NCBI GenBank assembly: GCA_963707365.1
Contig: CAVPPI010000004.1
Location: forward strand, 981,469 to 1,045,468
Source of the DNA: an uncultured candidate division Zixibacteria bacterium
GTDB taxonomy: Bacteria; Zixibacteria; MSB-5A5; GN15; FEB-12
Length of the DNA stretch: 64,000 nucleotides
Reading direction: 5' to 3'
In this document: positions 1-64,000 of the stretch, piece by piece
Layout: each line of letters begins with the position of its first letter
Numbering within the stretch: the first letter of the stretch is position 1
The notes under the pieces: model-generated
What the model was told of the DNA's origin: nothing
The model's input: only the letters and a program-made list of their open reading frames with translations
The model's database searches: none
Translations under genes and position numbers: made by a program

Positions 1-348
1 ATCAAGTCCATATCCGCTCTTCGCGCCAACGGCGTGGAGTTTCTACAAATTCCGGACACCTACTACGATATGCTGGCCAAACGGAAAGACCTGAAGATCA
101 CCGAGGATCTGGCGGATTTGAAAAAGCACGGTATCCTGTGCGACGTCGAAGGAACCGGCTACCTGCTGCAGCTGTTTACCAAACCCGTCGGCGACCGACC
201 GACCTTCTTTTTTGAGTTTATCCAGCGCGAAGGCGCTCAGGGATTCGGCAAGGGGAATTTCCAATCGCTGTTTGAGTCAATTGAACTCGACCAGAAACTG
301 CGCGGAAACCTGGATAAAGAACCGTCGGAGTCAATGCCGCCGTGCTAA
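1..348 (+). CDS. hppD: 4-hydroxyphenylpyruvate dioxygenase, C-terminal part (5' end lies outside the window)
   Basis: The frame is open from the window edge. The translated tail [52 protein letters not shown] matches the conserved C-terminal region of HPPD. It is followed directly by a homogentisate dioxygenase gene. Confidence 0.8.
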
Positions 349-393
349 AGTAGCACCTATAAACAACCGCAAGATAATAAAAAGGATTATCAT

Positions 394-1563
394 ATGCCGT
401 TTTATCACAGGTTAGGGGAAATCCCACGGGTGAAACATACCACCTTCTTCAAAAAGGATGGCAAATCACTGTACAGGGAGGAGCTATTTTCAAGCAAAGG
501 CTTCTCCGGCATCTACTCGAACAAGTATCACCATCATCTGCCCTCGGCGGTCAAGAGCGTAAAAGAACTTCCCCGGCACAAGAATATTGAATGGCCGGAG
601 GCACCGGTGCTGTATTTTCACTTCTTCACCGATAAGAAGGATTCCTCCGGTTCGTTTATCACGAGTCGCCACGCTTTTTTGACGAATCCCCACTGCACCA
701 TCTCAACTGCCCGTGTAACAGAGGACACGGACCACTTTTACCGAAACGCCTACGGAGCCGAATACGTTTTCATACACCGTGGTTCAGGAATCATGCTCAG
801 CGAATTCGGAAAAATAGCCTTTGGGCCGGGAGACCAATTTATCATTCCGCGGGCAGTGACGCACCAATTCAAGTTCGATGACTACAAAGATAACAAGCTG
901 TTTATCGTCGAGTCAGACACCGCTTTCGAAATCCCTAAGCATTATAAGAATGAATACGGTCAGCTCGAAGAACATGCTCCCTTCTGCGAGCGGGACATAA
1001 AGATACCTCAGTACATGCCCCCTAAGGACGAAACCGGCGAGTTCACGGTCATCCTGAAAGCAAAGGACCGGTATTTTGAACATATCGTACCGCATCACCC
1101 GTTCGGCGTGGTCGGCTGGGACGGATATCTCTACCCGTTTGCTCTGAATATCAAAGATTACCACCCGAAAGTCGGCCGAATACACCTGCCACCACCGGCC
1201 CATCTTGTCTTCAAGACCCAGCATTTCATCATGTGTAATTTCGTCCCGCGCCTTTTCGATTTTCACGAGTCAGCCATCCCGGCGCCATATTTCCACTCCA
1301 ATATCGACAGCGACGAAGTACTCTATTACGTAGAAGGGGATTTCATGTCACGCAAAGGCATCAGGGAAGGGTCAATTACCCTCCATCCGGGCGGGATGCC
1401 TCACGGTCCCCAGCCGGGCAAAACCGAAGACTCTATTGGCGCAAGGGAAACCAGCGAATACGCCATCATGATTGATACCTATTCTCCCCTGCGGCCCACG
1501 CTCAACGTCAAAGAGACGATCGATGAAGACTATGCCCGCTCATGGCTGGAGAATAATTCTTGA
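394..1563 (+). CDS. hmgA: homogentisate 1,2-dioxygenase (short ~390-aa form)
   Basis: The 389-aa ORF has a cupin-like core and a C-terminal ITLHPGGMPHGPQPG stretch typical of HGD. It sits between HPPD and a FAH-family hydrolase, which is the classical homogentisate pathway order. Confidence 0.85.
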   Translation: MPFYHRLGEIPRVKHTTFFKKDGKSLYREELFSSKGFSGIYSNKYHHHLPSAVKSVKELPRHKNIEWPEAPVLYFHFFTDKKDSSGSFITSRHAFLTNPHCTISTARVTEDTDHFYRNAYGAEYVFIHRGSGIMLSEFGKIAFGPGDQFIIPRAVTHQFKFDDYKDNKLFIVESDTAFEIPKHYKNEYGQLEEHAPFCERDIKIPQYMPPKDETGEFTVILKAKDRYFEHIVPHHPFGVVGWDGYLYPFALNIKDYHPKVGRIHLPPPAHLVFKTQHFIMCNFVPRLFDFHESAIPAPYFHSNIDSDEVLYYVEGDFMSRKGIREGSITLHPGGMPHGPQPGKTEDSIGARETSEYAIMIDTYSPLRPTLNVKETIDEDYARSWLENNS

Positions 1564-1644
1564 TGACGACACTTGACGAACGGGGTCGGTTTTCGTTGCT
1601 TTTGACCGGAGAATGAATTGACAAAACACCGGGGAAAACAGAAC

Positions 1645-2823
1645 ATGATTAAGATTCCGAAGTTCGTACAGGAACTCAAGCCGTATAAAGCCGGCAAACC
1701 AATAGCAGAATTGGCCAGAGAGAAAAACATAAAGCGAATCGTAAAGCTGGCCTCCAACGAAAACCCGCTGGGACCATCGCCAAAAGCTGTCGAGGCGGTC
1801 AAAGGCGCGCTGGGAGAACTCCATCGTTATACCGACCCAAAGTCGCACGATCTGGTCATGGCTCTTGCGAAAAAATATGATGTCCAGCCACAGCACATCA
1901 TCTGCGGCCACGGAACAGACTCCCTCATTGCCTATGTAATCAATGCCTTCACGGAAGAACAGGACGAGATACTCACCAGCGAAGGAACTTTCATAGGTAT
2001 TTATGTCAATGCCCGAAAATTCGGACGTACACTCAGGCAGGTACCCCTGAAAGACCACGGCTTTGACCTCGATGCTATCTTACGGGCAATCTCGCCGCAG
2101 ACCCGAATAATATATCTGGCCAATCCGAACAACCCTACCGGAACGATGTTCGGCAAAACTGAATTCGAAGCATTCATGGCGAAAGTACCCGATGATATAC
2201 TGGTCATACTGGACGAAGCTTACACTACGTATGCCTGCTCGAATCCGGATTACCCCAATGGTGTCACCTACTGGTACGAAAACATGGTTGTGATGCGTAC
2301 TTTGTCAAAGGCCTACGGTCTCGGTGGACTGCGGGTCGGCTTCGCGGTCGGGCCAAAGACAGTCATCGACACCCTCTACAAAGTAAAATTACCCTTCGAG
2401 CCTAATATTCTCGCCCAGAAAGCCGCAATTGCGGCGCTGGATGATGACGAATTTCTCAATCTCACCGTTGACACAAATCGCCGCTCACTGGCAACCATGA
2501 AGGCAAAATTCGACCAACTTGGTATCGGTCAGGTTGAAACTGCAGCCAATTTTATTTTGATGCTGATGCCCGATGAACAATTTGCGGCGGATTTTGCCGA
2601 TGAATGCCTCAATCACGGCTTGATCGTCAGACACGTACTCGGTTTTGGCATACCCAACGGCATCCGCATTAATTCCGGCACCGAAGACGAGACAGCTTTT
2701 GCGCTGGAAACTGTTGAAAAAGTATACTCAAAACTCACTCAGGAAAGAGCGAACAAGGAATCGGTTAATTCGAAAAAAGGGGACAACAATGAAATTCCTA
2801 TCGTACAGAAACAAAAACGGTGA
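1645..2823 (+). CDS. class I/II pyridoxal-phosphate aminotransferase, HisC family (probable aromatic/tyrosine aminotransferase in this context)
   Basis: It carries LASNENPLGPSP and the PLP-lysine region RTLSKAYGLGGLRVGF, both hallmarks of histidinol-phosphate/aromatic aminotransferases. I chose the ATG at 1645 (MIKIPKF...) over the ORF-track start at 1618. Confidence 0.8.
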   Translation: MIKIPKFVQELKPYKAGKPIAELAREKNIKRIVKLASNENPLGPSPKAVEAVKGALGELHRYTDPKSHDLVMALAKKYDVQPQHIICGHGTDSLIAYVINAFTEEQDEILTSEGTFIGIYVNARKFGRTLRQVPLKDHGFDLDAILRAISPQTRIIYLANPNNPTGTMFGKTEFEAFMAKVPDDILVILDEAYTTYACSNPDYPNGVTYWYENMVVMRTLSKAYGLGGLRVGFAVGPKTVIDTLYKVKLPFEPNILAQKAAIAALDDDEFLNLTVDTNRRSLATMKAKFDQLGIGQVETAANFILMLMPDEQFAADFADECLNHGLIVRHVLGFGIPNGIRINSGTEDETAFALETVEKVYSKLTQERANKESVNSKKGDNNEIPIVQKQKR

Positions 2824-3811
2824 AGAACGGCTGGGCCTGTTTATCGACAAACGCATCTTCGACCTGCATGATAACGCCAGAAACCTTTCAATTGCCCTTC
2901 CGACTACAATGGGACAATTCCTCCGCGGCGAAGAACTCTCAATGGACCTGGCGCGCAAAACGCAGGAAAGCATCTTAGCAGGCCGCACAACATCGTCGCT
3001 ATCGACCGAAGATATCACGCCTTTAGCCCCTGTACCTCATCCGACCTCCTGCCGCGATGGATACGCATTCCGACAACATGTAGCCACTGCCAGACGCAAC
3101 CGCGGCGTTGAGATGATTGCCGAGTTCGACCAGTACCCGGTCTTCTACTTCACCAACCATAACAGCATCATTGGCCAAGGCGATGTAAAAGTTGAATCCG
3201 ACCACCTTCAGAAACTCGATTTTGAACTCGAAGCGGCGGTCGTTATCGGCCGGCGGGGGAAGAATATCCCGTCTTCAGAAGCCGACGATTACATAGCCGG
3301 CTACACTATCATGAACGATCTCTCGGCCAGAGTGCTTCAGATGGAAGAAATGAAACTCAACCTCGGTCCGGCCAAAGGCAAAGACTTCGCTACCGCCATT
3401 GGCCCCTGGATGGTCACTCCCGATGAATTGGAACCGAACCGCATTGCCACCGACTTCGGCAACAAACACAATCTCCGCATGACAGCCTACCACAACGGCA
3501 ATCTCGTGTCCGATGGTAACCTGGCCGATATGAACTGGACTTTCGCGGAAATAATCGAGCGCTGCAGCTACGGTGCGGAAATATTTCCCGGTGATGTTAT
3601 CGGGTCCGGCACTGTCGGAACCGGCTGCTACCTCGAGCTAAACGGTACGCGCTCTCTGGAGGCTAAGGAAAAAGGTGAGTCGTACACGCCGGTCTGGCTC
3701 GCCGATGGTGACTCCATTGAGCTCGAGATTGAGGGACTGGGACGACTCAAAAACAAGATAGTCAAAGCCAAAAAATACTTTTCAATCCTGGCCAGGAAAA
3801 AGCGGGTGTAG
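2789..3811 (+). CDS. fumarylacetoacetate hydrolase (FAH) family protein
   Basis: The ATG at 2789 (MKFLSYRNKNGEERLGLF) is preceded by aaaaagggga and overlaps the aminotransferase stop. FAH-fold motifs are present: FELEAAVVIG, GYTIMNDLSAR and PGDVIGSGTVGTG. Confidence 0.75.
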   Translation: MKFLSYRNKNGEERLGLFIDKRIFDLHDNARNLSIALPTTMGQFLRGEELSMDLARKTQESILAGRTTSSLSTEDITPLAPVPHPTSCRDGYAFRQHVATARRNRGVEMIAEFDQYPVFYFTNHNSIIGQGDVKVESDHLQKLDFELEAAVVIGRRGKNIPSSEADDYIAGYTIMNDLSARVLQMEEMKLNLGPAKGKDFATAIGPWMVTPDELEPNRIATDFGNKHNLRMTAYHNGNLVSDGNLADMNWTFAEIIERCSYGAEIFPGDVIGSGTVGTGCYLELNGTRSLEAKEKGESYTPVWLADGDSIELEIEGLGRLKNKIVKAKKYFSILARKKRV

Positions 3812-3840
3812 GTTATGGAGAATTCCGACCACCATCGGAT

Positions 3841-4803
3841 ATGCTTCGCTTCGACCCGGGGGAAACTCCCGTTCGCCAGATACATCACCTATTACTGGGT
3901 GGTGTTGCCCCGCGGCCGATAGCTCTGGTTTCTACGGTCTCAGTAGATGGCATCAACAACCTCTCCCCCTTCTCCTTCTTCAACGCCTTCGGAGCAAATC
4001 CACCGATTGTTGCCTTCTCTCCATCCCGACGAGGGCGCGATGCTACCACCAAGGACACTTACAACAACCTGATCGAAACTAAAGAGTGTGTCGTTCAGGC
4101 TGTCACTCACGCTATGGTGAGGCAGGTAAGCCTGGCATCGACCGAATTCGCTCCCGACGTTGACGAGTTCATCAAATGCGGTTTGACACCCATTCCATCA
4201 GAGATTGTCAGGGCGCCAAGAGTAAAAGAATCGCCATTTCAGATGGAGTGTCGCGTTCGACAGGTCATACCGCTGGGCGAGGCAGGCGCATCTGGCAATC
4301 TCGTGATCTGCGAAGTCGTCAGATTTCACGTTTCTAAGAGTGTCCTTCGCGATGACGTCATTGACCCGGATGCTATCGATCTGGTCGGTCGCAACAGTGC
4401 CGATTATTACACTCGCGCCAGCGGAGAGGCCTTATTCGAAATCCCAAAACCATCGGGGAAAACCGCAGTCGGATTTGAACAACTGCCCGGAGTTCTCAAA
4501 CAGTCGCAACTACTATCAGCCAACAACCTTGCGCAGTTAGCGAGTTGTGAGGAGATACCTTCTGTCAAAGAAGTGATGGATTTCATCACTTCTGTCACGC
4601 CGATAAGGGCCAACGATGCTGACTTCAAGTTGCTCTCGCTTGAGAAGGATTTTGACGGCATGCTTGCGGCGGCGCTTGCGATTGCAGAAACCGACACCGG
4701 GCGCGCGAAAAAACGCCTGGAACAGACTATCAAAATGGCGCTGGATAGTAACGAAACATTGTTCGCCTGGAAATCGGCGATTTTCCTGAGTACACTGAAG
4801 TAA
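3841..4803 (+). CDS. flavin reductase-like FMN-binding domain protein with a ~110-aa C-terminal extension
   Basis: The N-terminal HHLLLGGVAPRPIALVSTVSVDGINNLSPFSFFNAFGANPPIVAFS is the typical flavin-reductase-like domain signature. I do not recognise the C-terminal third. Confidence 0.65.
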   Translation: MLRFDPGETPVRQIHHLLLGGVAPRPIALVSTVSVDGINNLSPFSFFNAFGANPPIVAFSPSRRGRDATTKDTYNNLIETKECVVQAVTHAMVRQVSLASTEFAPDVDEFIKCGLTPIPSEIVRAPRVKESPFQMECRVRQVIPLGEAGASGNLVICEVVRFHVSKSVLRDDVIDPDAIDLVGRNSADYYTRASGEALFEIPKPSGKTAVGFEQLPGVLKQSQLLSANNLAQLASCEEIPSVKEVMDFITSVTPIRANDADFKLLSLEKDFDGMLAAALAIAETDTGRAKKRLEQTIKMALDSNETLFAWKSAIFLSTLK

Positions 4804-4843
4804 CACCCCGCACACACTTCGTTGATTAGAAGGGAGCCTGAGC

Positions 4844-6811
4844 TTGTCCAAAAGACAACAACCGCTCTGGGAACCATCTGCCAAACGGGTGGCACATTCC
4901 AATATCGTCCGATACATGCAGTTTGCCTCCCGAAAGGCACAGCGGGAGTTTCTTTCGTACGATGAGCTTTACACCTGGTCGACTGACAACATTGCCGGGT
5001 TCTGGCAAACGCTCTGGGACTATTTTGAGATTATCCACTCCCGAAGACACGATAGCGTCCTCGATGGCAAAGACATCCGCACAGCGCGATGGTTCGAAGG
5101 CGCCCAACTCAACTTTGCCGAAAATCTCCTCCGATACCGCGACGAACACCTCGCCATCATCCATCAAACGGAATTCACCGGTCCCACCTCAATAACCTAC
5201 CGTGATTTGTACAAACAGGTCGCCCGATGTGCGTCCGGCCTGCGTGACCTCAACATTGGCCCCGGCGACCGCGTTGCGGCGTTTTTACCGAACTCGGCAT
5301 TTGCGATCATCGCCATGCTGGCTACAACAAGCCTTGGCGCCATATGGTCATCATGCTCGCCCGATTTCGGGTTTCAGGGTGTCCTCGATCGATTCGGACA
5401 GATAAAACCAAAAGTGATATTTACTACCGATGGCTACCAGTATGGCGGCAAACAGTACGACTGTCTCGCTACCGTTCGCCAACTTGCTTCCAGCGTATCG
5501 TCAATTGAGCAAATAGTCGGTATCCCCTACCTGCCGGAATCAAAACTCGAGCGATCAGACAAATTTATGCTCTGGGAAGACCTGCTGGCCAACGATTCCA
5601 AAGATATCGAATTTGCGCAACTTCCTTTTGACCATCCAGTCTATATCATGTACTCATCGGGCACCACCGGTGTGCCGAAATGCATGGTGCACGGAGCCGG
5701 CGGGACGCTGCTTCAACATCTGAAAGAGCTGTCGCTCCACACCGACCTTAAGCGAAACGATGTTATCACTTACTACACCACTTGCGGATGGATGATGTGG
5801 AACTGGCTTGTCAGCTCACTGGCCATCGGAGCTACCGTCTATCTCTACGATGGTTCCCCCGCCTACCCGGATATGAATACGCTCTATGCCGCAGTCGATG
5901 ATTGCCAAATCTCCGTTCTCGGAACCAGCCCCGGATTCCTCTCATCGTGTGAAAACGCCGGACTCAAGCCGAAAAAAACGCACAGTCTGACAAGTCTACG
6001 AACCGTACTCTCCACCGGCGCTCCTCTCTCCGATTCGAACTTCCAATACGTTTACAACAATATCAAAAGTGACCTTCAGCTATCATCCATATCCGGCGGA
6101 ACCGATATTATCTCCTGTTTCATGCTGGGCAATCCGATACTTCCGGTCTATTCAGGAGAGATCCAGTGCCGCGGTCTGGGGATGAAAGTGGAAACATATG
6201 ACGACACCGGACGGGCCGTAATCGATACTGTCGGAGAACTGGTTTGCACGGCTCCCTTTCCATCGCGTCCGGTAATGTTCTGGAACGACCCGGATGGCAA
6301 GAAATACAGCGCGGCATATTTCGAGCATTTCCCCGGCGTATGGCGTCATGGCGACTATATCCGGATCAATGATCGCGGGGGCGTTATAGTCTATGGTCGC
6401 TCCGATGCCACGCTCAATCGCGGTGGCGTCCGAATCGGAACAGCCGAAATTTATGCTCCGGTTGAGGCGATGGACGAAATCGAAGACAGCATTGTGGTCG
6501 GCCAACAGGCAGGTAGCGACATTCGCATAGTACTCTTCGTGGTACTCGCCCAAGGGCATGAACTCGACGACAACCTGAAAAACAGGATTAAAGACAGAAT
6601 CCGCAAAATGGAAACTCCCCGCCATGTACCTGATATCATCATTGCCGTGCGGGATATCCCCCGAACCTTAAACGGCAAGAAGGTCGAAATGGCGGTTACC
6701 CGCTTAATACACCACCAAAAGGTCACCAATATCGAGGCGCTCGCCAATCCCGAATCGCTGGCAGAGTTTTCCGACCTCAAGGAACTTAAACTGCCGCCCG
6801 AAGGTTTATAA
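4844..6811 (+). CDS. acetoacetyl-CoA synthetase (acetoacetate-CoA ligase), TTG start
   Basis: This is a 655-aa AMP-forming acyl-CoA synthetase with YIMYSSGTTGVPKCMVH (AMP-binding motif) and a C-terminal IPRTLNGKKVE. The N-terminal LWEPS...Y/F region and the size fit the acetoacetyl-CoA synthetase subfamily. It would consume the acetoacetate released by FAH. Confidence 0.8.
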   Translation: MSKRQQPLWEPSAKRVAHSNIVRYMQFASRKAQREFLSYDELYTWSTDNIAGFWQTLWDYFEIIHSRRHDSVLDGKDIRTARWFEGAQLNFAENLLRYRDEHLAIIHQTEFTGPTSITYRDLYKQVARCASGLRDLNIGPGDRVAAFLPNSAFAIIAMLATTSLGAIWSSCSPDFGFQGVLDRFGQIKPKVIFTTDGYQYGGKQYDCLATVRQLASSVSSIEQIVGIPYLPESKLERSDKFMLWEDLLANDSKDIEFAQLPFDHPVYIMYSSGTTGVPKCMVHGAGGTLLQHLKELSLHTDLKRNDVITYYTTCGWMMWNWLVSSLAIGATVYLYDGSPAYPDMNTLYAAVDDCQISVLGTSPGFLSSCENAGLKPKKTHSLTSLRTVLSTGAPLSDSNFQYVYNNIKSDLQLSSISGGTDIISCFMLGNPILPVYSGEIQCRGLGMKVETYDDTGRAVIDTVGELVCTAPFPSRPVMFWNDPDGKKYSAAYFEHFPGVWRHGDYIRINDRGGVIVYGRSDATLNRGGVRIGTAEIYAPVEAMDEIEDSIVVGQQAGSDIRIVLFVVLAQGHELDDNLKNRIKDRIRKMETPRHVPDIIIAVRDIPRTLNGKKVEMAVTRLIHHQKVTNIEALANPESLAEFSDLKELKLPPEGL

Positions 6812-6943
6812 CAGTACCATCCAAAAATGATGACAATAAAAACGTATTACCTGTGAGTTGTGGCCGCATATGGAGTATATCGGTACATATAACCCACAAC
6901 CGCCAAATCAAGAATTGAAATTACACCGCCATGGAGGTAGACA

Positions 6944-8788
6944 ATGAATAGCCCCGATACCGCCCGCCACTTCAGCGGGGCAATAAGCGAGGTCCGGAGC
7001 CGGGCCACCGTGTCAAAGGCACACCGGGACTTGATGGAAAACCCCATAATCCGCAATCTTCCCGCTCATCTGAAACAGTTCGTCGTGGACCAGAACTACG
7101 CTGCTTACACTCCCGTTGATCACGCTGTCTGGCGGTACGTCCTGCGGCAAAACCACCGCTTTCTCAAGGAATATGCTCATAAGATATATTTCGAAGGTCT
7201 GGAGAAAACGGGCCTCAAGATTGAAGCCATTCCCAGCATTGCCGAAATGAACAAAATCCTGTCCAAAATCGGCTGGGCCGCTGTCACCGTAAATGGCTTC
7301 ATCCCTCCGGCCGCCTTTATGGAATTTCAGGCCCACCGCGTGCTGGTTATTGCCGCCGACATGCGCCAGATTCATCATATTGAATACACGCCAAGCCCGG
7401 ATATAGTGCACGAAGCCGCCGGCCACGCACCCGTAATCGCCGACCCCAAGTACGCCGAGTACCTGCGCCGCTTTGGCGAAATCGGTACCAGGGCTATCTC
7501 CTCCAAAAAGGACTACGAGCTTTATGAAGCTATACGGAGATTGTCGATTCTTAAAGAACAACCGGACGCCGACCCGACCGTCGTCAAGCAAGCGGAGCAG
7601 GATGTTCTATACAAGCAAAGCAATCTTGGCAAACCTTCTGAAATGGCCCTCCTGAGCCGCCTTCACTGGTGGACAGTCGAGTTCGGACTGATTGGACCGC
7701 TGGATAACCCCAAAATTTATGGCGCGGGACTTCTCTCCTCCATTGGCGAGGCCGCACACTGTTTTTCCGACGAAGTAAAGAAACTGCCGTACGGTCCCGA
7801 TGCGGTCAGTTACCCCTTTGATATCACAACCATGCAACCACACCTGTTCGTCACGCCGAGTTTCGATTATCTCATCGAAGTCCTCGAACAATTCGCCGAC
7901 ACCATGGCGTTTCGGGTTGGCGGCCTCAATAGCATCGAGAAAGCCATTGAATGTGAAAATACTGCTACTTGCGTTTTCGCATCCGGTCTGCAGGTATCCG
8001 GGACATTCACGGAAGTAATCACCGACAATCACAGTAGGCCGGCATACGTAAAAACTTCCGGGCCAACCAATCTATCCTTCAATTACCACGAATTGCCCGG
8101 TCACACCAGAGACTACCACAGCCACGGTTTCTCCTCACCGGTTGGACGACTGCAGACAGCAGAGAAACCTCTTGAAGATTTCACTGATACCGACATGGAG
8201 AAGTTCGGCCTCGTAAACGGTAACAAAATCAGGCTGGAATTCGAAAGCGGCGTTGTCGTCGACGGAGTCCTGTCCCAGGTTGTCCGCCGCAATGACCGGA
8301 TAATCTTGCTTGTGTTTGTAGAATGTACTGTGACTCACGGCGACACTGTGCTGTTCCAACCATCGTGGGGCATTTACGATATGGCCGTTGGTGAAAATAT
8401 CGTGTCTGTCTTTGCCGGAGCCGCTGACAAAGTTGCCTACGAACAACCATCAACTGTCTCGAAGACACGTACCATCAGAACCAACTATGATGAAAGAATG
8501 CGAAAGCTGCACCGGTTGTATCAGACTGTGCGTGATGTCCGGGAAAATCGGATCGAGGCAGCCGTACTTCATGACATTAGGGACAAACTTCAGACTGAAT
8601 ATCCTGAAGACTGGTTGCTCTCCATCGAAATCCTTGAAATACTCGAAACGCACGACATCTTTCCGACTCTGAGAGATGAAATGAAAGAGGCATTGGATAG
8701 GCGGGTCGAAAGCGACCGGATCCGTTCAGGACTTATAAGCGACGGGCTCTATTTGATTTATAACCGCCAGGAGAGTAAGCAAAAATAG
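6944..8788 (+). CDS. phhA: aromatic amino acid hydroxylase (phenylalanine-4-hydroxylase type) with a long C-terminal extension
   Basis: A GGAGGT sits 6 nt before the ATG. Residues ~40-330 carry the biopterin-dependent hydroxylase core (PDIVHEAAGHAPVIADPKYAEYLRRFGEIG, WWTVEFGLIG, YGAGLLSSIGE). Residues ~330-614 are an extra domain I do not recognise. Confidence 0.75.
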   Translation: MNSPDTARHFSGAISEVRSRATVSKAHRDLMENPIIRNLPAHLKQFVVDQNYAAYTPVDHAVWRYVLRQNHRFLKEYAHKIYFEGLEKTGLKIEAIPSIAEMNKILSKIGWAAVTVNGFIPPAAFMEFQAHRVLVIAADMRQIHHIEYTPSPDIVHEAAGHAPVIADPKYAEYLRRFGEIGTRAISSKKDYELYEAIRRLSILKEQPDADPTVVKQAEQDVLYKQSNLGKPSEMALLSRLHWWTVEFGLIGPLDNPKIYGAGLLSSIGEAAHCFSDEVKKLPYGPDAVSYPFDITTMQPHLFVTPSFDYLIEVLEQFADTMAFRVGGLNSIEKAIECENTATCVFASGLQVSGTFTEVITDNHSRPAYVKTSGPTNLSFNYHELPGHTRDYHSHGFSSPVGRLQTAEKPLEDFTDTDMEKFGLVNGNKIRLEFESGVVVDGVLSQVVRRNDRIILLVFVECTVTHGDTVLFQPSWGIYDMAVGENIVSVFAGAADKVAYEQPSTVSKTRTIRTNYDERMRKLHRLYQTVRDVRENRIEAAVLHDIRDKLQTEYPEDWLLSIEILEILETHDIFPTLRDEMKEALDRRVESDRIRSGLISDGLYLIYNRQESKQK

Positions 8789-8808
8789 CTGGCGCTGGTG
8801 TGATAACG

Positions 8809-9501
8809 CTACAACGTCCCGGTGATATCGCCCACCGTGATATTCTCCACCAGCACCTTTGATGGCCGGCTGATGGCATAATATACCGCCTCGGCTACTT
8901 CTTTCGGATGAAGCATTTTGTCCTTCGACCAGTCTCCGGGGATGTCCTTCCAAAGTTCCGTGGCCGTTGCGCTCGGATAGATATTGATGACCCTGATACC
9001 TCTGGGCCGCAGCTCCTCCCGGATACTCTGCATCAAGCCTTCCAACGCGAATTTGCTCATAGAATAGCTGCTCCAGTTGGGGAACCCCGTACGCGCTGCT
9101 ATAGACATTATATTGACGATGGCAGCTCCTTCAACCATCACAGGAAACAACTTCTTAACCAACACAAACGGCGCCGTCACATTTACGGCAATGGTTCTCT
9201 CCCACTCCTCATGTGTCGTATTTTCAAACGGCTTCACATAAGCGACTCCGGCATTGTTCACCAGCAAATGCAGCGGCACAGCGCTCACATTGTTTACCAG
9301 CGTATCCACACCACGCAGCTCCGACAAATCGGCAACGACCGGAGACGCTTTCCCGCCATTGCCCTCAACGATTTTACAGCTTTCCGCAAGGGCATCGACA
9401 TTCCTCCCCTGCAGCATCAGATGGTAGCTCTCGCCGGCGAGCCTGGCGGCGATTTCTCTGCCTATGCCCCGGCTGGCGCCGGTAATGAGTCCGTTCTTCA
9501 T
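8809..9501 (-). CDS. short-chain dehydrogenase/reductase (candidate sepiapterin/pteridine reductase)
   Basis: It has the N-terminal Rossmann motif ITGASRGIGREIA, an NNAG motif and a catalytic Y..xK region (YSMSKFALEG). It is the last gene of the folE-PTPS-SDR operon. Confidence 0.8.
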   Translation of the reverse strand: MKNGLITGASRGIGREIAARLAGESYHLMLQGRNVDALAESCKIVEGNGGKASPVVADLSELRGVDTLVNNVSAVPLHLLVNNAGVAYVKPFENTTHEEWERTIAVNVTAPFVLVKKLFPVMVEGAAIVNIMSIAARTGFPNWSSYSMSKFALEGLMQSIREELRPRGIRVINIYPSATATELWKDIPGDWSKDKMLHPKEVAEAVYYAISRPSKVLVENITVGDITGTL

Positions 9502-9526
9502 AGCCTGTCTCCTAACGATTGTCCCC

Positions 9527-10747
9527 TCATAACGCCCGTCTCAGGGTAAAACGGTTGTTCGGCGTTTCCCAAAGGCGTAAACGGGTAAGTTTGCCATCAA
9601 CCTGTCCATCCAGCTTGGGCCACAACACCCCGACTATATTTTCGCCGGTGGTGACCATGCCCTTGAATTCATCCGTGTCCATATCGAGATGTTTGTAGTT
9701 CCATTCGTCAACAGTATCAAAGACCGCTTGCTCGAGATCGGCCAACTTAAACATGGTGCCTGTCTTCTCGTCAAGTCTGCCCCCGATACTGGCCTCAACC
9801 TCATAAAGATGCCCGTGACCGTACGGATTATTGCACTTGCCGTAAACTGATTTGTTCTCTTCATCCGAAAGTTCACAGGAATGCAGCCGATGGGCGGCAT
9901 GAAACCGGGTCAGAACACCCATAGTCCAGATATCCGCACTTGAGAACTCCACAAAGAAATGGTCATGCTCGTACAGCTTCACTCTGCTGACAGGTATCTG
10001 CTCACCGAGACGCTTCTGAAAGTGACGCGCAAGAACCTCTGTTGTCACCGGTGAACCGCTCAACTCCGGTAAATCGACATTCAAATTACGGTGGTCAAAC
10101 CGGGCCCGCAATTCATCGATAATGCGTCTCCCCTCCGCCTCAGGATATATCATGCCGGCATCTTTATCGGGCTCGCCGCACAGCGTGACTCTGAGGCGAT
10201 AGTGATGGCCGTGGCCGAAGGGCGATGATGCCTGACCAAAAAGTTCCTCGTTCTCGACCTGGGATGCATGCGGTGAATAAGTCTGCCTCGCGGCCGAAAA
10301 ATCGGTCCACAGATGGCGCTCGACTCTTCCGTCGGCATAGGCCGTAGCCTCACTGTATGGCGACTCGATCAGATGGCACACAACCGGCTGCGCCGTCATA
10401 TCTTTGAACAGCGGTATAGCTTCCGCCAACAGGTTTGCCGCCAGGTTCTCAGCCGTCGGTACGATTTTATCAAACGGCGGCGTATCGGTATTGAAATATT
10501 TGTGATCGTATCTATTGTCAATAATCTGCTTAATTTTCTCTTTAATGATAGTCACGTTGATCATCATACCATTGGCTCGGTCAACCGGACCATCGAACAC
10601 GAAATGAGCGACAAAGTTGTGGCCGTGTCCGAACCGGCTCGTCGCCTCACGGCCGAAGTATGCAATATTCTTAGCCTCGCTCCAGTCCTTTACGAATAGA
10701 CGGTGCGAACTCGAAAACTCGAAACGTTTACTTATCAAAAGAGACAT
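9527..10747 (-). CDS. three-module 6-pyruvoyl-tetrahydropterin synthase (PTPS/QueD T-fold) fusion protein
   Basis: The 406-aa ORF holds three consecutive PTPS-type modules (about residues 1-140, 145-275 and 280-406). Each has a GHGH zinc-ligand signature ([27 protein letters not shown]) and a DH[KR]xxN / YKHLD motif. Only module 3 has the active-site Cys ([11 protein letters not shown]). Confidence 0.8.
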
Positions 10748-11286
10748 GGTTTTATCAGGCTAAAAAACTCCGCCCGCGTCGAAGGATCGTCATGGAATTC
10801 GCCGAGTACGCACGATGTCGTCATGATTGAGTTCTGCTTCTCCACCCCGCGCATCATCATACACAAATGCTGAGCTTCTATCACGACCGCCACCCCGACT
10901 GCATTGGTGTGCTTTTCGATTGTTTCCGCAATCTGCTTGGTCAACTTCTCCTGAATCTGAAGACGCCGCGCGAAAACATCAACAATGCGCGCTACTTTCG
11001 ACACGCCAATAACCTTGCCGCTCGGAATATAAGCCGCATGGCACTTCCCTATAAACGGCAACAGGTGGTGTTCACACATGGAATACAGTTCGATATTTTT
11101 GACCAGAACAATCTCGCTTGTATCGGACTCAAACAGCGCGTTGTTAACCAGCTGATCAATGTCCTCGCGATATCCCTGTGTCAGAAACTCCATGGCTTTT
11201 GCCGCCCGGCGCGGAGTGTCTTTAAGTCCTTCCCTATTAACATCTTCCCCTATCTTCTCAAGTATCTGCCGGTAGAGATTTTCCAT
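10735..11286 (-). CDS. folE: GTP cyclohydrolase I (type IA)
   Basis: The 183-aa ORF contains [23 protein letters not shown] and QERLT-like QEKLTKQIA, the canonical FolE motifs. It overlaps the PTPS start by 13 nt. Confidence 0.95.
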
Positions 11287-11472
11287 CTATTCGCCTTTCT
11301 CTCTGATTTCTATAGCTGCGCGGTATGCGCCTGTCTTTCATTACCAATTCTGACTTACCTCAATAACAATCTCAATCCGCTGTGGTTTACAGAATAATCA
11401 GAATCGTCGCGGATAACAAGGGGATTCCCTCCGGGCAAAACTGTGCCTGTACGCTTGCAGACCCATATCGTC

Positions 11473-12705
11473 TCACTGCCAGAACGACTTCAGCACCGAG
11501 GAAACAGAATACAATTTGCGTGGATCCCCACTCTTAGTTATAAACTCGGTGCACGCATTGCGCAGGTAGACGCTCTTTTTCACCCTGCGGGCCATGAAAT
11601 CATTCAGCCACGGCTTCGATACCCACTTCTGAGCTTGCATATATCCCGCGTGGACTGGTTTCATGATCGACTCTACACCGGCAGTATAACTCTCCACAGC
11701 AGATCTGTCACCGGATGACAACGCTCTGTCGATAGCCTGAGCCGCCAAATCTCCGCACGTCATCGCCTGTCCAATCCCCTCACCCGTCAGCGGAAAAGTA
11801 GCGCCGATAATCTCGCCAACCATGAGAACACTCTTTTTAAACACCGGTCTGGCATTTTCAAGGTCACAGCGCAAAGCTCCGCTCCGCAACGGCGACAGAA
11901 CCTCGGAATCTTCCATTATCTCCCGGGCAAGCGGAAAAGTCGTAGTGAAAGACTCAAAACACCTGCGCAGGTTGAAATCTTGCTTACCATTGAGAAAATA
12001 GCCGCACCCTATATTGTATTCGCCGTTGCCGAGAGGAACTATCCAGCCATATCCGGGCAACAGCCGGCGATCATAGCACAACACCAGATGATTCAGGTTC
12101 GCACGAGATTTGACATAGCACCGCGCAGCTATCGCGCTGGGTTTGTCACTTGCCATCCCTTCTATCCGACGGGCAAGCCCCATGTGGGCGCCGGTCGCAA
12201 GGACCGCAAATTTACATCGCACCGAATGCTTCCCTTTCCTATCGCGGACTGTTACGGTGTGGTCATCGGCAACGTCAAGAGAATCCAAATGACCACAGCA
12301 GAACACGGCCCCGCTTCTCACCGCCGCCTCGGCCAACCTGGTATCAAGATACCGGCGCTTGATAGTGACAATATCGCCGTCAACACTGAAGTTCACTCCT
12401 CCCGGGCTATATATGGAGATTCCTTCAAGCACCGAACCGGCCTTGCGAATAGAGTCATAGAGACCCATTCGTTCAAGGTTCTTAGATACGCCGGTGATCA
12501 GGCTGTCACCACAGACTTTGTCCCGGGGGAAACGCGCCATGTCGACCAGCAGAACTTGATATCCCTTGCGACTGAGACGGAAAGCGGTGGTCGAGCCGGC
12601 CGGACCTGCCCCCACCACAACTACATCCCACAATTTGTCAGGAATACTGGTTAATGGCTCCTGCCACGCTACGGGTGCTGACTCTTGTTCGCGATTAGGT
12701 ACCAA
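11473..12705 (-). CDS. FAD-dependent oxidoreductase, geranylgeranyl reductase family
   Basis: It has the N-terminal dinucleotide fold VVVVGAGPAGSTTAFRLSRKGYQVLLVD followed by FPRDKVCGD. Its length (410 aa) is typical of GGR-like flavoproteins. Confidence 0.6.
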   Translation of the reverse strand: MVPNREQESAPVAWQEPLTSIPDKLWDVVVVGAGPAGSTTAFRLSRKGYQVLLVDMARFPRDKVCGDSLITGVSKNLERMGLYDSIRKAGSVLEGISIYSPGGVNFSVDGDIVTIKRRYLDTRLAEAAVRSGAVFCCGHLDSLDVADDHTVTVRDRKGKHSVRCKFAVLATGAHMGLARRIEGMASDKPSAIAARCYVKSRANLNHLVLCYDRRLLPGYGWIVPLGNGEYNIGCGYFLNGKQDFNLRRCFESFTTTFPLAREIMEDSEVLSPLRSGALRCDLENARPVFKKSVLMVGEIIGATFPLTGEGIGQAMTCGDLAAQAIDRALSSGDRSAVESYTAGVESIMKPVHAGYMQAQKWVSKPWLNDFMARRVKKSVYLRNACTEFITKSGDPRKLYSVSSVLKSFWQ

Positions 12706-12842
12706 CGTTCTCCCTCAATTGCGCCCTGTCTGGCTCTTGCTCGCCGTTATCGACTAAAAACGGTTGTCAGAGCCGACCTTGCTGTTTAGATTACGGGCGA
12801 TATCACATCGTCGCTAAACTCACCGTACTCTCAAGGCTCTAT

Positions 12843-13517
12843 ATGAGAAAAATAGACAAAAAAACTTTGCCGGGCAAGCTCATCATTTTGGCGATATTCG
12901 CCATAGCCATGGCCTACTTTGAGGCAGCGGTAGTCGTCTACTTGCGCAGAATTTTCTACCCCGGCGGCTTCTCTTTCCCTCTCGTGCCAATTGATACCGA
13001 CATGATTGCGGTCGAGATCTTTCGCGAATTTGCCACGATGATCATGCTGGCCACCGTCGCCATCCTCACAGCTAGAAGATTCTGGAAACGCTTTGCCGCC
13101 TTTATGTACGTTTTTGGTATATGGGACATATTCTACTATGTCTGGCTGAAAGCAATTCTCGACTGGCCTGCCTCGCTTCTGGACTGGGACATCCTGTTTC
13201 TGATACCGATCCCATGGATTGGTCCCGTGATTGCCCCCTGCCTGATATCGATCCTGATGATAACGGTAGGATACTATATTTTGCGCCTGTACGACCGGGG
13301 AATTGAGTTCAGGGTTGCTCCTCTCTCATGGCTCTGCGGTATCCTCGGCACGGCTGTCATACTCTTCTCTTTTATGTGGGACTTCGATGCTACCTTAAGG
13401 CAACAGATGCCACAGGATTACATGTATTCCCTGCTGGCAACCGGCCTGATCATCTATGTAATTGGATTCGTTATTTCTTGCCGGAGGTCTGTCGAAAGAA
13501 CACAATCGGGTTACTAA
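12843..13517 (+). CDS. hypothetical polytopic membrane protein
   Basis: The 224-aa ORF has about six hydrophobic segments and many Trp/Tyr at the segment ends. I recognise no family. Confidence 0.5.
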   Translation: MRKIDKKTLPGKLIILAIFAIAMAYFEAAVVVYLRRIFYPGGFSFPLVPIDTDMIAVEIFREFATMIMLATVAILTARRFWKRFAAFMYVFGIWDIFYYVWLKAILDWPASLLDWDILFLIPIPWIGPVIAPCLISILMITVGYYILRLYDRGIEFRVAPLSWLCGILGTAVILFSFMWDFDATLRQQMPQDYMYSLLATGLIIYVIGFVISCRRSVERTQSGY

Positions 13518-13529
13518 GCAGCTCGCCTC

Positions 13530-15008
13530 TCAACCTTTCACAACGCCGAGTGGCGTGAGCCGGGCTACCTTTTTCGCAATTCCGGCTCTGTCGGAAATTT
13601 CCACGACTTCATCAATATCTTTGTAAGCCCCCGGCGCCTCTTCGGATATGATCTTGCGACTCATAGCCTGAAGGTAAATTCCCTTGGCCTCCATCTCCGC
13701 TAGAACCCTGTCCGACGGATGCAACTTTCGGGCGGCGTGCCGTGACAGGCTACGTCCTGCTCCATGGCACGATGATCCGAAAGTCTCGTTCATAGCTTTC
13801 TCGGTACCCACCAGAAGGTAGCTGGCAGTTCCCATATCTCCCGGTATCAACACCGGCTGCCCGACCCCGCGATACCGCTCTGGAATATCTCTGTGACCCG
13901 GACCGAATGCTCTCGTCGCCCCCTTACGATGAACATACAGCCACCGCTTCTTGCCCTCCACGACGTGCTCTTCCAGCTTGGCAATATTGTGAGCTATATC
14001 GTAAATCTGATGCATCCCCATCTCGCGCGCCGGTCTTTTCAGCACCGAGGCAAACGACTCCCGCACCCAGTGGGTAATCATCTGACGGTTCGACCATGCG
14101 AAATTGGCGCCGCACTTCATGGCAGTGAAATACTGCTGTCCTTCCGGACTATCCGCGGGAGCGCACGACAACTCGCGATCTATCAGGGGGATACCGTATT
14201 TCTTGTTGGCCCGCCGCATTATCTCAAGGTAATCGGTGCATATCTGATGCCCGCATCCGCGCGAGCCGGTATGAATCATGACCGTAATCTGGGCGCGCTC
14301 GGTTATGCCAAAAGCAGCAGCGGTCTCTCTATCATAAATCTCGTCTACCTGCTGAATCTCCAGAAAATGATTCCCCGCTCCGAGCGTGCCGAGCTGACCT
14401 GAACCCCGCTTTCTGGCGGCATCACTGACAGCCTGAGCATCTCCTCCGTCGATACATCCCTGCTCTTCAGTCATCACCAAATCTTCCGGCCAGCCGTAAC
14501 CGTTCTCGACCGCCCAACGTGCGCCGTCTTCAAGTACGTACTTCATCTCCGCAGCGGACAAACGCACCCTGCCCTCGGAACCGACACCGCACGGAATATT
14601 GTGAAACATGGCGTTAATAAGTTTGTCAATCCTCGGTATCACGTCGGACACCGAGAGATCGGTCCTGAGCAATCTGACACCGCAATTTATGTCATACCCG
14701 ACTCCACCGGGCGAGATAATGCCTCTCGAGGCATCGAAGGCAGCCACGCCACCGATTGCGAAACCGTAACCGTGATGAATATCCGGCATGGCAATGGATT
14801 TGCCCACTATACCCGGAAGAGTGGCAACATTGGCTACCTGCTCGGGTGAATCATCGCGCACGATCGAGTCGATCATTCTGTCATCGGCATAGATTACCCC
14901 CGGCACACTCATCCGCACCCGGTTCTGCTGCATGATTTTGCTTTCGTATGAAGCCGGTATCTCGAACCGGAAATCATCAATCTTCTTCAGTGGACCTGCC
15001 CATGACAT
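13530..15008 (-). CDS. rtcB: RNA-splicing ligase RtcB
   Basis: The 492-aa ORF has GYDINCGVR, GSRGCGHQ, HNIA and CHGAGR motifs characteristic of RtcB 3'-phosphate RNA ligase. Confidence 0.9.
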   Translation of the reverse strand: MSWAGPLKKIDDFRFEIPASYESKIMQQNRVRMSVPGVIYADDRMIDSIVRDDSPEQVANVATLPGIVGKSIAMPDIHHGYGFAIGGVAAFDASRGIISPGGVGYDINCGVRLLRTDLSVSDVIPRIDKLINAMFHNIPCGVGSEGRVRLSAAEMKYVLEDGARWAVENGYGWPEDLVMTEEQGCIDGGDAQAVSDAARKRGSGQLGTLGAGNHFLEIQQVDEIYDRETAAAFGITERAQITVMIHTGSRGCGHQICTDYLEIMRRANKKYGIPLIDRELSCAPADSPEGQQYFTAMKCGANFAWSNRQMITHWVRESFASVLKRPAREMGMHQIYDIAHNIAKLEEHVVEGKKRWLYVHRKGATRAFGPGHRDIPERYRGVGQPVLIPGDMGTASYLLVGTEKAMNETFGSSCHGAGRSLSRHAARKLHPSDRVLAEMEAKGIYLQAMSRKIISEEAPGAYKDIDEVVEISDRAGIAKKVARLTPLGVVKG

Positions 15009-15043
15009 AGCTCTCCTGCCGCTCCTTCTAAATCATCTCGAAG

Positions 15044-15499
15044 TTAAACATCAAACAACACTTGAACGTGTGCCGGACCCTCGCCGGTTGACTCGGATAT
15101 CTCCATCATATGGTACGATACGCCCTTTACGTGATGACCATAGGAATGTCGATTTTTATCGAACTTCTCTCCCCATCCGCGCGCGCTAAGTCTGTCCTGC
15201 CCCTGAAGTGCAACCTCGAAATCGGTGAGAACCCATCCGTCGACCTCGTGCAGTACAATAAGCCTTGACAACAATCCTACCAGCAGACCTTCCCTGTCAA
15301 CCGACTCAACTTCGATTTCGACCTTCTCATCGGGATTGATAACGGACCCATCGGTCACAATATCGAACATGGCATCGGCCGCCACGGCATAGGCCTCCTC
15401 AACAGTACTGCCGTAGGCCTTGATGGCAATATCGGCCGTATGCTCGATAAACTCGTAATGACGTGAACCCCCGGCTCCGCTTTTCTCTTTTGATATCAT
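15044..15499 (-). CDS. archease (RtcB activator)
   Basis: The 151-aa ORF has the N-terminal YEFIEHTADIAIKAYG motif and a C-terminal KGVSYH motif. It lies immediately upstream of rtcB. Confidence 0.85.
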   Translation of the reverse strand: MISKEKSGAGGSRHYEFIEHTADIAIKAYGSTVEEAYAVAADAMFDIVTDGSVINPDEKVEIEVESVDREGLLVGLLSRLIVLHEVDGWVLTDFEVALQGQDRLSARGWGEKFDKNRHSYGHHVKGVSYHMMEISESTGEGPAHVQVLFDV

Positions 15500-16342
15500 T
15501 TAACTTTCAAGTCCCTTCAAATAAGCGTGAACGCACTGTGGCATTCCTGTTGAATACCCTCCCTCCAGAACTGAAAACGTTGGAACATCAAGCCACCTGA
15601 TTCTTTTGCCTATTTCCTCGAACGTTTCAATCTCAAGCCCGAGACTCGTAATCGGGTCTTCCTTAAAGGTATCAAATCCTGCCGAGACCGCAACCAAATC
15701 CGGAGAAAAGCCTGCAACTTCCGCGAGCGCCTCCGCGAAAATTGTCATGTACGCATCACCGTCCGTGAACGCCTCGACCGGGAAATTGCGGCAATTCAAT
15801 TGCGATCTATGCCCGGTTCCGGGATAGAGCGGACTCTGGTGAAGAGATACATACAGAACTCTTTCATCTCCGACAAAAATATCCTGAGTACCGTTGCCAT
15901 GATGGCAGTCGAAATCAATTATGGCAACCCGGTCGACTCTTTTCAATGCCTTCGCAGCCGCAATGGCGACATTATTGAAATAGCAGAAACCGCCAAGAAA
16001 GTCCTTACCGGCGTGGTGCCCCGGCGGACGCATCAGTGACATGGACGCAATTCCTTCCAGCGCCATCTCCGATGATAGAACCGCCGAACCGGCTGAAAGC
16101 TTCGCGTAAATAGCCAGATTCGGATAAGCCGGCGAATCGCCGTCGTAAAAGCTACCTGTCAATACTCTGTCTATCAGTCCCTGTGAATGAACAAGCAGAA
16201 TGTCTTCCTCATCCACCGGTGTCGGTCGCACCACCTCGTAGTATTGCTTAAGATGCTCAACGGTCGATCTGACCCGTTCAGGCGATTCCGGGTGTCCCGG
16301 CTGCGAGTACTCAAGACACTTCTCGGAGAAGATGATTTTCAT
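15500..16342 (-). CDS. histone deacetylase-family (arginase-fold) deacetylase / acetylpolyamine amidohydrolase-like
   Basis: It contains RPPGHHA, DFDCHHGNGTQDIF and a GGY motif near the C-terminus. It abuts the archease start codon. Confidence 0.8.
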   Translation of the reverse strand: MKIIFSEKCLEYSQPGHPESPERVRSTVEHLKQYYEVVRPTPVDEEDILLVHSQGLIDRVLTGSFYDGDSPAYPNLAIYAKLSAGSAVLSSEMALEGIASMSLMRPPGHHAGKDFLGGFCYFNNVAIAAAKALKRVDRVAIIDFDCHHGNGTQDIFVGDERVLYVSLHQSPLYPGTGHRSQLNCRNFPVEAFTDGDAYMTIFAEALAEVAGFSPDLVAVSAGFDTFKEDPITSLGLEIETFEEIGKRIRWLDVPTFSVLEGGYSTGMPQCVHAYLKGLES

Positions 16343-16367
16343 CGCGGCACTCTCACCTTATAACGCA

Positions 16368-16835
16368 TCACTCACACAACCCCGGTACAAGTATCCAGCG
16401 AATTACCCAGCTACCCTGCTCATCTCTACCGATACAGACTACCCCGGCGTTGTGAAACTCTACGAACGTTTTGCTGTCGCCCCCGCACAATAATCTGGAA
16501 GTCAGCTTATTCAGGTGCGGAAGATGTCCGACCAGCATGACGTTCTCAGACACAGTGGCAAGCTGCTCTGCCCATATGCCGGGATCGGCATGCGGTTCAA
16601 GCCCATTCGATGCCTTTATCCCACCTAAGGGGCTAAGATAGTCAGCGAGGACTCCAGCGGTCTGCAGCGCCCTCAGTTTGCCGCTATGTATTATGACATT
16701 GATGGATGGCCGGAGTCTGGTGGCGAGCAATTTTGCCGTTTTTTCGATCTGGACATATCCGGCTTCGGAGAGAGGCCGCCTCGGATCTTCAGTATCCTTT
16801 TTGGCCTCGGCGTGCTGCACAAGGTACAAGTTCAC
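16368..16835 (-). CDS. sixA: phosphohistidine phosphatase SixA-like (histidine phosphatase superfamily)
   Basis: The 155-aa ORF starts MNLYLVQHAEA (RHG-type motif variant) and has a VGHLPHL motif later. Confidence 0.7.
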   Translation of the reverse strand: MNLYLVQHAEAKKDTEDPRRPLSEAGYVQIEKTAKLLATRLRPSINVIIHSGKLRALQTAGVLADYLSPLGGIKASNGLEPHADPGIWAEQLATVSENVMLVGHLPHLNKLTSRLLCGGDSKTFVEFHNAGVVCIGRDEQGSWVIRWILVPGLCE

Positions 16836-17008
16836 TTTCCTAACTCCTTTTTAAGCTATTACTGTCCCTGTGTTGCTGTCTGTAAGATATACGGCCGAAC
16901 CGGCCTTGACAAGATATTCCGAACCCGCCACAACTTCATTTGCTTTGTCCAAAAACCTTGTTATCTTGGGCATTGATGGCCTCGAACTTACAGAAGACAT
17001 GAATACTT

Positions 17009-18194
17009 ATGGTGACCGACGCAGCAGCCAACCCGAAAAAACATAGAAAAATATACCGCGACACCAATCTTCAGATAATCTTCGGCATCACGCTGATGGC
17101 TGTTCTCGGAGTTGCCAGTATCACTCCGGCTTTTCCGACAATCGCCCGCGACCTGAACATATCAGCCCAGAAAGTGGGCCTTCTAATCACCGTATTTACC
17201 CTTCCCGGAGTTTTTCTTACACCCGTTCTGGGAGTGCTGGCCGACCGCTACGGACGCAAGAAAATCATCATCCCGGCGCTAATGCTTTTTGGCATCGCCG
17301 GAGGTGCGTGCTTCTTTGCCAGAGATTTCAACGTTCTGCTGGTGCTCAGGTTCTTTCAGGGTATGGGCGGAGGTTCCCTTGGATCGATCAACACCACCCT
17401 CATTGGTGATATTTATCACGGAAGAGAACGGGCCGAGGCTATGGGTTACAATGCCAGCGTGCTGAGCATGGGCACCGCCAGCTATCCGTTAATAGGCGGT
17501 GGCTTAGCTCTCTTCGCCTGGCACTACCCTTTTCTTCTTTCCCTGGTCGCCATCCCTATCGGCCTGTGGGTGATCCTGAAGCTCAAAAACCCGGAACCCA
17601 AAAAGCCGGGAAACATGCGTCAGTACCTGCGAGGCATTCTGGACTCCATCAACATTCAGGTGGTGGGGTTATTTTGCGCCAGCGTTTTGACTTTTGTCAT
17701 CCTCTACGGCGTCTATTTGAGCTATTTCCCCTTCCTGATTAAGGAGTCTTTCAACGGTTCACCGGTTACCATAGGCCTGCTTATGTCATCGATGTCGGTT
17801 ACGACAGCCATAGTCTCGGCCCAGATGGGACGGCTTTCAGCACGCTTCTCGCACAAGAAGCTGCTCATAACCGGAGCTATTCTTTATGGCGTCGCCATGT
17901 TAATTACGCCGTTCGTTTCCAGCCTCTGGCTTTCTGCTGATACCAACATGCATTTTCGGCTTGGGCCACGGCGTTATTATTCCAAGTATTCTGACCTTGA
18001 TGTCCGACTTTGCCCCGTTAGCACATCGGGCGGCGTTTATGTCGATGAACTCTATGGTTCTCCGCGGTGGTCAGACAATCGGGCCGCCATTGATCGGTCT
18101 CTTTTACGCGCTCGGTGGAGTCGATATGGCCTTCTTCGCCGGAACAGGCCTTGCTATCGTAATTATGGCCACGTTGTATTTCACTCTGGAATAG
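17009..18194 (+). CDS. MFS transporter, one apparent frameshift near 17900-17960
   Basis: The N-terminal 300 aa are MFS-like (GVLADRYGRKK loop). The frame then degenerates into Arg-rich nonsense. The +1 frame (ORF 17961-18194, ...FLLIPTCIFGLGHGVIIPS...) carries the expected last helices. Confidence 0.7.
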
Positions 18195-18290
18195 ACATCC
18201 GCTCCAATTTGGCCGCTTTGTTACAAACTTGCCATTGGTTTTGACATCTCTTATATTCTCGACAGGATTTGAACTCTCACGGTGGGGATT

Positions 18291-19274
18291 ATGAAACGCC
18301 GCGATTTCATCAAAAAGACCGGAAAAGCAGTAGCGCTGGCCGCAGCAACCGGCGGGGCGGGATTACTGCTTCACAACCGCGGGTCCGGGACACTCTTCTT
18401 CTCGCGGTCCACCGACCGCTACACCCCGGTATTTATTCAAGCAAACAGTTTTGAAGTCGCCCCTGACCCAACCTTGCCGAAAGTCACGCTGTGTCGCGAG
18501 GCCGATGCTGTCAAGGCTCTCAATTATGCTCTCGATGCTATCGGCGGAATAAAGCGGTTCATTAAGCCGGGCGAAAAAGTTACTGTCAAACCGAATATCG
18601 GCTGGGATCGCGCCCCCGAACAGGCCGCCAATACCAACCCGGTACTTGTGGGCGAAATGGTAAGGCTGTGCCTTGAGGCAGGAGCCAGCGAGGTCGTTGT
18701 TACCGATGTAACCTGCAACGACCCGCGACGATGTTTCCTGCGCTCCGGTATCAGAGGCGCTGCCGAAGGAGCCGGCGCCAGAGTAATGCTGCCGCAGGAA
18801 GAAGACTATTTCTCAACCAACATAAACGGTGAACTGCTCACTGTCTGGCCGGTCCTGAAATATTTCCTGAGAACCGACCGCATCATAAACATGCCAATAG
18901 TCAAGCATCATTCGTTGTCAGGATGTACCGTTGGGATGAAAAACCTCTATGGCATTCTCGGTGGGCGACGTAATCAGCTTCACCAAAAAATCGACCAGTC
19001 GATAGTTGACCTGGCGATGTTTTGTCGACCGACTCTCACGGTTGTCGATGCTACCCGCGTTTTGCTCCGCAACGGACCGACCGGAGGCTCCCTCGATGAT
19101 GTCGCTGTTGAGAACACGGTGATGTGCGCAACTGATCAGGTTGCAGCCGACTCCCGCGCTGCTGAATTTTTGGGACTGTCGGGCGATCAGGTGGGACATA
19201 TAGTACTGGCCCAACAGTCGGGACTGGGAATGGTTGACTATAGAGCAGCCGGATACAGGGAAGTGAACATATGA
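18291..19274 (+). CDS. DUF362 domain protein with twin-arginine signal
   Basis: MKRRDFIKKTGKAVALAAATGGAG is a Tat-type leader. DUF362-like motifs are VKPNIGW and MPIVKHHSLSGCTVGMKNLYG. The stop overlaps the next start (ATGA at 19271-19274). Confidence 0.6.
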   Translation: MKRRDFIKKTGKAVALAAATGGAGLLLHNRGSGTLFFSRSTDRYTPVFIQANSFEVAPDPTLPKVTLCREADAVKALNYALDAIGGIKRFIKPGEKVTVKPNIGWDRAPEQAANTNPVLVGEMVRLCLEAGASEVVVTDVTCNDPRRCFLRSGIRGAAEGAGARVMLPQEEDYFSTNINGELLTVWPVLKYFLRTDRIINMPIVKHHSLSGCTVGMKNLYGILGGRRNQLHQKIDQSIVDLAMFCRPTLTVVDATRVLLRNGPTGGSLDDVAVENTVMCATDQVAADSRAAEFLGLSGDQVGHIVLAQQSGLGMVDYRAAGYREVNI

Positions 19275-20962
19275 CAATAAAGACTGTCCGAAACCTTCGT
19301 CGCATCTCTCAGATAGTCTTTTTTGGCGTCTTCTTCTGGCTTATACTCAAAACGACTTTCGAAGTCAGCTTCAACCCGGCCGACCCCACTGAAATCCTGC
19401 TCCCCTATCCGGTCTCAATCGCGCTGGAATTTGATCCGCTTGTGGCTATTGCTACGGTTCTATCCAGCGGCACCCTGTACAAAGGTCTCTTATGGTCGTT
19501 GGTCATCCTGATTCCGACAATTTTCCTCGGACGTTTCTTCTGCGGATGGATCTGTCCGTTGGGTTCGCTCAACCATTGGGTTTCGGAAATTCCCTCGGAA
19601 AGACTCGGCCGCCGCGGTGCCGGAAAAATCAAATCAAATCGCTATAAGAAATACCAACGGATAAAATACTATATCTTGCTCATCTTCCTGGGGGCATCCT
19701 TACTCGGAACGCTGCAGATCGGCCTTCTGGACCCGCTTGCGCTCCTGGCGCGCTCCATCGGCACGGTTGTCCTTCCGATGACGCACACTGTTACATCCGG
19801 AATTGTCGACTGGGTTAAAGGACTCGGCTATCCACCGCTGGGGAGACTTGCACAGAGCATCTATGATTTCATCTCGCCGCTGCTTCTGACTTACCGCCAG
19901 AATTTCTTCCACACCATACTCACTATCGGCACCCTCTTTCTGCTGATTCTCGTCCTCAACAGAATTTTCACTCGCTTCTGGTGCCGGGGCATATGCCCGC
20001 TGGGCGCTTTGCTCGGTATATTCTCCCGCTTCTCTCTGCTGGGCCTGCAAAAAGATGAGCAAACTTGTACCCACTGTGGTATGTGTAACCTGTCATGCCA
20101 GGGAGCCGATGACCCGGAGATCGGCCACAAGTGGCGTCAGGCGGAATGCCATCTCTGTCTCAATTGTCAGGCGACGTGCCCCGAAGGTTCTCTTAAATTC
20201 AAGTTCTTCCCGAATCAACAAGTCACTCGCAACAACCCGGACGGAACGTCCGAAATAAACATCTCCCGCCGCAAAGCCACGATATCCGTTGCCGCGGGTC
20301 TGGCCCTGTTCCCCCTGTTCCGTAGCGGTGATGCTTTCAAGGTCAACGCCAATCCCATGCTGGTGAGACCGCCCGGATCACTGCCCGAAGAATCATTCGC
20401 CGCCCGGTGTATCCGCTGTGGCCAGTGCATGCGCGTCTGCCCAAACAATGCTCTTCACCCCACGCTGCTGGAAGCCGGCCTTGAGGGAATGTGGTCGCCC
20501 TATCTCATAGCCCGAATCGGTTATTGCGAACCTACCTGCACTCTATGCGGGCAAGTCTGCCCTACCGGCGCTATCATGGAACTGACCATGAAAGAAAAAG
20601 TCGGCGACAAAGACACCCCTCCCAACCGCATAGGCACAGCCTTCATTGACCGCGGACGGTGTCTCCCCTGGGCAATGGCTACGCCGTGTATCGTCTGTGA
20701 GGAATGGTGCCCCACATCGCCCAAGGCGGTTTATCTGAAAGATGAAATTGCTTACGACTCGAAGGGCAACGAGGTCGCCGTCAAACGTCCCTATGTCGAC
20801 CCGCATCTCTGTACCGGATGTGGAGCCTGTGAATTCGCCTGCCCCATAAGTGATCGTGCCGCCATATATATCACCTCGGCCGGTGAAACCCGCTCGGTTG
20901 AAAATCAGTTTTTGCTTGAAAGAAATCGTAAGAAGGCTACGGCCGACCAGGCGCAGACATAG
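19271..20962 (+). CDS. membrane-anchored polyferredoxin (NapH/MauN-like N-terminus plus multiple 4Fe-4S motifs)
   Basis: CGWICPLGSL and CRGICPLGAL motifs sit in a TM-rich N-half. Six Cx2Cx2Cx3CP-type clusters follow: CTHCGMCNLSC, CHLCLNCQATCP, CIRCGQCMRVCP, CTLCGQVCP, CIVCEEWCP and CTGCGACEFACP. Confidence 0.7.
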   Translation: MTIKTVRNLRRISQIVFFGVFFWLILKTTFEVSFNPADPTEILLPYPVSIALEFDPLVAIATVLSSGTLYKGLLWSLVILIPTIFLGRFFCGWICPLGSLNHWVSEIPSERLGRRGAGKIKSNRYKKYQRIKYYILLIFLGASLLGTLQIGLLDPLALLARSIGTVVLPMTHTVTSGIVDWVKGLGYPPLGRLAQSIYDFISPLLLTYRQNFFHTILTIGTLFLLILVLNRIFTRFWCRGICPLGALLGIFSRFSLLGLQKDEQTCTHCGMCNLSCQGADDPEIGHKWRQAECHLCLNCQATCPEGSLKFKFFPNQQVTRNNPDGTSEINISRRKATISVAAGLALFPLFRSGDAFKVNANPMLVRPPGSLPEESFAARCIRCGQCMRVCPNNALHPTLLEAGLEGMWSPYLIARIGYCEPTCTLCGQVCPTGAIMELTMKEKVGDKDTPPNRIGTAFIDRGRCLPWAMATPCIVCEEWCPTSPKAVYLKDEIAYDSKGNEVAVKRPYVDPHLCTGCGACEFACPISDRAAIYITSAGETRSVENQFLLERNRKKATADQAQT

Positions 20963-20968
20963 CACCCC

Positions 20969-23099
20969 TTATCGCCTTAACACAAACCCCACCAGAGCAA
21001 GCGCGATTATCCCGGCAATACCAATCAGCAGATAATTGAGGCCGATGACAGGAAGTAACACAGCTGTAGAAAATAAGGCTCCGAGCGATGACCCGGCTAT
21101 CTCGAGAGCGTAGCCTGCCCCCCGATTCTCCTTGGACTTGCGTCCGTAATAGAGCCGGGTAGCCCCGACAAACAGCGCTCCGGTCGCCGCCGCCGCTAGT
21201 AACAAGAAGCATGCATGGTAGAAAACCGGAGAAACGAATGTCCCCAACTCAAATGTCAGAAGGAACCCAACCGTGAGAATCAGCAGGAGACTCAGAGCAA
21301 ATCCCGAAACCCTGTCACTTTTGATTCTATAAACGATTGCCGTCCCCAGCGATAATCCCAGCATAAACGCTCCAATCAGAATCGCCAACGCCCAGTACAA
21401 AGAACCCGCATATGACTGAAACACATAGAAAGATATCAGCTCGAGCGATAGAGACACTACCCCGGCCGTAAAGAACAGAAACATCGCGTATCTGCCTTTT
21501 GCACTCCCCGGGAATACAGATGTGACAAACAGGATAATGATAAGTACGGGGAAAATTAATAGCCACAACGGTTGGGTAAGAATCTCGCTGATAACGACGT
21601 GGTCTATGCTGTTAACCTTTGACCTCAATAGAGCCTGAAGATACGGTAGAATTGGTTTGTTGACGCTGTTGACAGCATCCGACATAGCCATCGCGGCGCG
21701 AAGTTGGCCTCTTTTGAGCTCGCCTAACCTGTCACCGAGATAATCGCCTGACACAAATTGCGCGGTATAGGCCAGACTGTCTATACGCGCGACGATGCTG
21801 TCATATGGAAGTCCGAAACGAGACGAGTCCGAAGCAAAGAAGATTGTGCTTGTTCCCGGCCAGGTCTCCACGTAGGCGAATCGCTCGCTGAGAACATTCT
21901 TAATGACAGAGAGTATTTCCCCCTGCTCGTCGCTTATATAGCGATCAGTATCATAGCCGGTCGGTATAACCACCACCCCTCCCGGGTTCAGCCACAGATG
22001 TTCGAAGAACGATGGTGTCACCAGCCTTCCGCTCTTATAAGTGTCAAATGTCCCGGGGTTGATAATTACGATATCGAACGTCCAATGTTCGCTCACTATC
22101 GGCGCGTTCATAATTCCGGCATCCATGTACAGATGTACCGGGTGGTGGTCGGTTGATATGATACCATCGATCACCTCGCTCAACTCTTGACGGGGATCTA
22201 TGGCCATCAGATAGAGTACACCGATACTCTCTGCCAGTTGCGCCACACCGAACTTTGCCCTGCCTATGTAAGCAATATTGCTCGCGCTCGTGATGGTGAT
22301 ACATTAACGCCGGGATCAGAGCGTTCTCCGCTTCCATAACCGACGGATAAACCGCCTCTATGCTATTGTCCGTGAGCAGAACAAGCTCACTCTCCCTTGA
22401 GAGAATTGTCTGACGACCATAGTGCGTGTCAAACGACTTCTCCACCTGATACGGCTTAAATCTCCACCCGTCAGACATCGGCTCCAAATAGCCAAATCCG
22501 ACAATACACGTTGCCACAACCACCACCATTAAAAGCGCCCGCCGCAATCTAAAATTCCACGTTGGAACCGTCAGTACCCATTCCACAAAGGCGACAAGCA
22601 CACCAACGACCACCGCCAATTGTAGCCCCGAAAGCCATGGGCCAATGGCAAAAGCGACAACAAGACCTCCGAGGAAAGCACCCAGACCTTCAAATAAATA
22701 TACCCTGATAATCGACTGCTGCGTTTCCATCTGCTGACGGGCAATCGATGGAAACAGCCATCCGGAAATAAGCCCTACGGGAAGCATCGCGATAATCGAA
22801 ATCAGCGCCGCTTGCGTGAATGGTATTACTTCGCCAACCATATGATTGGTCAGCATGGGTGAAAAACGCACCAGTAGAATCATCACCGGAAGCAACACCG
22901 CCGCACGCCAAAAAAGAGAGTGGGGAGCGCTTCGCTGTCGCCCGCCCAGATACGCACCGACAGCTACCGATATCAACCAGCCGAAAAGCGCCGTTGATAT
23001 AAACAGCTCGTCGCCGTTCAGTGAAGCTACCAACTCCCGCAGCAACAGAACCTGGCCGACGATCGAATATAGACCGAGTAAGAACGCCCGGCGGATCAT
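20969..23099 (-). CDS. spermidine-synthase-like protein flanked by membrane domains, one apparent frameshift near 22250-22275
   Basis: The N-terminal TM block (ORF 22044-23099) runs into nonsense after ...ALMYHHHE. The adjacent frame continues SASNIAYIGRAKFGVAQLAESIGVLYLMAIDP... (ORF 20969-22246). That part has an aminopropyltransferase-like core followed by more TM helices. Confidence 0.6.
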
Positions 23100-24236
23100 T
23101 TAGAAAATCCCCGGTATCTCGTGCTTACAGAACCGACATCTGTTACCGTTGAGATTGAATTCATAAATGGTATATCCCCTGCGGCCAATGACTGTCTTAC
23201 CGCATTTCGGACAATAGGTTGACTCGGAAGGATGCCCTCTGAGATTACCCAGATAAACATACTCTAACCCCTCGGATTTACTGATAGCGTGGGCGGTCTC
23301 CATTGTCTTTTCGGGTGTGGGAGGAAGATTCTTTAGAAGATATTGAGGATAGAACCTTGAAAAATGCAGGGGCGTGTCTGCGCCCAGATAAGTCTTTACC
23401 CATTGCGCAAGTTCCCGAAACTCCTGCTCGGTGTCGTTGAGAGTCGGCACGACCAGATATACAAGCTCCAGCCATACACCCGAGTTCTTTATCTGAATCA
23501 GACGGTCCAGCACCGGCTTCAACTCCCCCCCTACGATGTCTCGATAGTAATCTTCGCGGATGGCTTTGAGATCGACTTTGACAGCATCAAGGTGCGGCAG
23601 AAGCTCGGTCAAAGGCTGCTCTTCGATATAACCGCCGGTAATCATCACCGACTTAATGCCATGCCTATGCCCCAACTCGGCCGTGTCATACATATACTCA
23701 TAAAAAATCACCGGCTCAGAGTAGGTGTAAGCGATCGTCGGTACATTGCGCTGACGGGCCAGATCCACCAGCGTCTCCGGCGGTAGGTCAAGATTGTTCG
23801 TCTGCTCCGGCCGAACCTGCGATATCTCCCAGTTCTGGCAGAACTTGCAGTTGACATTGCATCCCGCCGTGGCAATCGACAGCGCCTTTGTCCCCGGATG
23901 AAAATGAAACAACGGCTTTTTCTCAATCGGGTCGATATTCAACGAACACGACAAACCATAGACAAGCGTGTAATAAGTATCACCGCGGTTCTCCCTCACC
24001 CCGCAGTAGCCGCGCTCAAGGTCGGTAACATAGCAGTGGCGCGGGCAGATGCCGCACTCGATGCCGCCTTCGGGCTTCTTCTTGTAATGCCGCGCCTCGA
24101 CCGATGACAATTTCGTAGTGTAGTCAAAAGCACAGGCATTCTGGATACCGCCCAGAAACTCCGGAAGCAAGTCTGACTGCGTGGCAGCCACCGCCGCGCC
24201 GCAACCAACACATCTTATGAAAGTCCGCCTTTTCAT
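23100..24236 (-). CDS. AmmeMemoRadiSam system radical SAM enzyme with Tat-type leader
   Basis: CNVNCKFCQNWEIS (Cx3Cx2C) is preceded by the extra Cys cluster CGICPRHCYVTDLERGYCGVREN. A C-terminal CPKCG...CRFC is present. The N-terminus MKRRTFIRCVGCGAAVAA is a Tat-type leader. The Memo/AMMECR1 fusion gene is transcribed divergently from it, two genes away. Confidence 0.8.
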   Translation of the reverse strand: MKRRTFIRCVGCGAAVAATQSDLLPEFLGGIQNACAFDYTTKLSSVEARHYKKKPEGGIECGICPRHCYVTDLERGYCGVRENRGDTYYTLVYGLSCSLNIDPIEKKPLFHFHPGTKALSIATAGCNVNCKFCQNWEISQVRPEQTNNLDLPPETLVDLARQRNVPTIAYTYSEPVIFYEYMYDTAELGHRHGIKSVMITGGYIEEQPLTELLPHLDAVKVDLKAIREDYYRDIVGGELKPVLDRLIQIKNSGVWLELVYLVVPTLNDTEQEFRELAQWVKTYLGADTPLHFSRFYPQYLLKNLPPTPEKTMETAHAISKSEGLEYVYLGNLRGHPSESTYCPKCGKTVIGRRGYTIYEFNLNGNRCRFCKHEIPGIF

Positions 24237-24252
24237 CTTATCATCTTACGAC

Positions 24253-25161
24253 TTCACTGCATATTAGCAATGCCAATTCGCACATTCTCAACCTCGATAT
24301 TATCAATCCCGGCTTCGCCCAACCCGATTTCCTGTGCAGCTGCGAGGTATTTCACCGGACGACCTACTTTTTCCAATGGCGGCAACCCCTTGTGTCTTGC
24401 GAATATCTTCCAGAATCTGAAGACCCACGCTATCGCAGGCTACCGGATCCTCCGACATAACCAAACCACCCCAATGATAAACGTAACTACCCACAAAACC
24501 GGGGCCACCGTTATACTGCACCCTGATTGCATCAAGAACAGTCAGCCGGTTTTTCGTCCTGATAGGCTCCAAATCACTCACGTGCGCACAAAACGGATTA
24601 CAGTTATCGCCGTGATATTTATTTGGATTGTGAATCGCTCCATACATGTTTTTCAACCCGGCCGACATTCCCGCCAGCGAATGGTCTTTGAGAATCGGTA
24701 GATTGATATTCACATCGACAATCTCCGTCAGCACCCCGGTCACCAGCGAATTAACCTCACCCGATGTGTAAAACTCGCTGCTGTAGCCGACACCGTTGGT
24801 GTCGGTGCCGAGGCAACGCCGACCGCTAAACGAGGCATTGAGCGTATAGCCCGCCTCTTTCAGCTCGCGATTGGAACGCTCCCACACGACTGTGTTGTTT
24901 TCGGAAACACCGGCCTCTATCAGAAGCTCACGAGAGCGCATCGGCAAGCGCTACCGGTGTGGAGTTCAGACGCCCCGTCAGACAATTGGGCTTCATGCCC
25001 ACCACAGTTGACTTCCCTTTTGAGCCGCCGAGTAACTGGCCGGACAAGTAGTCCTTGCCAAGGGCGTTAAAGCCTGCTATTAGCAAATCCTTATACTGCT
25101 TAGCGCTGAGACCCGACATCAAATCGGCCCCCTGATACCTTACGACAATAACGCGGCTCAT
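24253..25161 (-). CDS. DUF362 domain protein (no signal peptide), two apparent frameshifts (~24940 and the C4 run at 24386-24389)
   Basis: ORFs 24928-25161 and 24303-24947 are consecutive parts of one DUF362-like protein (GMKPNC..., LPILKDHSLAGMSAGLKNMYG). After RKTQG, the adjacent frame reads the sensible tail LPPLEKVGRPVKYLAAAQEIGLGEAGIDNIEVENV. Confidence 0.55.
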
Positions 25162-25253
25162 ATATTAATTATACTACTTTGACTTGCGTAACAACAACAG
25201 TTTTGCGCTTGACGTTATGCCCCGGCAAATGCATTCTTAGATGGAGAACAGAT

Positions 25254-26759
25254 ATGCCAAAATTAATCTCAACACTATTTCTGGCGGCGACTTTACTGGC
25301 CATCTCAAGTAACACGACCGCCGAAATACGAAAGCCGGCTGTAGCCGGTACGTTTTACCCGGCCGACAGCACCACCCTGACCAAAATGGTCTCCGGCCAT
25401 CTGGATGCCGTGAAGGATATTCCTGAGATCGATGGTCAAATACTCGCTCTGGTTGTCCCCCACGCCGGACTGGTCTATTCCGGACCAATCGCCGCATACA
25501 GCTACAAGTTGCTTGAAAACAGCGATATAAATACAGTCATACTTTGCGGACCTTCGCATCGGCTCGGCTTCGATGGCGTCTCGGTCTATGGTCCGGGTGT
25601 CACCTGGCGAACACCGCTCGGCGATGTCGACTGTAATGACGCCATCTGCGAACAACTTATAGCCTATGACAAAGGTATCTCTGTCATATCCGAGGCCCAC
25701 GCCGGCGAACACTGTCTCGAAGTTCAACTGCCTTATCTCCAGACCGCGCTCAGTCAATTCGAAATTGTCCCGGTGCTGATTGGATATCCAAATCACGATA
25801 ATATCACCCGTCTTGAAGGCGCTCTCTCTGACCTGAAGCTGGACAATCACACAATCATGATCGCCTCAAGCGACTGGCAGCACTATCGCCCGGCCTCGCA
25901 GGGATTGAAACTCGACTCGGCCGGCATAGACTGTATCAAGCGACTCGACCCGGATGCTCTCGAGTCCTATCTCAAACAGGGGAAAACCGAGGCCTGCGGC
26001 GGCGCGGCGGTCGTAGCTGTGATGAGATCAGCAATAGCAAAAGGAGCGAACCGCGCAAAGATTCTCAAATATGGCGACTCCGGCGATATGTCCGGCGATA
26101 AAAGCAGTGTCGTCGGATATGCTGCCGCCGTAATATATAAGACCGATGGAAAGGATACTCCCAGACCAACGGAAAAGTCCGGAGGAGAAATTATGAAGAG
26201 TGAATCCTCTCCGAAATTCGAACTTACCGATACCGACCGTCATCAACTGCTCACTATCGCTCGTACATCGATAGATTGCCACCTCAACAAAAAGCCTCTG
26301 CCTGATTTCGATTTATCTCAGACACTCCGCGATAATGGCGCTGCTTTCGTGACACTGACAAAATACGGCCGCCTTCGCGGTTGTATCGGCTACACCGTGG
26401 CGTTCAAACCACTTTGGGAAACTGTTTCTGAATGCGCTGTCAAGGCTGCAACCGAAGACCCTCGTTTCCCGCAGGTTAGAGCAAACGATCTGCCGAACCT
26501 TCATATTGAGATATCAGTGCTGACGCCGTTGGAAAAGGTCAAATCGCTCGATGAAATCAAAGTGGGGCGCGATGGTTTAATGATCTCGATGGGGAGTCGG
26601 CGCGGGCTGCTTCTTCCTCAGGTCGCCACCGAAAACGGCTGGACCGAAACCGAATTTCTCGAGCAGACCTGCCGTAAGGCCGGCCTGCCGGAAAGTGCTT
26701 ACAAATCGCCCAACGCCGTCATCGAACGCTTCCAGGCCGTCATATTCGAAGAAGAATGA
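25254..26759 (+). CDS. fused AmmeMemoRadiSam system protein B (Memo-like) and protein A (AMMECR1) with Sec-type signal peptide
   Basis: The ATG at 25254 follows GGAGA. The leader is MPKLISTLFLAATLLAISSNTTA. The Memo-like half has AGTFYPAD and VVPHAGLVYSGPIAAYSY. The AMMECR1 half has AAFVTLTKYGRLRGCIGY and EDPRFPQV. Confidence 0.8.
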   Translation: MPKLISTLFLAATLLAISSNTTAEIRKPAVAGTFYPADSTTLTKMVSGHLDAVKDIPEIDGQILALVVPHAGLVYSGPIAAYSYKLLENSDINTVILCGPSHRLGFDGVSVYGPGVTWRTPLGDVDCNDAICEQLIAYDKGISVISEAHAGEHCLEVQLPYLQTALSQFEIVPVLIGYPNHDNITRLEGALSDLKLDNHTIMIASSDWQHYRPASQGLKLDSAGIDCIKRLDPDALESYLKQGKTEACGGAAVVAVMRSAIAKGANRAKILKYGDSGDMSGDKSSVVGYAAAVIYKTDGKDTPRPTEKSGGEIMKSESSPKFELTDTDRHQLLTIARTSIDCHLNKKPLPDFDLSQTLRDNGAAFVTLTKYGRLRGCIGYTVAFKPLWETVSECAVKAATEDPRFPQVRANDLPNLHIEISVLTPLEKVKSLDEIKVGRDGLMISMGSRRGLLLPQVATENGWTETEFLEQTCRKAGLPESAYKSPNAVIERFQAVIFEEE

Positions 26760-26765
26760 TTCCTT

Positions 26766-26949
26766 GTAGGCTCACGCCGCGGCGTGAGCGCTACAGAAAC
26801 TTGATCGCACTGGATATCAGTCTGCGTTTGATAAATCAAACGCCTACGGTGACAGCTCAAAATTCCTTGTATTAAAATATCCTTCATGCTCTTACAGCGA
26901 TTTGGCTTCGTTTCCTCATTTTCGTGGCGGGTTCGAAGACGGACCCGCC
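26766..26949. repeat. REP/BIME-like palindrome cluster A
   Basis: Three hairpin units: gtaggctcacgccgcggcgtgagcgctac (26766-26794), gcgtttgataaatcaaacgcctac (26824-26847) and ggcgggttcgaagacggacccgcc (26927-26949). All three families recur at 28.6-31.7 kb. Confidence 0.6.
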
Positions 26950-27254
26950 CGGCAACTTCCAAGATGGATTCCTTTCGTTGATTTTTTCTGAAGAATCACC
27001 ATTTCCCACCGTAACAAACAGCCTCACAGGCGATTGCCGCAGCGCTCGCTCGCGTAGAATAAGTGGCATTGTGCCAGTGTGTCGCATTTCAATTTCTCCA
27101 TTTTTGGACAGACCTCTCCTTTAAAAGCGCGAGGTCATTTTATGGAGGGGTTTTGATTTTTGCTATGGATTGGTAGTGAAAGTGTGGGGCAGTCTTTACA
27201 GAGCTGAAATTTGGGGAATCGGGATCCAATCTTCAGGGACGTGGTCGTCTGGAT

Positions 27255-28308
27255 TCAATGGTATTCAAAAGGCTCAAACTCGTATTGTTCTAAATCTGCT
27301 TGGGCCATCATATGGCTAAAGACATTATTCTTTCTATCGCTACCAAAACCGACTCTCGCACGTTTGAGAGTATTCAGTTTCAAAAGCGGTTGGTATTGGG
27401 CCGGTTCCATGTTATTCGCAGCTATATGAATGAATTCTTCAAGGGCCGGCGCTTTCATTAGCCCACTAACATCCTTTAGGCCTTTCATGGTGTCCAGATA
27501 GACTCGTCTCAACTTGGTCAGGTTGCTCATATCTGGCAACGAAGTTACGTTTCGCAGCGCCTGAAGGTAACCGATACTTGCAGCCCCCTAAGGGTAGAGA
27601 CTACGGACAAATCGCTCAGACCCCTAATCTGCCAGAGTTCCAAATATTTGATACCGTCTATCCGTTCCAGAGCCGAGAGATCTTTGATACCGCCCAGCTT
27701 TATGTCCAGCGACCACAGATTACCCAAGGCCCGAATGAAATCCAGATTTGGAGGGCTCAGCAGAACGCAGTGTCAACTTTTCAAGTCGCTTCAGTTCCGA
27801 AATAGTCTTAATATTCGTCTGCTGTCCGTCGAGATAAAGGCATCTGAGATCTTGAAATCTGTTAAGATACTTGAGGTTCGGTTTCGACGATTTCGTTCTT
27901 TGAATTGTCAAGCCCGCAAGTGACGAGGGAACAAGCGAAAGGAAATCTAGGCTTTCGAGATGGTATATACCTACCGATAGTGTTTCGAGATTCTCCAGCG
28001 CAGCAATATTCTCAAGTCCGGTCACATCTATCAAGCAGTCAGCACAAAAGTGACGCACCTTAGGAATTCGAGTCATAAAAGACAGATCACAAACTGAAGA
28101 ACCACATCCATAAATTCTAATTTCGAGATCCTGCCTGACGATGAGAAGTTCGTTGTTGATTATATCCCAGGTGCTGTTGCTTACCGGTTTATTACACTGG
28201 CAGTACTTTGATTTCGCGGTGGCTTTTGAGCCAGTCTATTTCCTGTTTAGTTAACGTACCATAGAAATTCAATCTGTCTGTTGGAAATTTTGTTCTCGCC
28301 AGTGGCAT
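27255..28308 (-). pseudogene. leucine-rich-repeat protein, disrupted at about 28195, 27725 and 27542
   Basis: A GGAGGA RBS and the ATG at 28308 (MPLARTKF...) open the gene. Successive frames then carry LRR units: LIDVTGLENIAALENLETLSVG, LKRLEKLTL, IKDLSALERIDGIKYLELWQIRGLSDLS and MSNLTKLRRVYLD. GC content is visibly lower than in neighbouring genes. Confidence 0.5.
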
Positions 28309-28479
28309 CGATTCCTCCTTATCAGTCAGCCCCAATATATTAGGTATGCAATTCCCTTCAACCACAACATATAGCCCCCTGTCATAATCCAGATTAATGT
28401 GATTTGCGGGCGGGGGGATTTGCGTATAATATACTGCACAGATGTATAGTATTAACCGATATGGGAAGTTAGAGCAACG

Positions 28480-28766
28480 GGGACTTTCCCCCTCGCCCCC
28501 CGGGAGAGGGTCGGGGTGAGGGGTATGTCGTTCGGACAGATGATGATCCCGCTTCAGCGGGACCGCGCACAAAAACTGCGTCTGTAGGCTCTGCGTCTGT
28601 AGGCTCACGCCGCGGCGTGAGCCTACAAAGGAATCGTTGGAGATAAATGTCAAAACCTCCATCTGACGACGGACCCTGTCGGGTCCGCCGTGGGCGGACT
28701 GGGAAACTGGGGATTTTGACCTACTGAAGAAGGCATAACCGTAGGCGTTTGATTTATCAAACGCAC
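28480..28766. repeat. REP/BIME-like palindrome cluster B
   Basis: The cluster contains a G/C-rich hairpin (ccctc...gaggg) and a tandem 15-nt duplication ctgcgtctgtaggct x2 (28576-28605). It also contains the perfect 28-nt palindrome gtaggctcacgccgcggcgtgagcctac (28599-28626). Further units are ggaccctgtcgggtcc, gtccgccgtgggcggac and gtaggcgtttgatttatcaaacgc (28741-28764). Confidence 0.65.
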
Positions 28767-29116
28767 CATGTTATGCCAAAATGATAACGGGTTGAGGATG
28801 GAAACCAAGACCAAACGCAACAGGTGACGGACAGATGAGACATCTGCGGCGCACGAAACCTCCCCCCGGGGGTGGTCTTCCGCACTTTCCTTACAACATC
28901 TTAGGTGAAAGCGCCCACGGTGCGGTGATAGGAGACCAACGTTGTGAGAAAAGATATGTACTTGAAAAATTATAAAAAAAACAGCGCGAAATGGCTTTCT
29001 GTAATCACGTGAATCAATTACACAAAAACAAGTTGAAGGAATTAAACGTCTTTTGGGGTCCCTTTAAAAAAATAAGCAAACAAAGCCAATTCTCTTCCGA
29101 AACAGGTATACTCGTT

Positions 29117-29266
29117 CCGTCAGGTCCTGCGCCCTTCTGAAGGCGTGTGACCTGACGGTGCAGGATGCGAGGATGGCAAAGATAAAAAGCAAAACCGTAG
29201 GCGGTTGATTTATCAAACACGTCATGTTATGCCAAGACGATAGCGGGTTCGAAGACGAACCCCTAC
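29117..29266. repeat. REP/BIME-like palindrome cluster C
   Basis: A 10-bp stem ccgtcaggtc/gacctgacgg spans 29117-29158. It is followed by gtaggcggttgatttatcaaacac and gggttcgaagacgaacccctac. The same unit order (a near-identical hairpin copy) occurs at 31536-31650. Confidence 0.6.
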
Positions 29267-29285
29267 GAAGGCTGAAAGATAAGCG

Positions 29286-29925
29286 ATGTACACAATCACG
29301 GATTTGAAAAATATACTCGACAAGAAATGGCCCGAAGCTACTTTCAAGACCGCCGATAGCGAAAAATCAGTATTCGGCACCGGTATCGAAGGCTATCGAC
29401 AGTCTCCTCCCCTATGGCGGTATTCCGTTCGGGCAGATGGTCGAAATAACCGGCCCGGTATCATCGGGCAAAACCGGTCTTCTTTATAAAATCATGGCAA
29501 AAATCACGCACGAAGGTTCGGCGGTTTATTTCGACCTGAGCAACTCTTTCTATCCATCGGCCGCTACCTGCTGCGGCGTCAATATCGACCGCCTCGTGGT
29601 GGTCAAGACAGGTGATATTCTCACCGGGGTGCGCACCGCCGAAACTCTTCTATCTCACGGGAAAACATCGTGCGTGATACTCGATCTTATCGATCAGGAA
29701 AAGCCGCTCCCCATGACTTTACTCCACCGTTTTCGCATGCAGACCACCCGGAGCAAAGCGCTGACATTCTTTTTAACCGCAGACGACACCCGGATTATTC
29801 CATCGAGCATCGTCTCCCTGCGCCTTTCCGTAAGAAGGCTCAATCTGCGCCGTGTGGAAATCGAGATCACCAAGAGCAGAATATCAAAAGAGGGCCTTAA
29901 AACCGAGTTGGTGCTTTATGATTAA
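29286..29925 (+). CDS. imuA: ImuA-like RecA-fold protein of the mutagenesis cassette, one apparent frameshift near 29390
   Basis: ORF 29286-29489 ends in nonsense after ...FGTGIE. The next frame reads AIDSLLPYGGIPFGQMVEITGPVSSGKTGLL (P-loop), as in ImuA/SulA-like proteins. Its stop overlaps the imuB start (ATGATTAA). Confidence 0.6.
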
Positions 29926-31429
29926 AGATAGAATAGCCTGCGTGCTTATCCCTGATCTGGCGATGCAGATCTGTCTCATGAAGGATCCATCCCTTTTGGA
30001 CAAACCGCTTGCCCTGACCGAAACCGATAGCGAGGTATCGCCGATCCTCGCCGCAAACAATATTGCCAAAAATGATGGTGTGATGGTCGATATGACAGTG
30101 GCGCAGGCGCGGTCGTACTGTCCGGAGCTGGTCACCCGCCAGGTCTCTCGCAAAACCGAACGGGCAGCCTCGGAAAAGCTCCGCAATATCCTGTTCACGG
30201 CCAGTCCGCTGGTGGAAGAAACCGGACCGGGATGTTTTTTCGTCGATGCCTCGGGCCTTAACTGGCTTTACAAAAACGAGGATGAGTTGGCGGGGCGGCT
30301 GGTTTCGCTTATAAGTTCGCTCAAACTCACGGTACAGATCGGAATCGGCAATAACAAATTTGTCGCCCATGTAGCCGCACTGGTGTCCTCGGTAAATTCG
30401 TTTACAGTCGTAGCGGCTAATGCCGAACGACGGTTTCTGAACAACCTGACTATCGGTTACCTTCCCCTGCCGGATGACCTGCGCGATAAATTCCTGGCGC
30501 TGGGGCTGAAAACTATCGGACAGGTGGCGGCGTTTCCATCGAACGAAATGACCACCCGATTCGGCGAAGAAGGCTCCAGGATATCCCGTCTTTCTAAAGG
30601 CGATGACACCGATTTCTTTCTGCCGCAGTTTTCACAGGTGACACTATCGGCCAGAATTTCTCTGTTCGAACCGCTTGAATCTTCAGGGGCGATTGTTGCT
30701 CACGTGGAGAAAGTTCTGACCGACCTTCTTGAGAAACTTGGCCGGACCGGCCGGGGATGCCGCGCTGTTGATATACAACTTCATCTTGAAAACCAGACGC
30801 ACAAAACTTTGCACCTTGGTCTCAAGGAGATCTCGGATACATCACAAAAATTTATCCGTCTGCTCAACAATCAGGTAAACGGCCTGAGACTGCCGGACAG
30901 GGTGGCGGATATTATTGTAACCATCCCTGAGGTCCTGCCGCTGAAATCATCGCAGCTTGATCTTCTAGGCGCGGGCGGATCGCTTGACACCTCTCCCCTT
31001 TCTGATAACCGCATGGGCGGTAGTTTGCGACAGGTGCAGCTATTGGCTCCCACTGTCAACAACGGCCTTACTCCCGACAGCAACTGCAGTTTTTGTGCGG
31101 TTGATTTGAAACCCAAAGCGAAAAGCGCCGCCGTTGATACCTCGTGGCGTTGTTCTTTTGCTCTCAATCCTATAGCGGGATTGCGGCTTATACAGCCGGC
31201 CCGCAAGGCCACCGTGGCGACCTGTGGCAGGACGCTCAACTCGGTCAAGCTGCGACGTCACACTCGCTCGATAGTCAGGCAAAACGGCCCCTGGGAGTTG
31301 TCCGGAGGATGGTGGCAGTATGGTTTTGACCGGATGTATTACGAGGTTCAGACCGATGACGACCGGTTTTACCTGCTCTATTTTGACCGCCAGGCCTCGG
31401 ATTGGTACGTCCAGGGCGTGTTTGATTGA
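29918..31429 (+). CDS. imuB: ImuB, Y-family DNA-polymerase-like protein
   Basis: The start is the ATG at 29918 (MIKDRIACVLIPDLAMQ...). A UmuC/DinB-like palm region lacks obvious catalytic acidic triad conservation. Its position between imuA and dnaE2 is diagnostic. Confidence 0.75.
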   Translation: MIKDRIACVLIPDLAMQICLMKDPSLLDKPLALTETDSEVSPILAANNIAKNDGVMVDMTVAQARSYCPELVTRQVSRKTERAASEKLRNILFTASPLVEETGPGCFFVDASGLNWLYKNEDELAGRLVSLISSLKLTVQIGIGNNKFVAHVAALVSSVNSFTVVAANAERRFLNNLTIGYLPLPDDLRDKFLALGLKTIGQVAAFPSNEMTTRFGEEGSRISRLSKGDDTDFFLPQFSQVTLSARISLFEPLESSGAIVAHVEKVLTDLLEKLGRTGRGCRAVDIQLHLENQTHKTLHLGLKEISDTSQKFIRLLNNQVNGLRLPDRVADIIVTIPEVLPLKSSQLDLLGAGGSLDTSPLSDNRMGGSLRQVQLLAPTVNNGLTPDSNCSFCAVDLKPKAKSAAVDTSWRCSFALNPIAGLRLIQPARKATVATCGRTLNSVKLRRHTRSIVRQNGPWELSGGWWQYGFDRMYYEVQTDDDRFYLLYFDRQASDWYVQGVFD

Positions 31430-31444
31430 GGGGGGCACAGCGTT

Positions 31445-31706
31445 TGTAGGCTCACGCCGCGGCGTGAGCCTACAAAGGAATCGTTGGAGCCAGGCCCAAA
31501 GCGGGTTTAAGCCTGCTACCATATAGGTCATAACGGTAGGCGTTTGATTTATCAAACGCGTCACGTTATGCAAGACACCGGCAATTGCATCGTACGGGTA
31601 GACTCGTTCCGTCAGGTCTTGCGACCTTCTGAGGGCGTGTGACCTGACGGTTCTGATTGATTGCTGTCAGGTCACATCCCACCACAGGTGGGACAGGACC
31701 TGACAG
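31445..31706. repeat. REP/BIME-like palindrome cluster D, inside the imuB-dnaE2 intergenic space
   Basis: A 45-nt stretch (31445-31489) is identical to 28598-28642 and includes the perfect 28-nt palindrome at 31446-31473. Also present are gtaggcgtttgatttatcaaacgc (31536-31559), the hairpin ccgtcaggtc...gacctgacgg (31609-31650) and ctgtcaggtc...gacctgacag (31664-31706). Confidence 0.7.
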
Positions 31707-31716
31707 AACAAAAAAA

Positions 31717-34700
31717 ATGAAATACACAGAACTACATTGCCACTCCAACTTTTCGTTCCTGAGTGGCGCAAGCCACCCCGAAGCACTTGTTCAGCAAGCG
31801 TATCAGTTGGGGTATGAAGCGTTGGCCCTTACCGATGCCAACGGTCTCTACGGTATAGTGCGGTTCAGTCAGGCGGCGATCGAAAAAAACATCAGGCCGA
31901 TTTTCGGCAGCGAAATTACTTTAGATAACGGCCATCACCTTCTCCTGCTGATAAAAAACTCTGCCGGCTACGCCAACCTGTGCAGCCTTATCAGCGATGC
32001 CAAACTGAGGAGTAAAAAAGACGAGACTAAGATAACTAAAGAGAGCCTTGCTTCGCACCGCGATGGTTTAATAGCCCTGTCAGGTTGTTCGCTCGGGGAG
32101 ATACCATCGGCTATTCTCAAAAAAGACCTGCCAACAGCGCAGCGAGTTGCCTCAGAATATAAAGAACTTTTCGGCAAAGATAATTTCTATCTGGAGATGC
32201 AGCACCACAACCTGCCGGACCATCACACTCTATGCGAGCAACTTTCGCGACTGGGACAAGAGCTTGACATCAAAACAGTAGCCACCAACAACGTTCACTA
32301 TGCCACGAAAAAAGCGCGGATGCTTCAGGATATTCTCACCTGTATCAGAAACCACACCACGCTCGACAAAGCCAACGGCCTTTTGTACCCGAACGCCGAA
32401 CGATATTTAAAACCCCCGGATAAAATGATTCGCAGGTTCTCGCACTATCCCGAAGCTATTGAAAACAGCGTTGCTATCGCAGAGCGATGTTTGTTCTCGC
32501 TGGATAATCTTCCAACGACACTCCCCGATTTCCCTGTCCCCGATAGCGAAACAGTGCACAGCTACCTTCGGAAACTTACCTACGAGGGAGCCAAAAACCG
32601 TTATCGCGATCTGACCTCGGAGATTGTAAAGCAGCTTGAGCATGAACTGACAATTATCGAGAAGCTCAATCTTTCCGGATATTTTCTCATTGTGTGGGAT
32701 ATTGCCCGCTTCTGTAAAACCAACGGCATTCTCTCACAGGGGCGCGGATCGGCGGCCAATTCGGCCGTGTGTTATTGTCTGGAAATAACCGCTGTCGATC
32801 CTATCAAGCTCGATTTGCTTTTCGAACGGTTCGTCTCGGAAAACCGCAAGGAACCGCCGGATATTGACATCGATATCGCCAACAACCGCCGCGAGGAAGT
32901 CATCCAGTATGTTTACAACAAGTATGGCCGCAATCATGCCGCGATGGTGTGCGAGGTAATCAGCTATCGGGGACGGTCGGCCACGCGCGATGTCGGCAAG
33001 GCGCTGGGGTTTTCGCTCGAAGAGGTGAATCTGCTGGCCAAACGTCTGGACCACTATTCCGATACCGAAGAGATGGCGGAGCGATTGAAAGAGATCAATT
33101 TCAAGGCTGATTCCCGACGGGTGGGGTTGCTGGTGGAACTTTGCAAGCAGATAAGGCGGTTCCCACGACATCTGGGAATCCATGTCGGCGGGATGATTGT
33201 CACGAAAAAGCCTCTAACGCATGTAGTGCCGGTTGAAAACGCCACTATGCCCGACCGGAGCGTTATCCAGTGGGACAAAGATGATGCCGCCGATGCCGGA
33301 CTGGTGAAAATTGACCTTCTGGGACTGGGGATGCTTTCGCTCATCGATATTGCTTTCAAGCTGATAAAGAAAAATCACGGTCTGGATATCGACCCGGCCC
33401 GCCTTTCCTACGATGACCCGGAAGTGTACCGGCTTCTCAGCAGCGCCGACACCGTGGGAGTGTTTCAGGTGGAGTCGCGGGCGCAGATGAACTGTTTGCC
33501 CCGCCACAAACCCAACTGTTTTTATGACCTGGTGATCGAGGTCGCTCTGATTCGACCGGGTCCTATCCAGGGGGATATGGTACATCCGTATTTAAGGCGA
33601 AGAAACGGCGAGGAGGAAGTAACCTACCCGCACCCTAAACTCGAACCGATTTTGAAAAAGACACTCGGCATTCCCCTGTTTCAGGAGCAAGGGATGAAAG
33701 TGGCGGTGACAGCGGCGGATTTTACTCTCAGCGAAGCGGATGAGCTCCGCCGCGCCATGGGACACAAACGTTCCAGAGAGAAGATGGATGCCCTGAGCGA
33801 AAAGCTCATTAAAGGGATGATGCGAAACGGTATCACGCTTGAAGCAGCCGAGAGAATTTATACCCAACTGGCGGCTTTTGCCGACTTTGGTTTCGCCGAG
33901 TCGCACGCGGCCTCGTTTGCGCTGCTGGTCTATGTATCGGCGTATCTTAAGCTGTACTACCCGCCGGAGTTCTATTGCTCCATCTTGAACTCCCAGCCCA
34001 TGGGCTTTTACTCACCATCGAGCATCGTCTACGAGATGCGCCGCAAGCGAGTCAAACTCGGCCATGTGGATGTTTTGCGAAGCGGCTGGGACTGCACTGT
34101 CGAGGGGGATTCGGTCCGGCTGGGTTATCGCTATATCAAAGGACTCGGCCAAAGTAGCGGAGAACGCATCGAAACTGCTAAAAACGAACGACCGTTCAAC
34201 TCGATAAAGGATTTTGTATTCAGAACAGGACTCAATCAGACGGAACTGACCCGGATTGCGCAGGCGGATGGATTTGAATGTTTCGGCGTTGCACGCCGTG
34301 AGGCTGTCTGGCAGGTGCTGTCGCTTTTGCGGCAATCACCCGATGAACTTCAGGTTGAAACCCAAGAAACCGGTCTTACTTTGCTGCCATCGATGACTAT
34401 CGGTGACACGCTGGTTTCGGATTTCAAAAGCATGGGTCTATCGCCGGGACCGCATCCGATTCAGCTCATAAGAGACAAACTGCTTAAACAGGGAGTGGTG
34501 AAATCGGAAGACCTGAAACTCTGCCCTTCCGGCCGACCAGTCAAAGTAGCCGGGTTGGTGGTTATCAGGCAACGCCCGGTCACGGCCAAAGGGTTTCTCT
34601 TTATTACGCTCGAAGATGAAACCGGCTTTTCCAATATCGTTGTTAAACCTCAGATGACCAGCCGCTACCGAAAAGAGGTCACGCATTCTAAAGCCCTGAT

Positions 34701-34815
34701 AGTCCACGGCGTGCTGGAGAAAAAAGACGGCGTTATCAACGTAATCGGATTTCAATTCACCCCGTTTTTGATAGATGAATCCGATATCGCCGTCCAAAGC
34801 CGCGATTTCAGATAG
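31717..34815 (+). CDS. dnaE2: error-prone DNA polymerase III alpha subunit DnaE2
   Basis: The ATG at 31717 opens MKYTELHCHSNFSFLSGAS (PHP domain). The rest is a ~1030-aa Pol III alpha core with no tau-binding tail. It lies downstream of imuA-imuB. Confidence 0.9.
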   Translation: MKYTELHCHSNFSFLSGASHPEALVQQAYQLGYEALALTDANGLYGIVRFSQAAIEKNIRPIFGSEITLDNGHHLLLLIKNSAGYANLCSLISDAKLRSKKDETKITKESLASHRDGLIALSGCSLGEIPSAILKKDLPTAQRVASEYKELFGKDNFYLEMQHHNLPDHHTLCEQLSRLGQELDIKTVATNNVHYATKKARMLQDILTCIRNHTTLDKANGLLYPNAERYLKPPDKMIRRFSHYPEAIENSVAIAERCLFSLDNLPTTLPDFPVPDSETVHSYLRKLTYEGAKNRYRDLTSEIVKQLEHELTIIEKLNLSGYFLIVWDIARFCKTNGILSQGRGSAANSAVCYCLEITAVDPIKLDLLFERFVSENRKEPPDIDIDIANNRREEVIQYVYNKYGRNHAAMVCEVISYRGRSATRDVGKALGFSLEEVNLLAKRLDHYSDTEEMAERLKEINFKADSRRVGLLVELCKQIRRFPRHLGIHVGGMIVTKKPLTHVVPVENATMPDRSVIQWDKDDAADAGLVKIDLLGLGMLSLIDIAFKLIKKNHGLDIDPARLSYDDPEVYRLLSSADTVGVFQVESRAQMNCLPRHKPNCFYDLVIEVALIRPGPIQGDMVHPYLRRRNGEEEVTYPHPKLEPILKKTLGIPLFQEQGMKVAVTAADFTLSEADELRRAMGHKRSREKMDALSEKLIKGMMRNGITLEAAERIYTQLAAFADFGFAESHAASFALLVYVSAYLKLYYPPEFYCSILNSQPMGFYSPSSIVYEMRRKRVKLGHVDVLRSGWDCTVEGDSVRLGYRYIKGLGQSSGERIETAKNERPFNSIKDFVFRTGLNQTELTRIAQADGFECFGVARREAVWQVLSLLRQSPDELQVETQETGLTLLPSMTIGDTLVSDFKSMGLSPGPHPIQLIRDKLLKQGVVKSEDLKLCPSGRPVKVAGLVVIRQRPVTAKGFLFITLEDETGFSNIVVKPQMTSRYRKEVTHSKALIVHGVLEKKDGVINVIGFQFTPFLIDESDIAVQSRDFR

Positions 34816-34896
34816 GACTATTTTTTATTGCCCAACTGTGAGCGATATGCCATATATTTATCGCAAAGATAACCGACAAAACAGGATTTCAACCCG

Positions 34897-35760
34897 GTGG
34901 CCAACTGGTTTTTCGTTACCGACATACACGGCTCGACCGAACGCTATCGAAAACTGCTGAAGCGCATCGCCACAGATAAACCGCAGGCGGTTCTTCTCGG
35001 CGGCGACCTGCTTCCCCACGGACTGGCCCGTAGCTCTGCGGCGGAGCAGTATCCCGATGACTTCGTAAACGATTTTCTCGTAGTGGAGTTTGCCAAACTC
35101 AAAGAGTCTATGGGTGGTGAGTATCCGAGAGTGCTGTTGATCCTTGGCAACGATGATCCCCGCTCTGAAGAAACTGCCTTTATTGAGGCTGAAGAGAGCG
35201 GCATCTGGGAGTATGCCAACGAACGCCTGATTAACGTAGGCGACTACAAGGTTTACGGCTATGCCTACGTCCCTCCTTCCCCGTTTCTTCTGAAAGACTG
35301 GGAGAAATACGATGTCTCCCGGTTCGTCGATCCCGGTTGCGTGTCGCCCGAGGAAGGAACCCGCACCATACCCATTGCTAATCGTGAGATTAAGTATGCG
35401 ACTATCAAAAAAGACCTTGAGGCTCTCGAAGGGATAGATGATTACGGCAGGACAATCTTCTTATTCCACACGCCACCCTACAAAACCAAACTGGACCGCG
35501 CCGCTCTCGACGGCAAGATGGTGGATCATGCGCCGGTGGATGTTTATGTTGGCAGTATAGCCGTCAGGGAGTTTATTGAGAACCGCCGGCCGCTGGTCAC
35601 TTTACACGGACACATTCACGAATCGGCCCGTCTGACGGGCGATTGGCAGGATCGGATCGAGCAGACATATATGTTTTCCGCAGCTCACGACGGACCGGAA
35701 CTGGCGATAGTGCAGTTCGACCCGACCAATCCGTCCGAAGCTGCGCGAATGCTAATCTGA
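34897..35760 (+). CDS. metallophosphoesterase (calcineurin-like), GTG start
   Basis: It carries FFVTDIHG, LLGGDLLPHG, LGNDD, and FHTPP/GHIH motifs in the canonical order. Confidence 0.7.
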   Translation: MANWFFVTDIHGSTERYRKLLKRIATDKPQAVLLGGDLLPHGLARSSAAEQYPDDFVNDFLVVEFAKLKESMGGEYPRVLLILGNDDPRSEETAFIEAEESGIWEYANERLINVGDYKVYGYAYVPPSPFLLKDWEKYDVSRFVDPGCVSPEEGTRTIPIANREIKYATIKKDLEALEGIDDYGRTIFLFHTPPYKTKLDRAALDGKMVDHAPVDVYVGSIAVREFIENRRPLVTLHGHIHESARLTGDWQDRIEQTYMFSAAHDGPELAIVQFDPTNPSEAARMLI

Positions 35761-38700
35761 CGATCCCTTTTTCTTCTTCTGAAGCGGCAACTGTCGCGCC
35801 GGGTCGGTAACCGCCCCTATTTTGACGGCGTAACTTGTCTTCTGCTCGATATCCTTGTCGGTTATGATGTGAACATCAAGCAGCCCGCCCGACTTATAGC
35901 CCGTTTTCAGATAGTTGATTTCACCGAGCGCCAGACTCCACCCATCGAACCACTGTTCGAGCATTTCCCGCTGTTTGGGGGTACCATCAAAGTGCACCAG
36001 CAGGTCAATATCGCTGGCGGCTCCGGCCGATGCGTTTTTGGTACTTCCAAATACATAGAGAGCCTTAACACCGAAGCGCTCCGGGTCGAGCGTGGTAGCA
36101 ATATGCTCGGCCATCTGAAATCTCCAGCGCCAGCTGCTATCCGAGGCATGTTCGGCAAACATCTGTGCCGCCGTTCCCTTGGTGGTCTCATCGGACGGCG
36201 AAGATAATATCCCCACAGCTTCATCGAGATCGGCGTTCATCAGCACTCGCAGGACCTTACCGTTCGTCACCGCTGATACGTCTATGAGCTTAATTGTGTC
36301 CTCGAGCGAAGCAAACTCCGGAGCAATTTCGCTCAGAATGTTCGCCGAACGTGTCAGGAACTTTTCATTGAACATCACTCCTTTGTCGTCCGGAAATAGC
36401 GGGAGATACCTGATGCGAGCCTCAACCAGATCCTGGAAAAAGTGAGTGCCAAATGACAGGTCGGGGGTATAGTTGCCTTTCTTGCGGGCCACCTCGGCCA
36501 GCACGGCGGTGTTGTTGATATCAGAGTAGGTGACCTTGACGCCAAGCCTGATGTCGCCGCGACTCCCCCACCGACCGGGACCAATCAAAATAAACCTTCG
36601 CTTGGGTAGCAGTTTGTTTAGCTTGCCGATTGCTCGACCGACAGCAACGAGATCATCTCTTTCGGATATCTCACCGTACTTATCGGGGTCCACATACACA
36701 ATGTGGGTGATATCCGGTACCCGTCCGTTCGATATATACTTATTGGCCGAGAACACCATCCGATCCTCCGGGATATCCTTGGGGATCGGGGCCGCAACAC
36801 TGCCATCCGATGGACTCTGGGCGCGACACTGAAGTAGATACAGGTCTTTCCCGTCATGAGCGAATTCGATATCCACCGGGTGACCAATAGTCTCTTCCAA
36901 CAACTTGAGTATATCGTGAATCTGTTTGATAAACGGCGTATCGGATATGAGGCCGTCGAAAGTGACCAGGAGGTCATCCTCATCGAAATCTATGTGAGAA
37001 CCTACCGGTTTGGAAATATGCCCCGCTTTGTGAATCGAGACCAGGCGCTTTATCATAGGCATATCGTAACCGAAGTTCTTCATCAACTCCGTTACCTCGA
37101 TTGTCTCAAAGGTATTTTTGGTCAGATTGATAACATCGATCTTCTTCGGTGTGTACCGCAGGATATCATCGACCGAAATGTTGACGCGCAATCCCGGCTG
37201 ACCGGGGGCACACATTACCGGATAGTCATCACTGAGTCGGTCGACCGCCCGCGTACCGAGACCCGGCACAAGACGCACCAGACCGTCCTCACGCTGAATA
37301 CGCGGCGACCAGCGAAATTCATTTCTACTGAAAGCAACGCCCGCGAAAGCCGGCATGAAATAGTCGCCCACGCGCGTACCGACCACTTCCTGAATCATAA
37401 TGCCCATTTCTTCACCGAAGTCGATCAATCCTCGTTCGGAGCGATATTCAATCGGGTCGGGACCGAAAGTCGAGGCATACACTTCCGCGATGCCATCGAG
37501 CAAGGCATCGAGTCGTTTCTGTTTACTGCCCTGGTTGGCCACAAAAACGCTCTTATACTTTCCTGAAAAGGCCGCGCCGATGCGGTCTTCGAGCAAGCTG
37601 GAGCTTCGCACGATAAGAGGTCTTTCCTCGAAATCATCGAGAGCAAGCGACAACCCCTTGATAAACTCCGGTGGAGAACCGGGAGTTCTTAAAGCTGTGA
37701 ATGATGTGCGGATATTCGAAACGAACCTGCTCGATATCTTTGTATTTCTGCTCCACACTTTCGTCCAGATTGTTGTAGTGCATGAAGTGAAGAAGCATGT
37801 CAGAGGTTATGTACCAGGTCTTGGGGACTTTCAGATTGCCCAACCTGGCCCCTTTTTCATTGTGTTTTTTGACAATCTGAGCCGCCAGGTACATACCTGC
37901 GCTTTTGCCACCCAGTTTGCCGTGGCTCTCGGGAGCGAAAATCATATTGTTGAGAAGTTCATAGAAATCCTTGATCCCAACATATTTCTTCGCAACATTG
38001 ATATACTGAAGCTGATCAGAGAGGAAACGGCGAATCAGTGATACGATAATACCGATTTTGCCGGGCGAAATCGACTTGGTCCTCTCTTCCTTGGTGGCTA
38101 TGTAATAATAGCGGCGGATAGCATCGGCTACATCGGAAAGCGACAGGTTACGATTGACCACCTGAACCAGAAAACTCAGTTTGTCTTCCTGAATCCATTT
38201 CTGAATTCTCTCAAATATCTCATCGCCGGACATATGGGACTCGGCAATGCGAAAAACCGCTGCTCCGAGATCCACCGGAAATGAAATCTTCATGCGGCGA
38301 TATGGAATATTGGAATCATCAACAAACTCATCCTCACCGGTCGGTTTGACCAGGCTGGAGCTTTTGAGCAACTTTTCAGCCTCGGCAACACCGCTCCAGC
38401 AGAGATAGTTGAGCATCTTGTGGGAAACACTCACGAACAAATCGTGATCGGTCTGCTGCAGTAGGCCCAGCACGACCTGCCATTCGTTCTGTTTTGACTC
38501 TGAGATTTTCTGCCGGGCCGAGTTCCACTCCTGATATACCTGTTTCATGCGGAAGTGCTGAATAAAGTGGCCTATCCGATCGGCAACAGTCTCAATAAGC
38601 CGGGTTTCTTCTTTCAGAAACGGCCCTTCGTCCGCCAACGGCAGTTCTCTCGCATAGGACAGGCTGATCGTTCCAACGATTCGACCCTGGACTTCAATAT

Positions 38701-38986
38701 CGGCGCTCAACACCCACGGCGTCTCTTTGAAGTCCGGAGATTTATAGGTAACATCCTCCAGTACTATTTTGGCCTGACACGCGTCGGGGTATTGCCAACC
38801 ATCCGGCACAGCCGCAATGATAGCTTCGCATACTTCCTGAACTCCAGCATCGGGCTGATTAAGAATCTCCTCGACACGGTACAGGCAGTTTAGTTCTTTC
38901 GCTCTTTCCTGAAGCGACTCGAGAAGTTTATCGACCGACTTTTTGTTATTTTCCATAAGTGACAACCCCTTGCCTATTTTTGCCAT
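35752..38986 (-). CDS. large PEP/pyruvate-binding (PPDK_N) domain protein with an N-terminal sensor-like module and a C-terminal nucleotidyltransferase domain; one apparent frameshift near 37680
   Basis: ORF 37634-38986 holds KELNCLYRVEE, a sensor-type module, then LGGKSAGMYL. It stops making sense after ...HSFKNSR. ORF 35752-37758 continues PPEFIKGLSLALDDFEERPLIVRSSSLLEDRIGAAFSGKY. Its tail has GSTKNASAGAASDIDLLV, a minimal NTase signature. Confidence 0.65.
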
Positions 38987-40706
38987 CCACTTTAACGACC
39001 AGCGGCGAGTTCAGTTCGACGTGTCTGACGAAATCCGTCTCTTCGACCGCCGGCTGGGCATTCAGCCAATCCCAGGCTATCTTGTACTCTCCGGCATGAT
39101 GCACGGAAAAATAGCATATCTGAAAACTGGTTATATTGTGAAAGAAGTGTGACCCCTGACTGGGGTCGACATTCATATCTTCAAGTGTCGCCTCAACGAT
39201 CACCCTGGCTCCGGCAATCTGGCTCCAGTTGACCGGGATGCCAAGCCACGGATCGGAACTACCCCACCGGCCAAAGCCGATAAGTAAATACGGCTTGCAT
39301 TCGGATACCAGCCGTCGATTGATAGACTCCACTTCCGAGGCTATGGCGCGTGTGTTCTTGGCCAGAAAGTTCTCCGGCCTGACATAGACCACATCTTTGA
39401 TAGACTCAATCTGACCGTTTCCCATGACGATATCGGATGCTATCAAAAGATTTTCACAACTGAGGTCATCTTCCGTCACAACCACGCCCCCCTCGGCTAC
39501 AACCATCGGCCGCACCTGAAGAAAACCGAAGCGCACTTCAGTACCAATCTCCACGGCGAATTCTATCTCTACTTTCTTCCCCGTCCTTTCTTCACAAACA
39601 GACAGGACTTTCAGTATCAGGTCGTTGAGAGGGATGTCGTCCAGCCTGAGCACGGGCGCGAAGTTCAGCACGCGCGGTCCTTTTGATCCGGTTCCGATGA
39701 CGATGCGGTCGTTTTGGGCAACGTAGGTAGAAGCCACGCAGTCGAGAGTACCATCGTATTCCGCATCATTCAGATTGGCCTCAATCAGGTATTCCGACTC
39801 CCTCACGGGGTCGTGTTCCGGTGGCCGCCCCATATTCACCGCCCAGAACTCGGTTTGAGTCTGTTTCAGTGTTTCCGATACAGAACCGTAGGGTGGCCCC
39901 ACCGTCGGATAAACAGGGCAATAGGTCCAACTCTTGCCGCCATCGACAATAGTCTTGCCCAGCCCCAGAGCCAGCGACACCACCCCCTGCTCAGGCTGTG
40001 CGCCTCCGAAGGGGTAATAATTGTAAGAGCGGGCCACTCCTGAGATATTGGGATAAAAGCGATCACCGTGGCGATCACCTACGACTTCCTGAATGATCAC
40101 CGCCATCTTTTCGTCCGAGGGCGACTGCCCCGTAATTTTTATATAGTCCTTCGCTTCCCTAAAAAACGTGGAAGCATAAACGAACTTAATTGCCTCGATC
40201 AACAGCTTGAAACGCGACTGAACATCCGCCTGGTTGTTGGGAATCATCTTCGTCCCGTAAACACCGGCGAACGGCCGAAAGAGGGCATCCTCCAGAAGAC
40301 TCGACGAACGAACGGCCAGGGGAGCATGAACTTTTTCAATAAGTCCTCTCAGGTCACCGCAGAATTCCGCCGGAAACTCCCCTCTCTGAAAAACGTGGGC
40401 AATGCGATCATCGGGCATATCGGAATAGGCGGTCTCGTAAAGATCGTTTCGCTCCATAAACAGGTCGAAAACATCGGTACCGATCACTGTCAGAGTGGGA
40501 ATATTGACTGCTATATTGTTGAATTGTCCGGTATCAATTTGCTTGACGAGGGCATCTTTGATAAAGGCGAGTCCACTGGCCTTGCCGCCAATGCCACCGG
40601 ATCCGATGCGGGTGAATTTCTCTTCAGACCCGAACAGGTCGCGGTCGAAACGGGGAATTTCACCACTGATTCCGACCCTGTCATCATTGTCAGATGATTG
40701 GCTCAC
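38946..40706 (-). CDS. PEP/pyruvate-binding (PPDK_N) domain protein
   Basis: It has GGKASGLAFI and LAVRSSSLLEDALFRPFAGVYGT, typical of the ATP-grasp N-domain of PEP synthase / PPDK. No phosphohistidine swivel or PEP-utilizer C-domain is evident. Confidence 0.7.
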   Translation of the reverse strand: MSQSSDNDDRVGISGEIPRFDRDLFGSEEKFTRIGSGGIGGKASGLAFIKDALVKQIDTGQFNNIAVNIPTLTVIGTDVFDLFMERNDLYETAYSDMPDDRIAHVFQRGEFPAEFCGDLRGLIEKVHAPLAVRSSSLLEDALFRPFAGVYGTKMIPNNQADVQSRFKLLIEAIKFVYASTFFREAKDYIKITGQSPSDEKMAVIIQEVVGDRHGDRFYPNISGVARSYNYYPFGGAQPEQGVVSLALGLGKTIVDGGKSWTYCPVYPTVGPPYGSVSETLKQTQTEFWAVNMGRPPEHDPVRESEYLIEANLNDAEYDGTLDCVASTYVAQNDRIVIGTGSKGPRVLNFAPVLRLDDIPLNDLILKVLSVCEERTGKKVEIEFAVEIGTEVRFGFLQVRPMVVAEGGVVVTEDDLSCENLLIASDIVMGNGQIESIKDVVYVRPENFLAKNTRAIASEVESINRRLVSECKPYLLIGFGRWGSSDPWLGIPVNWSQIAGARVIVEATLEDMNVDPSQGSHFFHNITSFQICYFSVHHAGEYKIAWDWLNAQPAVEETDFVRHVELNSPLVVKVDGKNRQGVVTYGK

Positions 40707-40795
40707 AACAGATCCTCAAACCAAAATGCCTTCTAACTAAAGGTAACATTTTTAACACCATTGCGAAACCTTAAACCGTGCCCAAAAATGAAACC

Positions 40796-40821
40796 GTCCG
40801 GGTCGAGGATTCGGCCCGGAC
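40796..40821 (-). terminator. possible intrinsic terminator after gdhA
   Basis: A 7-bp stem gtccggg/cccggac is followed on the minus strand by ggTTTcaTTTTTggg. The loop is long, so the call is weak. Confidence 0.35.
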
Positions 40822-40868
40822 AGTCTTTCATGCGGTTCTACGAAGATGGGGGGTGAACTTGGTGACTA

Positions 40869-42155
40869 TCAGACCCAACCCCTGTCTTTACAGGCCTGAG
40901 CCACGCGACTGACGGCGATAACGTATGCCGCATCGCGCATGTAAATCTTTCGTTTTCTCGCCAGTTCGCTCACCGCAATAAACGCCGAGGTCATTTTGAG
41001 ATCCAGCTTGCCCAGAACCTCTTCCTTTTCCCAGAAGTAGTTCATGTTGCTCTGAACCTGTTCAAAATAACTGCAGGTCACTCCGCCCGCGTTAGCCAGG
41101 AAATCGGGAATCAGGAAGATGCCGCGTTCATGGATAACCTTGTCGGCCTCGGGGGTTGTCGGACCGTTGGCGCCCTCAGCTATCACTTTCACTTTCTTGC
41201 TGATCTTCTCGACATTATCACCGGTAATCTGGTTTTCAATCGCCGATGGCATCAGAACATCCACGTCCTGCTCCAACCAGGCCTCGGCCGGAAGTACTTC
41301 ATAGCCGAGGTCTTTCGCCTTGGCCTTATCAATACCGCCAAAGCGATCGGTGATTTTCAACAGGGCGTCAATGTCCACGCCGGCCATGTTCCTGAACGAA
41401 TATGAAATTTCATCAGCTTGATCCCAGCACGATACGCAAATGACCTTGCCGCCAATCTGGTTGTAAAGTCTGATAGCGTACTGTGCCACGTTGCCGAATC
41501 CCTGAACCGATGCGGTAGTGTCCTGCGGACGGATATTCAATTCCTTGAGCGCTTCGCGCAGAGTATAGACGACACCAAAACCGGTCGCCTCGGTACGACC
41601 AAGAGAGCCGCCCATACCCACCGGCTTGCCGGTGATGAATCCGGGATACTTGCCACCGTGGATATGCTCGAATTCGTCCAGCATCCACAACATGTGCTGC
41701 CCCGAGGTCATTACATCGGGCGCCGGAACATCGGCCACCGGGCCAACGTTCTTGGCAAGCTGACGCACCCATCCGCGGCAAATCTGTTCCTGTTCGCGCA
41801 TGCTCAGATTGTGCGGATCACAGATAACGCCACCCTTGCCGCCACCGAGAGGAATGTCAACCACAGCGCACTTCCACGTCATCCACATGGAAAGCGCTCT
41901 GACGGTGTCAACGGTCTCCTGCGGGTGGAAACGAATTCCGCCCTTGCTCGGACCCCTGGCATCGTTATGCTGAACCCTGAAACCACGAAATACCTTGAAA
42001 GTACCGTCATCCATATGCACCGGAATGCTGAATTGATACTCTCTAAGAGGATTACGCAACAGCTCGCGTGTAGCTGAATCCAGCTCAAGGAAGTCCGCGA
42101 CTTTGTCGAACTGCGCCTGAGCCATGGCGAACGCGTTGAACGCCTTGCTAGTCAT
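40869..42155 (-). CDS. gdhA: glutamate dehydrogenase
   Basis: The 428-aa ORF has the GGIRFHP, PLGGGKGG, GFGNVAQ and ANAGGV motifs of Glu/Leu/Phe/Val dehydrogenases. Its length and N-terminus fit GDH. Confidence 0.9.
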   Translation of the reverse strand: MTSKAFNAFAMAQAQFDKVADFLELDSATRELLRNPLREYQFSIPVHMDDGTFKVFRGFRVQHNDARGPSKGGIRFHPQETVDTVRALSMWMTWKCAVVDIPLGGGKGGVICDPHNLSMREQEQICRGWVRQLAKNVGPVADVPAPDVMTSGQHMLWMLDEFEHIHGGKYPGFITGKPVGMGGSLGRTEATGFGVVYTLREALKELNIRPQDTTASVQGFGNVAQYAIRLYNQIGGKVICVSCWDQADEISYSFRNMAGVDIDALLKITDRFGGIDKAKAKDLGYEVLPAEAWLEQDVDVLMPSAIENQITGDNVEKISKKVKVIAEGANGPTTPEADKVIHERGIFLIPDFLANAGGVTCSYFEQVQSNMNYFWEKEEVLGKLDLKMTSAFIAVSELARKRKIYMRDAAYVIAVSRVAQACKDRGWV

Positions 42156-42633
42156 TTCAAATATTCCTTCTTATGTTAGACCCGTTGTAAGTAACTACCA
42201 GCACTTCGTGTATTATAGCCGTAACCAGAAACGAACCGTTAGTTGTTTCCGAATCCGGAATGTCAAAGTGGGCAATTTTCAAACTCAAAGATCTCATCTT
42301 CAAACACACACATTATGTGACTTTTTTCACAAACACTAATATATTAATATCGTCAACTTGTCAAGACATTTAGAACAAATTTGACGAATATGTCAGTTTT
42401 TTTTGATTGAAAGTCTATGTCCGGGTCCTCTTTGTGATTCCACATACGTAGTCGGTCTCCCTGCCCAGGCGGCCCTCCCTGGCACCGCACCGGGATCGAG
42501 CAGTTAATTCAGCCCGATTTAACCTCATAACCGACTATCACTTCTGGCGCTGCGGCGGCAGCTAAAGGCTCTTTTGTCTGTCTCCCTGCCTCGCCTTATC
42601 CTCAGCGTTGATTTTGTCCGGAGCAAACACTAC

Positions 42634-42662
42634 TTGACATTGACGGTCGCGAATGTTAGAAT
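42634..42662 (+). promoter_or_regulatory. near-consensus sigma70-type promoter for the plus-strand cytochrome trio
   Basis: TTGACA (42634-42639), a 17-nt spacer, then TAGAAT (42657-42662). It lies ~90 nt upstream of the ATG at 42753. Confidence 0.45.
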
Positions 42663-42752
42663 AAAACGGCTCAAACAATGACATTCCCCCCTTATGTAGC
42701 AGATAGGGCTTGTGATTTTTTTCACTATTTTACCGTAGGAAAAGGAGGTCCA

Positions 42753-44134
42753 ATGAATCTATCCCCGCAAACCAAAGACACCCCCGTCAGGAATTCAATT
42801 GTCTCTCTTCTATTTACGATAGGGACACTGCTGTGTCTGCTGACGACTGTATCCGCGGGCGAAGGCCCCATTGGGTCAAAGTCATATGATGATTACGACA
42901 CCCCGGACTATTGCGGAAGTTCCTGCCACACTGACTTCTATCAGCAGTGGCGGCAGGCCATGATGTCGCAGTCGTATACTCATCACTGGGATGAGATCGA
43001 GTACTTCAAACTGGCTATCCCCCACGCCGAAAAGGACCCGGTTGTCGCCGAGGTGAAAGCCGGATGTAACGGATGCCATGCCCCGATCTCCTTTCTTACC
43101 GGTGATGTTCCCCCCCGCGCCCCGAAGAGGGCAGCCGGGCTAACGAGGGTGTACAGTGCGACCTCTGCCACACAATTACCGGTCACGAGGGAGACACTCC
43201 GTTCAATTTCAATTTCATTTCCAGTCCCGGAAACGTGAAATATGGTCCCCGCACGGGCGACAACTCCCCGGCGCATGAAATGGCCCAATCCGATTTTCTG
43301 CACACGGCCGAATTCTGTGGCGCCTGTCACAACGAAAAAGACCCCTACGGTATATGGGTGAAATCGACTCACCTTGAATGGAAAGAGGGCCCCTATTCGG
43401 CCCAGGGTGTCATTTGTCAGGATTGCCACATGACCTACGCACCCGGCCAGAGCGCCTCTATGGGAACCGAGTACCCGGATGTCCGCCAGCACCTGTTCCA
43501 CGGCGCCCACGATCCGGGCAAGGTTCGTGGAACTATCGAACTGCGTATTCATCCGGATATTACCGAGGCGGAACCGGGCGAGCCGATCAAGTTTACGATT
43601 GCTCTGTTCAACCAGAAGACCGGGCATAAATTTCCAACCGGCTCGGTTGAGGATCGCATCGTGTGGATGCACGTTGAGGCGACCGATGCTGAAGGCAAAG
43701 TTTATCACCTTCCGGTCGATTTGAAAGGTTTCGAGGGCGAGGAGTATACTGTTGGCGCCGATGTGCTCGCCTATCAGGACATGGGCATCGCCCTCGGTGA
43801 TCCCAATTTCAAGGGCGTGCAGCGCGATGGTATCCCTGTCGGCGATCGCATATTCCGCATGCCTTATTTTGACCCACAGGGACGCATGACTATTCAACAG
43901 TGGAACACAAAGAGCCTTGGTGTGGATTACCGGCTTGGCCCCCGTGAGACCAAACTGGAAACGTGCACCTTCACTCTGCCGGACGACGCCGCCCCGGGAC
44001 CGATGACCGTCAAGGCCACCTTAAACTATCAGAAACTGGTGAAACCGGTGGCTGATTTTCTCGAGGTCCCCGAAGATGAAGCTGAAATCATAGTAGTTAA
44101 CGATCACTTTACTACAATAGAGGTCCTGCCATAA
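42753..44134 (+). CDS. secreted pentaheme c-type cytochrome (cytochrome c554/NrfA-like heme packing plus a C-terminal beta-rich domain), apparent frameshift in the C7 run at 43110-43116
   Basis: AAAGGAGG precedes the ATG at 42753, and a signal anchor (LLFTIGTLLCLLTTVSA) follows. After frame repair there are five CxxCH motifs: CGSSCH, CNGCH, CDLCH, CGACH and CQDCH. The second frame reads ...PPRPEEGSRANEGVQCDLCHTITGHEGD. Confidence 0.75.
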
Positions 44135-44151
44135 TCAAGGAGGAGGAGAAT

Positions 44152-45343
44152 ATGAAACAACCACTGAAATTGGTTCTCACAGCTGCAGATGGTATTCGGC
44201 ATCACTGCCGCCGCGCTGGTTGTACAGACCGATACGGCTAACGCCATCCCGGCTTTCGCTCGCAAATACTCCATGTCATGTACCACCTGCCACGCACCGT
44301 ATCCGCGGCTCAAAGACTACGGTGATGAGTTTGCCGGTAACGGCTTTACGCTCAAAGATCAGGACGCTCCCCGTTACTATCAGAAAACGGGCGATGAAGA
44401 TCTTGCCCTGATACGAGATCTTCCCTTTGCAATTCGCCTGGAAGGCTTCTTCAAACATCAGACCGAAACCGACAAAGACCTCGACTTCACCACACCGTAC
44501 AATGTCAAACTGCTGTCCGGAGGCGCCCTGTCGAAGAATATCGCCTATTACTTTTACTTTTTCTTCAGCGAGCGCGGCGATGTAGCCGGGCTTGAAGACG
44601 CTTTCCTGATGTTCAACAACGTCTTCAACAGCGAATTGGATATTTATGTCGGTCAGTTCCAGGTATCCGACCCGCTCTTCAAACGTGAACTGCGCCTGAC
44701 CTATGACGACTACCAGATCTATCGAACGACAGTGGGAGCCTCGGATATCAACCTGACTTATGATCGCGGTATCATGCTGACTTACGGATTCGAAAGCGGC
44801 ACCGATGTTATCGTCGAGGTTGTCAACGGTAACGGGTTGGTTGCCGCCGATGATTTCAGAACCTACGACAAGGACAAGTATAAAAACTTCGCAGGACGGA
44901 TATCTCAGGATATCGGCGCCTATGTCAGAATAGGCGGGTTCGGGTACTACGGCAAAGAAGCTCGCTTCGGCAACACCAACGAGGTCTGGATGCTGGCCCC
45001 TGATTTCACCGTCACGCCCAACGACAAACTTACGCTCAACGTGCAATATGTTGAGCGGAGTGATGACAACCCGAACCTTGTCTTGTTGAAACCTGATGAC
45101 GAAGTAAAGACCAGCGGTGCTTTCGCGGAACTGGTGTTCATGCCCGATGGTGAGCGCAGCAAGGTATATGCGGTCGGGCTCTACAACTGGGTCGACTCCG
45201 ACTTCGATGGCGAGGACTATGAGTCCCTCACCGGTCACGTAGGCTACCTGCTGCAAACAAACATCCGGCTGATAGCCGAAGACACTTACGATATTCAGAA
45301 CGAGGAAAATCGTTTTGTGGTCGGATTCATAGCGGCTTTCTAA
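44152..45343 (+). CDS. fused monoheme cytochrome - outer-membrane beta-barrel (Cyc2-like architecture); probable frameshift within the signal peptide (~44185-44190)
   Basis: AAGGAGGAGGAGAAT precedes the ATG at 44152 (MKQPLKLVLTAA). The frame then shifts to ...FGITAAALVVQTDTANA / IPAFARKYSMSCTTCHAPYPRL. There is a single CxxCH right after the cleavage site. About 350 aa of alternating beta-strand pattern follow, ending ...RFVVGFIAAF (terminal Phe). Confidence 0.6.
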
Positions 45344-45496
45344 GTCACACCGGTTTGTTCAAAAAATCAACAAGGGCGGCTTTCACAAGGCCGCCCTTTC
45401 AATTGTCGCACAGCAACTGCGGCATATTCCAGATAATTTCACTACTCATGTCCATTGAATGCGAAAATTTGTCACCCGGTTGCCGATACTATCTGT

Positions 45497-46285
45497 ATGC
45501 GCTACGTTTGCTGGGTCACAGCCACACTGTTCGCATTGGCGTTCGCCTTAACTGCGAAATTCACATTTCACGCTGACAGCGTTTCTTCGGGCGGGCGATT
45601 CGATGATCCTCATCGTGATATTCCGTGCACCGACTGTCATCCCCTGAGAGCCGACGTAAGCTCAGGCGGTCCGGTCAACCGGCAGTTCCGGCAACAGTGT
45701 GAGAAATGTCACGATCCCGGCGCCGCCAATCTGACAGGCATTCCTCTGAATTTCCACAACTCGCGCGAACGGTCATGTTCCGAATGCCACAGCTTTCACA
45801 ACACGGAACAGATATCTCTGGCAAACTCGAGTTTCCTGGTAAGCTTTGAAAACAGTTTCCAGAGGGGACAATGCTATTGTTGCCACGGACCGGGGGAAAA
45901 CATCAAGAGCCTGTCGCCGGGACACAGGGCCGCAGCGGCCATTTTCCATTCGGACTTCGCTGTTCTGGGAAGGCTGAGTTCTTCGCAAACGTGCTTGATA
46001 TGTCATTCCGATGCCAGTGCTCTTCCGGTCGGCGAAATTTCACAATACGCCAAAGGCGCCCCGCGTTTCAAAGAACACGGTAGTCACCCTGTCGGCGTGG
46101 AAGTCATTCCCGGCACCGGCAAACCCGGTAACGCCATCATCGATCCGATTGGCCACAAGATCCAACTTTTCAACAATCGCATGGAATGCTCAAGTTGCCA
46201 CTCACTCTCGGCGGGACACACGCCCTTCAGGCTGGTCTACCCCACCAGAAATGAGTTATGCCGGGCCTGTCATAAAATCGATTAG
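45497..46285 (+). CDS. secreted heptaheme c-type cytochrome
   Basis: The leader is MRYVCWVTATLFALAFALTA (the ORF track gives an alternative TTG at 45455). There are seven CxxCH motifs in ~235 mature residues: CTDCH, CEKCH, CSECH, CYCCH, CLICH, CSSCH and CRACH. Confidence 0.75.
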   Translation: MRYVCWVTATLFALAFALTAKFTFHADSVSSGGRFDDPHRDIPCTDCHPLRADVSSGGPVNRQFRQQCEKCHDPGAANLTGIPLNFHNSRERSCSECHSFHNTEQISLANSSFLVSFENSFQRGQCYCCHGPGENIKSLSPGHRAAAAIFHSDFAVLGRLSSSQTCLICHSDASALPVGEISQYAKGAPRFKEHGSHPVGVEVIPGTGKPGNAIIDPIGHKIQLFNNRMECSSCHSLSAGHTPFRLVYPTRNELCRACHKID

Positions 46286-46320
46286 CCCTTATCTTCTCTA
46301 AGGCAAAAAACCTCACAAAA

Positions 46321-46347
46321 AAGAGGAGAGCTTTTGGCTCTCCTCTT
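46321..46347 (-). terminator. intrinsic terminator of the OmcS-like gene (the hairpin is shared by the convergent genes)
   Basis: A perfect 11-bp stem aagaggagagc/gctctcctctt encloses a 5-nt loop. On the minus strand it is followed by TTTTTTGTG. It begins 34 nt after the stop at 46381. Confidence 0.6.
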
Positions 46348-46380
46348 AGTGAGGGATGCAATCTGAAAATTCAGATTACA

Positions 46381-47436
46381 TTAACCACCTTGTACGTGAC
46401 ACTGATTACATACTTCCTGATAACGAGTGCCGTCGCCGTTCTCGCCCCAGTTGGCCGCACCGGTCGCCCAGATAATGCCGAAAGCATTCTGGTTACCGTG
46501 GGCTTTGTGGCAAGACATACAGCTCGGGGTCAGATCAGCAGGAGCGCCGGTCCATGGCGTTCCCCAGTCACCCCAGTCACCGGTCGCACTCATCACCTGA
46601 ACGCGGTAGGCGCGTCCGGAGAACGTAGCGGTGCTCGAGTGACCACCCGTTATGGCGCCAATATTGGCGTCTGCGGTCGGGTGACGATACCATTCGGTCT
46701 GGGTCGGAGCAGCGGCGTTTCTCATGTTAGCGTCGGCTGACGTACCATGGAAATCCGTGTGACAGCCCTGACACCAGGCACCGTAAGCCGAGCCGGTCGG
46801 ATCCGGTTCGTTGAAGAACACGTTCTGAATGTCATAGTGGTCGCCACCAAAGGCGGCCGACGCTTCATAGATGTCCTTCGTCAGGTCATTGGTTCCAACA
46901 GCGTAGCTCAGACCGGGGCCTGATACTCCGCCTGCGGCATAAAGCACATTGCGATAGGGATTGTTGCCCGCGGCAACGAATCCACCATAACCGTGTTGCT
47001 GGTGACAGTCAACGCAACTGAGACCATCGGCGTTGGCGAAAGTACCCCCCGGGGCAACATCCGTCGAACCGAGAGTGTGACCCGTCGCATCGAAATACGG
47101 GGCCGTGTTATCACGGTTCAGGGCGCCTGCCTGGCGGCCGTTCGTCGGAACATTACCGCCATTGGCAGCCAGCACGTCAGGAGCGAATGTCTGATTGTCG
47201 TGACAGGCTAAACAGAGATTGTTTATCTCGTCACGCAACAGAAAATGATACGGACCTGAAGCACCGAGGCCGACCGTGATGCCGGTACCATCGGAATTGT
47301 ACCCGTGAGTCTGACTGTAGTGCATCACGTGGCACTCAGCACAGTTGAGCGATGCACCCGTATGGTAATCGCCGGCAATTGCGCTGGAGGCAAGAAGCGC
47401 GAACGCCGCGATTCCTACCAGGATGAGTTTCTTCAT
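46381..47436 (-). CDS. OmcS-family hexaheme c-type cytochrome (candidate nanowire-forming cytochrome)
   Basis: GGAGG sits 8 nt before the ATG at 47436. The leader is MKKLILVGIAAFALLASSAIA. There are six CxxCH motifs. Motif-for-motif, the order matches my recollection of G. sulfurreducens OmcS: YHTGASLNCAECHVMHYS, LL..x7..CLACH, GH...APGGTF...CVDCHQQHG, AWCQGCHTDFH...RHP, CMSCHKAHG and a C-terminal CNQCH. Confidence 0.75.
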   Translation of the reverse strand: MKKLILVGIAAFALLASSAIAGDYHTGASLNCAECHVMHYSQTHGYNSDGTGITVGLGASGPYHFLLRDEINNLCLACHDNQTFAPDVLAANGGNVPTNGRQAGALNRDNTAPYFDATGHTLGSTDVAPGGTFANADGLSCVDCHQQHGYGGFVAAGNNPYRNVLYAAGGVSGPGLSYAVGTNDLTKDIYEASAAFGGDHYDIQNVFFNEPDPTGSAYGAWCQGCHTDFHGTSADANMRNAAAPTQTEWYRHPTADANIGAITGGHSSTATFSGRAYRVQVMSATGDWGDWGTPWTGAPADLTPSCMSCHKAHGNQNAFGIIWATGAANWGENGDGTRYQEVCNQCHVQGG

Positions 47437-47560
47437 GAGTTTGACCTCCATACCTTTGCTCTTAAAAAGTTAAACTCGTTGAATTATGGTTAATAAGGCT
47501 TAGTTCTGAAAAATGAGAATACGTTTCAGGACGACCAAACTCCCCGAAAGGAGCACAGCA

Positions 47561-47576
47561 TGTGAGAAATTTCACA
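47561..47576. promoter_or_regulatory. perfect CRP/FNR-type palindrome TGTGA-N6-TCACA in the leader of the OmcS-like gene
   Basis: The sequence is TGTGAGAAATTTCACA, centred ~132 nt upstream of the ATG at 47436. Both half-sites match the CRP-family consensus exactly. Confidence 0.4.
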
Positions 47577-47658
47577 AGCGTCAATTTTGATTGTCCGGTC
47601 TTTGTTAGCCCCTTTTTAGTCATGTTGTCTGCGTCCTAGCTACCAACGTGGTAATATA

Positions 47659-47674
47659 TCACAATACCTTGTGA
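47659..47674. promoter_or_regulatory. second 16-bp inverted repeat, TCACA-N6-TGTGA
   Basis: The sequence is TCACAATACCTTGTGA, centred 98 bp upstream of the first palindrome. The half-sites are in swapped order. A weak TTGACA-17-TACCTT promoter candidate lies at 47697-47725. Confidence 0.3.
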
Positions 47675-47833
47675 AAAAAGTATCTTTACCTGCGAAAAGG
47701 TAATAAAAACGGTCTTATTTGTCAAGTGCTTTGTGTGGAATTTTTTGCAGGAATCTGTTGTGCGGATGCAAGTTGCCATTTTTACGTATGCTCCATAGGT
47801 GTAACTATAAAGAATACGTAAGGTTAGGCGAAT

Positions 47834-48860
47834 TCATTTGGTCTCAAAACGCTGGATTCGACTGCCTATTCGCTCTACGATAAAGAAAACTGAGTCATTT
47901 GCCGCCGCGATATCGGCCGGATATCGGAATTCACCGGGGCTAATACCATATCCCCCAACTATTTCACGAAATGTCCCGGAGCTGTCAAAGACTTTTACCA
48001 CCTGCCGAAGGCCATCGGCGACCCAAATGGCTGGCCGCCCTTCCCTATCGGACATAATCTCTATTCCGGACGGAAACGACACGTCGCCGCGCTCAATCTG
48101 ATGACCGCTGAATCCATATAGAAAAGCACCATTGGTATCGAATACTTTGATTGCCGGTTCAGCGTACAGGTCTGTCACGAACAAACGATCCCGCCAGATC
48201 TGAATTCCCAGAGGAGTATTGAACTCAGAAGGTCCCCCGCCTTTTTGACCGATAGTCCTTTTCGAGTTCAAAATACTCATCAAGCACCATTATGGTGACA
48301 ATATCGCCGGTCGTTATGACGTAGAGATTGTCCTCGCTGTCGATAGCGAGGCTCTGCGGCTTTATCGTCAGGGAGGTGTCGCCATAAAGCGTGTTCAGGT
48401 ATACTTTTTGAAGCGATTTGCCCCTGAAATCGAGCACATCCAGATAATCCGCAAGGTTGTCGGAGAGGATTATCTCCCCCAGCTTGTTTACTGCCAGATC
48501 GCGTGGTTCTCCTTTGATCAGTCGACCGGACCGCTGCTCGATAACAAAGTGCTCGAACGAGTATTTGGGGTTGAGCAACTTATCGTATATGACCACCCGG
48601 CCATTGCCGGCATCGGTGACAAAAAGTTCATCGGCCGATTTATCGAAAAAGAGGGAACCGGGGCTGCGAAGGTTCTTCTGCCAACCGTCATCAAAGGCAA
48701 TTGCGGTAATATTGAAGTCGAGGGCCGGTGGTGTGTCCTGTGCTGCAACCGCCACAGGAGATGCCAGACAAAGAAGCAACGAGGCAATAACCACGGGCGC
48801 GACTTTGCGAATCTCAGTTCTTTGAAAACAGATCGGAGAGTTCACTAACGGCATCCTCAA
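47834..48860 (-). CDS. secreted NHL-repeat beta-propeller protein, one apparent frameshift near 48230-48280
   Basis: The signal peptide is VVIASLLLCLASPVAVAAQD. Repeated NHL-type blades include LFVTDAGNGRVVIYD, LAVNKLGEIILSD and LFVTDLYAEPAIKVFD. ORFs 48225-48860 and 47834-48283 are consecutive parts of one gene. Confidence 0.7.
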
Positions 48861-49404
48861 CCATCTTTTTGGCCAGGTTATCGGCCGACCTCACGGCGCC
48901 GATACCGAAGGCAATTTCCCCCTTGTCGCCACGACCGTTGGAATTGGCCACCCATACGGTTTTTTTCGTAGCACAATCGATCAGGCGGCAATTGAACGCA
49001 ACTTCGGGCACCCGTCCCAAAAAGCTGTTATCATATTCTTCATACTCAATCGCAGCTCCTGTCAACAGAAGATCAACACCGAGACTGGCAGCGAGGCTGT
49101 CAATCTGAGCATCGGAAAGCAGCGACGAAGATCTGATTCTGAATTGTCTGAGGCTTTCGTACAATTGGCCGAATTCCACAGTCTCAAACCGGCTCTGTCC
49201 GGCCATGGCGTTCAGAAAATAATCGGTTAGTTTTTCGGCAGCCTTTTCCCTTCCGCTAAGATTCTCAAACGGCAAAACGGCTACTCGAGATGTGGAAGGC
49301 AACTGACTGTCGATGCGTCTTTTGGCCGTCAGATTTGACGCACATCCGGTCAGCATCAATATTATCAGTCCTATCGGAATTGTCCGTGTCAGAATATGGA
49401 ACAT
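48814..49404 (-). CDS. lipoprotein (LpoB/TolB-N-like, VAVLPFENLSG motif)
   Basis: The ATG at 49404 opens MFHILTRTIPIGLIILMLTGCAS, which contains a lipobox L-T-G-C. The VAVLPFENLSGREKAAEKLTDYF motif resembles small periplasmic-face OM lipoproteins. Confidence 0.6.
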   Translation of the reverse strand: MFHILTRTIPIGLIILMLTGCASNLTAKRRIDSQLPSTSRVAVLPFENLSGREKAAEKLTDYFLNAMAGQSRFETVEFGQLYESLRQFRIRSSSLLSDAQIDSLAASLGVDLLLTGAAIEYEEYDNSFLGRVPEVAFNCRLIDCATKKTVWVANSNGRGDKGEIAFGIGAVRSADNLAKKMVEDAVSELSDLFSKN

Positions 49405-49408
49405 ACCG

Positions 49409-50014
49409 TTACCTCGATACTCTGCCGAATGATTCGGCCACTTCATGACACACTTTCGTAGTCATCGCGCCCAGCGTATGGGTTTCCCCGAAGGAAAAGA
49501 CAGGAAACTTGGGACCACCCTTGCGGGTGGTTTCATAGCTCCAGACTACCCGGCCGGTCTGGCAGTCGATAAAACGGACAATCACCGCCACCAGAGGGAA
49601 TTCGTCCTGACCTGAACGCACCATCGTGAAGTCTTTAACGGCGCCCACGAATATGCCCTCGACTTGCGCCTGTTCACCGATAGCCATAGCCTGTTCGCTG
49701 GTCAGTTCATCCAGCGCGTTTACCATATCCTGTTTGACTACCGCCTTAACCACCTTCTCGACATCACCCATGTTGGCCACGGAAACCGTATTGAGCATAA
49801 GCAATTCGGTCACGAAGCTGGAGGTCACTTTGTCGGAAGCATTCTTGTCGGTGGTCAGATTTGAAAACGGCACGACCGCGACGCGCGAATAGAAGCCAAA
49901 ATCGGCCTCGTCGTTGACATACATCCGGTTGCTGCCGCACGATGCGAGCGTTAACAGAAAACCGAAAGCAAGAAAGAGCTTGAGCTTTAACATAGCATTA
50001 CCTGTTTTTTTCAT
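49409..50014 (-). CDS. lipoprotein, paralog-like to the downstream one (VAVVPFSNLT motif; DUF799-like)
   Basis: The lipobox is LTLASCGS. It shares the motif VAVVPFSNLTTDKNASDKVTSSF and the GxxIEG/LLTGAV-type pattern with the 48814-49404 protein. It overlaps the barrel gene stop by 4 nt. Confidence 0.6.
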   Translation of the reverse strand: MKKTGNAMLKLKLFLAFGFLLTLASCGSNRMYVNDEADFGFYSRVAVVPFSNLTTDKNASDKVTSSFVTELLMLNTVSVANMGDVEKVVKAVVKQDMVNALDELTSEQAMAIGEQAQVEGIFVGAVKDFTMVRSGQDEFPLVAVIVRFIDCQTGRVVWSYETTRKGGPKFPVFSFGETHTLGAMTTKVCHEVAESFGRVSR

Positions 50015-51745
50015 ATCTGTATACTTAACACACTTTGAATGGATTCGTTTACTATTTTTTCTCCCAGGGCATCCCGGGTACGGCTGTGCAGGTAGGCCAC
50101 CGAGAGCGTGACTTTCTGCGAAAGATACATCAGGATCTGCCCATTGACCGTACGCGGCCGGGTCTCAATCGATTCGAACTCACCGTCTTCTCCTACAAAA
50201 ATATCCCGCGTCTGTTTCTGTTCGTTGACCGAAAGATATAAATTAAAAGCCCGGCGAAAAGAATAACTGATATAGCCGGTGGCGGAACTCAGGCTGGACC
50301 TGACGGTACTCTTATAATTGCTGTGAATATAGGTGGCGTTCATATTAAGATTGGAGCGGGGCGTAAAAGTCAACCCGGCGTTGTAGTTTTCCGAAAAGGA
50401 CCTGTCGAATCTCAGTCTGTCGCCGATATAGAGCGCCGTTATTCTGAACCTGCCTTCGAGACGCCGCGTGAAATTCACCCTGGTGTCAAGCGAGCGGGTC
50501 AACTGATACCGCCGCTGCTCGTCAACCGGGTCACTATCGTGAGTCAGTGATATGTCTATAAAAGTCTTGATATACTTTCTCGGAAACAGATTCAACGATG
50601 CTTGATATGTATCAAGAATGTAGTCACCGTCGTTGACCGTGGCTATTACCGCTCCCGATGTATCCCTGATCGACACCAGCCTCGTGGACTGCTGGAAAAT
50701 CGTACGATTGAAAGTCAGACGGGTATCCACGCCGCTGCGGAAGTACCGGGTCAGCACCGCCCCGAGATTCGCATATTCCACTATATTATTGTCGCCGTTC
50801 TGACGATTGTTCTGATACCCCTTCCCCGCCTGAAAGCTGAGATAACCGGTCGGCGTGAATTCAGCCACGCCGGACATCGTCTGATTATCGTTCTCAATCA
50901 CCGTCTGCTGCTGTTCCGCCTCAAGAAACCGACCGGAGTAACTCAGATTGACAGAGACTTTATCGATTGCGTTTAGAAGCAACAGCGAGTTTACAGAGTG
51001 AGTGAACGAAGTCTGGTTCAGTATCGAGTGGCTCTCACGGCGCGTATCGTAATAGTTGTAAGTAGCACTGGCGTAGCCGAGACCGACAAGGTTACGATTG
51101 AATCCCACAGTCCCCGAGTAAGTACGGGTGGTGACATCTCTTCCCCCCGGAAGGTTACTGACTTGCCTCAGATTATTGTAGTTGGCCCTGAAAGTCAGCG
51201 GGTCAAGAGAATACGAGCTTTCCAAAACGACGTTACGATTGAAAGCATCAAATTTGGGCTCGAGTCTCTTTGTCGAAATTACTGAAATGTGAATAAACGA
51301 GATTGAAAGTCGGATAGTCGGTATAAGCGAGCTGGGCCGTTATTCGCCAGTCACGATAGTAAACATCGACAAACTCCGTAACGGCAGCTGTATAACTGCG
51401 CCGTTTATAGGGCGAGTAACGGGCGTTGAAGGCATAACCATAGCTCTTGAGATCAAGATAATAGACCGGCTGAAACTCATGATAGTTGGCAAACGATTGC
51501 TCTCGCCGCTGAAGATTGGCCGTCAGACGGATATGGTTCTTATAAAACAGGACATCTTCATAGTTGATGATAGCCGTCTCCCGCGTAATATCATCCTCAT
51601 CGGCTTCGCCGTTTTGCTGTTTGATATGTTCGTACGAAAGAGAAGCGTTCCCGAACAATCGCCCGGCCACAGCGGTATCGCACCATGGACCAACCAGTGC
51701 TGACAGAGAGAATAAAATCGCAAATACAGCGAAGCGATACATCAA
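50011..51745 (-). CDS. large outer-membrane beta-barrel protein (~575 aa), one apparent frameshift near 51225-51250
   Basis: The signal peptide is MMYRFAVFAILFSLSALVGPW. Alternating aromatic/polar strands rich in Y, N, S, T and R run throughout. ORF 51248-51745 ends ...SNFDKE, and the next frame continues RLEPKFDAFNRNVVLESSYSLDP (ORF 50011-51225). No CxxCH is present. Confidence 0.55.
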
Positions 51746-53904
51746 TAGTCTTCTCCCGTAGGATGATGACAGTTAGCGTAACAGGTACTGGTCGTAGCAT
51801 CAACTTCCTCCCAGCCGCTTATGTGACCACCGAAGATGAATGCGTGCGACGGCGCCCCGGCAGTCGGGGAACAGGGAGGAAAGATGTAATTGGAGCCGTG
51901 AATATTCCCGATTCCGGATCCGTTGTCACAGGCAGGATCCTGGTCGTCATCATAGCGCCCGGCATGACAACCGCGGCAGGACTGACCGTTGCGTCCGGCT
52001 CCCCCCGGATCGGTATGGGCGCGACGGTCGTGGTCTGCGAATCGCGATACATTCTCCGAATTGAACACATAGTAGTTTTCATCATGACAGCGCACACAGA
52101 ACTGCCTCTGGGCGCTCGGGAACAGCGTCCCGATAACAGGCTCGCGAAAATACGTCTCGACATACAACATGCCGCTGTTATCACTGCCGTGCCCCGTCGT
52201 TTCATGACAGTCAAAGCAGCTTATCACGTCATGCAAAGCCGTCTGGTTGAACGGCGGCAACATCGTGGCCGTGAAGTTGTTCACCGAACCCGGCACTGTA
52301 TAGGGATTGTTCCCCTGTGCCCGAACCGGGTGATAGGAAGAATTCAGAGGATCGAACTGGGTATATACATCGATAACTGTTGCCGCCGGGTCAGAGAAAG
52401 GCGCCAGCGATGATCCCCCCGGCACCTGTGCTTCAACCGACATAGCGCCGTTGCCGTCGTGACACTTCAGACAGAAAGAATTCTGCACCTCCACCACCCA
52501 ACTTTCAAGAAAGGCGCTGTTCAAATCGCGCGTGAAACTGCTGAAACCGGTAAGGGCCTGACCGTTATCGGGGTCTCTCAGTTCCACAAAACCGTTGGCA
52601 TGATAAGCACCATTGATATCGCCGCTGAACGCGATTCCTTCCATATGGCACACACCGCAGTCATTATTGGTGACCGTGTCGGTCACACCGATAGCATTGA
52701 CATGGTGAGCGTTCAGACCAAACTCACCGAGGATGGCTCGACGCGTACCCCGGGCGGTAGCGTGACACGCTACACAGGAGCCGCCGATACCGGGATTATG
52801 AACGTTATTGGCTGTGGGCGTTGAGTAATCGCGGCCGTGGCACTCGTAGCAATGTTCGGTCGACGCAGCCGTGTGTTCCGTAACAGAGGCCGGCAAAGGC
52901 GGAAGGGTGAGCCCCTCGATAGCATCGGCCTGGGCGACACCATCAGATGACGGATGACAGCCAAAACAGAAGCGCCGGACCTGCGCGTTATCATTACGGA
53001 TGTCTGTCAGCCCGTACCAGCCGGGCCTTTGATCGCTCAGGAGGTAGTTGTTTCCCCCCAACCCGCCGTAACCAATAGAACCGTGCGGGTTGTGACAATC
53101 ATAGCACGGCAGACGCATCCCCGATGTCACATATCCCCCGCCCGTGGTAATTCCGTGCCCGCTACTGGCGTTGGGGTTTATTGATCTGTCATAATAATAG
53201 GCTATCGTGCGTGAGGTATCATCCATACCGACCGGTCCGTCAACACGGTGGCATTCCAGACAGAGGGCATAATTCTCCGCCTCCAGCCCAAGCTGCGAAC
53301 CGGTGATACCGCTATAGGTCGTATCGAGCATATCGTGTGGAGCGACTGTACCGTGCGGATTGTGACAGTTGTCGCAGGAACCGTAACCGAACCAATCTTT
53401 GACAGGCATGTCCTGGTCGGCATAGTGCGGTGAGAAAAGACTGTTCTCCCAGACGACCCGTCCCGGCCACCTCACCCGGTTCTCCAGGCCAGGCAACCGC
53501 GTGCCGCCGCTGTTGAATTCAAAATAACCCGGATCCGATGAACCGATTGGCAGCCGGTCGGATTCCTGAGCCGGATAACCCGCTGTGCCCCCCGTCGGCT
53601 GGTCAGCGTGACAACCGCCTGAAGAAGCAGAAAAACATAGCTCGTTGGAATTGTAAGTAAACAAGCCGTATGGGAACGTATTGTCAGGATCATGGCTCAC
53701 ATGACACTGGGCGCAACTCCCCTGAGGATAATCCGGCGTTCGCAGCACGCCGTTATCAACCGAACCGTGAGGAGATTGCCTATACTGACTGTCATCGGCG
53801 CCGACCGACGCCGCAAACCAGAAAAGTATAGCGCCAAGGGCAACAATCGCCCGGGCGAGGCGCATCGATGAAATGTATCTTATTTGTTGTGACATTGCTG
53901 ACAC
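51742..53904 (-). CDS. secreted multiheme c-type cytochrome, 12 canonical CxxCH plus two atypical motifs
   Basis: The leader is MRLARAIVALGAILFWFAASVGA (an alternative start is at 53865). By direct reading it has 12 CxxCH, a CYANCH (CX3CH) near the C-terminus and NELCFSASSGGCH (CX7CH). The last sits where the hexaheme paralog has NELCLSCH. Confidence 0.8.
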   Translation of the reverse strand: MSAMSQQIRYISSMRLARAIVALGAILFWFAASVGADDSQYRQSPHGSVDNGVLRTPDYPQGSCAQCHVSHDPDNTFPYGLFTYNSNELCFSASSGGCHADQPTGGTAGYPAQESDRLPIGSSDPGYFEFNSGGTRLPGLENRVRWPGRVVWENSLFSPHYADQDMPVKDWFGYGSCDNCHNPHGTVAPHDMLDTTYSGITGSQLGLEAENYALCLECHRVDGPVGMDDTSRTIAYYYDRSINPNASSGHGITTGGGYVTSGMRLPCYDCHNPHGSIGYGGLGGNNYLLSDQRPGWYGLTDIRNDNAQVRRFCFGCHPSSDGVAQADAIEGLTLPPLPASVTEHTAASTEHCYECHGRDYSTPTANNVHNPGIGGSCVACHATARGTRRAILGEFGLNAHHVNAIGVTDTVTNNDCGVCHMEGIAFSGDINGAYHANGFVELRDPDNGQALTGFSSFTRDLNSAFLESWVVEVQNSFCLKCHDGNGAMSVEAQVPGGSSLAPFSDPAATVIDVYTQFDPLNSSYHPVRAQGNNPYTVPGSVNNFTATMLPPFNQTALHDVISCFDCHETTGHGSDNSGMLYVETYFREPVIGTLFPSAQRQFCVRCHDENYYVFNSENVSRFADHDRRAHTDPGGAGRNGQSCRGCHAGRYDDDQDPACDNGSGIGNIHGSNYIFPPCSPTAGAPSHAFIFGGHISGWEEVDATTSTCYANCHHPTGEDY

Positions 53905-54842
53905 CCCGCGATATAATCTAAATCACCTTCAATATATGACCACAGCAACGATTTCTCATCCGAACCGCCGTGGGCCTTGTGACAACTCCCGCAGAATATC
54001 CGATTGGATTCCGCCGGCTGACGCGAGCTAATAAAATCACTTGCCGTTGGTACTTCGAACGGTAACCTGATAATACCATTGGCATCATCAGCGAACCCTT
54101 CCCCCGTTCCGGAAATCCAGTGGGGAACATCCGTATGGCCATCGACTGGAAACTCGTTAATCGCCACATCCACCGGATGGCTATTGAAGTGGGCCGGTGG
54201 TGACGCCACACTATTTGTCTCGAGCTGATTGTGGCAGGAAACGCACCAGGCCGAGTAGGCCTGTCTGTATCCGATGTTGTCCCTGCTGTACGCCGTCGCC
54301 GATCCGCCGGCAGTCGGCGGAATGTCCGGAGAAAATTCAGTGAAGAGATCGCTGCCCTCTTCCAGAACAAGGGAGTCACCCACACCGGCCGGATCGAAAA
54401 GCAAGTTGCGGTAGTTGCCGTTACCGTGCGGAGCGTGACAACTGGCGCAGTTTAACTCTACGAACTGAGCTTCCACTTGAAGGGGCACGATACTCCCCAG
54501 CGCCAGGTTGTGGCCCATCGGATTATCAATGCCGATGATATCAAAATATCCTCCGGCACTCTGGCCGGACAGGGCCGCATCGTACATCTGCACCGGCCGC
54601 ATGATATCCGGCGCTGTCGGATCGGTACCATCATGGCACGACAGGCACAATTCGTTGACAGTATTTTTCAGAAGTAAAGTCGAGAACGGACCGCCGGGTA
54701 GCGGCTCTCCTTCTTTGGAGGCGTGCTGAATGTGACAATCCTGACAGCGTAGATTCGGTTCAACGTGCCACTGCCCGCTCCGTACGCCGGAAGCGATAAA
54801 AAATAATGTAAGCAAAGTCATTGTTCGAGTCATCACAGTCAC
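53880..54842 (-). CDS. OmcS-family-like hexaheme c-type cytochrome, operon-internal paralog
   Basis: The leader is MTLLTLFFIASGV. The six CxxCH motifs follow the same order and spacing logic as the 46381-47436 protein: CQDCHIQH, LLL..x7..CLSCHDG, GHNL...CASCHAPHGNGNYRNLL, AWCVSCH...HP, CGSCHKAHG and a C-terminal CQQCHNK. Confidence 0.7.
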   Translation of the reverse strand: MTVMTRTMTLLTLFFIASGVRSGQWHVEPNLRCQDCHIQHASKEGEPLPGGPFSTLLLKNTVNELCLSCHDGTDPTAPDIMRPVQMYDAALSGQSAGGYFDIIGIDNPMGHNLALGSIVPLQVEAQFVELNCASCHAPHGNGNYRNLLFDPAGVGDSLVLEEGSDLFTEFSPDIPPTAGGSATAYSRDNIGYRQAYSAWCVSCHNQLETNSVASPPAHFNSHPVDVAINEFPVDGHTDVPHWISGTGEGFADDANGIIRLPFEVPTASDFISSRQPAESNRIFCGSCHKAHGGSDEKSLLWSYIEGDLDYIAGCQQCHNK

Positions 54843-54844
54843 CT

Positions 54845-55801
54845 CTATTGCAGCGTGTAGAACAGCAATCTGCCGGTCTCCTCGAGCACAGCCATCCGAT
54901 TGTCTATTGTCCCGAGCATGGCCACCGGACTAATCGTGCTATTTTCGAAAGTCAGTACCGACAGTTGGGTGCCGGTCTGGTCAAAAATGCGAAACTGGCT
55001 GTTGGTATCATCAGCCACCCAGACGAATCCGCGAGTGTCAACCGCCACCGCAGCCGCCTCCCATCCTCTCTGCTCCGATGGCTGATTCCACCCTCCCTGA
55101 TAAAGAAATTTCCCATCGATCGCAAATACCTGCATCGGAAAGTTCTTCTGGTCGGCCACTATCAGTTTGCCGGGCGCCGCGGCAGTCATATACGCCGGGG
55201 CAAGCAACTTACCCTTGCCGGAACCGTCGCGAACAACAATCTCCTTAAATTCCCATTGCTGATCGAACCGGTAGATACAACCTGCATGGCGGTCCAGGAT
55301 AAGATAACTCCCGGTCGGTTCACGGACAATCTGGTCGATAGAGAATTTATCAGAAATACCGTTCAGGTCCGCCACTGTATCAATCACACCGGTATTGTAT
55401 TCATTAACGGCAAATATGATTGTCTTGTTCGCCAACGTGTAAAGAAGACGGGAGTCGGATTCGAAGCAAATAGAGCGAGGTTGTTCAAGTCTTACCTGCT
55501 CTCCCACCGTCCAGAGAAACCGGCCCTCCAAATCTACAATTACAATACGATTTGTGCTGAGGTCACTGATGGCAATCTTTTCGCCGTTCGGAGAGACAGT
55601 CATCGCCGATGGACGGTCGAGTTGGTAACGACCGCCTATCAAAATATGTTGACTCTCAATAGCCTGGGCAAGAGCCACGGAAACGTTTGCCGTGACGACT
55701 ATACCGGCTACGAGTAGCCAGAGGCAGGAGAAATAAGTTGCTATCTTGTACGCAGTGCTCTCCCTGGCCCTTAATGAGACACCGTGTGACAAATGATGCA
55801 C
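54845..55801 (-). CDS. secreted NHL-repeat beta-propeller protein
   Basis: A hydrophobic leader (CLWLLVAGIVVTANVSVALA) is followed by repeated blades: IAISDLSTNRIVIVDLEGRF, YLILDRHAGCIYRFD, LIVADQKNFPMQVFAIDGKF and VWVADDTNSQFRIFD. The start is uncertain because it overlaps the upstream gene end. Confidence 0.7.
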   Translation of the reverse strand: MHHLSHGVSLRARESTAYKIATYFSCLWLLVAGIVVTANVSVALAQAIESQHILIGGRYQLDRPSAMTVSPNGEKIAISDLSTNRIVIVDLEGRFLWTVGEQVRLEQPRSICFESDSRLLYTLANKTIIFAVNEYNTGVIDTVADLNGISDKFSIDQIVREPTGSYLILDRHAGCIYRFDQQWEFKEIVVRDGSGKGKLLAPAYMTAAAPGKLIVADQKNFPMQVFAIDGKFLYQGGWNQPSEQRGWEAAAVAVDTRGFVWVADDTNSQFRIFDQTGTQLSVLTFENSTISPVAMLGTIDNRMAVLEETGRLLFYTLQ

Positions 55802-58800
55802 AGCTTTCTATCTTTTTCAGCCACCAGTATTGCCGCGTAGTCAGACGAGTGTGGAGAGTGGCAACCGACACAGTTGAGAGGCTCCTTGGTCCGCGGGTCT
55901 GTCACACCAACACCCATCGGGTGATAGTGCGTCTCAACAGCACCCTCGTGACAGGTCAGGCAAAGCTCCATTATGTCGGATGTAGCCAGTAAACCGGCAT
56001 TGGTACTCGTATGTGGTTGATGGCAGTTGCCGCAGTCTTCAAAAGCCACGGCGTGTTGATTCTTACCTTTAAATTCCGAACCCTTATGACACGAGAGGCA
56101 CATCGACGGACCCTCTTTGAGAAGAAGACTCGAACCGTACCCGACGTGCGGACCATGACATTGAACACAGCCGTCCGCTTTGGTCAATGGAGCATGTACA
56201 ACAGCATTGGCGGTGGTCTCCAGAAAATCCTCGTGACATGCGAAACACATCTGGTTAACCGGAGCCACGAACTCATGGGCACTCATTCCATCGTGACACG
56301 AAGTGCATTCCCCATCGGCAAACGGAGCGTGCATGTCGGGCAGCAGAAGTCCTTTCGAACCGGCCGGACCGGCGTGAGCCGCGTGGCAGTTCTGGCAATC
56401 GACGCCTTCAAGGCTGAACCCTTTGTGCGCCGTACGCAGGTCGCGCGACGACAGATCGTGACACTGCCCGCAAAGCTCCATCTTGGAGTCAGTCAGCAGA
56501 GCCGTCTGATTTCCGGCATGAGCCACGTGGCAGGCGCCGCAATCTCCATCGGCCACCGGCGCATGCGGAGCACCCTCGGTGATCTGGCGGTTTATATCTT
56601 CGTGACAGGATATACAGAAACTCTCTGCCGGTTTGGTAGTCAGGGCCGGATAGGCCGACGAGTGAGGCTTGTGGCACTCAAGACACTGGCCTTCCTCGAA
56701 CGGGCGATGGTTGACAGCCATCTTCTGCTGGTCTTTTATATCTTCGTGACAGGACACACAGAGCAAACTCCCGTCAAGCCTCAGCAGACCCTTGTAGTCG
56801 GCAGCGTGCAAACTGTGGCAGGAACTGCACTCTTCACCGGCAAACGGAGCATGCTGGTGTTCCAATTCAGCCGATTCCGCCACCGTCTCGTGACACGCAC
56901 CGCAGAGATCCATGGTCGAAGCTACGAGAGCAACTTTGTTATCAGCGCCCTTCTCGTGGCAATCCTCACAACCACCATCGGCAAACGGCGGATGAAGCAT
57001 ATTTCTTACCAGCTTGTCCTGCTCGCTGACGTGCGGATTATGACATTCCAGACAGTCAGCCGTCGTTATATCATACCCCCCGTGAACTGTCGTCAGGGCA
57101 TCATCCACATCATGACACGTTACACAAAGATCCGGAGCGCCGGCAATCACAAAGCCGACATTGTCCGAACCGTGAGCGGCATGGCAGGCATCACATTCGC
57201 CCTGCGCTACCGGAGCGTGGGCATTCTGCTTGCGGAAAGCCTCCTTTAACTCATCGTGACAGGTGTAGCATAAATCGGCGGAGATGCCCGTTAGCTTGGG
57301 AAGCTGACCTACCATCAGTCCACCGACGTTAATTTTGGTCATCCTACCGGTGACAAGCTTGGCTTCATTACCGCCGTGAGGATTGTGACAACCGGCGCAA
57401 TCACTTTCAGCAGCCGGCGTATGAACAAATTCTTTTTCAAGGTCAAGACCTTCATAGTCGTGGCAGGATGCACACAGGTCGTTGTTTCGCGCCGTCAACA
57501 GGTGCAGATTGTCTGCACTGTAGTGCGGCTGATGGCAACCCTGGCAATCATCCACAGCCGGAGCATGAGGATTGGCCATGTTGACTCGCTTATTGATATC
57601 AACGTGGCAGGCAAGACACATCGCAGCACCTTCACCGCGGACCAGATGCGGCGTGTCGCTGTAGTGCGGCAAATGGCAGTCGGAACACTCGCCGGTCAGG
57701 TATGGCTGATGCCCCGAGGAGGCATTCAACGCCTCGCGGTCAGGTTCGTGGCATTCCCCGCACAACTGCGCCGACGGAGCTTTCAGAAGCCCCTCGGGAG
57801 TCCCCTCGTGAGGCTTGTGGCAGCCGAGACAGTCATCGAGGGCGGCATGAACGTTCGAGGCAGCATCGCGCGCAGCGGCAAAATCTTTATGACAACCAAG
57901 ACACAGCGAAGCATCGTCGGCCTTCGCCAACGAAGCATTATCAGAACCGTGTACCTCGTGACACCCACTGCATTCACCGGTCACTACCGGCATATGCGGC
58001 CTCTGACCACCTCCGGTCAATACCGCGTCGTGGCACTCACCGCACAGAGTTCGCTGGTCCGCCTTGAGAAGATTGCCGAACCGCGATGAGTGCGCAGTGT
58101 GGCAATTGTCGCAATTGTCAGCCTCGACAGCGGGATGAGGATGCGATTTGGAGATATTGTCAACGATACCATCATGACAGGCCGAACACAGTTCACCCAC
58201 CGATATTCCCTCTTCAAAAGCTACTTTTCCATCGGCATCAGGAAGAGAGTGACAGGTCTCGCACTCACCCGAAGCAAACGGCGCATGAGCATCATCGGCG
58301 AGCAAACCTTTTGTATTCGAGGCATGGGCGGCATGGCAATCACTGCAAGGCAGGTCTCCCGCATTGCGTTCTTTGTGTACGCTCACCCAGGTTTCATCGG
58401 ATTGATCATGGCAGGAACCGCACAGACTGTTGATTTCGGCCGTGAGAAGGCCGGGGTAACTGCTGTTGTGAGAAGTATGGCAGGTCAGGCACTCCATCTG
58501 GTCGTACGGGGCGTGGATGAATTCTTTCGCGCGGGCGGCATCCATATTGTCCTGGTGGCACATTAAACAGAAATGCTCCACCGGCGCATCGGCGGCCGGC
58601 TCCCAGAGCATACCGGTTTCGTTGGAACCGTGCGGATTATGGCAATCCCAGCATTTGCCGGAGGCAACCGGGAAGTGTACGCTTCCCTGGCTGTACTTTT
58701 CTTTGAGGTCGGCGTGACAACTATAACACAATTCGGACGTAACGTCCTGAAGGATCAGCTTCTGAGCAAAGCCGTGGCGTTTGTGACAACTCTCGCAGTT

Positions 58801-58968
58801 CTCGTCTTTGATCGGCTTGTGCGCAAATTTCACAGCCGAATAAACCTGCTTTTCTTTCTGGTGACAGTCGTAACATGTCTTTGCCGCAAACGCAGACGTG
58901 GCAAAAGCCAACGTGATTACAATGGTAAAGCTGATCGCTGTTTTGTATGTGACAAGTGTCCGCCGCAC
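55771..58968 (-). CDS. giant secreted multiheme c-type cytochrome with 42 CxxCH motifs (paired-CXXCH repeat architecture)
   Basis: The leader is ISFTIVITLAFATSAFA. I counted 42 CxxCH in 1065 aa by hand, about one per 25 residues. They are arranged as ~21 repeats of LCxxCH-(~15-20 aa with HxP)-CxxCHxxH. Confidence 0.9.
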   Translation of the reverse strand: MRRTLVTYKTAISFTIVITLAFATSAFAAKTCYDCHQKEKQVYSAVKFAHKPIKDENCESCHKRHGFAQKLILQDVTSELCYSCHADLKEKYSQGSVHFPVASGKCWDCHNPHGSNETGMLWEPAADAPVEHFCLMCHQDNMDAARAKEFIHAPYDQMECLTCHTSHNSSYPGLLTAEINSLCGSCHDQSDETWVSVHKERNAGDLPCSDCHAAHASNTKGLLADDAHAPFASGECETCHSLPDADGKVAFEEGISVGELCSACHDGIVDNISKSHPHPAVEADNCDNCHTAHSSRFGNLLKADQRTLCGECHDAVLTGGGQRPHMPVVTGECSGCHEVHGSDNASLAKADDASLCLGCHKDFAAARDAASNVHAALDDCLGCHKPHEGTPEGLLKAPSAQLCGECHEPDREALNASSGHQPYLTGECSDCHLPHYSDTPHLVRGEGAAMCLACHVDINKRVNMANPHAPAVDDCQGCHQPHYSADNLHLLTARNNDLCASCHDYEGLDLEKEFVHTPAAESDCAGCHNPHGGNEAKLVTGRMTKINVGGLMVGQLPKLTGISADLCYTCHDELKEAFRKQNAHAPVAQGECDACHAAHGSDNVGFVIAGAPDLCVTCHDVDDALTTVHGGYDITTADCLECHNPHVSEQDKLVRNMLHPPFADGGCEDCHEKGADNKVALVASTMDLCGACHETVAESAELEHQHAPFAGEECSSCHSLHAADYKGLLRLDGSLLCVSCHEDIKDQQKMAVNHRPFEEGQCLECHKPHSSAYPALTTKPAESFCISCHEDINRQITEGAPHAPVADGDCGACHVAHAGNQTALLTDSKMELCGQCHDLSSRDLRTAHKGFSLEGVDCQNCHAAHAGPAGSKGLLLPDMHAPFADGECTSCHDGMSAHEFVAPVNQMCFACHEDFLETTANAVVHAPLTKADGCVQCHGPHVGYGSSLLLKEGPSMCLSCHKGSEFKGKNQHAVAFEDCGNCHQPHTSTNAGLLATSDIMELCLTCHEGAVETHYHPMGVGVTDPRTKEPLNCVGCHSPHSSDYAAILVAEKDRKLCIICHTVSH

Positions 58969-58977
58969 AACTACCTC

Positions 58978-59436
58978 TCACTTTCTGGCTGGCGCCGTGA
59001 TGTATTTCTCACTCACCTTGAAGTCGACAAGCTTGAAAGCCAGAAGATCATCACGCTTGAAATGAGGTGACGTCAAGACGTAAAAACCCCAGCTCTCCTG
59101 CTTAATCTCACCTTCAAACGAAACCCTGACCCTCACCGCCGGATTGTACAAAGTATCAGACATCTGCAAAGCTTCACCCGTCTGCGTTATTCCCAGATGG
59201 GGATTAAAGCCTATGACAGTTGCCTCATACTCCTCCTCACCAATATAAAACGGTTGCTCCATTCCGACAGTATCAAATTGCACAAATTCGGGATAAAGCC
59301 TGTGGCGGGTCTCAATAATAAAATACTCTACTTCCGAGCTTACATCGGTGGAATCGGCCTCTTCGGCACAAACTTGAGAGGATGACATGAAGATCGGAAG
59401 GATGCCAAAAATTAACGGTGCGATATACTTATTCAT
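58978..59436 (-). CDS. small secreted protein of unknown function, first gene of the cytochrome operon
   Basis: The 152-aa ORF has the signal peptide MNKYIAPLIFGILPIFMSSSQVCA and no heme motif. I recognise no family. It ends 9 nt before the 42-heme gene. Confidence 0.55.
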   Translation of the reverse strand: MNKYIAPLIFGILPIFMSSSQVCAEEADSTDVSSEVEYFIIETRHRLYPEFVQFDTVGMEQPFYIGEEEYEATVIGFNPHLGITQTGEALQMSDTLYNPAVRVRVSFEGEIKQESWGFYVLTSPHFKRDDLLAFKLVDFKVSEKYITAPARK

Positions 59437-59482
59437 GGTCTGTTCAGGTCTTCCTTGTTATATTTTGAACGTCCTTGTGAAT

Positions 59483-59510
59483 AAAATAACAAATTTTGTC
59501 CTGTTGTCAA
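59483..59510 (-). promoter_or_regulatory. candidate sigma70-type promoter of the nine-gene cytochrome operon
   Basis: Read on the minus strand: TTGACA (59510-59505), a 16-nt spacer, then TATTTT (59488-59483). A second TTGACA lies 20 nt further upstream. The element is ~45 nt upstream of the ATG at 59436. Confidence 0.35.
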
Positions 59511-59676
59511 CTTTTTCTTGATATTGTCAAAGATAAACTCCGTCCAATATGACCGACCTAAACGCCTGATACGACACTACTTAATAGCGCAGGCACGGTC
59601 CTATATTGCTAAGCGGAGCAGTCAGTGATTTCGGAGGAATCGGCAAAATACCGGAAATCTTGGGCCACAAAGCCAC

Positions 59677-61435
59677 TCACAGCATGAGCTGTCTGCTGGC
59701 CAGTTCCCGGTACAAAGTGGATGACTTCAGCAGGCCGTCGTGGGTCCCCTGGTCGACAATGCGCCCCTTATTCATCACCACAATCCGGTCAGCATGGCGG
59801 ACAGTGGCCAAACGATGCGCCACGATAATGGCCGTCTTTTCCTTGAGCAACTGGCTCAGCGCCTGCTGAATAAGCTCTTCAGATTTTGAGTCGAGAGATG
59901 AAGTAGCCTCGTCGAGCAAAATAACCGGCGGGTCTTTAAGCACGGCGCGGGCCAGACACAAGCGTTGTTTCTCGCCGCCTGAGACCGTGACACCCCTCTC
60001 GCCTATCTCTGTGTCATAGCCGTTCTTCTGACTAATGATGAAGTCATGGATATTCGCTATCCGCGCCGCCTTTTCTACAACATCCATTGCTGCCCCGGGG
60101 TCGGCATAAGCGATATTATCCCGGATTGACATCTTAAAAAGCAACGGATCCTGATCCACCAGACTCATCAAGCCGCGAAGGGCTTTGAGATCAATCTGCC
60201 TCAGGTCAACACCGTCGAGCGACACCGAACCGGAATCCGGGTCGAAAAAGCGCATAATCAGATTGATCAGTGTCGTCTTCCCTGCGCCCGACGGTCCCAC
60301 TATGGCTACGGTTTCGCCGGGATTGATGTCGAGCGACAGATTCTCGATACCAAAGTCGGAGTCGTGGTGACGATAATTAACATTGCTCAGTCTGATAGCA
60401 CCGCGCACATCCCGAAGCGCCACCGGCTGAGAAGCTTGTTCTACGGCAGGCGGAAGTTCAAGATACTCAAACACCCGGTTTACCGATGCCATCGCTATCT
60501 GAATATTTACGTTTATCGAAGCAAGGTCCTGCACCGGACCGTATAGATAGGCCAGAAGCATGTAAAATGCCATCAGGGCGCCAAGTTTCATCGTTCCAAC
60601 AGCAATCAGGTAAGTACCCCACGCCAGAACAATAACAGGTCCCAGCATATTGAGAAAGTAAACGAAATTGTTTGCCAGACGAGCTAACGATGGCGCTCTG
60701 TATATACAATCCCCTGAGGCGCACCAGAAGACCGGTCACTTTGTCGGTCTCCGCATCTTCCTGACCAAAAGCCCGAACAGTTCTTAGCCCCCCCAGTGAT
60801 TCCTGCAACCGTCCCTGAAAAGACGCTATTGTCTCCTGTAGCTTTCTGGCAATACCGTGAGCTTTAACGCCAAAGAAATTGGAGAAGACGATTGTCAACG
60901 GCACCGGAGCCAGGGCCACCAGCGTAAGTTTCCAATCCACGAAGAGCAAATAGACCAGGATACCAACCAGAAGGAGGATATTCTGAAGAAACCTGAGCAA
61001 AGTTGAGGCCAGAAGATTCTGGATTCTGGAGGCATCGGAAAGAATACGCGAGATAATTTCGCCCATCTGGTGCTGCTGATAGAAACGAAATGAAACCGTC
61101 TCAAGATGCGCAAACAACTCTATCCGTATGTCATTAATTAGTGACGCTCCGATCCTGGTAGCAAGGTAGTCCTGCGCCAGGGAGAATATGACTCTGAAAA
61201 AGTAAATACCAATCAGGACAATGCCGAAAAGCAGAGCCGGTGTCCAATCGATGCCGTTCGCGGCGGTCTCAACCAGATGCGGAATGAGGTCATCGATCAT
61301 GTACTGCACCGAGGCAGGCAAGGCCAGAGCCAGGGCAGCCAGAATCATCATGACCACAAAGGTTATTAGCTGAAGGTGCCAGTATGGCCTCAGATACCCC
61401 CAGAGACGTCTCCGTACGATTTTATCAGGAAGCAT
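59677..61435 (-). CDS. ABC transporter, fused permease/ATPase (MsbA/exporter type), one apparent frameshift near 60650-60700
   Basis: The N-terminal six-helix TMD is in ORF 60467-61435. The NBD in ORF 59677-60648 has Walker A GPSGAGKTT, signature VSGGEKQRL and Walker B ILLDEATS. Confidence 0.8.
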
Positions 61436-61501
61436 AGCTATCTACCGTCCAAAGGACCCTGCATCTCATTTCTTAGCCACCCTTTAACGCCGTACTATAT
61501 A

Positions 61502-62842
61502 CTATTGGAAGTCTTCCAGCAACCTCAGAGTGAGTTCCGCATCCTGCGGCTCGATACCCTGTTTCTGCTCTATCTGGTACATGCAGTACGGATTGTTCGC
61601 CCTTTCCCCTGTCGCGGAAACCGATGTTGCACGGAGGGGGTTGAACACCAGGATAACCCCCAGGGTAAATAGAATCGGGAAAGCCTTTGACTGGGCCAGT
61701 TCATATCGTCCGAGTATCATGTTGAGCACCAGGCTCACACAGACGTAGGCGCCAACGACAATGCCGGTCACCACAATATACCCGACGGTCCGTTTGATGA
61801 TGGTGTCGGCATCGAACAGATTGTGTTTGACAATGGAATAGGCAATGGATGCGGGAAAGAACAGCACGAAAAAAGAGAGCAGGTTCCAGGGAAAATTGAT
61901 CTTCACGAAAAAGACCAGGGTCATGATGATGACCGGTGGCCCGAAGGAAATGGTAACACCCCAGAAAATCACCCGGGCTCTCTGGCGGGCCTGTATGGTG
62001 GCAGCCTTGAAGCGCGTATGAAAAATCAAGGCAATCATGCCGGCCACGCAGAGCAGGGTACAGACACGGTTGATGGACCCAAGCTCTTTATAGGTGGGAA
62101 ACCAGGACCAGGCGCCGCCGCTGAAGATATCCTGAAAGACGGTAAAATAGATCTGGAAAGCGATAATCAGGATCACGGCCGGTAGATAAATGAGATATTC
62201 GAGGGCGGGGAATTTTTCAAGAATTTGCTTTCTTTCGGGAAAAATCAGAAAAAGATGAAGAAAGTTGAAGGCATAGAGCGTATTGATGGTATAGAAAAAC
62301 GGGACGAGAAAGTAAGAGGTTTGATTCTCCAGTCCGGCCAGAATCATGGTCCCCAGGGTGAAGCACAGGATCAGGAAGGTCCAGCTGGTGGACGTGTTGG
62401 GTTTGAGAATATAGACGATCAAACCCATGACATAGAGGATAAACCCAACCAGAAAGGGAACCAGAAAGACATTGAGAAAATCGCTGATGTCAAATCGAAC
62501 AACCGGGACCACCACTTCGCGGATCTGGCCCTGGGATTCGACCAGGTAGGTGGCCTCGCTCCCCACGGGCTTCTTTCTCACGATATTTACCAGATCGGCG
62601 CCTTTGGTCACCGACTGGCCATCTACCGCAAGGATACGTTCTCGAAACTTAATGCCGGCATGGGGTCCGGGCCAGTCTCTCTGTCCGGAAGCGGAAACAA
62701 AGGTGTCTTTGTAGACGAGGAACCCTGCAAAGGGTTTGTTGAACCATGAGAGTGCCGAAACCCAGGTGACGACACAGATCAACAGCATGAAACCTGTCAG
62801 CGTGAAAAAGAGTATTGTGGGCAGCCTGCCACGCTCGTACAT
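61502..62842 (-). CDS. PDZ-domain-containing polytopic membrane protein (sensor-like input module, no output domain)
   Basis: An N-terminal TM is followed by a PDZ-like segment (ILAVDGQSVTKGADLVNIVRKKPVGSEATYLV) and ~8 hydrophobic helices. The ORF ends shortly after an FNPLR motif that normally precedes a cytoplasmic output domain. Confidence 0.45.
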   Translation of the reverse strand: MYERGRLPTILFFTLTGFMLLICVVTWVSALSWFNKPFAGFLVYKDTFVSASGQRDWPGPHAGIKFRERILAVDGQSVTKGADLVNIVRKKPVGSEATYLVESQGQIREVVVPVVRFDISDFLNVFLVPFLVGFILYVMGLIVYILKPNTSTSWTFLILCFTLGTMILAGLENQTSYFLVPFFYTINTLYAFNFLHLFLIFPERKQILEKFPALEYLIYLPAVILIIAFQIYFTVFQDIFSGGAWSWFPTYKELGSINRVCTLLCVAGMIALIFHTRFKAATIQARQRARVIFWGVTISFGPPVIIMTLVFFVKINFPWNLLSFFVLFFPASIAYSIVKHNLFDADTIIKRTVGYIVVTGIVVGAYVCVSLVLNMILGRYELAQSKAFPILFTLGVILVFNPLRATSVSATGERANNPYCMYQIEQKQGIEPQDAELTLRLLEDFQ

Positions 62843-63108
62843 CTCATCTCCAGGAAAATCATAAGTTTAGTTGAATCGGATCTGGCGAAATATCTTAATA
62901 CCTTGCTCCGGCAAGTACAAGCAATTTGTACCGTTTTATAACGTCTGAGATATACAATAGAGCCCAAAGAATAGAGCCTTATACCGCTTGTCATAATAAC
63001 GTTCCGAAAATAGGATGGCGGCATAAGGGGTTGTAGCAGAAAAACGATCCTCAATCGGAACGTTTTTCTGACAATCCCTATAACCGCAAAAATACTTTCT
63101 TAGAAAGC

Positions 63109-63140
63109 AAAATTACCGGGCACGCGTGACCGGTAATTTT
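63109..63140. terminator. strong hairpin, possible bidirectional terminator
   Basis: An 11-bp stem aaaattaccgg/ccggtaatttt encloses the loop gcacgcgtga, whose core cacgcgtg is itself palindromic. T-rich tracts flank it on both strands. Confidence 0.35.
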
Positions 63141-63362
63141 GTGATGAATCATGTGAATGAAAAAGGAGGCTATGGATTCTCAAGGTATTTCATCTGGTAA
63201 GGCCCCGATTCTGACTGGGAAGTGGTTTTAAATCCACTCATAACAAAAACATCCTATACACTCCACAAATCAAAAAGCACAGTTGTTTTCAGACTACCCT
63301 ACCCTATATGCAGCCCGTATGAACGCTGTGTTGCAAGCATAACTATTCGCTTGTTAAGCGAA

Positions 63363-63803
63363 TTAAGGGCATTCAGTTATATCTTTATGTGCTTCATCGT
63401 CAGGCACAATAAACTGGATCTGTGCATCAAACGACCATAACATGCCGGTAGTTGGATCTGGGTCTCTTTTAAAATTTTTTATTTTCGTAATAATGGCTTC
63501 ACAACTGAATTCAAAAATTGTACCTGCATCAAAACGCGTGTAAAGAATTTCATCCTGATTACATGCCGTAAGTGAAATGGAGACAGCTTGTGTATCAACG
63601 ACGCATCCTTCGATCTTCTTAATTCTAGTCGTTGCCCAGTCACTACTGCAGTCCATAACGACTGCCGCCCACATGGTTGGTCCTATGATTTTTTCCTGTA
63701 TAACCGCGCCCGGCGGTTCTGCTGCAAACAATATTGTAGCAGAACTCACAATGGCTGCTATCATGAAGAACACCCAAATAAATAGTAATTTCCCGACTTT
63801 CAT
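63363..63803 (-). CDS. small secreted Cys-containing hypothetical protein in an AT-rich segment
   Basis: The 146-aa ORF has the leader MKVGKLLFIWVFFMIAAIVSSATILFA. AGGAGG-like aaggaggt sits upstream on the minus strand. I recognise no family. Confidence 0.45.
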   Translation of the reverse strand: MKVGKLLFIWVFFMIAAIVSSATILFAAEPPGAVIQEKIIGPTMWAAVVMDCSSDWATTRIKKIEGCVVDTQAVSISLTACNQDEILYTRFDAGTIFEFSCEAIITKIKNFKRDPDPTTGMLWSFDAQIQFIVPDDEAHKDITECP

Positions 63804-64000
63804 AACTGTACCTCCTTTGCGTTAACGATAATATATGAATGTTATCAATTACTCCTGTTGATCTCTATTTAAATTTTTTTTGAGCAAAATTCCCGTTAAA
63901 AGCTTACAGTGACAGGATCTGAACAGGTGGATGTACCCTGATCACAAACCTTATATTCGAAATCACCCTTCACCCACCATCCCAGATAGTCTGTGTAAAT

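What the first reader, a model, noticed from the sequence alone, without database searches (positions are those of the whole stretch)
8809..11286. Bacterial tetrahydrobiopterin-type operon with a single-chain three-module PTPS
Seen directly: folE, a 406-aa protein made of three PTPS T-fold modules, and an SDR form one overlapping minus-strand operon. It is convergent with a phenylalanine-hydroxylase-type gene. Each module keeps the GHGH zinc ligands. Only module 3 has the Cys-containing stretch [15 protein letters not shown]. That stretch matches the animal PTPS active site (GKCNNPNGHGHNY as I recall it) rather than the QueD-type CxxxHGH. Module 2 also reads FSAARQ where modules 1 and 3 have FSSSHRL / FHAAHRL.

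Established knowledge: PTPS is a hexamer of two trimers with active sites at subunit interfaces. Some T-fold enzymes are bimodular fusions.

Inference: a covalent pseudo-trimer in which one module is catalytic and two are degenerate would be an unusual evolutionary state of the T-fold. The SDR would be the sepiapterin-reductase step that supplies BH4 to the hydroxylase.
Basis: partly seen in the sequence, partly recalled or inferred. Interest (0 to 1): 0.6.

Follow-up and report, generated by a model that had tools for sequence, protein, structure and literature searches.

The report
Three-in-one pterin synthase with split active site
A Zixibacteria genome makes its biopterin-type cofactor with a single protein that fuses three copies of the PTPS enzyme unit; the copies have divided the catalytic residues among themselves, an arrangement that is widespread in metagenomes and that I could not find described.

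Summary
On the minus strand, folE (10735-11286), a 406-aa protein with three PF01242 modules (9527-10747) and an SDR (8809-9501) form one tight operon. It is convergent with a 614-aa phenylalanine-hydroxylase-family gene. That gene ends a Phe/Tyr-to-homogentisate catabolic operon.

The interpretation needs refining. Only module 3 has the PTPS-II centre (H286, C305, H311, H313). It has lost the Asp-His dyad, which is N350/Y351 here. Modules 1 and 2 lack the Cys but keep the dyad. In 128 homologues, the M3 Zn/Cys residues are 128/128 and the M1 dyad is 128/126. The M1 zinc ligands are decaying. M2 carries a strictly conserved remodelled site (R/A/H/H plus dyad).

In QueD, the dyad histidine reaches the active site from the opposite ring. 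I therefore infer a dimer of single-chain rings in which M1 completes the M3' site and M2 pairs with M2'. This pairing fits 41 of 46 intact sites in 37 diverse representatives.

The architecture is not rare. It occurs in Zixibacteria, Ardenticatena (Chloroflexota), and a cluster that includes a cyanobacterial fragment. I found no characterisation of it. I rate it a new variant of a known kind, of moderate interest.

The parts
10735..11286 (-). folE, GTP cyclohydrolase I (type IA), first gene of the pterin operon
   Evidence: PF01227 E 7.6e-76. TIGR00063 scores 252.7 bits against a cutoff of 181.6. Its stop overlaps the PTPS start by 13 nt.
9527..10747 (-). Tri-modular PTPS (406 aa plus stop): three PF01242 T-fold modules in one chain
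   Evidence: Pfam finds 3 stretches. My own HMM segments it at 1-140, 141-272 and 273-406. [quoted passage not shown] The best Foldseek matches are animal PTPS chains, with target-normalised TM-score (TMt) 0.90-0.92.
10328..10747 (-). Module 1 (residues 1-140). It has no Cys. It has Zn-type His at H15/H41/H43, but these are only 56-70% conserved among 73 close homologues. Its Asp-His dyad D81/H82 is invariant. It is the proposed dyad donor to the module 3 site of the partner chain.
   Evidence: Residue census. Codons verified. Pairing test.
9932..10327 (-). Module 2 (residues 141-272). It has a remodelled site. R154 replaces the first Zn ligand and A173 replaces the Cys. H179/H181, D218/H219, E237 and E260 are all at least 96% conserved. 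It is proposed to pair with itself across the dimer axis.
9530..9931 (-). Module 3 (residues 273-406). This is the only canonical PTPS-II centre, with H286, C305, H311, H313, E369 and E394 (Cx5HGH motif). The dyad is lost (N350/Y351).
   Evidence: The Zn/Cys positions are conserved in 128 of 128 homologues, while His89-equivalent is kept in only 3 of 128. It is 43% identical to rat PTPS.
8809..9501 (-). Classical SDR (230 aa), last gene of the operon. Candidate sepiapterin/6-pyruvoyl-tetrahydropterin reductase.
   Evidence: PF00106 E 6.6e-48. The gene is conserved directly beside the tri-modular PTPS/folE pair in L081, L082, L083, L084/85, L087 and L088. A profile of these SDRs hits C. tepidum sepiapterin reductase 2bd0 at 139 bits, rank 3, against a top hit of 141 bits.
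6944..8788 (+). Long-form pterin-dependent aromatic amino acid hydroxylase (614 aa), convergent with the SDR
   Evidence: NF010657 scores 793 bits against a cutoff of 346. PF00351 matches. PDB 7vgm, 'phenylalanine-4-hydroxylase' of 592 aa, matches over its full length at 556 bits.
34..6811 (+). Upstream genes of the same plus-strand operon, encoding Phe/Tyr catabolism via homogentisate. HPPD C-terminus (34-348; the gene starts before the window). HgmA-like dioxygenase (394-1563). HisC-family aminotransferase (1618-2823). Fumarylacetoacetate hydrolase (within ORF 2645-3811). Flavin_Reduct-like protein (3841-4803). Acetoacetate-CoA ligase (4844-6811).
   Evidence: The same gene order occurs in L088.

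Best explanation
The 406-aa protein is a single-chain, pseudo-trimeric PTPS-II-type enzyme. Its three T-fold modules fold into one 12-stranded ring, the equivalent of one PTPS trimer.

[quoted passage not shown] That centre needs an Asp-His dyad. In QueD, the dyad histidine comes from the opposite ring. Module 3 has lost its own dyad, and module 1 has kept it.

I therefore infer a head-to-head homodimer of rings. In it, module 1 of one chain completes the module 3 site of the other. Module 2 faces module 2 across the true two-fold axis and carries a remodelled, probably zinc-free site of unknown role. This gives two canonical active sites per six modules instead of six.

With FolE upstream and the SDR downstream acting as the NADPH-dependent side-chain reductase, the operon would make a tetrahydrobiopterin-type cofactor. 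That cofactor would serve the adjacent long-form phenylalanine hydroxylase, the last gene of the adjacent Phe/Tyr-homogentisate-acetoacetate catabolic operon, which would convert Phe to Tyr.

Shown: the domain architecture, the residue pattern and its conservation, the operon and its synteny, and the fold.

Inferred: the dimer geometry and trans-complementation, the enzymatic product, the SDR substrate, and the cofactor-hydroxylase link.
For: - **Architecture and fold.** Three PF01242 stretches. AF2 mean pLDDT 96.5 and pTM 0.92, with 4-residue hairpin linkers between the last strand of one module and the first strand of the next. Foldseek target-normalised TM-score 0.90-0.92 to human, rat and C. 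elegans PTPS.
- **Motif.** Cx5HGH, the PTPS-II signature given in PMC5041015, is present only in M3. There is no Cx3HGH (QueD) or ExxHGH (PTPS-III) anywhere in the protein.
- **Residue census over 128 tri-modular homologues.** M3 has H/C/H/H in 128/128, but His89 in only 3/128. M1 has D88 in 128/128 and H89 in 126/128, while its Zn ligands are at 62-76/128. M2 has R122/A117/H125/H126 plus D123/H123.
- **Dyad supplied in trans.** The dyad histidine is written His71'' for E. coli QueD, with the double prime marking the opposite-ring protomer (PMC9894224). 'Intersubunit catalytic triad' appears in the title of Burgisser 1995, cited.
- **Pairing test on 37 representatives at <=50% identity.** Intact sites that lack a partner dyad: 5/46 for M1:M3' + M2:M2', against 26/46 and 35/46 for the other two symmetric pairings.
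- **A degeneration series supports M2 self-pairing.** M2 is fully canonical in Ardenticatena (P0139, P0142). It is remodelled in Zixibacteria. It is dead in both site and dyad in P0123 and P0130. It is eroded to a ~100-aa filler in the ~370-aa class.
- **Module positions are orthologous across the family.**
- **Context.** folE-PTPS3-SDR is conserved in all 6 Cx5-type gene contexts inspected, from 5 different homologues plus the window. It is convergent with a Phe/Tyr catabolic operon here and in L088. In L088 a Pterin_4a dehydratase gene follows the hydroxylase.
Against: - No coordinates or multimer prediction were available. The ring closure is supported only by pTM and secondary structure. 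The dimer pairing rests only on conservation logic, and the sequences are phylogenetically related.
- 5 of 46 sites violate the favoured pairing. P0157 ([HSQH|DF][HCHH|DH][HCHH|DH]) fits the alternative M1:M1' pairing better.
- Glu107 is invariant in all three modules. The M2 site is strongly conserved without a canonical role, so the model does not explain everything.
- NCBI and JGI automatic names call these proteins 6-carboxytetrahydropterin synthase.
- TIGR03367 (QueD) also scores above its cutoff summed over the three modules (124.5 against 89.25).
- The SDR is no closer to C. tepidum sepiapterin reductase than to unrelated SDRs.
- In three relatives (L081, L087, L084) no hydroxylase is adjacent.
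- No PCD or dihydropteridine reductase is in this window.
Confidence: 0.6

Rival explanations
1. Module 3 is a self-sufficient catalytic unit, and modules 1 and 2 are merely degenerate scaffolds that fill the ring. There is no trans-complementation.
For: Only M3 has Cys and the full Zn triad. In the ~370-aa class, M2 can erode to an unrecognisable filler.
Against: M3 has lost His89 in 125 of 128 homologues, while the M1 dyad is 128/126 of 128 conserved even though M1's own Zn ligands decay. M2 site residues are at least 96% conserved in the Zixibacteria class. All modules evolve at similar overall rates (mean top-residue frequency 0.63-0.67). The dyad histidine is written with the opposite-ring double prime (His71'') for E. 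coli QueD.
Confidence: 0.15
2. The protein is a QueD-type 6-carboxy-tetrahydropterin synthase, as automatic annotation says. It would feed 7-deazaguanine (queuosine) synthesis, and the adjacency to the hydroxylase would be coincidental.
For: NCBI names for homologues. TIGR03367 scores 124.5 bits against a cutoff of 89.25, summed over three modules. PTPS-family enzymes are known to be promiscuous.
Against: There is no Cx3HGH motif; M3 carries Cx5HGH. Every module is closer to rat PTPS (36-43% identity) than to E. coli QueD (28-33%). No queC, queE or queF genes are in the 64-kb window. The operon partner is an SDR, conserved across phyla. A PCD gene and the hydroxylase are adjacent in L088.
Confidence: 0.08
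3. The operon makes a different pterin end product that is not primarily the hydroxylase cofactor. Examples are a glycosylated or threo-biopterin with a photoprotective or redox role, as in Chlorobium and cyanobacteria, or a precursor for another enzyme.
For: folE-PTPS3-SDR is conserved without an adjacent hydroxylase in L081, L087 and L084. A geranylgeranyl-reductase-family flavoprotein is the conserved upstream neighbour in three Zixibacteria loci. A related tri-modular class with Cx3HGH sits in folE-PTPS3-FolB operons, which shows the architecture serves more than one pterin route.
Against: Convergent adjacency to the hydroxylase operon recurs in two genomes whose PTPS proteins are only 57% identical, once with PCD. 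No glycosyltransferase is in the operon.
Confidence: 0.15

Closest known systems
Animal/bacterial PTPS-II (6-pyruvoyl-tetrahydropterin synthase; rat 1b66, human 3i2b)
   Same: It has the same fold (Foldseek target-normalised TM-score 0.90-0.92). M3 has the same Cx5HGH motif, Zn His triad, Glu107 and Glu133 equivalents, and is 43% identical to rat PTPS. It has the same pathway partners, FolE and a reductase.
   Different: Known PTPS is a homohexamer of ~140-aa subunits with six identical sites. Here three diverged modules are fused in one chain. The catalytic residues are partitioned: Zn/Cys only in M3, and the Asp-His dyad only in M1 and M2.
Bimodular T-fold enzymes (urate oxidase, GTP cyclohydrolase IB, bimodular QueF)
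   Same: They are tandem T-fold modules in one chain that sit side by side in the tunnel ring. Module specialisation after fusion is known in them.
   Different: The literature I could search describes only uni- and bimodular T-folds. This chain has three modules, enough to close a whole PTPS-type ring by itself. The bimodular structures match the model only weakly (TMq about 0.3, rmsd 8-18 A).
Chlorobium tepidum BH4 pathway (sepiapterin reductase 2bd0)
   Same: It is a bacterial FolE/PTPS/SDR route to a biopterin. The operon SDR aligns end to end with 2bd0 (139 bits).
   Different: The similarity is no better than to clavulanate dehydrogenase or other SDRs. The stereochemistry of the product is unknown.
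E. coli QueD / A. baumannii QueD2 (PTPS-I)
   Same: They share the same superfamily, the Zn site and a trans-ring histidine in the catalytic triad.
   Different: QueD has Cx3HGH and QueD2 has Cx4HGH, and both are single-module proteins with que-gene context. None of these features is found here.

Membership tests
PTPS-II (6-pyruvoyl-tetrahydropterin synthase) | PF01242 T-fold domain | tested here: met
   Three stretches, E 1.1e-66. AF2 and Foldseek agree.
PTPS-II (6-pyruvoyl-tetrahydropterin synthase) | Signature CxxxxxHGH (PMC5041015) | tested here: met
   C305-NNPYG-H311-G-H313 in module 3 only. Modules 1 and 2 have Ala at the Cys position.
PTPS-II (6-pyruvoyl-tetrahydropterin synthase) | Three Zn-ligand histidines (rat H23, H48, H50) | tested here: met
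   M3 has H286/H311/H313, invariant in 128/128. M1 has them in this protein, but they are only 48-59% conserved in the 128-sequence census. M2 has Arg at the first position.
PTPS-II (6-pyruvoyl-tetrahydropterin synthase) | Asp88-His89 dyad of the catalytic triad in the same polypeptide module as the Cys | tested here: not met
   M3 has N350/Y351, and His is kept in only 3/128 homologues. The dyad is present in M1 (D81/H82) and M2 (D218/H219).
PTPS-II (6-pyruvoyl-tetrahydropterin synthase) | Homohexamer (dimer of trimers) of single-module subunits | tested here: not met
   The chain has three fused modules. The quaternary state itself could not be computed.
PTPS-II (6-pyruvoyl-tetrahydropterin synthase) | [quoted passage not shown] | not testable with these tools
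   This needs an enzyme assay.
QueD / PTPS-I | Cx3HGH motif and que-gene neighbourhood | tested here: not met
   There is no C.{3}HGH in the protein. No queC, queE or queF genes are in the window.
PTPS-III (folate bypass) | ExxHGH motif | tested here: not met
   The residues three positions before HGH are R, P and P in the three modules.
Sepiapterin reductase (bacterial, C. tepidum type) | Classical SDR with TGxxxGxG and YxxxK, in an operon with PTPS and FolE | tested here: met
   ITGASRGIG and YSMSK motifs are present. The gene is conserved beside PTPS3 and folE in all 6 gene contexts inspected.
Sepiapterin reductase (bacterial, C. tepidum type) | Specific sequence kinship to a characterised SR | tested here: inconclusive
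   2bd0 ranks 16th with the single sequence and 3rd with the profile, within 2 bits of unrelated SDRs.
Pterin-dependent aromatic amino acid hydroxylase, long form (NF010657) | Whole-protein score above the curated cutoff | tested here: met
   793 bits against a cutoff of 346. Full-length match to PDB 7vgm.

The most novel reading that the evidence does not exclude
The family would be the first T-fold enzyme in which one polypeptide closes the whole ring and the active site has become obligatorily hetero-modular. The Zn/Cys half would lie on module 3 and the Asp-His half on module 1 of the partner chain, reducing six sites to two. The self-paired module 2 would have evolved a conserved, zinc-free Arg/His/His pterin site with a new regulatory or catalytic function. 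The site is canonical in Chloroflexota, remodelled in Zixibacteria and erased in the ~370-aa class. Together these would give a natural step-by-step record of subfunctionalisation inside a symmetric oligomer.
Probability: 0.4. Interest if true: 0.65.

Novelty: new variant of a known kind. Interest (0 to 1): 0.52.

Why it matters
Textbook T-fold enzymes are symmetric homo-oligomers, with identical active sites built at subunit interfaces. A natural single-chain ring shows how gene triplication and fusion frees the copies to split one interface active site into complementary halves. The surviving intermediates make this directly testable by mutagenesis and structure determination.

There are two practical consequences. 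First, hundreds of metagenomic proteins auto-named '6-carboxytetrahydropterin synthase' are probably biopterin-pathway enzymes. Second, Zixibacteria and some Chloroflexota appear to make a BH4-type cofactor, in two genomes next to a phenylalanine-catabolic operon. This widens the short list of bacteria predicted to use biopterin.

Tried and rejected
- **Genome-contig scan with the protein.** The one I opened (L043) holds two adjacent but unfused PTPS-II genes plus folE, and the ~830-880-bp matches in the other loci suggest the same layout. The scan was useless for Zixibacteria context, and it is capped at one.
- **Exact-sequence look-ups of the window protein and of P0001.** Neither was on record. 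I used homologues instead.
- **P0157 context.** It lies at a contig end and is uninformative.
- **Key papers not held.** Phillips 2012 (PMC3262898) and Miles 2014 (PMC4156044, doi 10.1074/jbc.M114.555680) are not held. The trans-ring origin of the dyad therefore rests on the QueD2 paper and on my recollection of Nar 1994 and Burgisser 1995.
- **Literature searches.** Searches for tri-modular T-folds, fused PTPS and Zixibacteria plus BH4 found nothing relevant.
- **Promoter and terminator scan.** It gave only weak consensus matches.
- **tblastn for PCD and for further PTPS paralogues in the window.** Nothing was found.
- **Assembly or frameshift artefact.** I considered and rejected this. The ORF is continuous, and more than 120 homologues have the same length.
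- **PTPS-III identity.** I considered and rejected this, because there is no ExxHGH motif.
- **Geometry of the AF2 model.** It could not be measured, because no coordinates are returned.
Full report
**1. Observation**

- The SDR is at 8809-9501(-) and is 230 aa.
- A 406-aa ORF lies at 9527-10747(-).
- folE is at 10735-11286(-).
- folE overlaps the 406-aa ORF by 13 nt. The SDR starts 25 nt after the ORF's stop. This is a tight, probably translationally coupled operon.
- A 614-aa hydroxylase gene at 6944-8788(+) ends 20 nt from the SDR stop, so the two are convergent.

Pfam assigns PF01227 to FolE, PF00106 to the SDR and PF00351 to the hydroxylase. It assigns PF01242 in three separate stretches to the 406-aa protein, at E 1.1e-66. 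NCBIfam agrees. FolE is an equivalog hit. The hydroxylase scores 793 bits on NF010657 against a cutoff of 346.

A single-module HMM that I built cuts the protein at residues 1-140, 141-272 and 273-406, each at E <= 1e-52. The three modules are only 26-30% identical to each other. They are 36-43% identical to rat PTPS and less similar to E. coli QueD. This points to an old triplication of a PTPS-II-like unit.

They are three GHGH motifs, [15 protein letters not shown] in module 3 only, and FSAARQ in module 2.

**2. Organism and spread of the architecture**

The exact protein is in the public collection. Its nearest named relatives are 51-73% identical and come from Candidatus Zixiibacteriota / GN15. 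More than 120 full-length homologues of about 405 aa were returned.

An exhaustive profile-free scan of 1.84 billion cluster representatives found 100 with E <= 1e-30. They fall into a group of about 360-420 aa with three modules and a group of about 260-300 aa with two modules.

One tri-modular homologue is WP_054493579.1 of the cultured Chloroflexota species Ardenticatena maritima. Another cluster includes a Trichormus azollae fragment.

The architecture is therefore real, conserved and present in several phyla. It is not a one-off.

I found no paper that describes it.
- PTPS family surveys list subfamilies I to VI by motif and mention 18 domain architectures without discussing fusions.
- The T-fold literature I could search speaks only of uni- and bimodular proteins.
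- No solved structure has three modules in one chain.

**3. Anatomy of the three modules**

I use rat PTPS numbering for reference.
- H23, H48 and H50 are the zinc ligands.
- C42 is the catalytic base.
- D88 and H89 form the dyad of the triad.
- E107 anchors the pterin.
- E133 is the remaining active-site glutamate tracked here.

The window protein reads as follows.

| Module | H23 | C42 | H48 | H50 | D88 | H89 | E107 | E133 |
|---|---|---|---|---|---|---|---|---|
| M1 | H15 | Ala | H41 | H43 | D81 | H82 | E100 | E128 |
| M2 | R154 | A173 | H179 | H181 | D218 | H219 | E237 | E260 |
| M3 | H286 | C305 | H311 | H313 | N350 | Y351 | E369 | E394 |

The pattern across 128 tri-modular homologues is sharp.

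| Module | Zn/Cys positions | Dyad | Other |
|---|---|---|---|
| M3 | all four 128/128 | Asp in 53; His in only 3 (Tyr 96, Phe 17) | |
| M1 | never Cys; Zn ligands 62-76/128 | D88 128/128, H89 126/128 | |
| M2 | Arg 122, Ala 117, His 125, His 126 | Asp 123, His 123 | E107 128, E133 125 |

Overall substitution rates of the three modules are alike. None of them is a decaying pseudo-domain. The differences are confined to catalytic positions.

**4. Structure**

I ran AlphaFold2 with a 73-sequence alignment. It gave mean pLDDT 96.5 and pTM 0.92. [quoted passage not shown] The last strand of each module is joined to the first strand of the next by a 4-residue turn. This is what a single chain closing a 12-stranded T-fold barrel would require.

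Foldseek's best PDB matches are C. elegans, human and rat PTPS, with a target-normalised TM-score of 0.90-0.92 on one module. QueD and the bimodular T-folds come far behind.

The tool returns no coordinates, and multimers cannot be submitted. Inter-module distances and the dimer could therefore not be measured.

**5. Mechanistic inference**

The dyad histidine is written His71'' for E. coli QueD, with the double prime marking the opposite-ring protomer (PMC9894224). 'Intersubunit catalytic triad' is in the title of Burgisser 1995, cited. My recollection of Nar 1994 is that the rat PTPS site is built from two subunits of one trimer and one subunit of the other.

D3 symmetry makes dyad donation reciprocal between one upper and one lower subunit. 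A C2 dimer of single-chain rings must therefore pair one module with itself and swap the other two.

I scored the three possible pairings on 37 representatives at <=50% identity. For each, I counted canonical HCHH sites whose partner lacks the Asp-His dyad.

| Pairing | Sites lacking partner dyad |
|---|---|
| M3:M3' | 35/46 |
| M1:M1' + M2:M3' | 26/46 |
| M2:M2' + M1:M3' | 5/46 |

The favoured pairing, M2:M2' + M1:M3', explains several observations.
- The M1 dyad is invariant while its own zinc site decays, because its partner M3 donates no histidine.
- M3 could afford to lose its dyad.
- The site and dyad of M2 live or die together. Both are canonical in Ardenticatena (P0139, P0142). Both are remodelled but conserved in Zixibacteria. 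Both are lost in P0123 and P0130. M2 is eroded to a filler of about 100 aa in the ~370-aa class.

Module positions are orthologous across these classes, and M1 and M3 correspond to modules 1 and 2 of the two-module proteins.

Exceptions exist, notably P0157 and P0146. The sequences are also not phylogenetically independent. I put this part of the model at roughly 50-60%.

The role of the Arg/Ala/His/His site in M2 is unexplained. Its conservation suggests ligand binding, not mere scaffolding.

**6. Pathway context**

The plus-strand genes upstream of the hydroxylase are these.

| Coordinates | Gene |
|---|---|
| 34-348 | C-terminus of 4-hydroxyphenylpyruvate dioxygenase |
| 394-1563 | HgmA-like dioxygenase |
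| 1618-2823 | HisC-family aminotransferase |
| within 2645-3811 | fumarylacetoacetate hydrolase |
| 3841-4803 | Flavin_Reduct-like protein |
| 4844-6811 | acetoacetate-CoA ligase |

Together they encode phenylalanine/tyrosine catabolism via homogentisate to acetoacetyl-CoA. The hydroxylase would convert Phe to Tyr. Its full length matches PDB 7vgm, 'phenylalanine-4-hydroxylase'.

In relative L088 the PTPS is 57% identical. The same two operons converge there, and a Pterin_4a (PCD) gene follows the hydroxylase. This ties the locus to pterin-dependent hydroxylation.

folE-PTPS3-SDR is kept in all six Cx5-type gene contexts inspected, from the window and five different homologues, including Ardenticatena. 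In three of them the hydroxylase is not adjacent.

No que, fol, PCD or second PTPS gene lies in the 64-kb window.

The SDR has the classical TGxxxGxG and YxxxK motifs. It aligns end to end with C. tepidum sepiapterin reductase 2bd0, but it scores no better than against unrelated SDRs. Its role is inferred from operon conservation.

**7. Rivals**

- **QueD activity.** The motif, the module similarities and the context all disfavour it. PTPS-family enzymes are promiscuous, so it cannot be excluded without an assay.
- **'One live module, two dead ones'.** The dyad distribution and the conservation of M2 contradict this reading.
- **A pterin made for another purpose.** This remains possible, because the operon often occurs without the hydroxylase. 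A sister class (~370 aa, Cx3HGH in M3) also sits in folE-PTPS3-FolB operons.

**8. Verdict**

The object is a member of the PTPS superfamily with a PTPS-II-type centre. It fails two defining features of classical PTPS-II. The triad is not contained in one module type, and the assembly is not a hexamer of single-module subunits.

I rate it a new variant of a known kind. It is widespread and uncharacterised, and it has a specific, testable model of active-site partitioning. Interest is moderate at 0.52. It would be higher if the trans-complementing dimer and a new function for the module 2 site are confirmed.

Noticed in passing
window 34-8788 (+): A complete Phe/Tyr catabolic operon via homogentisate. 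Its genes are HPPD (cut by the window start), an HgmA-like dioxygenase that scores far below the hmgA cutoff (56 against 510 bits), a HisC-family aminotransferase, FAA hydrolase, a Flavin_Reduct-like protein, acetoacetate-CoA ligase and the hydroxylase. No maleylacetoacetate isomerase is evident.
   Followed up: partly
window 3841-4803 (+); L088 16272-17252: A 320-aa protein with an N-terminal Flavin_Reduct domain and an unassigned C-terminal half is conserved inside the catabolic operon in two genomes. It could be the missing quinonoid-dihydropterin reductase or an isomerase substitute. This is pure speculation.
   Followed up: no
window 6944-8788 (+), residues ~323-614: The hydroxylase carries a C-terminal extension of about 290 aa with no Pfam domain. 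The extension is part of the NF010657 family and of PDB entry 7vgm. Its function is not known to me.
   Followed up: partly
L088 11961-12296 versus window 8789-8808: A relative has a pterin-4a-carbinolamine dehydratase gene between the hydroxylase and the SDR. In this window the two genes are only 20 nt apart, and no PCD gene is found anywhere in the 64 kb.
   Followed up: yes
window 11473-12705 (-); L081 6043-7278; L082 408-1652; L087 8045-9244: A geranylgeranyl-reductase-family flavoprotein (TIGR02032) is the conserved upstream neighbour of folE in three Zixibacteria loci and in this window, but not in L088. Any link to pterin metabolism is unknown.
   Followed up: no
L089 6001-7491; L090 2101-3596: A sister class of tri-modular PTPS of about 370 aa. 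M2 is eroded to a filler, and M3 has a QueD-like Cx3HGH motif. It lies in folE-PTPS3-FolB operons, which suggests a different pterin route using the same fused architecture.
   Followed up: partly
L043 8010-9502 (L001-L080 give similar ~830-880-bp matches): In the Acidobacteriota locus I opened (L043), two adjacent unfused PTPS-II genes, both with GKCNNPxGHGH, lie next to folE. The other loci from the scan gave similar ~830-880-bp matches and were not inspected. This may be a pre-fusion state, or a heteromeric PTPS.
   Followed up: partly
window 13530-16835 (-): RtcB, archease, a histone-deacetylase-family protein and a histidine-phosphatase-like gene form a block. The block is syntenic next to the pterin operon in several Zixibacteria (L081, L087, L088).
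   Followed up: no
window 23100-26759: A radical SAM gene (23100-24236), a DUF362 fragment, and a fused Memo-AMMECR1 protein (25179-26759). As I recall it, this resembles the AmmeMemoRadiSam system, here with Memo and AMMECR1 in one chain.
   Followed up: no
window 29852-34815 (+): A Y-family polymerase-like gene (IMS domain, 525 aa) followed by a DnaE-type polymerase alpha subunit (1052 aa). This looks like an ImuB/DnaE2 mutagenesis cassette.
   Followed up: no
window 45455-58968: A large cluster of multihaem c-type cytochromes interleaved with NHL/beta-propeller proteins. One 1065-aa protein has 19 paired-CXXCH repeats and MtrC/MtrF-like domains. This suggests extracellular electron transfer.
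   Followed up: no
window 35752-40706 (-): Two neighbouring proteins with PPDK_N (PEP-utilising, ATP-binding) domains. One is fused to a nucleotidyltransferase domain.
   Followed up: no

Follow-up and report, generated by a model that had tools for sequence, protein, structure and literature searches.

Gene content and control elements of the island

All c-type cytochrome genes of the 64-kb stretch of Zixibacteria DNA analysed here (the window) lie between 42.6 and 59.5 kb, where they form a plus-strand trio (unit i), a monocistronic gene (unit ii) and part of a nine-gene minus-strand operon (unit iii). Every long CxxCH-bearing open reading frame of the window falls within 42.6-59.0 kb, and elsewhere the motif occurs only twice, singly, in stop-to-stop frames of 81 and 103 codons that match no called gene. 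The features are, in order of position:

42316-42331, intergenic, upstream of unit i: perfect CRP-type palindrome TGTGACTTTTTTCACA
42634-42662, plus strand: promoter-like TTGACA-17-TAGAAT with extended -10 TG, unit i; 11 of 12 consensus matches
42711-42726, pentaheme 5' leader: second CRP-type box TGTGATTTTTTTCACT, one mismatch
42753-44134, plus strand: secreted pentaheme cytochrome (four CxxCH, one CxxxCH), c552/c554-like, distant relative of ExtKL
44152-45343, plus strand: Cyc2-type fused monoheme cytochrome-porin, by motifs and fold; intact frame from 44189
45497-46285, plus strand: secreted heptaheme cytochrome
46321-46347, minus strand: intrinsic-terminator-like hairpin past OmcS-like1 (11-bp stem, six GC pairs), then T-tract TTTTTGTG
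46381-47436, minus strand: OmcS-family hexaheme 1 (OmcS-like1), monocistronic; candidate filament subunit
47561-47576, upstream of OmcS-like1: perfect CRP-type palindrome TGTGAGAAATTTCACA
47697-47725, minus strand: conserved OmcS-like1 promoter from the alignment of relatives, TTGACA (47725-47720), 17 nt, TACCTT
47834-48860, minus strand: secreted six-bladed NHL beta-propeller 1 (Pfam NHL/DUF5128); frameshift near 48250
48814-49404, minus strand: lipoprotein B, lipobox LTGC; single-domain OscG equivalent
49409-50014, minus strand: lipoprotein A, lipobox LASC; OscF equivalent, PelC/GNA1162/LpoB fold
50011-51745, minus strand: large outer-membrane beta-barrel, about 28-30 strands; short OscE homolog; frameshift near 51254
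51742-53895, minus strand: secreted 12-heme cytochrome with an MtrC/MtrF domain II/IV-like region
53880-54836, minus strand: OmcS-family hexaheme 2 (OmcS-like2), within the operon
54845-55801, minus strand: secreted NHL beta-propeller 2 (Pfam NHL)
55771-58968, minus strand: 42-heme cytochrome of 21 paired-CXXCH units; longer relative of the 26-heme OscI (GSU2495 type)
58978-59436, minus strand: small secreted protein of 152 aa; its gene opens the operon
59476-59510, minus strand: promoter-like TTGACA-16-TATTTT of the operon (motif at 59510-59483)

Reading frames and motif counts were reproduced and give 78 canonical CxxCH motifs (pentaheme 4, heme-barrel protein 1, heptaheme 7, OmcS-like1 6; in the operon, 12-heme protein 12, OmcS-like2 6, 42-heme protein 42) and two CxxxCH motifs, CGSSCH in the pentaheme and CYANCH in the 12-heme protein. 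The first-pass annotation had counted 79 (5+1+7+6+12+6+42), a total that requires the CxxxCH of the pentaheme. The rest of its inventory was borne out: AlphaFold2 models confirm both outer-membrane barrels, both lipoboxes are present, both propellers match Pfam NHL, the small protein has a signal peptide, and the near-consensus promoter of unit i and the hairpin/U-tract terminator of the monocistronic OmcS-like gene lie where described. The nine-gene operon likewise stands, with genes that overlap or are separated by up to about 17 nt once the intact ortholog is used to place the starts, rather than by 10 nt at most. One-base frameshifts break five genes (pentaheme, Cyc2, NHL1, the large barrel and, near 60670, an ABC transporter flanking the island); the closest relative (L083) has intact copies of all five, and the frameshifts look like assembly errors. 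Corrected starts likely lie at 42753 (pentaheme), 44152 (Cyc2), 45497 (heptaheme) and 47436 (OmcS-like1).

Perfect TGTGA-N6-TCACA palindromes occur at two sites in the window (0.03 expected), upstream of units i and ii only. The site at 42316 has a conserved counterpart in the corresponding position of L083, and that at 47561 in the same position of L083 and L001. Two imperfect boxes accompany them: the one at 42711 is a direct repeat of the 42316 box, and a further box with one mismatch (59476-59491) overlaps the operon promoter. Within the OmcS-like1 promoter, CTTGACAA is invariant in four of four aligned relatives and the -10 element fits TAnnTT. Judged by their sequence, the palindromes upstream of units i and ii suggest that both modules might be co-regulated as one regulon.

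A Cyc2 cassette in unit i

The heme-barrel protein is a Cyc2, as had been proposed. It carries every published sequence and fold feature tested here (PMC8406198), including the motif series AIPAFARKY-SMS-CTTCH-APY-PRL, and its AlphaFold2 model (44189-45343, 384 aa, pLDDT 76) is a 16-strand porin whose Foldseek matches are 16-strand general porins. The protein database holds 5034 homologs. Its probable start, ATG 44152, follows AAGGAGG, and the frameshift near 44186 falls in the signal peptide.

The pentaheme gene, frameshifted in a C7 run near 43112, encodes a protein that matches pentaheme c552 (PDB 5ze8, E 2.4e-7) and, at 44.7 bits under a cut-off of 250, the NCBIfam ExtKL model. The pentaheme also resembles NrfA (E 0.14-0.4) and NrfH weakly, and one might ask whether the cytochromes serve as electron-transfer subunits of a periplasmic respiratory reductase of the Nrf, Hao/ONR, Mcc or Ttr type. 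This is extremely improbable: CxxCK or another catalytic motif is absent, no gene for a molybdopterin, Fe-S or catalytic partner lies in the island, and the best relatives are pentaheme c552, ExtKL, OmcS and OscI. With no Nrf-, Hao- or Mcc-type catalytic cytochrome in the island, and with the gene neighbourhood conserved in relatives, the earlier assignment to extracellular electron transfer holds.

The pentaheme pairs with Cyc2 as in other FCB-group genomes, the pair turning up again in four unrelated contexts (L081, L082, L085, L086). The heptaheme, found only in the window and in L083, has Paired_CXXCH/c7 matches and a DmsE-family match under threshold, and is probably a periplasmic carrier. 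In this cassette, the outer-membrane 16-strand porin with its one N-terminal heme would swap electrons with dissolved iron and, in the direction of flow that we infer, hand them to the periplasmic c552-like pentaheme, with the heptaheme as an extra of this lineage.

OmcS-family hexahemes and an osc-like operon

The expectation of OmcS-like proteins was confirmed twice over, as OmcS is the sole PDB match of both hexahemes. OmcS-like1 matches 6ef8 with E 1.6e-3 as a single sequence and 3.2e-10 as a family profile, in an alignment that is collinear over the heme motifs; OmcS-like2 matches it with E 3e-4 and aligns with OmcS-like1 over the full length (25% identity, E 2e-22). The 1031 homologs of OmcS-like1 come predominantly from Zixibacteria and Eisenbacteria.

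Geobacter reportedly carries an omcS-companion (osc) cluster for OmcS nanowires, described by Shen et al. in 2025. We took the roles of its genes from PMC13194489 and PMC12977616, both of which cite that study, and assigned osc names to Geomonas genes by position. The canonical order across 78 OmcS-homolog loci is NHL, OmcS, OscD, OscE, OscF, OscG, OscH, OscI, and our large barrel, lipoprotein A and lipoprotein B follow the order OscE, OscF, OscG. Lipoprotein A, which has homologs in 54 of the 78 loci, aligns with the Geomonas protein in the OscF position (E 9e-24); for its paralog, lipoprotein B, the match is to the C-terminal half of the OscG-position protein (E 1e-15). The barrel's homology to the OscE-position family is visible with profiles only (hhalign 95% local and 97% global; controls 4% and 1.7%). 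The 42-heme protein (Pfam Paired_CXXCH_1, 21 stretches, E 5e-197) matches the OscI-type proteins of 32 OmcS loci (BLAST E 5e-91 to 5e-101), which have 26 hemes rather than 42. NHL1, whose intact ortholog matches solved NHL domains (E 1.5e-17), weakly matches the propeller whose gene immediately precedes omcS homologs at 19 loci. Gene order differs from that of osc, and OscD and the OscH prolyl isomerase, to which morphology and folding roles are ascribed in Geobacter, are absent from the whole 64-kb window. OmcE clusters are built from the same parts: two multihemes, a pair of propellers, a subunit and one large barrel. On this homology, units ii and iii are related to the Geobacter osc cluster, though divergent from it; the combination had not been recognised as a described system, a view that this correspondence does not support.

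The similarity to OmcS amounts to only some 25% identity, and among OmcS and its Geobacter paralogs OmcT, OscC and OmcJ, polymerisation is known for OmcS only, while GSU2501-type genes may be older than OmcS (PMC12977616). The hexahemes could thus be monomeric like these paralogs and form a redox-active surface free of filaments, with the barrel, PelC-like and NHL machinery exporting or anchoring them or exporting some other polymer, a polysaccharide matrix for instance. The missing OscD and OscH would fit, as would the nearest solved relatives of lipoprotein A, which belong to the Pel polysaccharide exporter (profile matches to PelC: 5t11, 9.7e-9; 9h80_C, 2.7e-7). We nevertheless regard display of this kind as quite unlikely: the island and its relatives lack glycosyltransferase, PelB-type TPR and polysaccharide genes, the inter-subunit histidine motif CxxCHxxH (equivalent to OmcS His16) is invariant, and the layout of the OmcS-like1 gene, which has a conserved promoter to itself and a strong terminator, resembles that of a major-subunit gene.

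A different role for the barrel is suggested by its model (pLDDT 91.2, built on an 82%-identical intact ortholog), whose top Foldseek match is MtrB of the Mtr complex (6r2q_B, E 7e-10, TM 0.54). In a porin-cytochrome conduit, the roughly 28-strand barrel would enclose a multiheme cytochrome much as MtrB encloses MtrA, the candidates being the MtrA-like 42-heme protein and the translationally coupled 12-heme protein, and electrons would pass to the surface OmcS-like proteins and the MtrC-like domain, with lipoproteins and propellers as assembly aids only. On the DmsE/MtrA family model the 42-heme ortholog indeed reaches 410 bits, from eight repeated stretches, which together with the MtrB match makes such a role conceivable; the stop codon of the 12-heme gene overlaps the barrel start, its product matches MtrC/MtrF domain II/IV (PF22113, 40.8 bits, cut-off 30), and MtrAB-like genes were reported in the first Zixibacteria genome (PMC3903129). 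However, TM 0.54 is generic for very large barrels, TonB-dependent receptors and LptD (the next matches) scoring alike, and neither Pfam nor NCBIfam has a family that matches the barrel, MtrB/PioB included. The 12-heme protein, at 60 residues per heme, also appears too bulky for MtrA-style threading. The barrel's specific homology is to the OscE-position protein, and the genes after it encode PelC-fold lipoproteins like OscF and OscG, a type that Mtr/Pcc systems do not have. This speaks for a gate for export or anchoring more than for an MtrAB/Pcc sheath, and makes the conduit unlikely.

Conservation and the proposed electron path

The nine-gene operon, NHL2 included, is kept in four other Zixibacteria (L001, L002, L083, L084). 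Its 152-aa protein, retained in L083 and L084, had no family or database match in the searches run. The Cyc2 cassette adjoins the operon only in L083 and lies elsewhere in other relatives, so that the operator motif is the single tie that speaks for functional coupling of the modules. Of the "three architectures in one locus" proposed at first, the Cyc2-type fusion and the OmcS family are present, while their co-location is partly accidental. The notion of a complete periplasm-to-extracellular wire is unproven, the 64-kb window containing no inner-membrane quinol oxidoreductase.

In the osc-like module, OmcS-like1 would likely be the major extracellular subunit, polymerising through its conserved histidine by analogy with OmcS and exported or anchored through the OscE-like barrel. 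On the export porin PelB, PelC forms a ring of 12 subunits (PMC12141448), and the PelC-fold lipoproteins may similarly cap the barrel's periplasmic mouth. Natural barrel-NHL fusion proteins exist and link the barrel with the propellers, which might help in assembly or serve as a scaffold. The 42-heme protein, OscI-like and peptide-minimal, could be a periplasmic wire, and OmcS-like2 and the 12-heme protein surface or adaptor cytochromes.

The 17-kb stretch is a conserved island for electron transfer across the cell envelope in Zixibacteria, and its Cyc2-type and OmcS-family proteins in a conserved neighbourhood support the earlier placement of such a system in this non-model lineage. On balance, we favour the view that it combines two described types of module, a Cyc2 cassette and a divergent osc cluster, rather than a novel kind of system.

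Layout and conservation of the cytochrome island

The cytochrome island at 42.6-59.5 kb is real, conserved, and biologically coherent. It consists of two separable modules, since each is found without the other in relatives, and their adjacency is specific to this lineage. Module A comprises three plus-strand genes and module B a monocistronic gene, OmcS-like1, together with a nine-gene operon on the minus strand. ORF listing and translation reproduced the gene set of the first-pass annotation:

42678/42753-44134, plus strand: pentaheme cytochrome
44189-45343, plus strand: one-heme barrel fusion (Cyc2-type)
45455/45497-46285, plus strand: heptaheme cytochrome
46381-47451, minus strand: hexaheme cytochrome OmcS-like1
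59436 down to 47834, minus strand: nine packed genes, encoding a 152-aa secreted protein, a 42-heme protein, an NHL propeller, a hexaheme (OmcS-like2), a 12-heme protein, a barrel, two lipoproteins (A and B), and an NHL propeller (NHL1)

The promoter-like and terminator-like motifs reported initially were also found at their positions. The count of 79 CxxCH motifs requires a small correction: 78 are canonical, while the 79th, CGSSCH in the pentaheme protein, is a CxxxCH, and the 12-heme protein carries one further CxxxCH. Given that all genuine CxxCH-bearing ORFs of the 64-kb window are located inside the island, clustering of the cytochromes is not a matter of chance. The 152-aa protein is without match in Pfam, NCBIfam, and the PDB.

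Five one-base frameshifts occur within ~19 kb (window positions, all approximate: ~43112, ~44186, ~48250, ~51254, and ~60670), affecting the pentaheme gene, the Cyc2 signal peptide, NHL1, the barrel, and a neighboring ABC transporter. The pentaheme frameshift coincides with a C7 homopolymer run and the barrel frameshift is located within CCCAAATTT. Because none of the five genes is interrupted in L083, the closest relative (82-94% identical), and at least one break falls into a homopolymer, we infer that the breaks are long-read assembly errors rather than signs of decay. Overlapping same-strand ORF pairs elsewhere in the window (1618-2823/2645-3811, 20969-22246/22044-23099, and 35752-37758/37634-38986) hint at further frameshifts, and the assembly looks like an unpolished long-read product.

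The nearest database proteins to those of the island are labeled Candidatus Zixiibacteriota. In L083 (GCA_040756055.1), the whole 17-kb layout is kept gene for gene and intact, including the flanking ABC transporter and glutamate dehydrogenase genes; protein identity is ~82-94% for most genes and ~66-77% for the NHL propellers, the heptaheme, lipoprotein B, and the 152-aa protein. The first-pass annotation had made its proposal dependent on a conserved neighborhood, and gene order is retained in L083 as well as in three further Zixibacteria loci (L001, L002, and L084), which share the succession 42-heme, NHL, hexaheme, 12-heme, barrel, lipoprotein, lipoprotein, NHL, and OmcS-like, with a 6-heme protein at the 12-heme place in L001. 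The plus-strand trio does not adjoin the operon in L002 and L084, and the L001 contig stops just beyond the OmcS-like gene, so that adjacency of the trio cannot be judged there. Conversely, the pentaheme/heme-barrel pair was encountered on its own in four further contexts (L081, L082, L085, and L086).

Two observations concern the flanks. Immediately upstream of the operon, the window (59677-61435, frameshifted), L083 (1-2067), and L084 (1-2077) encode an MsbA-like ABC exporter. A radical-SAM/SPASM gene precedes the exporter gene in L083 and L084; in the window, a gene for a 446-aa membrane protein (61502-62842) is found there instead. In L084 (14284-20254 of CP070756.1, a 3.27-Mb genome), the terminal OmcS-like gene is called at 248 aa only and is directly followed by menaquinone genes (MenB-, MenH-, MenD-, MenF-, and UbiE-like); there is no Cyc2 cassette at this locus.

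Comparison of module B with the osc cluster

The combination of genes was initially regarded as undescribed, which is overstated: each module belongs to a described kind, Cyc2 and osc, respectively. The osc operon of Geobacter (Shen et al., 2025, Cell Chem Biol 32:239; relayed in PMC13194489 and PMC12977616) corresponds to GSU2493-GSU2504. In these accounts, its products include an OmcS-like hexaheme (OscC), a protein involved in filament morphology (OscD), three proteins involved in secretion (OscE, OscF, and OscG), one involved in folding (OscH), and the 26-heme protein GSU2495 (OscI). For comparison, we used 78 OmcS-homolog loci of Geobacterales, Nitrospirota, Myxococcota, Bacteroidota, and others, obtained by a genome scan with an OmcS fragment (best identity 70%). 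The G. sulfurreducens locus was not among the returns and osc names were given by position in Geomonas, Geomobilimonas, Citrifermentans, and other loci. These loci begin with an NHL propeller, OmcS (one to three copies), a YncE-like propeller lipoprotein of ~480 aa, and a ~750-aa protein without Pfam match, and continue with a ~199-aa GNA1162/LpoB-like lipoprotein, a ~410-aa lipoprotein, a prolyl isomerase of ~630 aa, and a 26-heme protein. By their position, the products from the YncE-like lipoprotein to the 26-heme protein are the putative OscD to OscI.

Module B shares with these loci an OmcS-family gene (two hexahemes in this case) clustered with companions, all of whose products are secreted. 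Lipoprotein A (49409-50014) matches the protein at the Geomonas OscF position with an E-value of 9e-24 and is likewise encoded directly after the barrel. Lipoprotein B (48814-49404; 196 aa) corresponds to one domain only of OscG, a protein of about 400 aa with two domains (E 1e-15 for the C-terminal and 3e-3 for the N-terminal half). The 42-heme protein, a paired-CXXCH poly-heme of the OscI type, matches 26-heme OscI-type proteins of 32 loci (E 5e-91 to 5e-101), and NHL1, encoded next to the OmcS-type gene, gives a weak match to the omcS-adjacent NHL propeller. BLASTP of the barrel against OscE-position proteins yielded one weak match only, and homology rests on hhalign, in which the barrel profile matches the OscE-position family at 95% locally (E 2.9e-8) and 97% globally, compared to 4% for a reversed profile and 1.7% for the profile of the Cyc2 porin. 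The local match spans the N-terminal 210 residues and a collinear C-terminal segment. Barrel, lipoprotein A, and lipoprotein B, the latter two of LpoB/PelC fold, follow the order OscE, OscF, and OscG. Judged from these similarities, module B is a divergent osc-type cluster in which the core (OmcS-type subunit, OscE, OscF, and OscI) is represented, and OscG in part.

The architecture is, however, rearranged and extended when compared to osc. In the window, the barrel has ~190 fewer residues and no central insert, OscG is represented by a single-domain protein instead of one with two domains, and the poly-heme protein has 42 rather than 26 hemes. A 12-heme protein, a second NHL propeller, and the 152-aa protein are additional. 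The poly-heme gene comes first and the gene for the OmcS-type subunit, with ~25% identity to OmcS, comes last. Two components that define osc are absent from the window: tblastn gave no match in it for OscD, the YncE-like propeller lipoprotein, or for OscH, the prolyl isomerase. The propellers of the window are of the NHL type and carry no lipobox, and none of the island proteins contains a Rotamase domain. OscH could be encoded elsewhere in the genome.

Both hexahemes contain six CXXCH motifs and have OmcS (PDB 6ef8) as their sole PDB match. For OmcS-like1, a 47-sequence profile gave an E-value of 3.2e-10 and aligns collinearly, beginning at the N-terminal (F/Y)H(S/T)G...CxxCHxMH and reaching the last heme; for OmcS-like2, a single-sequence search gave an E-value of 3e-4. 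The two are paralogs (25% identity, E 2e-22). CAECHVMH and CQDCHIQH of the OmcS-like proteins align with CEGCHTMH of OmcS, and H44 is invariant in 47 homologs. The histidine three residues past the first CXXCH is the counterpart of OmcS His16, which is reported to be the inter-subunit heme ligand (Wang et al., 2019). OmcS-like1 is encoded 380 nt downstream of the operon, and the terminator-like hairpin at its end is the strongest in the region. Since a separate, strongly punctuated gene is expected for a major structural subunit, OmcS-like1 may well serve as such.

A candidate route for an OmcS-type subunit across the outer membrane is the barrel (50011-51745). The AlphaFold model of an intact ortholog contains ~28-30 strands (pLDDT 91), and the best PDB neighbors in Foldseek are MtrB (TM 0.54), followed by TonB-dependent receptors and LptD; the predicted barrel is very large and generic in type. 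An assignment to the MtrB/PioB family was not adopted, as Pfam and NCBIfam returned no match for the barrel; its fold match to MtrB would speak for such an assignment. A HMMER profile search of 1.84 billion representatives retrieved 78 barrel relatives only and did not reach the typical 750-aa OscE proteins. Two of these relatives, P0338 and P0357 (~820 aa each), match the barrel family over their N-terminal ~200 residues, directly followed by a complete six-bladed NHL propeller. In P0338, whose cluster includes Omnitrophota sequences, the propeller appears to be inserted in the barrel, as further barrel-matching stretches and a long non-NHL C-terminal part are present; P0357 carries no source name. 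These natural fusions join components that are separate in the window, and argue that the NHL propellers may work in physical contact with the barrel.

The fold match to MtrB and the MtrA-like paired-CXXCH packing of the 42-heme protein, together with an MtrC-like domain in the 12-heme protein, would also be compatible with an Mtr-like conduit, as in MtrCAB/Pcc, in which the barrel sheathes a multiheme cytochrome. We consider this explanation unlikely. By sequence, the barrel shows no membership in the MtrB/PioB family, and neither PelC-like lipoproteins nor NHL propellers form part of Mtr/Pcc systems. A stand-alone decaheme of MtrA size, or another periplasmic multiheme of MtrA/DmsE or OmaB size, was not found beside the barrel, whose neighbors are the 717-aa 12-heme protein and the lipoproteins, and DmsE-family similarity is confined to repeats inside the 42-heme protein or stays below threshold elsewhere.

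A profile of lipoprotein A and OscF matches PelC (PDB 5t11, E 9.7e-9) and PelC of the PelBC complex (9h80_C, E 2.7e-7), followed by GNA1162 and LpoB. In Pseudomonas aeruginosa, twelve PelC lipoproteins assemble into a periplasmic ring mounted on PelB, the outer-membrane porin through which the polymer is exported (PMC12141448). Sequence homology of lipoprotein A and OscF to PelC favors a putative gate for polymer export over a sheath of the Mtr type. In contrast to PelBC, the window encodes a ~28-strand barrel with no relation to PelB, the cargo is presumably a cytochrome and not a polysaccharide, and a lipoprotein ring is putative. An alternative in which the cytochromes are displayed at the surface without polymerizing, or in which another polymer is exported, appears rather improbable to us: PelC itself belongs to a polysaccharide system, yet the histidine that we assign to subunit contacts is invariant among homologs. 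The export gate for an OmcS-type polymer remains our preferred interpretation. With its MtrC/MtrF domain II/IV-like region, the 12-heme protein would fit a surface location. The 42-heme protein, with 25 residues per heme in 21 paired-CXXCH units, is, like OscI, a peptide-minimal chain, from which we infer a molecule of the kind expected to span the periplasm. OmcE clusters of Desulfuromonadia (bioRxiv 10.1101/2025.10.22.684050) likewise combine two multihemes, two propellers, a filament subunit, and a large barrel; their subunit is a tetraheme, whereas an OmcS-type hexaheme is present here, the propellers of the window are not lipoproteins, and PelC-like lipoproteins are found here.

The candidate Cyc2 cassette and putative shared promoter elements

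Keffer et al. (2021, PMC8406198) define Cyc2, a fused cytochrome-porin iron oxidase, by a signal peptide, one CXXCH, a 16-strand porin, and no fewer than 365 aa. In addition, AXPXFAR[Q/K][T/Y] just upstream of the CXXCH is said to be unique to Cyc2, and PXL follows four residues downstream (PMC8406198). The heme-barrel protein of module A reads ...ANAIPAFARKYSMSCTTCHAPYPRL... around its single heme motif, CTTCH (residues 31-35), which is invariant in 52 homologs. AIPAFARKY, three residues before CTTCH, agrees with the upstream signature, and PRL, separated from CTTCH by APY, with the downstream one; P39 and L41 are nearly invariant among homologs. AlphaFold2 predicts a disordered heme region followed by 16 long strands (pLDDT 76, pTM 0.76), for which Foldseek returns 16-strand general porins (E 4e-11). 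The length is 384 aa, or ~396 aa after frameshift repair. From 44189, the intact ORF encodes a weak signal peptide only (MVFGITAAALVVQTDTANA); an upstream ATG at 44152, located behind AAGGAGG, reads MKQPLKLVLTAA... and is one base out of frame, so that the frameshift obscures the signal peptide, which is full in the L083 ortholog. The heme-barrel protein is thus a candidate Cyc2 that agrees with the described proteins (Keffer et al., 2021, PMC8406198; FeGenie clusters 1-3) in heme motif, AXPXFAR, PXL, predicted 16-strand porin, and length, with the exception of a clean signal peptide. The family has 5034 database matches, in Zixibacteria, GN15, and Ignavibacteria.

Related proteins were also seen in two Geobacteraceae OmcS loci (L007, 694-2175, and L016, 750-2210), which encode a one-heme protein of ~490 aa (Cyc2-related, E ~1e-12) a few kb upstream of their omcS homologs. 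Its N-terminus, AIPAFSYEH...CTACH..P.L, lacks the exact FAR[Q/K][T/Y]. These loci show a second, independent case of a putative heme-porin gene near an OmcS gene.

Classical iron oxidizers generally employ Cyc1-type carriers. In Acidithiobacillus ferrooxidans, Cyc1 is the named partner of Cyc2 (PMC8406198), whereas the candidate partner in the window is a c552/c554-like pentaheme, whose closest solved relative is the pentaheme cytochrome c552 (PDB 5ze8, E 2.4e-7). Membership in ExtKL of the ExtHIJKL cluster was rejected (NCBIfam NF040886, 44.7 bits at a cut-off of 250), and by sequence the pentaheme is only a sub-threshold relative of ExtKL. An NrfA-type reductase was likewise discarded for the pentaheme, as it contains no CxxCK. 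That the island should encode a periplasmic reductase we regard as highly improbable.

Perfect TGTGA-N6-TCACA palindromes occur twice in the window, compared to 0.03 expected by chance, and are accompanied by two boxes with one mismatch:

42316-42331, upstream of the plus-strand trio: putative CRP-type palindrome, perfect, at a homologous position in L083
47561-47576, upstream of OmcS-like1: putative CRP-type palindrome, perfect, at a homologous position in L083 and L001
42711-42726, in the pentaheme leader: CRP-type box with one mismatch
59476-59491, over the -10 of the operon promoter: CRP-type box with one mismatch

Further one-mismatch hits within cytochrome genes were dismissed as coding artefacts, since TGT GAN NNN TGT CAC A encodes C(D/E)xCH. 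With these set aside, the CRP-type boxes are confined to promoter regions of the cytochrome units, which suggests that a single CRP/FNR-family regulator may act on both modules. A test of eight other ORFs of the window turned up no regulator of this family. Upstream of OmcS-like1, CTTGACAA is invariant in a four-way alignment and followed by TAnnTT 17 nt on (47725-47697). The leader from this invariant TTGACA promoter comprises ~240 nt and holds the CRP-type box, and the length of the 380-nt spacer (47452-47833) is kept in four Zixibacteria. An Rfam scan of the whole window, including this spacer, found nothing. A 15-nt direct repeat, GTC(G/T)GTCTCCCTGCC, is present at 42451-42465 and 42576-42590, 125 nt apart, in an unusually long (~600 nt), GC-rich spacer that separates the glutamate dehydrogenase gene from the plus-strand trio.

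Implications for iron cycling in Zixibacteria

Taken together, we favor with some confidence a reading in which a Cyc2 cassette is combined with osc-type export. Apocytochromes exported by Sec would mature in the periplasm, and Cyc2 and the pentaheme, here also with the heptaheme, would handle dissolved iron. The osc-type module would export and anchor an OmcS-family polymer via the barrel and a PelC-like gate, assisted by the NHL propellers, and the 42-heme chain would charge this polymer, electrons presumably flowing in that direction. Homologies, folds, synteny, and motifs are established for the locus; polymerization, the gate function, the direction of electron flow, and co-regulation are proposals built on them.

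Aquifers, sediments, and the deep subsurface commonly harbor Zixibacteria, of which we know no cultured representative. FeGenie surveys have flagged single iron-oxidation and iron-reduction markers in these bacteria (PMC8478452, PMC7005843), and the founding RBG-1 genome was reported to contain only MtrAB-like genes and no homologs of the extracellular cytochromes of Geobacter or Shewanella (PMC3903129). We found no link of Zixibacteria to cytochrome nanowires in the open literature. The locus presented here contains a complete and conserved nanowire-type cluster, in one lineage beside a Cyc2 cassette, and offers a concrete genetic basis for the bidirectional iron cycling proposed for the phylum.

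The value of the locus lies in a natural minimal osc variant from an uncultured phylum, in the PelC link and the barrel-NHL fusions, and in a putative shared operator tying the Cyc2 cassette to the OmcS-type gene. The best candidates for the osc core are the components shared across phyla, namely the barrel, both lipoproteins of PelC fold, the poly-heme protein, an NHL propeller, and the OmcS-type subunit; OscD and OscH seem to be dispensable or replaceable. PelC homology and barrel-NHL fusions also provide testable ideas on how cytochrome subunits cross the outer membrane. A more specific scenario is possible, though we put it forward tentatively: Zixibacteria might build OmcS-type filaments with a stripped-down machinery of a ~28-strand barrel, PelC-like rings, and docked NHL propellers, without a prolyl isomerase or YncE-type propeller, fed by a 42-heme periplasmic wire and switched on with the Cyc2-pentaheme cassette by a CRP/FNR-type regulator. 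If true, one regulon would give an uncultured, widespread sediment phylum two-way iron cycling.

Follow-up and report, generated by a model that had tools for sequence, protein, structure and literature searches.

Filaments of OmcS are the best-understood form of micrometre-scale biological electron transport, and most demonstrations of them come from Geobacter and its close relatives. OmcS (GSU2504, PDB codes 6EF8 and 6NEF) is the hexaheme subunit of these conductive extracellular filaments in G. sulfurreducens. A hexaheme c-type cytochrome with apparently similar motifs is encoded on a 64-kb stretch of DNA (the window) from an uncultured Zixibacteria-like host, which raises the question of whether this host, too, builds an OmcS-like extracellular electron conduit. 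As read from its genes, it probably does. The gene and its product have the following features:

46381–47436, minus strand: coding sequence of the OmcS-family hexaheme c-type cytochrome, a 351-aa preprotein, stop codon included
47445–47449, minus strand: Shine-Dalgarno sequence GGAGG, 8 nt upstream of the ATG at 47436
47374–47436, minus strand: Sec-type signal peptide, predicted by inspection, residues 1–21, MKKLILVGIAAFALLASSAIA followed by GDYH
Residues 32, 75, 141, 222, 306 and 343: CxxCH heme motifs (C32/C35/H36, C75/C78/H79, C141/C144/H145, C222/C225/H226, C306/C309/H310 and C343/C346/H347)
Residues H25, H39, H120, H148, H252 and H313: candidate distal heme ligands

The open reading frame as read spans 46381–47451 on the minus strand. 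The ATG at 47436 (MKKL...), which gives 351 residues, is the likely start codon; the other ATG, at 47451, overlaps the Shine-Dalgarno sequence, and a purine-rich block occupies the Shine-Dalgarno position in related loci as well. The signal peptide has typical n-, h- and c-regions with cleavage between AIA and G, and inspection of its sequence found no lipobox Cys. It aligns with the signal peptide plus mature F1–H2 of OmcS in both BLASTP and hhalign, and A21-G22-D23-Y24-H25 are invariant or nearly so in the family. The mature protein, of ~330 residues, ends right after heme 6, with no C-terminal extension of the T9SS or PEP-CTERM type. Compared with 39 close homologs, the reading frame is intact and every invariant residue is present.

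By sequence, profile and predicted fold, the window protein is a real yet distant relative of Geobacter OmcS. A phmmer search of the PDB returned OmcS with an E-value of 0.0017, and the family profile returned it with 4.2e-8 as the sole significant chain. Pairwise BLASTP gave 25% identity to OmcS over residues 1–315 (E 3e-12), and hhalign of the window family against the OmcS family gave 99.7% probability (E 3.2e-25). The AlphaFold2 (AF2) model of the apo monomer, calculated from an alignment of 132 sequences drawn from 50%-identity representatives, has a pLDDT of 91.3 and a pTM of 0.87. Foldseek matched it to a single PDB entry, OmcS chain 6ef8_A (E 1.5e-7, probability 1.00), with moderate TM scores of 0.48/0.42 and an RMSD of 10.7 Å; an earlier run with a shallow 39-sequence alignment reached a pLDDT of 58, gave no Foldseek match and was uninformative. 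The original prediction of OmcS-family membership is thus borne out by significant alignment, both pairwise and by profile, and by a predicted loop-rich fold that matches only OmcS in the PDB.

The relationship is one between subfamilies. Identity matrices and UPGMA clustering place the window family outside the clade of OmcS, OmcT and OscC, to which its mean identity is 24% (maximum 30%) and compared with which it is ~80 residues shorter. OscC (GSU2501), OmcT (GSU2503) and OmcJ are hexaheme paralogs of OmcS that share the motif and His inventory of the window protein; they are 55–66% identical to each other or to other members of the OmcS clade, and at most ~30% identical to the window family. 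Relative to OmcS, at ~25% identity, the window protein is compact (~330 versus 407 mature residues), with shorter loops between hemes 2 and 3, 3 and 4, and 5 and 6. Its host belongs to an uncultured FCB-type lineage, whereas that of OmcS belongs to the Desulfuromonadia. The window family, a distinct and shorter subfamily of OmcS, is found in many uncultured phyla: it occurs in at least 207 GTDB species genomes, from Zixibacteria, Eisenbacteria, Gemmatimonadota, Acidobacteriota, Planctomycetota, Latescibacterota and others. One 1879-aa protein (P0386) was considered as a Rosetta-stone fusion of tandem OmcS-like modules and rejected, as it contains one such module and 18 unrelated hemes.

The heme ligands are conserved across this distance. 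The six motifs align one-to-one with OmcS C9, C47, C140, C239, C328 and the heme-6 motif, which confirms the predicted correspondence of six CxxCH motifs in a 351-aa preprotein; the motif strings quoted for the window protein are all present, and those given for OmcS match the real sequence except at one residue (APGGTYP, not APGGTFP). H25, H39, H120, H148, H252 and H313 align with OmcS H2, H16, H110, H147, H257 and H335, and in a joint alignment these six His are present in 44–45 of 45 window-family and 31–33 of 33 OmcS-family sequences. No distal His is missing: the window family retains every one of the 12 heme-ligating positions that the OmcS family conserves, and it has two additional conserved His of its own, H44 and H230. 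OmcS and the window protein thus have in common a Sec signal peptide, six CxxCH motifs in the same order and six aligned distal His.

One of these residues has particular bearing on polymerization. Wang and colleagues are said to have identified, in 2019, the inter-subunit heme-5 ligand of OmcS as His16, which follows the heme-1 motif by three residues. According to Filman et al. 2019 (PMC6584659), OmcS has 12 His axial ligands, one of which reaches heme 5 from a neighbouring subunit. The CxxCH-x-x-H spacing of the window protein (C32 to H36, then H39) aligns with OmcS C9 to H13 and H16. Conservation at this position had been predicted: H39 is invariant in the 39 close homologs, its conservation across 132 diverse homologs is 90% or higher, and 44 of the 45 sequences in the joint alignment have it. 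The equivalent His also occurs in OmcT, OscC, the G. daltonii hexaheme and a paralog in the window cluster. Retention in OmcT, OscC and the paralog makes it a marker of the family, not of filament formation, and a conserved His16 position alone is no sound basis for calling nanowires in metagenomes.

The surrounding genes offer stronger support for the nanowire idea than anything in the original prediction. The osc (omcS-companion) cluster comprises GSU2505/2504–GSU2493 (Shen et al. 2025, Cell Chem Biol, as described in PMC13194489 and in bioRxiv 10.1101/2025.11.06.686851). PMC13194489 credits Shen et al. with the proposal that OscE, OscF and OscG act in OmcS secretion. In Geobacter, the eight-gene osc block is always found together with OscC. 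The window hexaheme gene comes last in a conserved osc-like assembly cluster, which continues upstream of it:

47834–48860, minus strand: NHL-repeat beta-propeller gene, directly upstream of the hexaheme gene
48814–49446, minus strand: OscG-like lipoprotein, 210 aa, with a weak CsgG/LpoB-like Pfam match
49409–50014, minus strand: OscF-like lipoprotein, 201 aa, with a weak LpoB/GNA1162-like Pfam match
50011–51745, minus strand: heme-free ~570-aa protein, probable OscE homolog, upstream of the OscF-like gene
51742–53904, minus strand: 12-heme cytochrome, 720 aa, whose N-terminal half is the 6-heme 377–381-aa protein of related clusters
53880–54842, minus strand: second OmcS-family hexaheme, 320 aa, a paralog with six motifs and six distal His, including CxxCH-x-x-H
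54845–55801, minus strand: second NHL-repeat protein, 318 aa, directly upstream of the second hexaheme
55771–58968, minus strand: 42-heme cytochrome, 1065 aa, an OscI homolog (GSU2495 type, 26 hemes)

The NHL gene has Pfam NHL/DUF5128 matches and BLASTP matches to Geobacter and Geotalea proteins (E 1e-4 to 1e-7), and resembles the NHL-like gene (GSU2505-like) upstream of Geobacter omcS. A frame change near 48260, within an A5/G5 run, makes it read as two open reading frames (48225–48860 and 47834–48283); its homolog at a related locus, L004, is a single 327-aa protein. The OscF-like protein matches G. daltonii OscF over its full length (BLASTP E 1e-19), the OscG-like protein matches G. daltonii OscG in both its C-terminal (E 3e-21) and N-terminal (E 1e-7) domains, and the 42-heme cytochrome matches G. 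daltonii OscI at 32% identity (E 2e-97). The ~570-aa protein had no significant match to OscE in plain BLASTP (E 0.018); hhalign gave 95.3% (E 2e-8) over just 137 N-terminal columns with a two-sequence template, with controls at 0.1–0.3%, and we regard the protein as a probable OscE homolog from these comparisons. Its gene, too, is read as two open reading frames (51248–51745 and 50011–51225), here owing to a frame change near 51254, within CCCAAATTT, and its L004 counterpart is a single 571-aa gene. An unrelated ABC exporter (59677–61435) is split by a frame change likewise. The 320-aa paralog matches OmcS with a BLASTP E-value of 2e-9 and the L004 homolog of the 351-aa protein with 1.5e-22, and its adjacency to the second NHL gene indicates that the NHL-hexaheme pair has been duplicated.

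Both the osc and the window cluster thus carry, on one strand, an NHL gene directly upstream of a hexaheme, one or more hexahemes, an OscE-like protein (a probable homolog in the window), OscF, OscG and an OscI-type giant multiheme cytochrome, and the window protein accompanies its Osc-like core as OscC accompanies the Geobacter block. The window cluster differs in the duplicated NHL-hexaheme pair, in the 42 rather than 26 hemes of its OscI homolog, and in three genes. OscH (a SurA-type prolyl-isomerase chaperone) gave no tblastn match in the 64-kb window, and its gene may lie elsewhere in the genome. OscB (spermine-synthase-like) had no match in the window or in any of 80 related loci, and OscD (a heme-binding propeller) was not detected in the window, where the 318-aa NHL protein gave a weak match only (E 8e-4).

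The core of the cluster recurs in ~60 of the 80 related loci, across many uncultured phyla. In ~72 of them the gene just upstream, on the same strand, encodes an NHL protein, and OscF-, OscG- and OscI-like genes are found in 57, 52 and 57, respectively; in 62 loci a large heme-free open reading frame, mostly of 540–660 aa, directly precedes the OscF-like gene. OscH occurs in 3 of the 80 loci and OscD in 7–8. About 30 loci, with an Eisenbacteria-type layout, have the order NHL, OmcS-like, MHC6, OscE-position reading frame, OscF, OscG, OscI and are thereby collinear with the Geobacter osc operon, while in the Zixibacteria-type layout the order is permuted and the OmcS-like gene comes last. Orphan relatives without the cluster also exist (L006, L030 and L033).

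We therefore favour a reading in which the window protein is a compact OmcS-family hexaheme that is exported by the osc-like module and polymerizes as a nanowire, with a probability of roughly 0.55. The mechanism that we infer, from export and polymerization to the His bond between subunits, the direction of electron flow and regulation, would begin with Sec export of the preprotein, which would receive its six bis-His c-type hemes in the periplasm. The protein would then cross the outer membrane via the OscE/F/G-like module, that is, the two LpoB/CsgG-like lipoproteins and the ~570-aa heme-free protein, and the NHL propeller encoded directly upstream may assist this passage. Outside the cell, subunits would most likely stack head-to-tail as in OmcS, with H39 completing the coordination of heme 5 in the neighbouring subunit, and the resulting continuous heme chain could serve as an electron path that links the cell to minerals or partner cells, fed or drained by the 42-heme OscI-like and the 12-heme cytochromes. 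OmcS filaments have been observed; the window subfamily is known here from its genes and a predicted model. OmcE, an extracellular cytochrome polymer of G. sulfurreducens and Desulfuromonas soudanensis in which a His of the neighbouring subunit ligates a heme (PMC9473688), serves as a working analogy only: it has four hemes rather than six, and no sequence or fold relationship to the window protein.

A more specific version of the nanowire reading, which we advance tentatively and would place somewhat short of an even bet, is that the subfamily is a compact, possibly nearer-ancestral OmcS nanowire, spread over those 207 or more species genomes, with a minimal core of NHL, OscE/F/G and OscI-type proteins, without OscH, OscD and OscB, and under a CRP/FNR-type switch. 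If so, cytochrome nanowires would be common in uncultured sediment and groundwater phyla rather than a speciality of the Desulfuromonadia. The linkage to OscF, OscG, OscI, NHL and the probable OscE, with OscH, OscD and OscB mostly undetected, defines a candidate minimal assembly system. Heterologous expression, cryo-EM of filaments from the environment and metatranscriptomic work on iron cycling all gain concrete targets from this pattern. Counting against a nanowire are the low mean identity to the OmcS clade and the moderate Foldseek TM scores, the chance that the 320-aa paralog is the polymerizing protein instead, the three undetected Osc genes, the frame changes in the NHL and OscE-like genes, and the orphan relatives.

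Several of these observations would also fit a real, if less favoured, possibility: that the window protein, like OmcT, OscC and OmcJ, does not polymerize and acts as a soluble or surface-attached monomeric carrier or terminal reductase, the Osc-like genes serving another substrate such as the 320-aa paralog. OmcS is the only one among its G. sulfurreducens homologs known to form wires. The family-wide His16 equivalent, the second hexaheme with an NHL partner of its own in the same cluster, the orphan copies without nearby Osc genes and the absence of OscH from the window are all in keeping with such a carrier. Against it stands the heme-5 ligand that OmcS takes from a neighbouring subunit (PMC6584659). 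If that ligand is His16, the same inventory and order of motifs and His would mean that the window protein needs a partner subunit too. It is also the 351-aa type, not the 320-aa paralog, that is linked to NHL, OscF, OscG and OscI in ~60 of 80 loci; the 320-type paralog is missing from many.

It is improbable that the system is decaying or inactive in this genome, the family possibly being functional elsewhere. The NHL and OscE-like genes are indeed each frame-changed relative to intact L004 homologs, but both changes lie in homopolymer runs and the unrelated ABC exporter is split in the same way, which points to indel errors in the assembly; the OmcS-like reading frame, for its part, is intact with all invariant residues. 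A catalytic multiheme enzyme (a nitrite, hydroxylamine, sulfite or tetrathionate reductase, or an MtrC-like outer-membrane reductase) can be set aside as very improbable, since the weak matches of the window protein to the MtrC/MtrF domain and to NrfB/NrfH/DmsE-type models all fall below curated cut-offs (MtrC domain 26.4 bits versus 30; DmsE 28.5 versus 192) and cover heme-motif stretches only, OmcS is the sole fold match of the AF2 model, and six CxxCH motifs with six conserved distal His leave no open or Lys/Tyr-ligated heme site.

The control region of the hexaheme gene has the following elements:

47697–47725, minus strand: sigma-70-type promoter, with −35 TTGACA at 47725–47720, a 17-nt spacer and −10 TACCTT at 47702–47697
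47561–47576, palindromic: perfect TGTGA-N6-TCACA inside the leader, matching the CRP/FNR-type operator consensus
42316–42331, palindromic: second TGTGA-N6-TCACA, upstream of the convergent plus-strand cytochrome operon (42678–46285)
46311–46347, minus strand: intrinsic terminator with an 11-bp stem (6 G-C pairs), 5-nt loop and T-run, hairpin at 46321–46347

Among 17 aligned related leaders, the −35 hexamer is TTGACA in 15 and GTGACA in 2, and TAnnTT is conserved. A consensus promoter scan missed this promoter because its −10 is weak, and gave weak 9/12 matches only. The promoter position predicts a ~254-nt leader, and the terminator lies 34 nt past the stop codon, between convergent genes. The gene had been described as monocistronic, with a long leader, a strong ribosome-binding site and a strong terminator of its own. 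The leader, the GGAGG and the 11-bp-stem terminator are all found, together with the conserved promoter; what had been missed is that the gene ends an osc-like cluster, whereas omcS is first in its own.

The TGTGA-N6-TCACA palindrome occurs twice in 64 kb, compared with 0.03 copies expected; the leader copy is conserved across the aligned leaders, and in many loci lies upstream of the OmcS-like gene or its NHL partner. These sites suggest that a CRP/FNR-type regulator is probably common to the hexaheme gene and the neighbouring cytochrome operon, in which case the hexaheme gene would be transcribed from its own conserved promoter under such control. A structured regulatory leader is unsupported: neither a riboswitch nor any other RNA family came up when leader and gene were searched against Rfam (E up to 1), and the folding of the leader RNA does not stand out from that of shuffled controls (z = −0.54). 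The high expression originally suggested is not borne out, as codon bias is unremarkable (Nc 48.9, versus 47–61 for most neighbours) and GC3 typical, which provides no strong evidence of very high expression or of recent transfer. The interval to which the original prediction had been assigned runs from the terminator hairpin (46321–46347) through the −35 hexamer (47720–47725).

A single long ORF occupies 46381-47451 on the minus strand. The ATG at 47436 has GGAGG 8 nt upstream and the alternative ATG at 47451 overlaps this site, so the product is the 351-residue protein beginning MKKLILVG. Its N-terminus reads as a typical Sec signal peptide, with cleavage between AIA and GDYH, and its CxxCH motifs lie at residues 32, 75, 141, 222, 306 and 343. 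This is the six-motif preprotein of the original prediction, and every motif string quoted for it is present in the sequence; the OmcS motifs set beside them for comparison were accurate save for one wrong residue.

Membership of this protein in the OmcS family is near-certain. OmcS (6EF8/6NEF) came first when the sequence alone was searched against every PDB chain (E 0.0017), with further sub-threshold OmcS pieces collinear over the N- and C-terminal motifs. Public data hold more than 1000 homologs, most of 335-360 residues and for the most part from MAGs named Zixibacteria or Eisenbacteria; a family profile built from 39 homologs returned OmcS as the sole significant PDB chain (E 4.2e-8). 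The OmcS family was collected with most of the OmcS sequence, taken from alignment output, as query: profile-profile comparison with the window family gave 99.7% probability (E 3.2e-25), and pairwise BLASTP aligned residues 1-315 of the window protein with a Geobacter OmcS at 25% identity (E 3e-12). An exhaustive profile search found 931 representatives of 50%-identity clusters at E <= 1e-3, 202 at E <= 1e-30. An AF2 model from a shallow alignment was unusable (pLDDT 58) and was replaced by one from 132 sequences drawn from such representatives (pLDDT 91.3, pTM 0.87), for which Foldseek returned a single PDB match, the OmcS nanowire chain 6ef8_A (E 1.5e-7, probability 1.00, TM 0.48/0.42). Sequence, profile and Foldseek matches together establish homology and a shared fold, and the family assignment first proposed has withstood comparison at both levels.

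Heme ligation was compared in a joint alignment of 81 sequences: 45 of the window family, 33 of the OmcS family (including OmcS, OmcT, OscC and a G. daltonii hexaheme) and three paralogs. The six CxxCH motifs align in all three groups. Six non-motif His also align (window H25, H39, H120, H148, H252 and H313 with OmcS H2, H16, H110, H147, H257 and H335), kept in 44-45 of 45 window-family and 31-33 of 33 OmcS-family sequences. With the six motif His this makes exactly 12 axial His, enough for six bis-His hemes; all six candidate distal ligands are present, leaving the original prediction intact on this point. Its proposed inter-subunit His is likewise conserved in both families, as H39 aligns with OmcS H16, the residue that Wang and colleagues are said to have identified in 2019 as the heme-5 ligand donated by the neighbour. 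Filman et al. (2019, PMC6584659) count 12 His ligands in OmcS: each subunit supplies 11 of its own, and heme 5 takes the remaining one from an adjacent subunit.

The window family has a mean internal identity of 40%, and the OmcS/OmcT/OscC clade one of 60%; between the two the mean is 24% and the maximum 30%. UPGMA separated the window family, the OmcS clade and the 320-residue-type paralogs in 130 of 200 bootstrap replicates, and the mature window protein is ~80 residues shorter than OmcS. By these sequence measures the window family is a separate, compact subfamily, and any transfer of function from OmcS must bridge the 24% mean-identity distance. In one relative of 1879 residues (P0386) a complete OmcS-like module (residues 9-324) is fused to a long C-terminal extension bearing another 18 CxxCH, which shows that giant cytochromes, too, can have this module as their N-terminal domain.

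The gene is the last, 3'-most, of a same-strand cluster:
55771-58968, minus strand: 42-heme cytochrome (1065 residues, 42 CxxCH, 21 paired-CXXCH Pfam repeats)
54845-55801, minus strand: NHL propeller
53880-54842, minus strand: OmcS-family hexaheme of 320 residues, all 12 ligand positions kept
51742-53904, minus strand: 12-heme cytochrome
50011-51745, minus strand: heme-free protein of ~570 residues
49409-50014, minus strand: LpoB/CsgG-like lipoprotein, 201 residues
48814-49446, minus strand: LpoB/CsgG-like lipoprotein, 210 residues
47834-48860, minus strand: NHL propeller
46381-47436, minus strand: OmcS-like gene

We compared these genes with the Geobacter omcS and Geotalea daltonii loci, using the published mapping in which oscC is GSU2501 and the eight-gene block GSU2500-2493 is OscD to OscK; as checks on it, GSU2495 has 26 hemes and OscH a rotamase domain. 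By local BLASTP the 42-heme cytochrome matches OscI (E 2e-97), the 201-residue lipoprotein OscF (E 1e-19), the 210-residue lipoprotein OscG (E 3e-21), the 320-residue hexaheme OmcS (E 2e-9), and the NHL proteins the NHL-like product encoded upstream of omcS (E 1e-4 to 1e-7). The ~570-residue protein had no significant BLASTP match to OscE, but its 50-sequence profile matched OscE at 95.3% (E 2e-8, over 137 N-terminal columns), against 0.1-0.3% for the controls OscD, OscH, OscB and OscI. According to PMC13194489, Shen et al. (2025) propose that OscE, OscF and OscG help to secrete OmcS, that OscH has a role in folding and that OscD has one in morphology; no OscH, OscD or OscB homolog was detectable in the 64-kb window. 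Whereas Geobacter OscI has 26 hemes, its window homolog has 42, at a length kept at about 1057-1065 residues in two relatives (L004, L005). An NHL gene directly precedes both window hexahemes, which suggests that NHL and hexaheme form a two-gene module that was duplicated; omcS or the oscC-like gene of Geobacter and Geotalea likewise has an NHL-like gene immediately before it.

Scanning one genome per GTDB species, we found relatives in 207 genomes. The best 80 loci all come from MAGs, labelled Zixibacteria, Eisenbacteria, Ignavibacteria, Gemmatimonadota, Acidobacteriota, Planctomycetota, Latescibacterota, Krumholzibacteriia and others. Among these 80, ~72 have a same-strand NHL gene directly upstream, 57, 52 and 57 have OscF-like, OscG-like and OscI-like genes within 10 kb, and 62 have a large heme-free ORF, mostly of 540-660 residues, directly upstream of OscF. 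In the Zixibacteria-type layout, the window included, the OmcS-like gene comes last; the Eisenbacteria type (NHL, OmcS-like, 6-heme cytochrome, OscE-position ORF, OscF, OscG, OscI) follows the gene order of the Geobacter osc operon. Orphan copies lacking Osc-like neighbours within 10 kb occur at L006 (CP070777.1, Zixibacteria bin19), L030 and L033; the L006 leader still has the conserved promoter and palindrome described below. That the genes stay linked across phyla is the best reason to regard the window protein as a substrate of an Osc-type export and assembly system.

The window protein has a Sec signal, all-bis-His hemes without a catalytic site and no C-terminal sorting domain; together with the conserved linkage, this points to a likely role in extracellular electron transfer, served by the Osc-like module. 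Zixibacteria have been proposed both to reduce and to oxidise iron (PMC8478452). The best-supported mechanism, which we infer with a probability of about 0.55, is polymerisation, in which subunits would stack head to tail with H39 ligating heme 5 of the neighbour. The main alternative, rated less probable, is that the protein is a non-polymerising carrier like OmcT or OscC, perhaps with the 320-residue paralog as the true filament subunit, since CxxCH-x-x-H is kept in OmcT, OscC, the G. daltonii hexaheme and that paralog too. The His16 equivalent, as read from the alignment, is thus an OmcS-family trait and not a marker of filament formation.

The gene has its own regulatory elements, listed here with the second palindrome copy:
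47725-47720 and 47702-47697, minus strand: promoter of the OmcS-like gene (TTGACA and -10), from the alignment of 17 leaders
47561-47576: perfect palindrome TGTGA-N6-TCACA in its leader, kept in most aligned leaders
46347-46321: G+C-rich 11-bp terminator hairpin and T-run, 34 nt past the stop codon
42316-42331: second palindrome copy, upstream of the convergent cytochrome operon 42678-46285

The 397-nt gap to the next upstream ORF was aligned with its counterparts in 16 related loci. Of these 17 loci, 15 have TTGACA and the other two GTGACA, followed 17 nt on by a conserved TAnnTT; the interval first marked for the gene ends at this promoter, whose position would give a leader of ~254 nt. The leader had no Rfam match and an unremarkable folding energy (z = -0.54). 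Promoter and terminator support the term monocistronic, with own leader and strong terminator; the gene probably forms its own transcription unit, but the same-strand osc-like cluster that it ends had gone unseen. The palindrome is the CRP/FNR-type operator consensus, and its two copies in 64 kb (0.03 expected by chance) both lie upstream of multiheme cytochrome units, so that a CRP/FNR-type regulator common to both can reasonably be proposed. In 26 of the 85 loci compared (among L004-L066) it is again found ahead of an OmcS-like or NHL gene, lying 130-250 nt 5' of the OmcS-like start or 5' of the preceding NHL gene, which suggests a conserved regulon of extracellular electron transfer genes.

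Neither OmcS nanowires nor the osc machinery is new, and Shen et al. (2025) reportedly describe that machinery as widespread; in the literature searched, no paper connected Zixibacteria or Eisenbacteria in particular with OmcS or osc genes. The variant seen here is marked by the compact subfamily, the lack of detectable OscH, OscD and OscB, the duplicated NHL-hexaheme pair, the 42-heme OscI, and the gene's own promoter and putative conserved CRP/FNR-type site.

Comparison with intact homologs shows one frame change each in the NHL gene (near 48260) and the OscE-like gene (near 51254), both in homopolymer runs (A5/G5 and CCCAAATTT), and an unrelated ABC exporter (59677-61435) is likewise split; each of the three appears as two overlapping or adjacent ORFs. 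Long-read assembly indels are probably the cause, and likelier than pseudogenes, although the NHL and OscE-like changes may be real decay.

Convergent with the OmcS-like gene, an operon of c554-like, ExtKL/NrfH-like and 7-heme cytochromes includes a 384-residue protein (44189-45343, plus strand) with a signal peptide, one N-terminal-proximal CxxCH and then ~350 residues ending in Phe. It had no Pfam or NCBIfam match, and its architecture resembles that of the Cyc2-type fused cytochrome-porins of iron oxidation. Three successive ORFs at 35752-40706 (minus strand) match PPDK_N (pyruvate phosphate dikinase ATP-binding), one fused to a nucleotidyltransferase domain, and may be pieces of larger genes or make up an unusual array of paralogs.

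Follow-up and report, generated by a model that had tools for sequence, protein, structure and literature searches.

Recent reviews still describe the exit of cytochrome nanowires from the cell as speculative (PMC12307469). A cytochrome operon of an uncultured member of the Zixibacteria, which are widespread in sediments and the subsurface and have previously been suspected to take part in iron cycling (PMC8478452), raises this question in a concrete form: it encodes a haem-free beta-barrel and two small lipoproteins, which a first-pass annotation had taken for a possible export or anchoring platform of the adjoining OmcS-like cytochromes. The crossing of the outer membrane by OmcS, treated there as unsettled, is less open than implied, as an export idea has already been published for Geobacter, and the Zixibacteria cluster is a variant rather than a new type of system. 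According to the summary in PMC13194489 of the osc (omcS-companion) cluster of Geobacter sulfurreducens (Shen et al. 2025, Cell Chem Biol 32:239), secretion of OmcS is the function proposed for the products OscE, OscF and OscG. Throughout this study, Osc letters were given by gene position in non-model genomes; the G. sulfurreducens locus lay outside the sample, and G. sulfurreducens does not figure among the 120 matches listed for an OscF-family search. The neighbourhoods compared are those of 78 OmcS-homologue loci from species other than G. sulfurreducens (best identity to the OmcS fragment 70%), 38 of which are fully flanked.

The operon spans about 13 kb of the minus strand, from about 59510 to 46321 of the window (i.e. 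the whole 64-kb stretch of DNA that was analysed), and contains the barrel, lipoprotein and NHL genes in its interior; all features described below lie on this strand. The best minus-strand match to a sigma-70-like promoter (59483..59510, a consensus match only) is found 5' of the first gene. A 152-aa signal-peptide protein with no assigned function (58978..59436) is encoded directly upstream of the giant cytochrome in every context, and the giant cytochrome itself (55771..58968, 1065 aa) carries 42 haems. NHL beta-propeller 2 (54845..55801, 318 aa; Pfam NHL 1.3e-6) sits between this gene and a hexahaem gene, just as first described, and its position is conserved in relatives. The hexahaem gene directly after it encodes OmcS-like cytochrome 1 (53880..54842, 320 aa), which has six CxxCH motifs, the first of them extended to CxxCHxxH; its sole PDB match is OmcS, and it is recognised by an OmcS-family HMM built from 95 ORFs (2.7e-14). 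OmcS-like cytochrome 2 (46381..47451, 356 aa) likewise has six CxxCH motifs, OmcS as its best PDB match and a match to the same HMM (5.7e-15). It is the last gene of the operon and is followed by a strong intrinsic-terminator-like hairpin (46321..46347; a sequence pattern of 11 pairs and a T run), so that the block of barrel, lipoprotein and NHL genes does not occupy the distal end of the operon, where it had been placed.

The gene after the lipoproteins does encode a further NHL propeller, here called propeller 1 (47834..48854; Pfam NHL 1.6e-8, DUF5128 2.3e-8), a secreted protein that has no canonical lipobox, but the reading frame is split near 48255. The operon thus holds two pairs of an NHL and an OmcS-like gene, a layout kept in all eight other contexts that were read. 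Propeller 1 is the first gene of such a pair, not the tail of a four-gene unit as originally proposed. A link between NHL-repeat genes and omcS, suggested in the first-pass annotation for G. sulfurreducens, was recovered in the other species sampled, where an NHL-like ORF adjoins the OmcS homologue in 32 of the 38 fully flanked loci.

The two lipoproteins provide the most direct connection to the osc cluster. lipoA (49409..50014, alternative start 49993; lipobox LASC) and lipoB (48814..49404; lipobox LTGC) are genuinely paralogous, aligning over 175 aa with 23% identity (E 9e-12), and carry the motifs VAVVPFSNLT and VAVLPFENLS, in agreement with the shared VAV[LV]PF[ES]NL[ST] pattern noticed at first sight. 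The 4-nt overlaps reported along with it hold for the barrel/lipoA junction only (ATGA), and there only if lipoA uses its longest-ORF start, whereas lipoA and lipoB are separated by a 4-nt gap (taa-cggt-ATG). HMMs were built from the OscF- and OscG-position genes adjoining OmcS homologues, and the matches were reciprocal. lipoA matched the OscF-position HMM with an E-value of 7.6e-33 in a full-length alignment with 14 invariant columns, the lipobox cysteine included. lipoB matched the OscG-position HMM (E 7.5e-35), aligning to the OscG C-terminal domain, and it also matches either half of the two-domain OscG-position proteins. The two tandem PelC-like domains of OscG (about 375-456 aa) are not present in lipoB, which consists of one domain of 196 aa, and all its relatives in Zixibacteria (192-198 aa) are likewise single-domain. 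Searched against the PDB, the lipoA/OscF profile matched PelC (5.2e-8) and the lipoB/OscG-C profile had PelC as its best match (9e-4), while the AF2 model of lipoA superimposed on PelC with TM-scores of 0.73-0.79. Judged by profile search and structure comparison, a PelC-like fold is therefore predicted for the lipoproteins. CsgG, GNA1162/DUF799 and LpoB belong to the same broad alpha/beta lipoprotein fold superfamily and gave weak Pfam matches below the thresholds; in the Foldseek ranking of the lipoprotein model, CsgG came below PelC, GNA1162 and LpoB, and the latter two also came below PelC. A curli CsgG reading was rejected, with scores of 13.8 and 18.9 bits under the Pfam cut-off of 20.8 and no curli genes in the operon. 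CsgG forms the membrane channel itself, working with CsgE and CsgF, whereas the lipoproteins of the Zixibacteria operon accompany a separate barrel.

This barrel (50011..51742, about 575 aa) has a signal peptide and zero CxxCH motifs and precedes the two lipoproteins, so the original description of a haem-free barrel followed by small lipoproteins stands; the gene is, however, split into two ORFs that lie in different frames (51745->51251 and 51339->50014). By tblastn with the intact relative P0001 (573 aa, 83% identical) and with P0009, and by DNA alignment, a one-base frameshift was placed near 51262, and the break in propeller 1 was placed in the same manner with the orthologue L079, again including a DNA alignment. 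Both genes are intact in relatives. Relative to intact orthologues, four genes within about 20 kb are frameshifted, with one extra base in each of the three that were aligned at the DNA level. If the frameshifts in barrel and propeller are real, this genome may carry an inactive module, i.e. the operon would be a decaying copy whose apparatus is no longer made. The clustering of the four breaks fits such decay, as does the 404-aa barrel fragment (P0002) that occurs as such in public protein records. Against this, the flanks of each break are still 66-95% identical to the orthologue and free of further stops, and unrelated genes, one for an ABC transporter and one for a secreted protein of 460 aa, are broken as well. 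Assembly errors in the 1.05-Mb contig fit this better than targeted decay, and we regard true loss of the apparatus as rather unlikely.

The AF2 model of P0001 (pLDDT 91.4) shows about 28 long strands. The barrel gene takes the position of OscE, directly upstream of the OscF-type lipoprotein, and profile-profile comparison by hhalign relates it to the OscE-position family with probabilities of 95.1% (local) and 98.8% (global), compared with 3% and 0% for the controls. An intermediate barrel family connects the two, with probabilities of 99.3% (E 3e-20) on the OscE side and 100% on the Zixibacteria side. At about 13% identity, the relationship is visible in this type of comparison only; phmmer and hmmsearch gave no match between the barrel and OscE-position proteins. 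We conclude from the profiles that the Zixibacteria barrel and the OscE-position barrel are remotely homologous, although the former is shorter (about 575 aa as opposed to about 750 aa).

A different role for the barrel would be that of a porin-cytochrome conduit, which permanently sheathes a multihaem cytochrome (the 12-haem protein or part of the 42-haem one) and passes electrons in the manner of MtrAB or Geobacter Omb/Oma/Omc, with no export of protein. MtrB encloses MtrA, and the likeness of the Zixibacteria locus to MtrAB (PDB 6R2Q) consists of a large barrel of similar geometry within a multihaem cytochrome operon. In structure comparison, the barrel model indeed scored best against MtrB (TM 0.50/0.46), the barrel start overlaps the stop of the upstream cytochrome by one base, and the barrel resides in a cytochrome operon in all contexts read. 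Yet the top Foldseek matches, LptD among them, are generic large barrels with identities of at most 12%, and a Pfam scan of the barrel matched no family, MtrB/PioB-type and TPR included. PelC-like lipoproteins are encoded here and an MtrA-like or MtrC-like partner was not identified in the operon, whereas the known porin-cytochrome clusters are, to our knowledge, devoid of PelC-like lipoproteins. The homologue OscE is moreover tied to secretion rather than conduction, being reported as required for the secretion of OmcS (PMC13194489). Taken together, a conduit appears unlikely. An LptDE reading was rejected, as the partner genes are absent and the match is weaker than those to PelC or MtrB.

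With the lipoproteins, the barrel, the 42-haem cytochrome and the hexahaem cytochromes all matching Osc or OmcS proteins, the operon belongs to the kind of osc cluster described by Shen et al. 2025. The giant cytochrome is homologous to the 26-haem proteins at the OscI position, i.e. the gene after the OscH position (phmmer E down to 1.4e-128), and more weakly to those at the OscJ position. As in the osc cluster, a barrel is followed by a lipoprotein of about 200 aa and a second, related lipoprotein, with sequence homology to OscE, OscF and OscG, respectively, and the neighbours are OmcS-family hexahaems, an NHL-like propeller and a giant multihaem cytochrome. The order of barrel and lipoproteins was found again in eight of eight other contexts, the most distant barrel still matching with E 2.8e-7, which is more than chance, and the OscE, OscF and OscG positions co-occur beside OmcS homologues in at least 27 of the 38 fully flanked loci. 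The differences concern the barrel length and identity given above, an OscG equivalent with one PelC-like domain where canonical OscG has two, an OscI-like cytochrome that has 42 haems and leads the operon, and the two NHL and OmcS-like pairs. OscD (a YncE-like beta-propeller lipoprotein) and OscH (a PPIase/SurA-like chaperone) had no counterpart in the 64-kb window, whose ORFs gave no match to the OscD- and OscH-position HMMs (38 and 32 sequences). This arrangement was the same in all eight other contexts read. The host also differs, belonging to the Zixibacteria (FCB group) as opposed to the Desulfobacterota, Nitrospirota or Myxococcota. On sequence grounds we therefore describe the operon as a compact, stripped-down osc cluster with distant relatives of OscE, OscF and OscG. 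The missing OscD- and OscH-like genes and the half-sized OscG indicate that the machine may work differently.

The barrel, lipoA and lipoB probably act as OscE/OscF/OscG counterparts in an outer-membrane export module for OmcS-like cytochromes, and the earlier export or anchoring idea, which the homology to OscE, OscF and OscG bears out, was largely right. Starting from the homologies, folds and conserved gene order found in the present analysis, and with the function carried over from Geobacter across phyla, we infer the formation of a ring, the nature of the cargo and export rather than electron conduction. The barrel of about 28 strands would constitute the outer-membrane pore, and lipoA and lipoB, anchored in the inner leaflet, would form a ring on its periplasmic rim, as the PelC dodecamer does on PelB. 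This ring would take in OmcS-like hexahaem subunits in a folded or partly folded state and steer them into the barrel, through which they would be exported and where the growing cytochrome filament may be held. The OscI-like 42-haem cytochrome probably supplies electrons on the periplasmic side, and each NHL propeller may be a secreted partner of the OmcS-like protein encoded directly after it. The porin role agrees with large beta-barrels in most OmcE and OmcS gene regions (bioRxiv 10.1101/2025.10.22.684050).

The ring-on-barrel picture is an analogy with PelB-PelC (PDB 9H80, 5T10, 5T11); in that system, PelC forms a periplasmic 12-mer ring on the rim of the PelB barrel (PMC12141448), which offers a concrete architectural model for PelC-fold lipoproteins encoded beside an outer-membrane barrel. 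The same resemblance could be read as a Pel-type exopolysaccharide exporter, in which lipoproteins and barrel release a polymer such as a matrix polysaccharide accompanying the cytochromes. Both in sequence-profile searches and at the level of the fold, PelC is the top match of the two lipoproteins, and some database sources name the relatives 'polysaccharide biosynthesis protein PelC'. The resemblance to this machine, of a type that the first-pass annotation had listed as unrelated, is at the level of the fold only, and other Pel features are missing: polysaccharide synthesis or modification genes, pel genes included, were neither called nor recorded in the operon or its relatives, and the lipoproteins have their nearest relatives at the OscF and OscG positions and always lie between cytochrome genes. 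PelB combines a TPR region with a 16-strand barrel, in contrast to the Zixibacteria barrel of about 28 strands, which has no TPR family match. Two paralogous lipoproteins also stand in place of one PelC, and the cargo would be a haem protein instead of a cationic polysaccharide. We consider polysaccharide export very improbable.

Returning to cytochrome export, a more far-reaching and tentative proposal, which we hold to be possible though somewhat doubtful, is that the operon encodes an OmcS-type nanowire export machine that is minimal and self-sufficient and occurs outside the classic metal reducers. Its parts would be an NHL propeller, an OmcS-like subunit, the barrel of about 28 strands, two PelC-like lipoproteins of one domain each in a mixed ring, the protein of about 150 aa and the giant cytochrome, with no need for OscD or OscH. 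If true, this would put cytochrome nanowires in Zixibacteria (FCB group) and would provide the smallest set of genes for transplantation or for structural work on a PelBC-like secretion system for protein filaments. With the compact variant, the part of the proposed machine that is conserved shrinks to the barrel and the lipoproteins of the PelC fold, PPIase and YncE-like propeller appearing dispensable or encoded elsewhere, and the solved PelBC complex gives a testable structural model. The cluster also makes extracellular electron transfer of the OmcS type likely in Zixibacteria. In outline (the barrels being compared by description only), its parts list equals that of the minimal OmcE nanowire cluster of Desulfuromonadia, which consists of the nanowire subunit, two multihaem cytochromes, two beta-propeller proteins and a large beta-barrel (bioRxiv 10.1101/2025.10.22.684050). 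There, PelC-like lipoproteins are unmentioned, the propellers are lipoproteins, and the subunit is the tetrahaem OmcE as opposed to the OmcS-like hexahaem of Zixibacteria. As to the remaining multihaem cytochrome of the Zixibacteria operon, the 12-haem protein encoded directly before the barrel (51742..53904, 720 aa), its N-terminal half corresponds to the hexahaem gene occupying the same position in relatives.

The barrel, the small lipoproteins lipoA and lipoB and the NHL propeller following them are encoded within a single long cytochrome operon on the minus strand. Read 5' to 3', the operon contains genes for a 152-aa signal-peptide protein (58978-59436), a 42-haem cytochrome (55771-58968), an NHL propeller (54845-55801), a hexahaem cytochrome (53880-54842), a 12-haem cytochrome (51742-53904), the barrel (51742-50011), lipoA (50014-49409), lipoB (49404-48814), a second NHL propeller (48854-47834) and, separated from the rest by 382 nt, a further hexahaem cytochrome (47451-46381). 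The best minus-strand promoter-like sequence match was found at 59510-59483 and a strong terminator-like hairpin at 46347-46321, 3' of the last hexahaem gene. Because this gene and the hairpin lie past the four-gene block, the block is internal to the operon and not at its distal end, where the first-pass annotation had placed it. Other elements of that description were borne out: the barrel contains no haem motif, the two lipoproteins after it have lipoboxes (LASC and LTGC) and share a motif, present as VAVVPFSNLT and VAVLPFENLS, and the 42-haem and hexahaem genes do have a propeller gene between them. The two lipoproteins, lipoA and lipoB, are genuine paralogues, with 23% identity across 175 aa (E 9e-12). 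Of the two 4-nt overlaps described, the one between barrel and lipoA exists only with the longest start, whereas lipoA and lipoB are 4 nt apart.

The ~575-aa barrel noted earlier is obtained only if a frameshift is read through, since the frame changes between its N-terminal 165 aa and its C-terminal 442 aa; comparison with intact relatives (557-593 aa) locates one extra base near 51262. The NHL propeller at 47834-48854 (near 48255) and a neighbouring ABC transporter (near 60670) are split likewise, as is a 460-aa secreted-protein gene near 43120 (43112-43136). Compared with their intact orthologues in L079, a related Zixibacteria genome, four genes are broken within ~20 kb, and DNA alignment revealed a single extra base in each of the three broken genes examined. 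Because well-conserved coding sequence flanks each break, the four breaks look, at the sequence level, more like assembly error than decay.

According to the summary of Shen et al. 2025 contained in a 2026 article (PMC13194489), omcS sits in an omcS-companion (osc) operon, in which the proposed roles are folding for OscH, secretion for OscE, OscF and OscG, and nanowire morphology for OscD. A search with an OmcS fragment whose identity had been confirmed against PDB 6EF8 yielded 78 loci encoding OmcS homologues. In Geomonas and many other genomes these loci start with an NHL-like propeller, followed by OmcS and its paralogues. In the Geomonas-type order, the OmcS genes are followed 3' by genes for a ~470-aa lipoprotein, a ~750-aa signal-peptide protein, a ~200-aa lipoprotein and a ~400-aa lipoprotein, and the order ends with a ~600-aa protein and a 26-haem cytochrome. 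Pfam identified the 470-aa position as a YncE-like propeller, the 200-aa position as GNA1162/LpoB-like and the 600-aa position as a PPIase/SurA-like protein. Because order and Pfam identities agree with the published tags (oscC = GSU2501, oscI = GSU2495), we infer that these positions are OscD to OscI, with letters assigned by position. Full flanks were available for 38 of the OmcS loci; E, F and G occur together in at least 27 of these, and the NHL-like gene is present in 32.

The OscF-position HMM matched lipoA (7.6e-33) and the OscG-position HMM matched lipoB (7.5e-35), both reciprocally. LipoA aligns over its full length, with 14 columns invariant; the domain occurs in two tandem copies in OscG-position proteins and once in lipoB, whose copy is closest to the C-terminal one. 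No direct sequence match was found between the barrel and OscE-position proteins. Profile-profile comparison with the OscE-position family scored 95.1% locally (E 3.3e-8) and 98.8% end to end, with reversed and column-shuffled controls at 3% and 0%, respectively, and an intermediate family of 520-560-aa barrels matched OscE at 99.3% (E 3e-20) and the Zixibacteria barrel at 100%. HMMs for OscD and OscH gave no match within the window. The kind of system encoded here is already published, and the window cluster is a compact variant of it in a different phylum. Compared with the osc cluster, its barrel is shorter, its OscG equivalent is single-domain, OscD and OscH are not nearby, its OscI-like cytochrome is enlarged and located at the front, and its pairs of NHL and OmcS-like genes are duplicated. 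The variant is of value mainly because it narrows the conserved core and suggests PelBC as a structural template that can be tested.

PelC was the best PDB match of the lipoprotein profiles (5.2e-8 and 9e-4), and the lipoA model superimposed on PelC with a TM-score of 0.73-0.79, above GNA1162, LpoB and CsgG. The AF2 model of an intact relative barrel (P0001; pLDDT 91.4) is all-beta with about 28 long strands, and Foldseek matched it to generic large outer-membrane barrels only, MtrB ranking first (TM-score 0.50) and LptD next (0.40). This MtrB-like geometry, together with the single base shared by the barrel gene and the upstream cytochrome gene, would suit a porin-cytochrome conduit; we consider this reading unlikely, as it is without sequence support and leaves the PelC-like lipoproteins unexplained. 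That barrel and lipoproteins form a Pel-type polysaccharide exporter is highly improbable, since both the gene content and the type of barrel speak against it, and the case for a curli-like or Lpt-like system is weaker still. In the Pel system, twelve PelC lipoproteins form a ring that sits on the PelB barrel at its periplasmic rim (PMC12141448), which makes a PelBC-like assembly the most economical model. By analogy, a putative mixed lipoA/lipoB ring would sit on the wide barrel, and the assembly would export or anchor OmcS-like subunits as its presumed cargo. A preprint reporting that most OmcE and OmcS regions contain large barrels also favours a porin-type route (bioRxiv 10.1101/2025.10.22.684050).

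Barrel relatives with a named source came from uncultured Zixibacteria or FCB-group genomes. Among 1.84 billion representatives, a profile search returned only 88 relatives. Eight other contexts were read, with barrel similarity ranging from 83% identity down to E 2.8e-7. In all eight, the barrel is flanked on one side by a cytochrome gene of hexahaem type and on the other by two ~195-aa lipoproteins; NHL propellers, a ~1050-aa multihaem cytochrome and a small 150-aa protein were likewise present in 8/8. In the most distant clusters (the metagenome contigs L086 and L087, with barrels of 520-560 aa) the genes run NHL, cytochrome, cytochrome, barrel, lipoprotein, lipoprotein, 160-aa protein and giant cytochrome, which is the canonical osc gene order without OscD or OscH. 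In profile comparisons the barrels of these two contigs connect the Zixibacteria barrel with OscE. At another locus (L085:1672-4134), an 820-aa protein has a ~190-aa N-terminal region matching the barrel-family N-terminus (E 2.8e-9) as well as recorded NHL-repeat Pfam matches, and adjoins a B12-binding radical SAM gene. The ABC transporter, which comprises permease and ATPase and is 585 aa long in its intact form, is encoded at 59677-61435 (-), just upstream of the operon. It occupies the same position in the two closest relatives (L079 and L080), there adjoining a radical SAM/SPASM gene; both genes are missing from the more distant clusters and so are not in the conserved core.

The 42-haem cytochrome matched the 26-haem cytochromes of the OscI position with E down to 1e-128 and also the cytochromes of the next position, OscJ, which suggests from sequence a fusion or expansion. 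Both hexahaem cytochromes matched the OmcS-family HMM at about 1e-14 and keep a His three residues past the first haem motif, at the place of OmcS His16. In more distant relatives, the position of the 12-haem cytochrome gene is taken by a hexahaem gene of 361-366 aa, to which the first half of the 12-haem protein corresponds (60-64% identity); the second half, with the other six haems, is an extension found only in this subclade. The full 720-aa protein did not match the OmcS-family HMM, and its short relatives gave marginal scores only. The 152-aa signal-peptide protein has no Pfam match; its gene lies directly 5' of the giant cytochrome in the nine clusters whose contig includes that end, irrespective of gene order, and the protein could have a dedicated role as partner or chaperone. 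Convergent with the operon is a gene pair at 44189-46285 (+), also kept in L079, that may form an electron-transfer unit of its own at the outer membrane: one gene encodes a 7-haem cytochrome and the other a 384-aa protein that matches no Pfam family and has one CxxCH motif close to the N-terminus.
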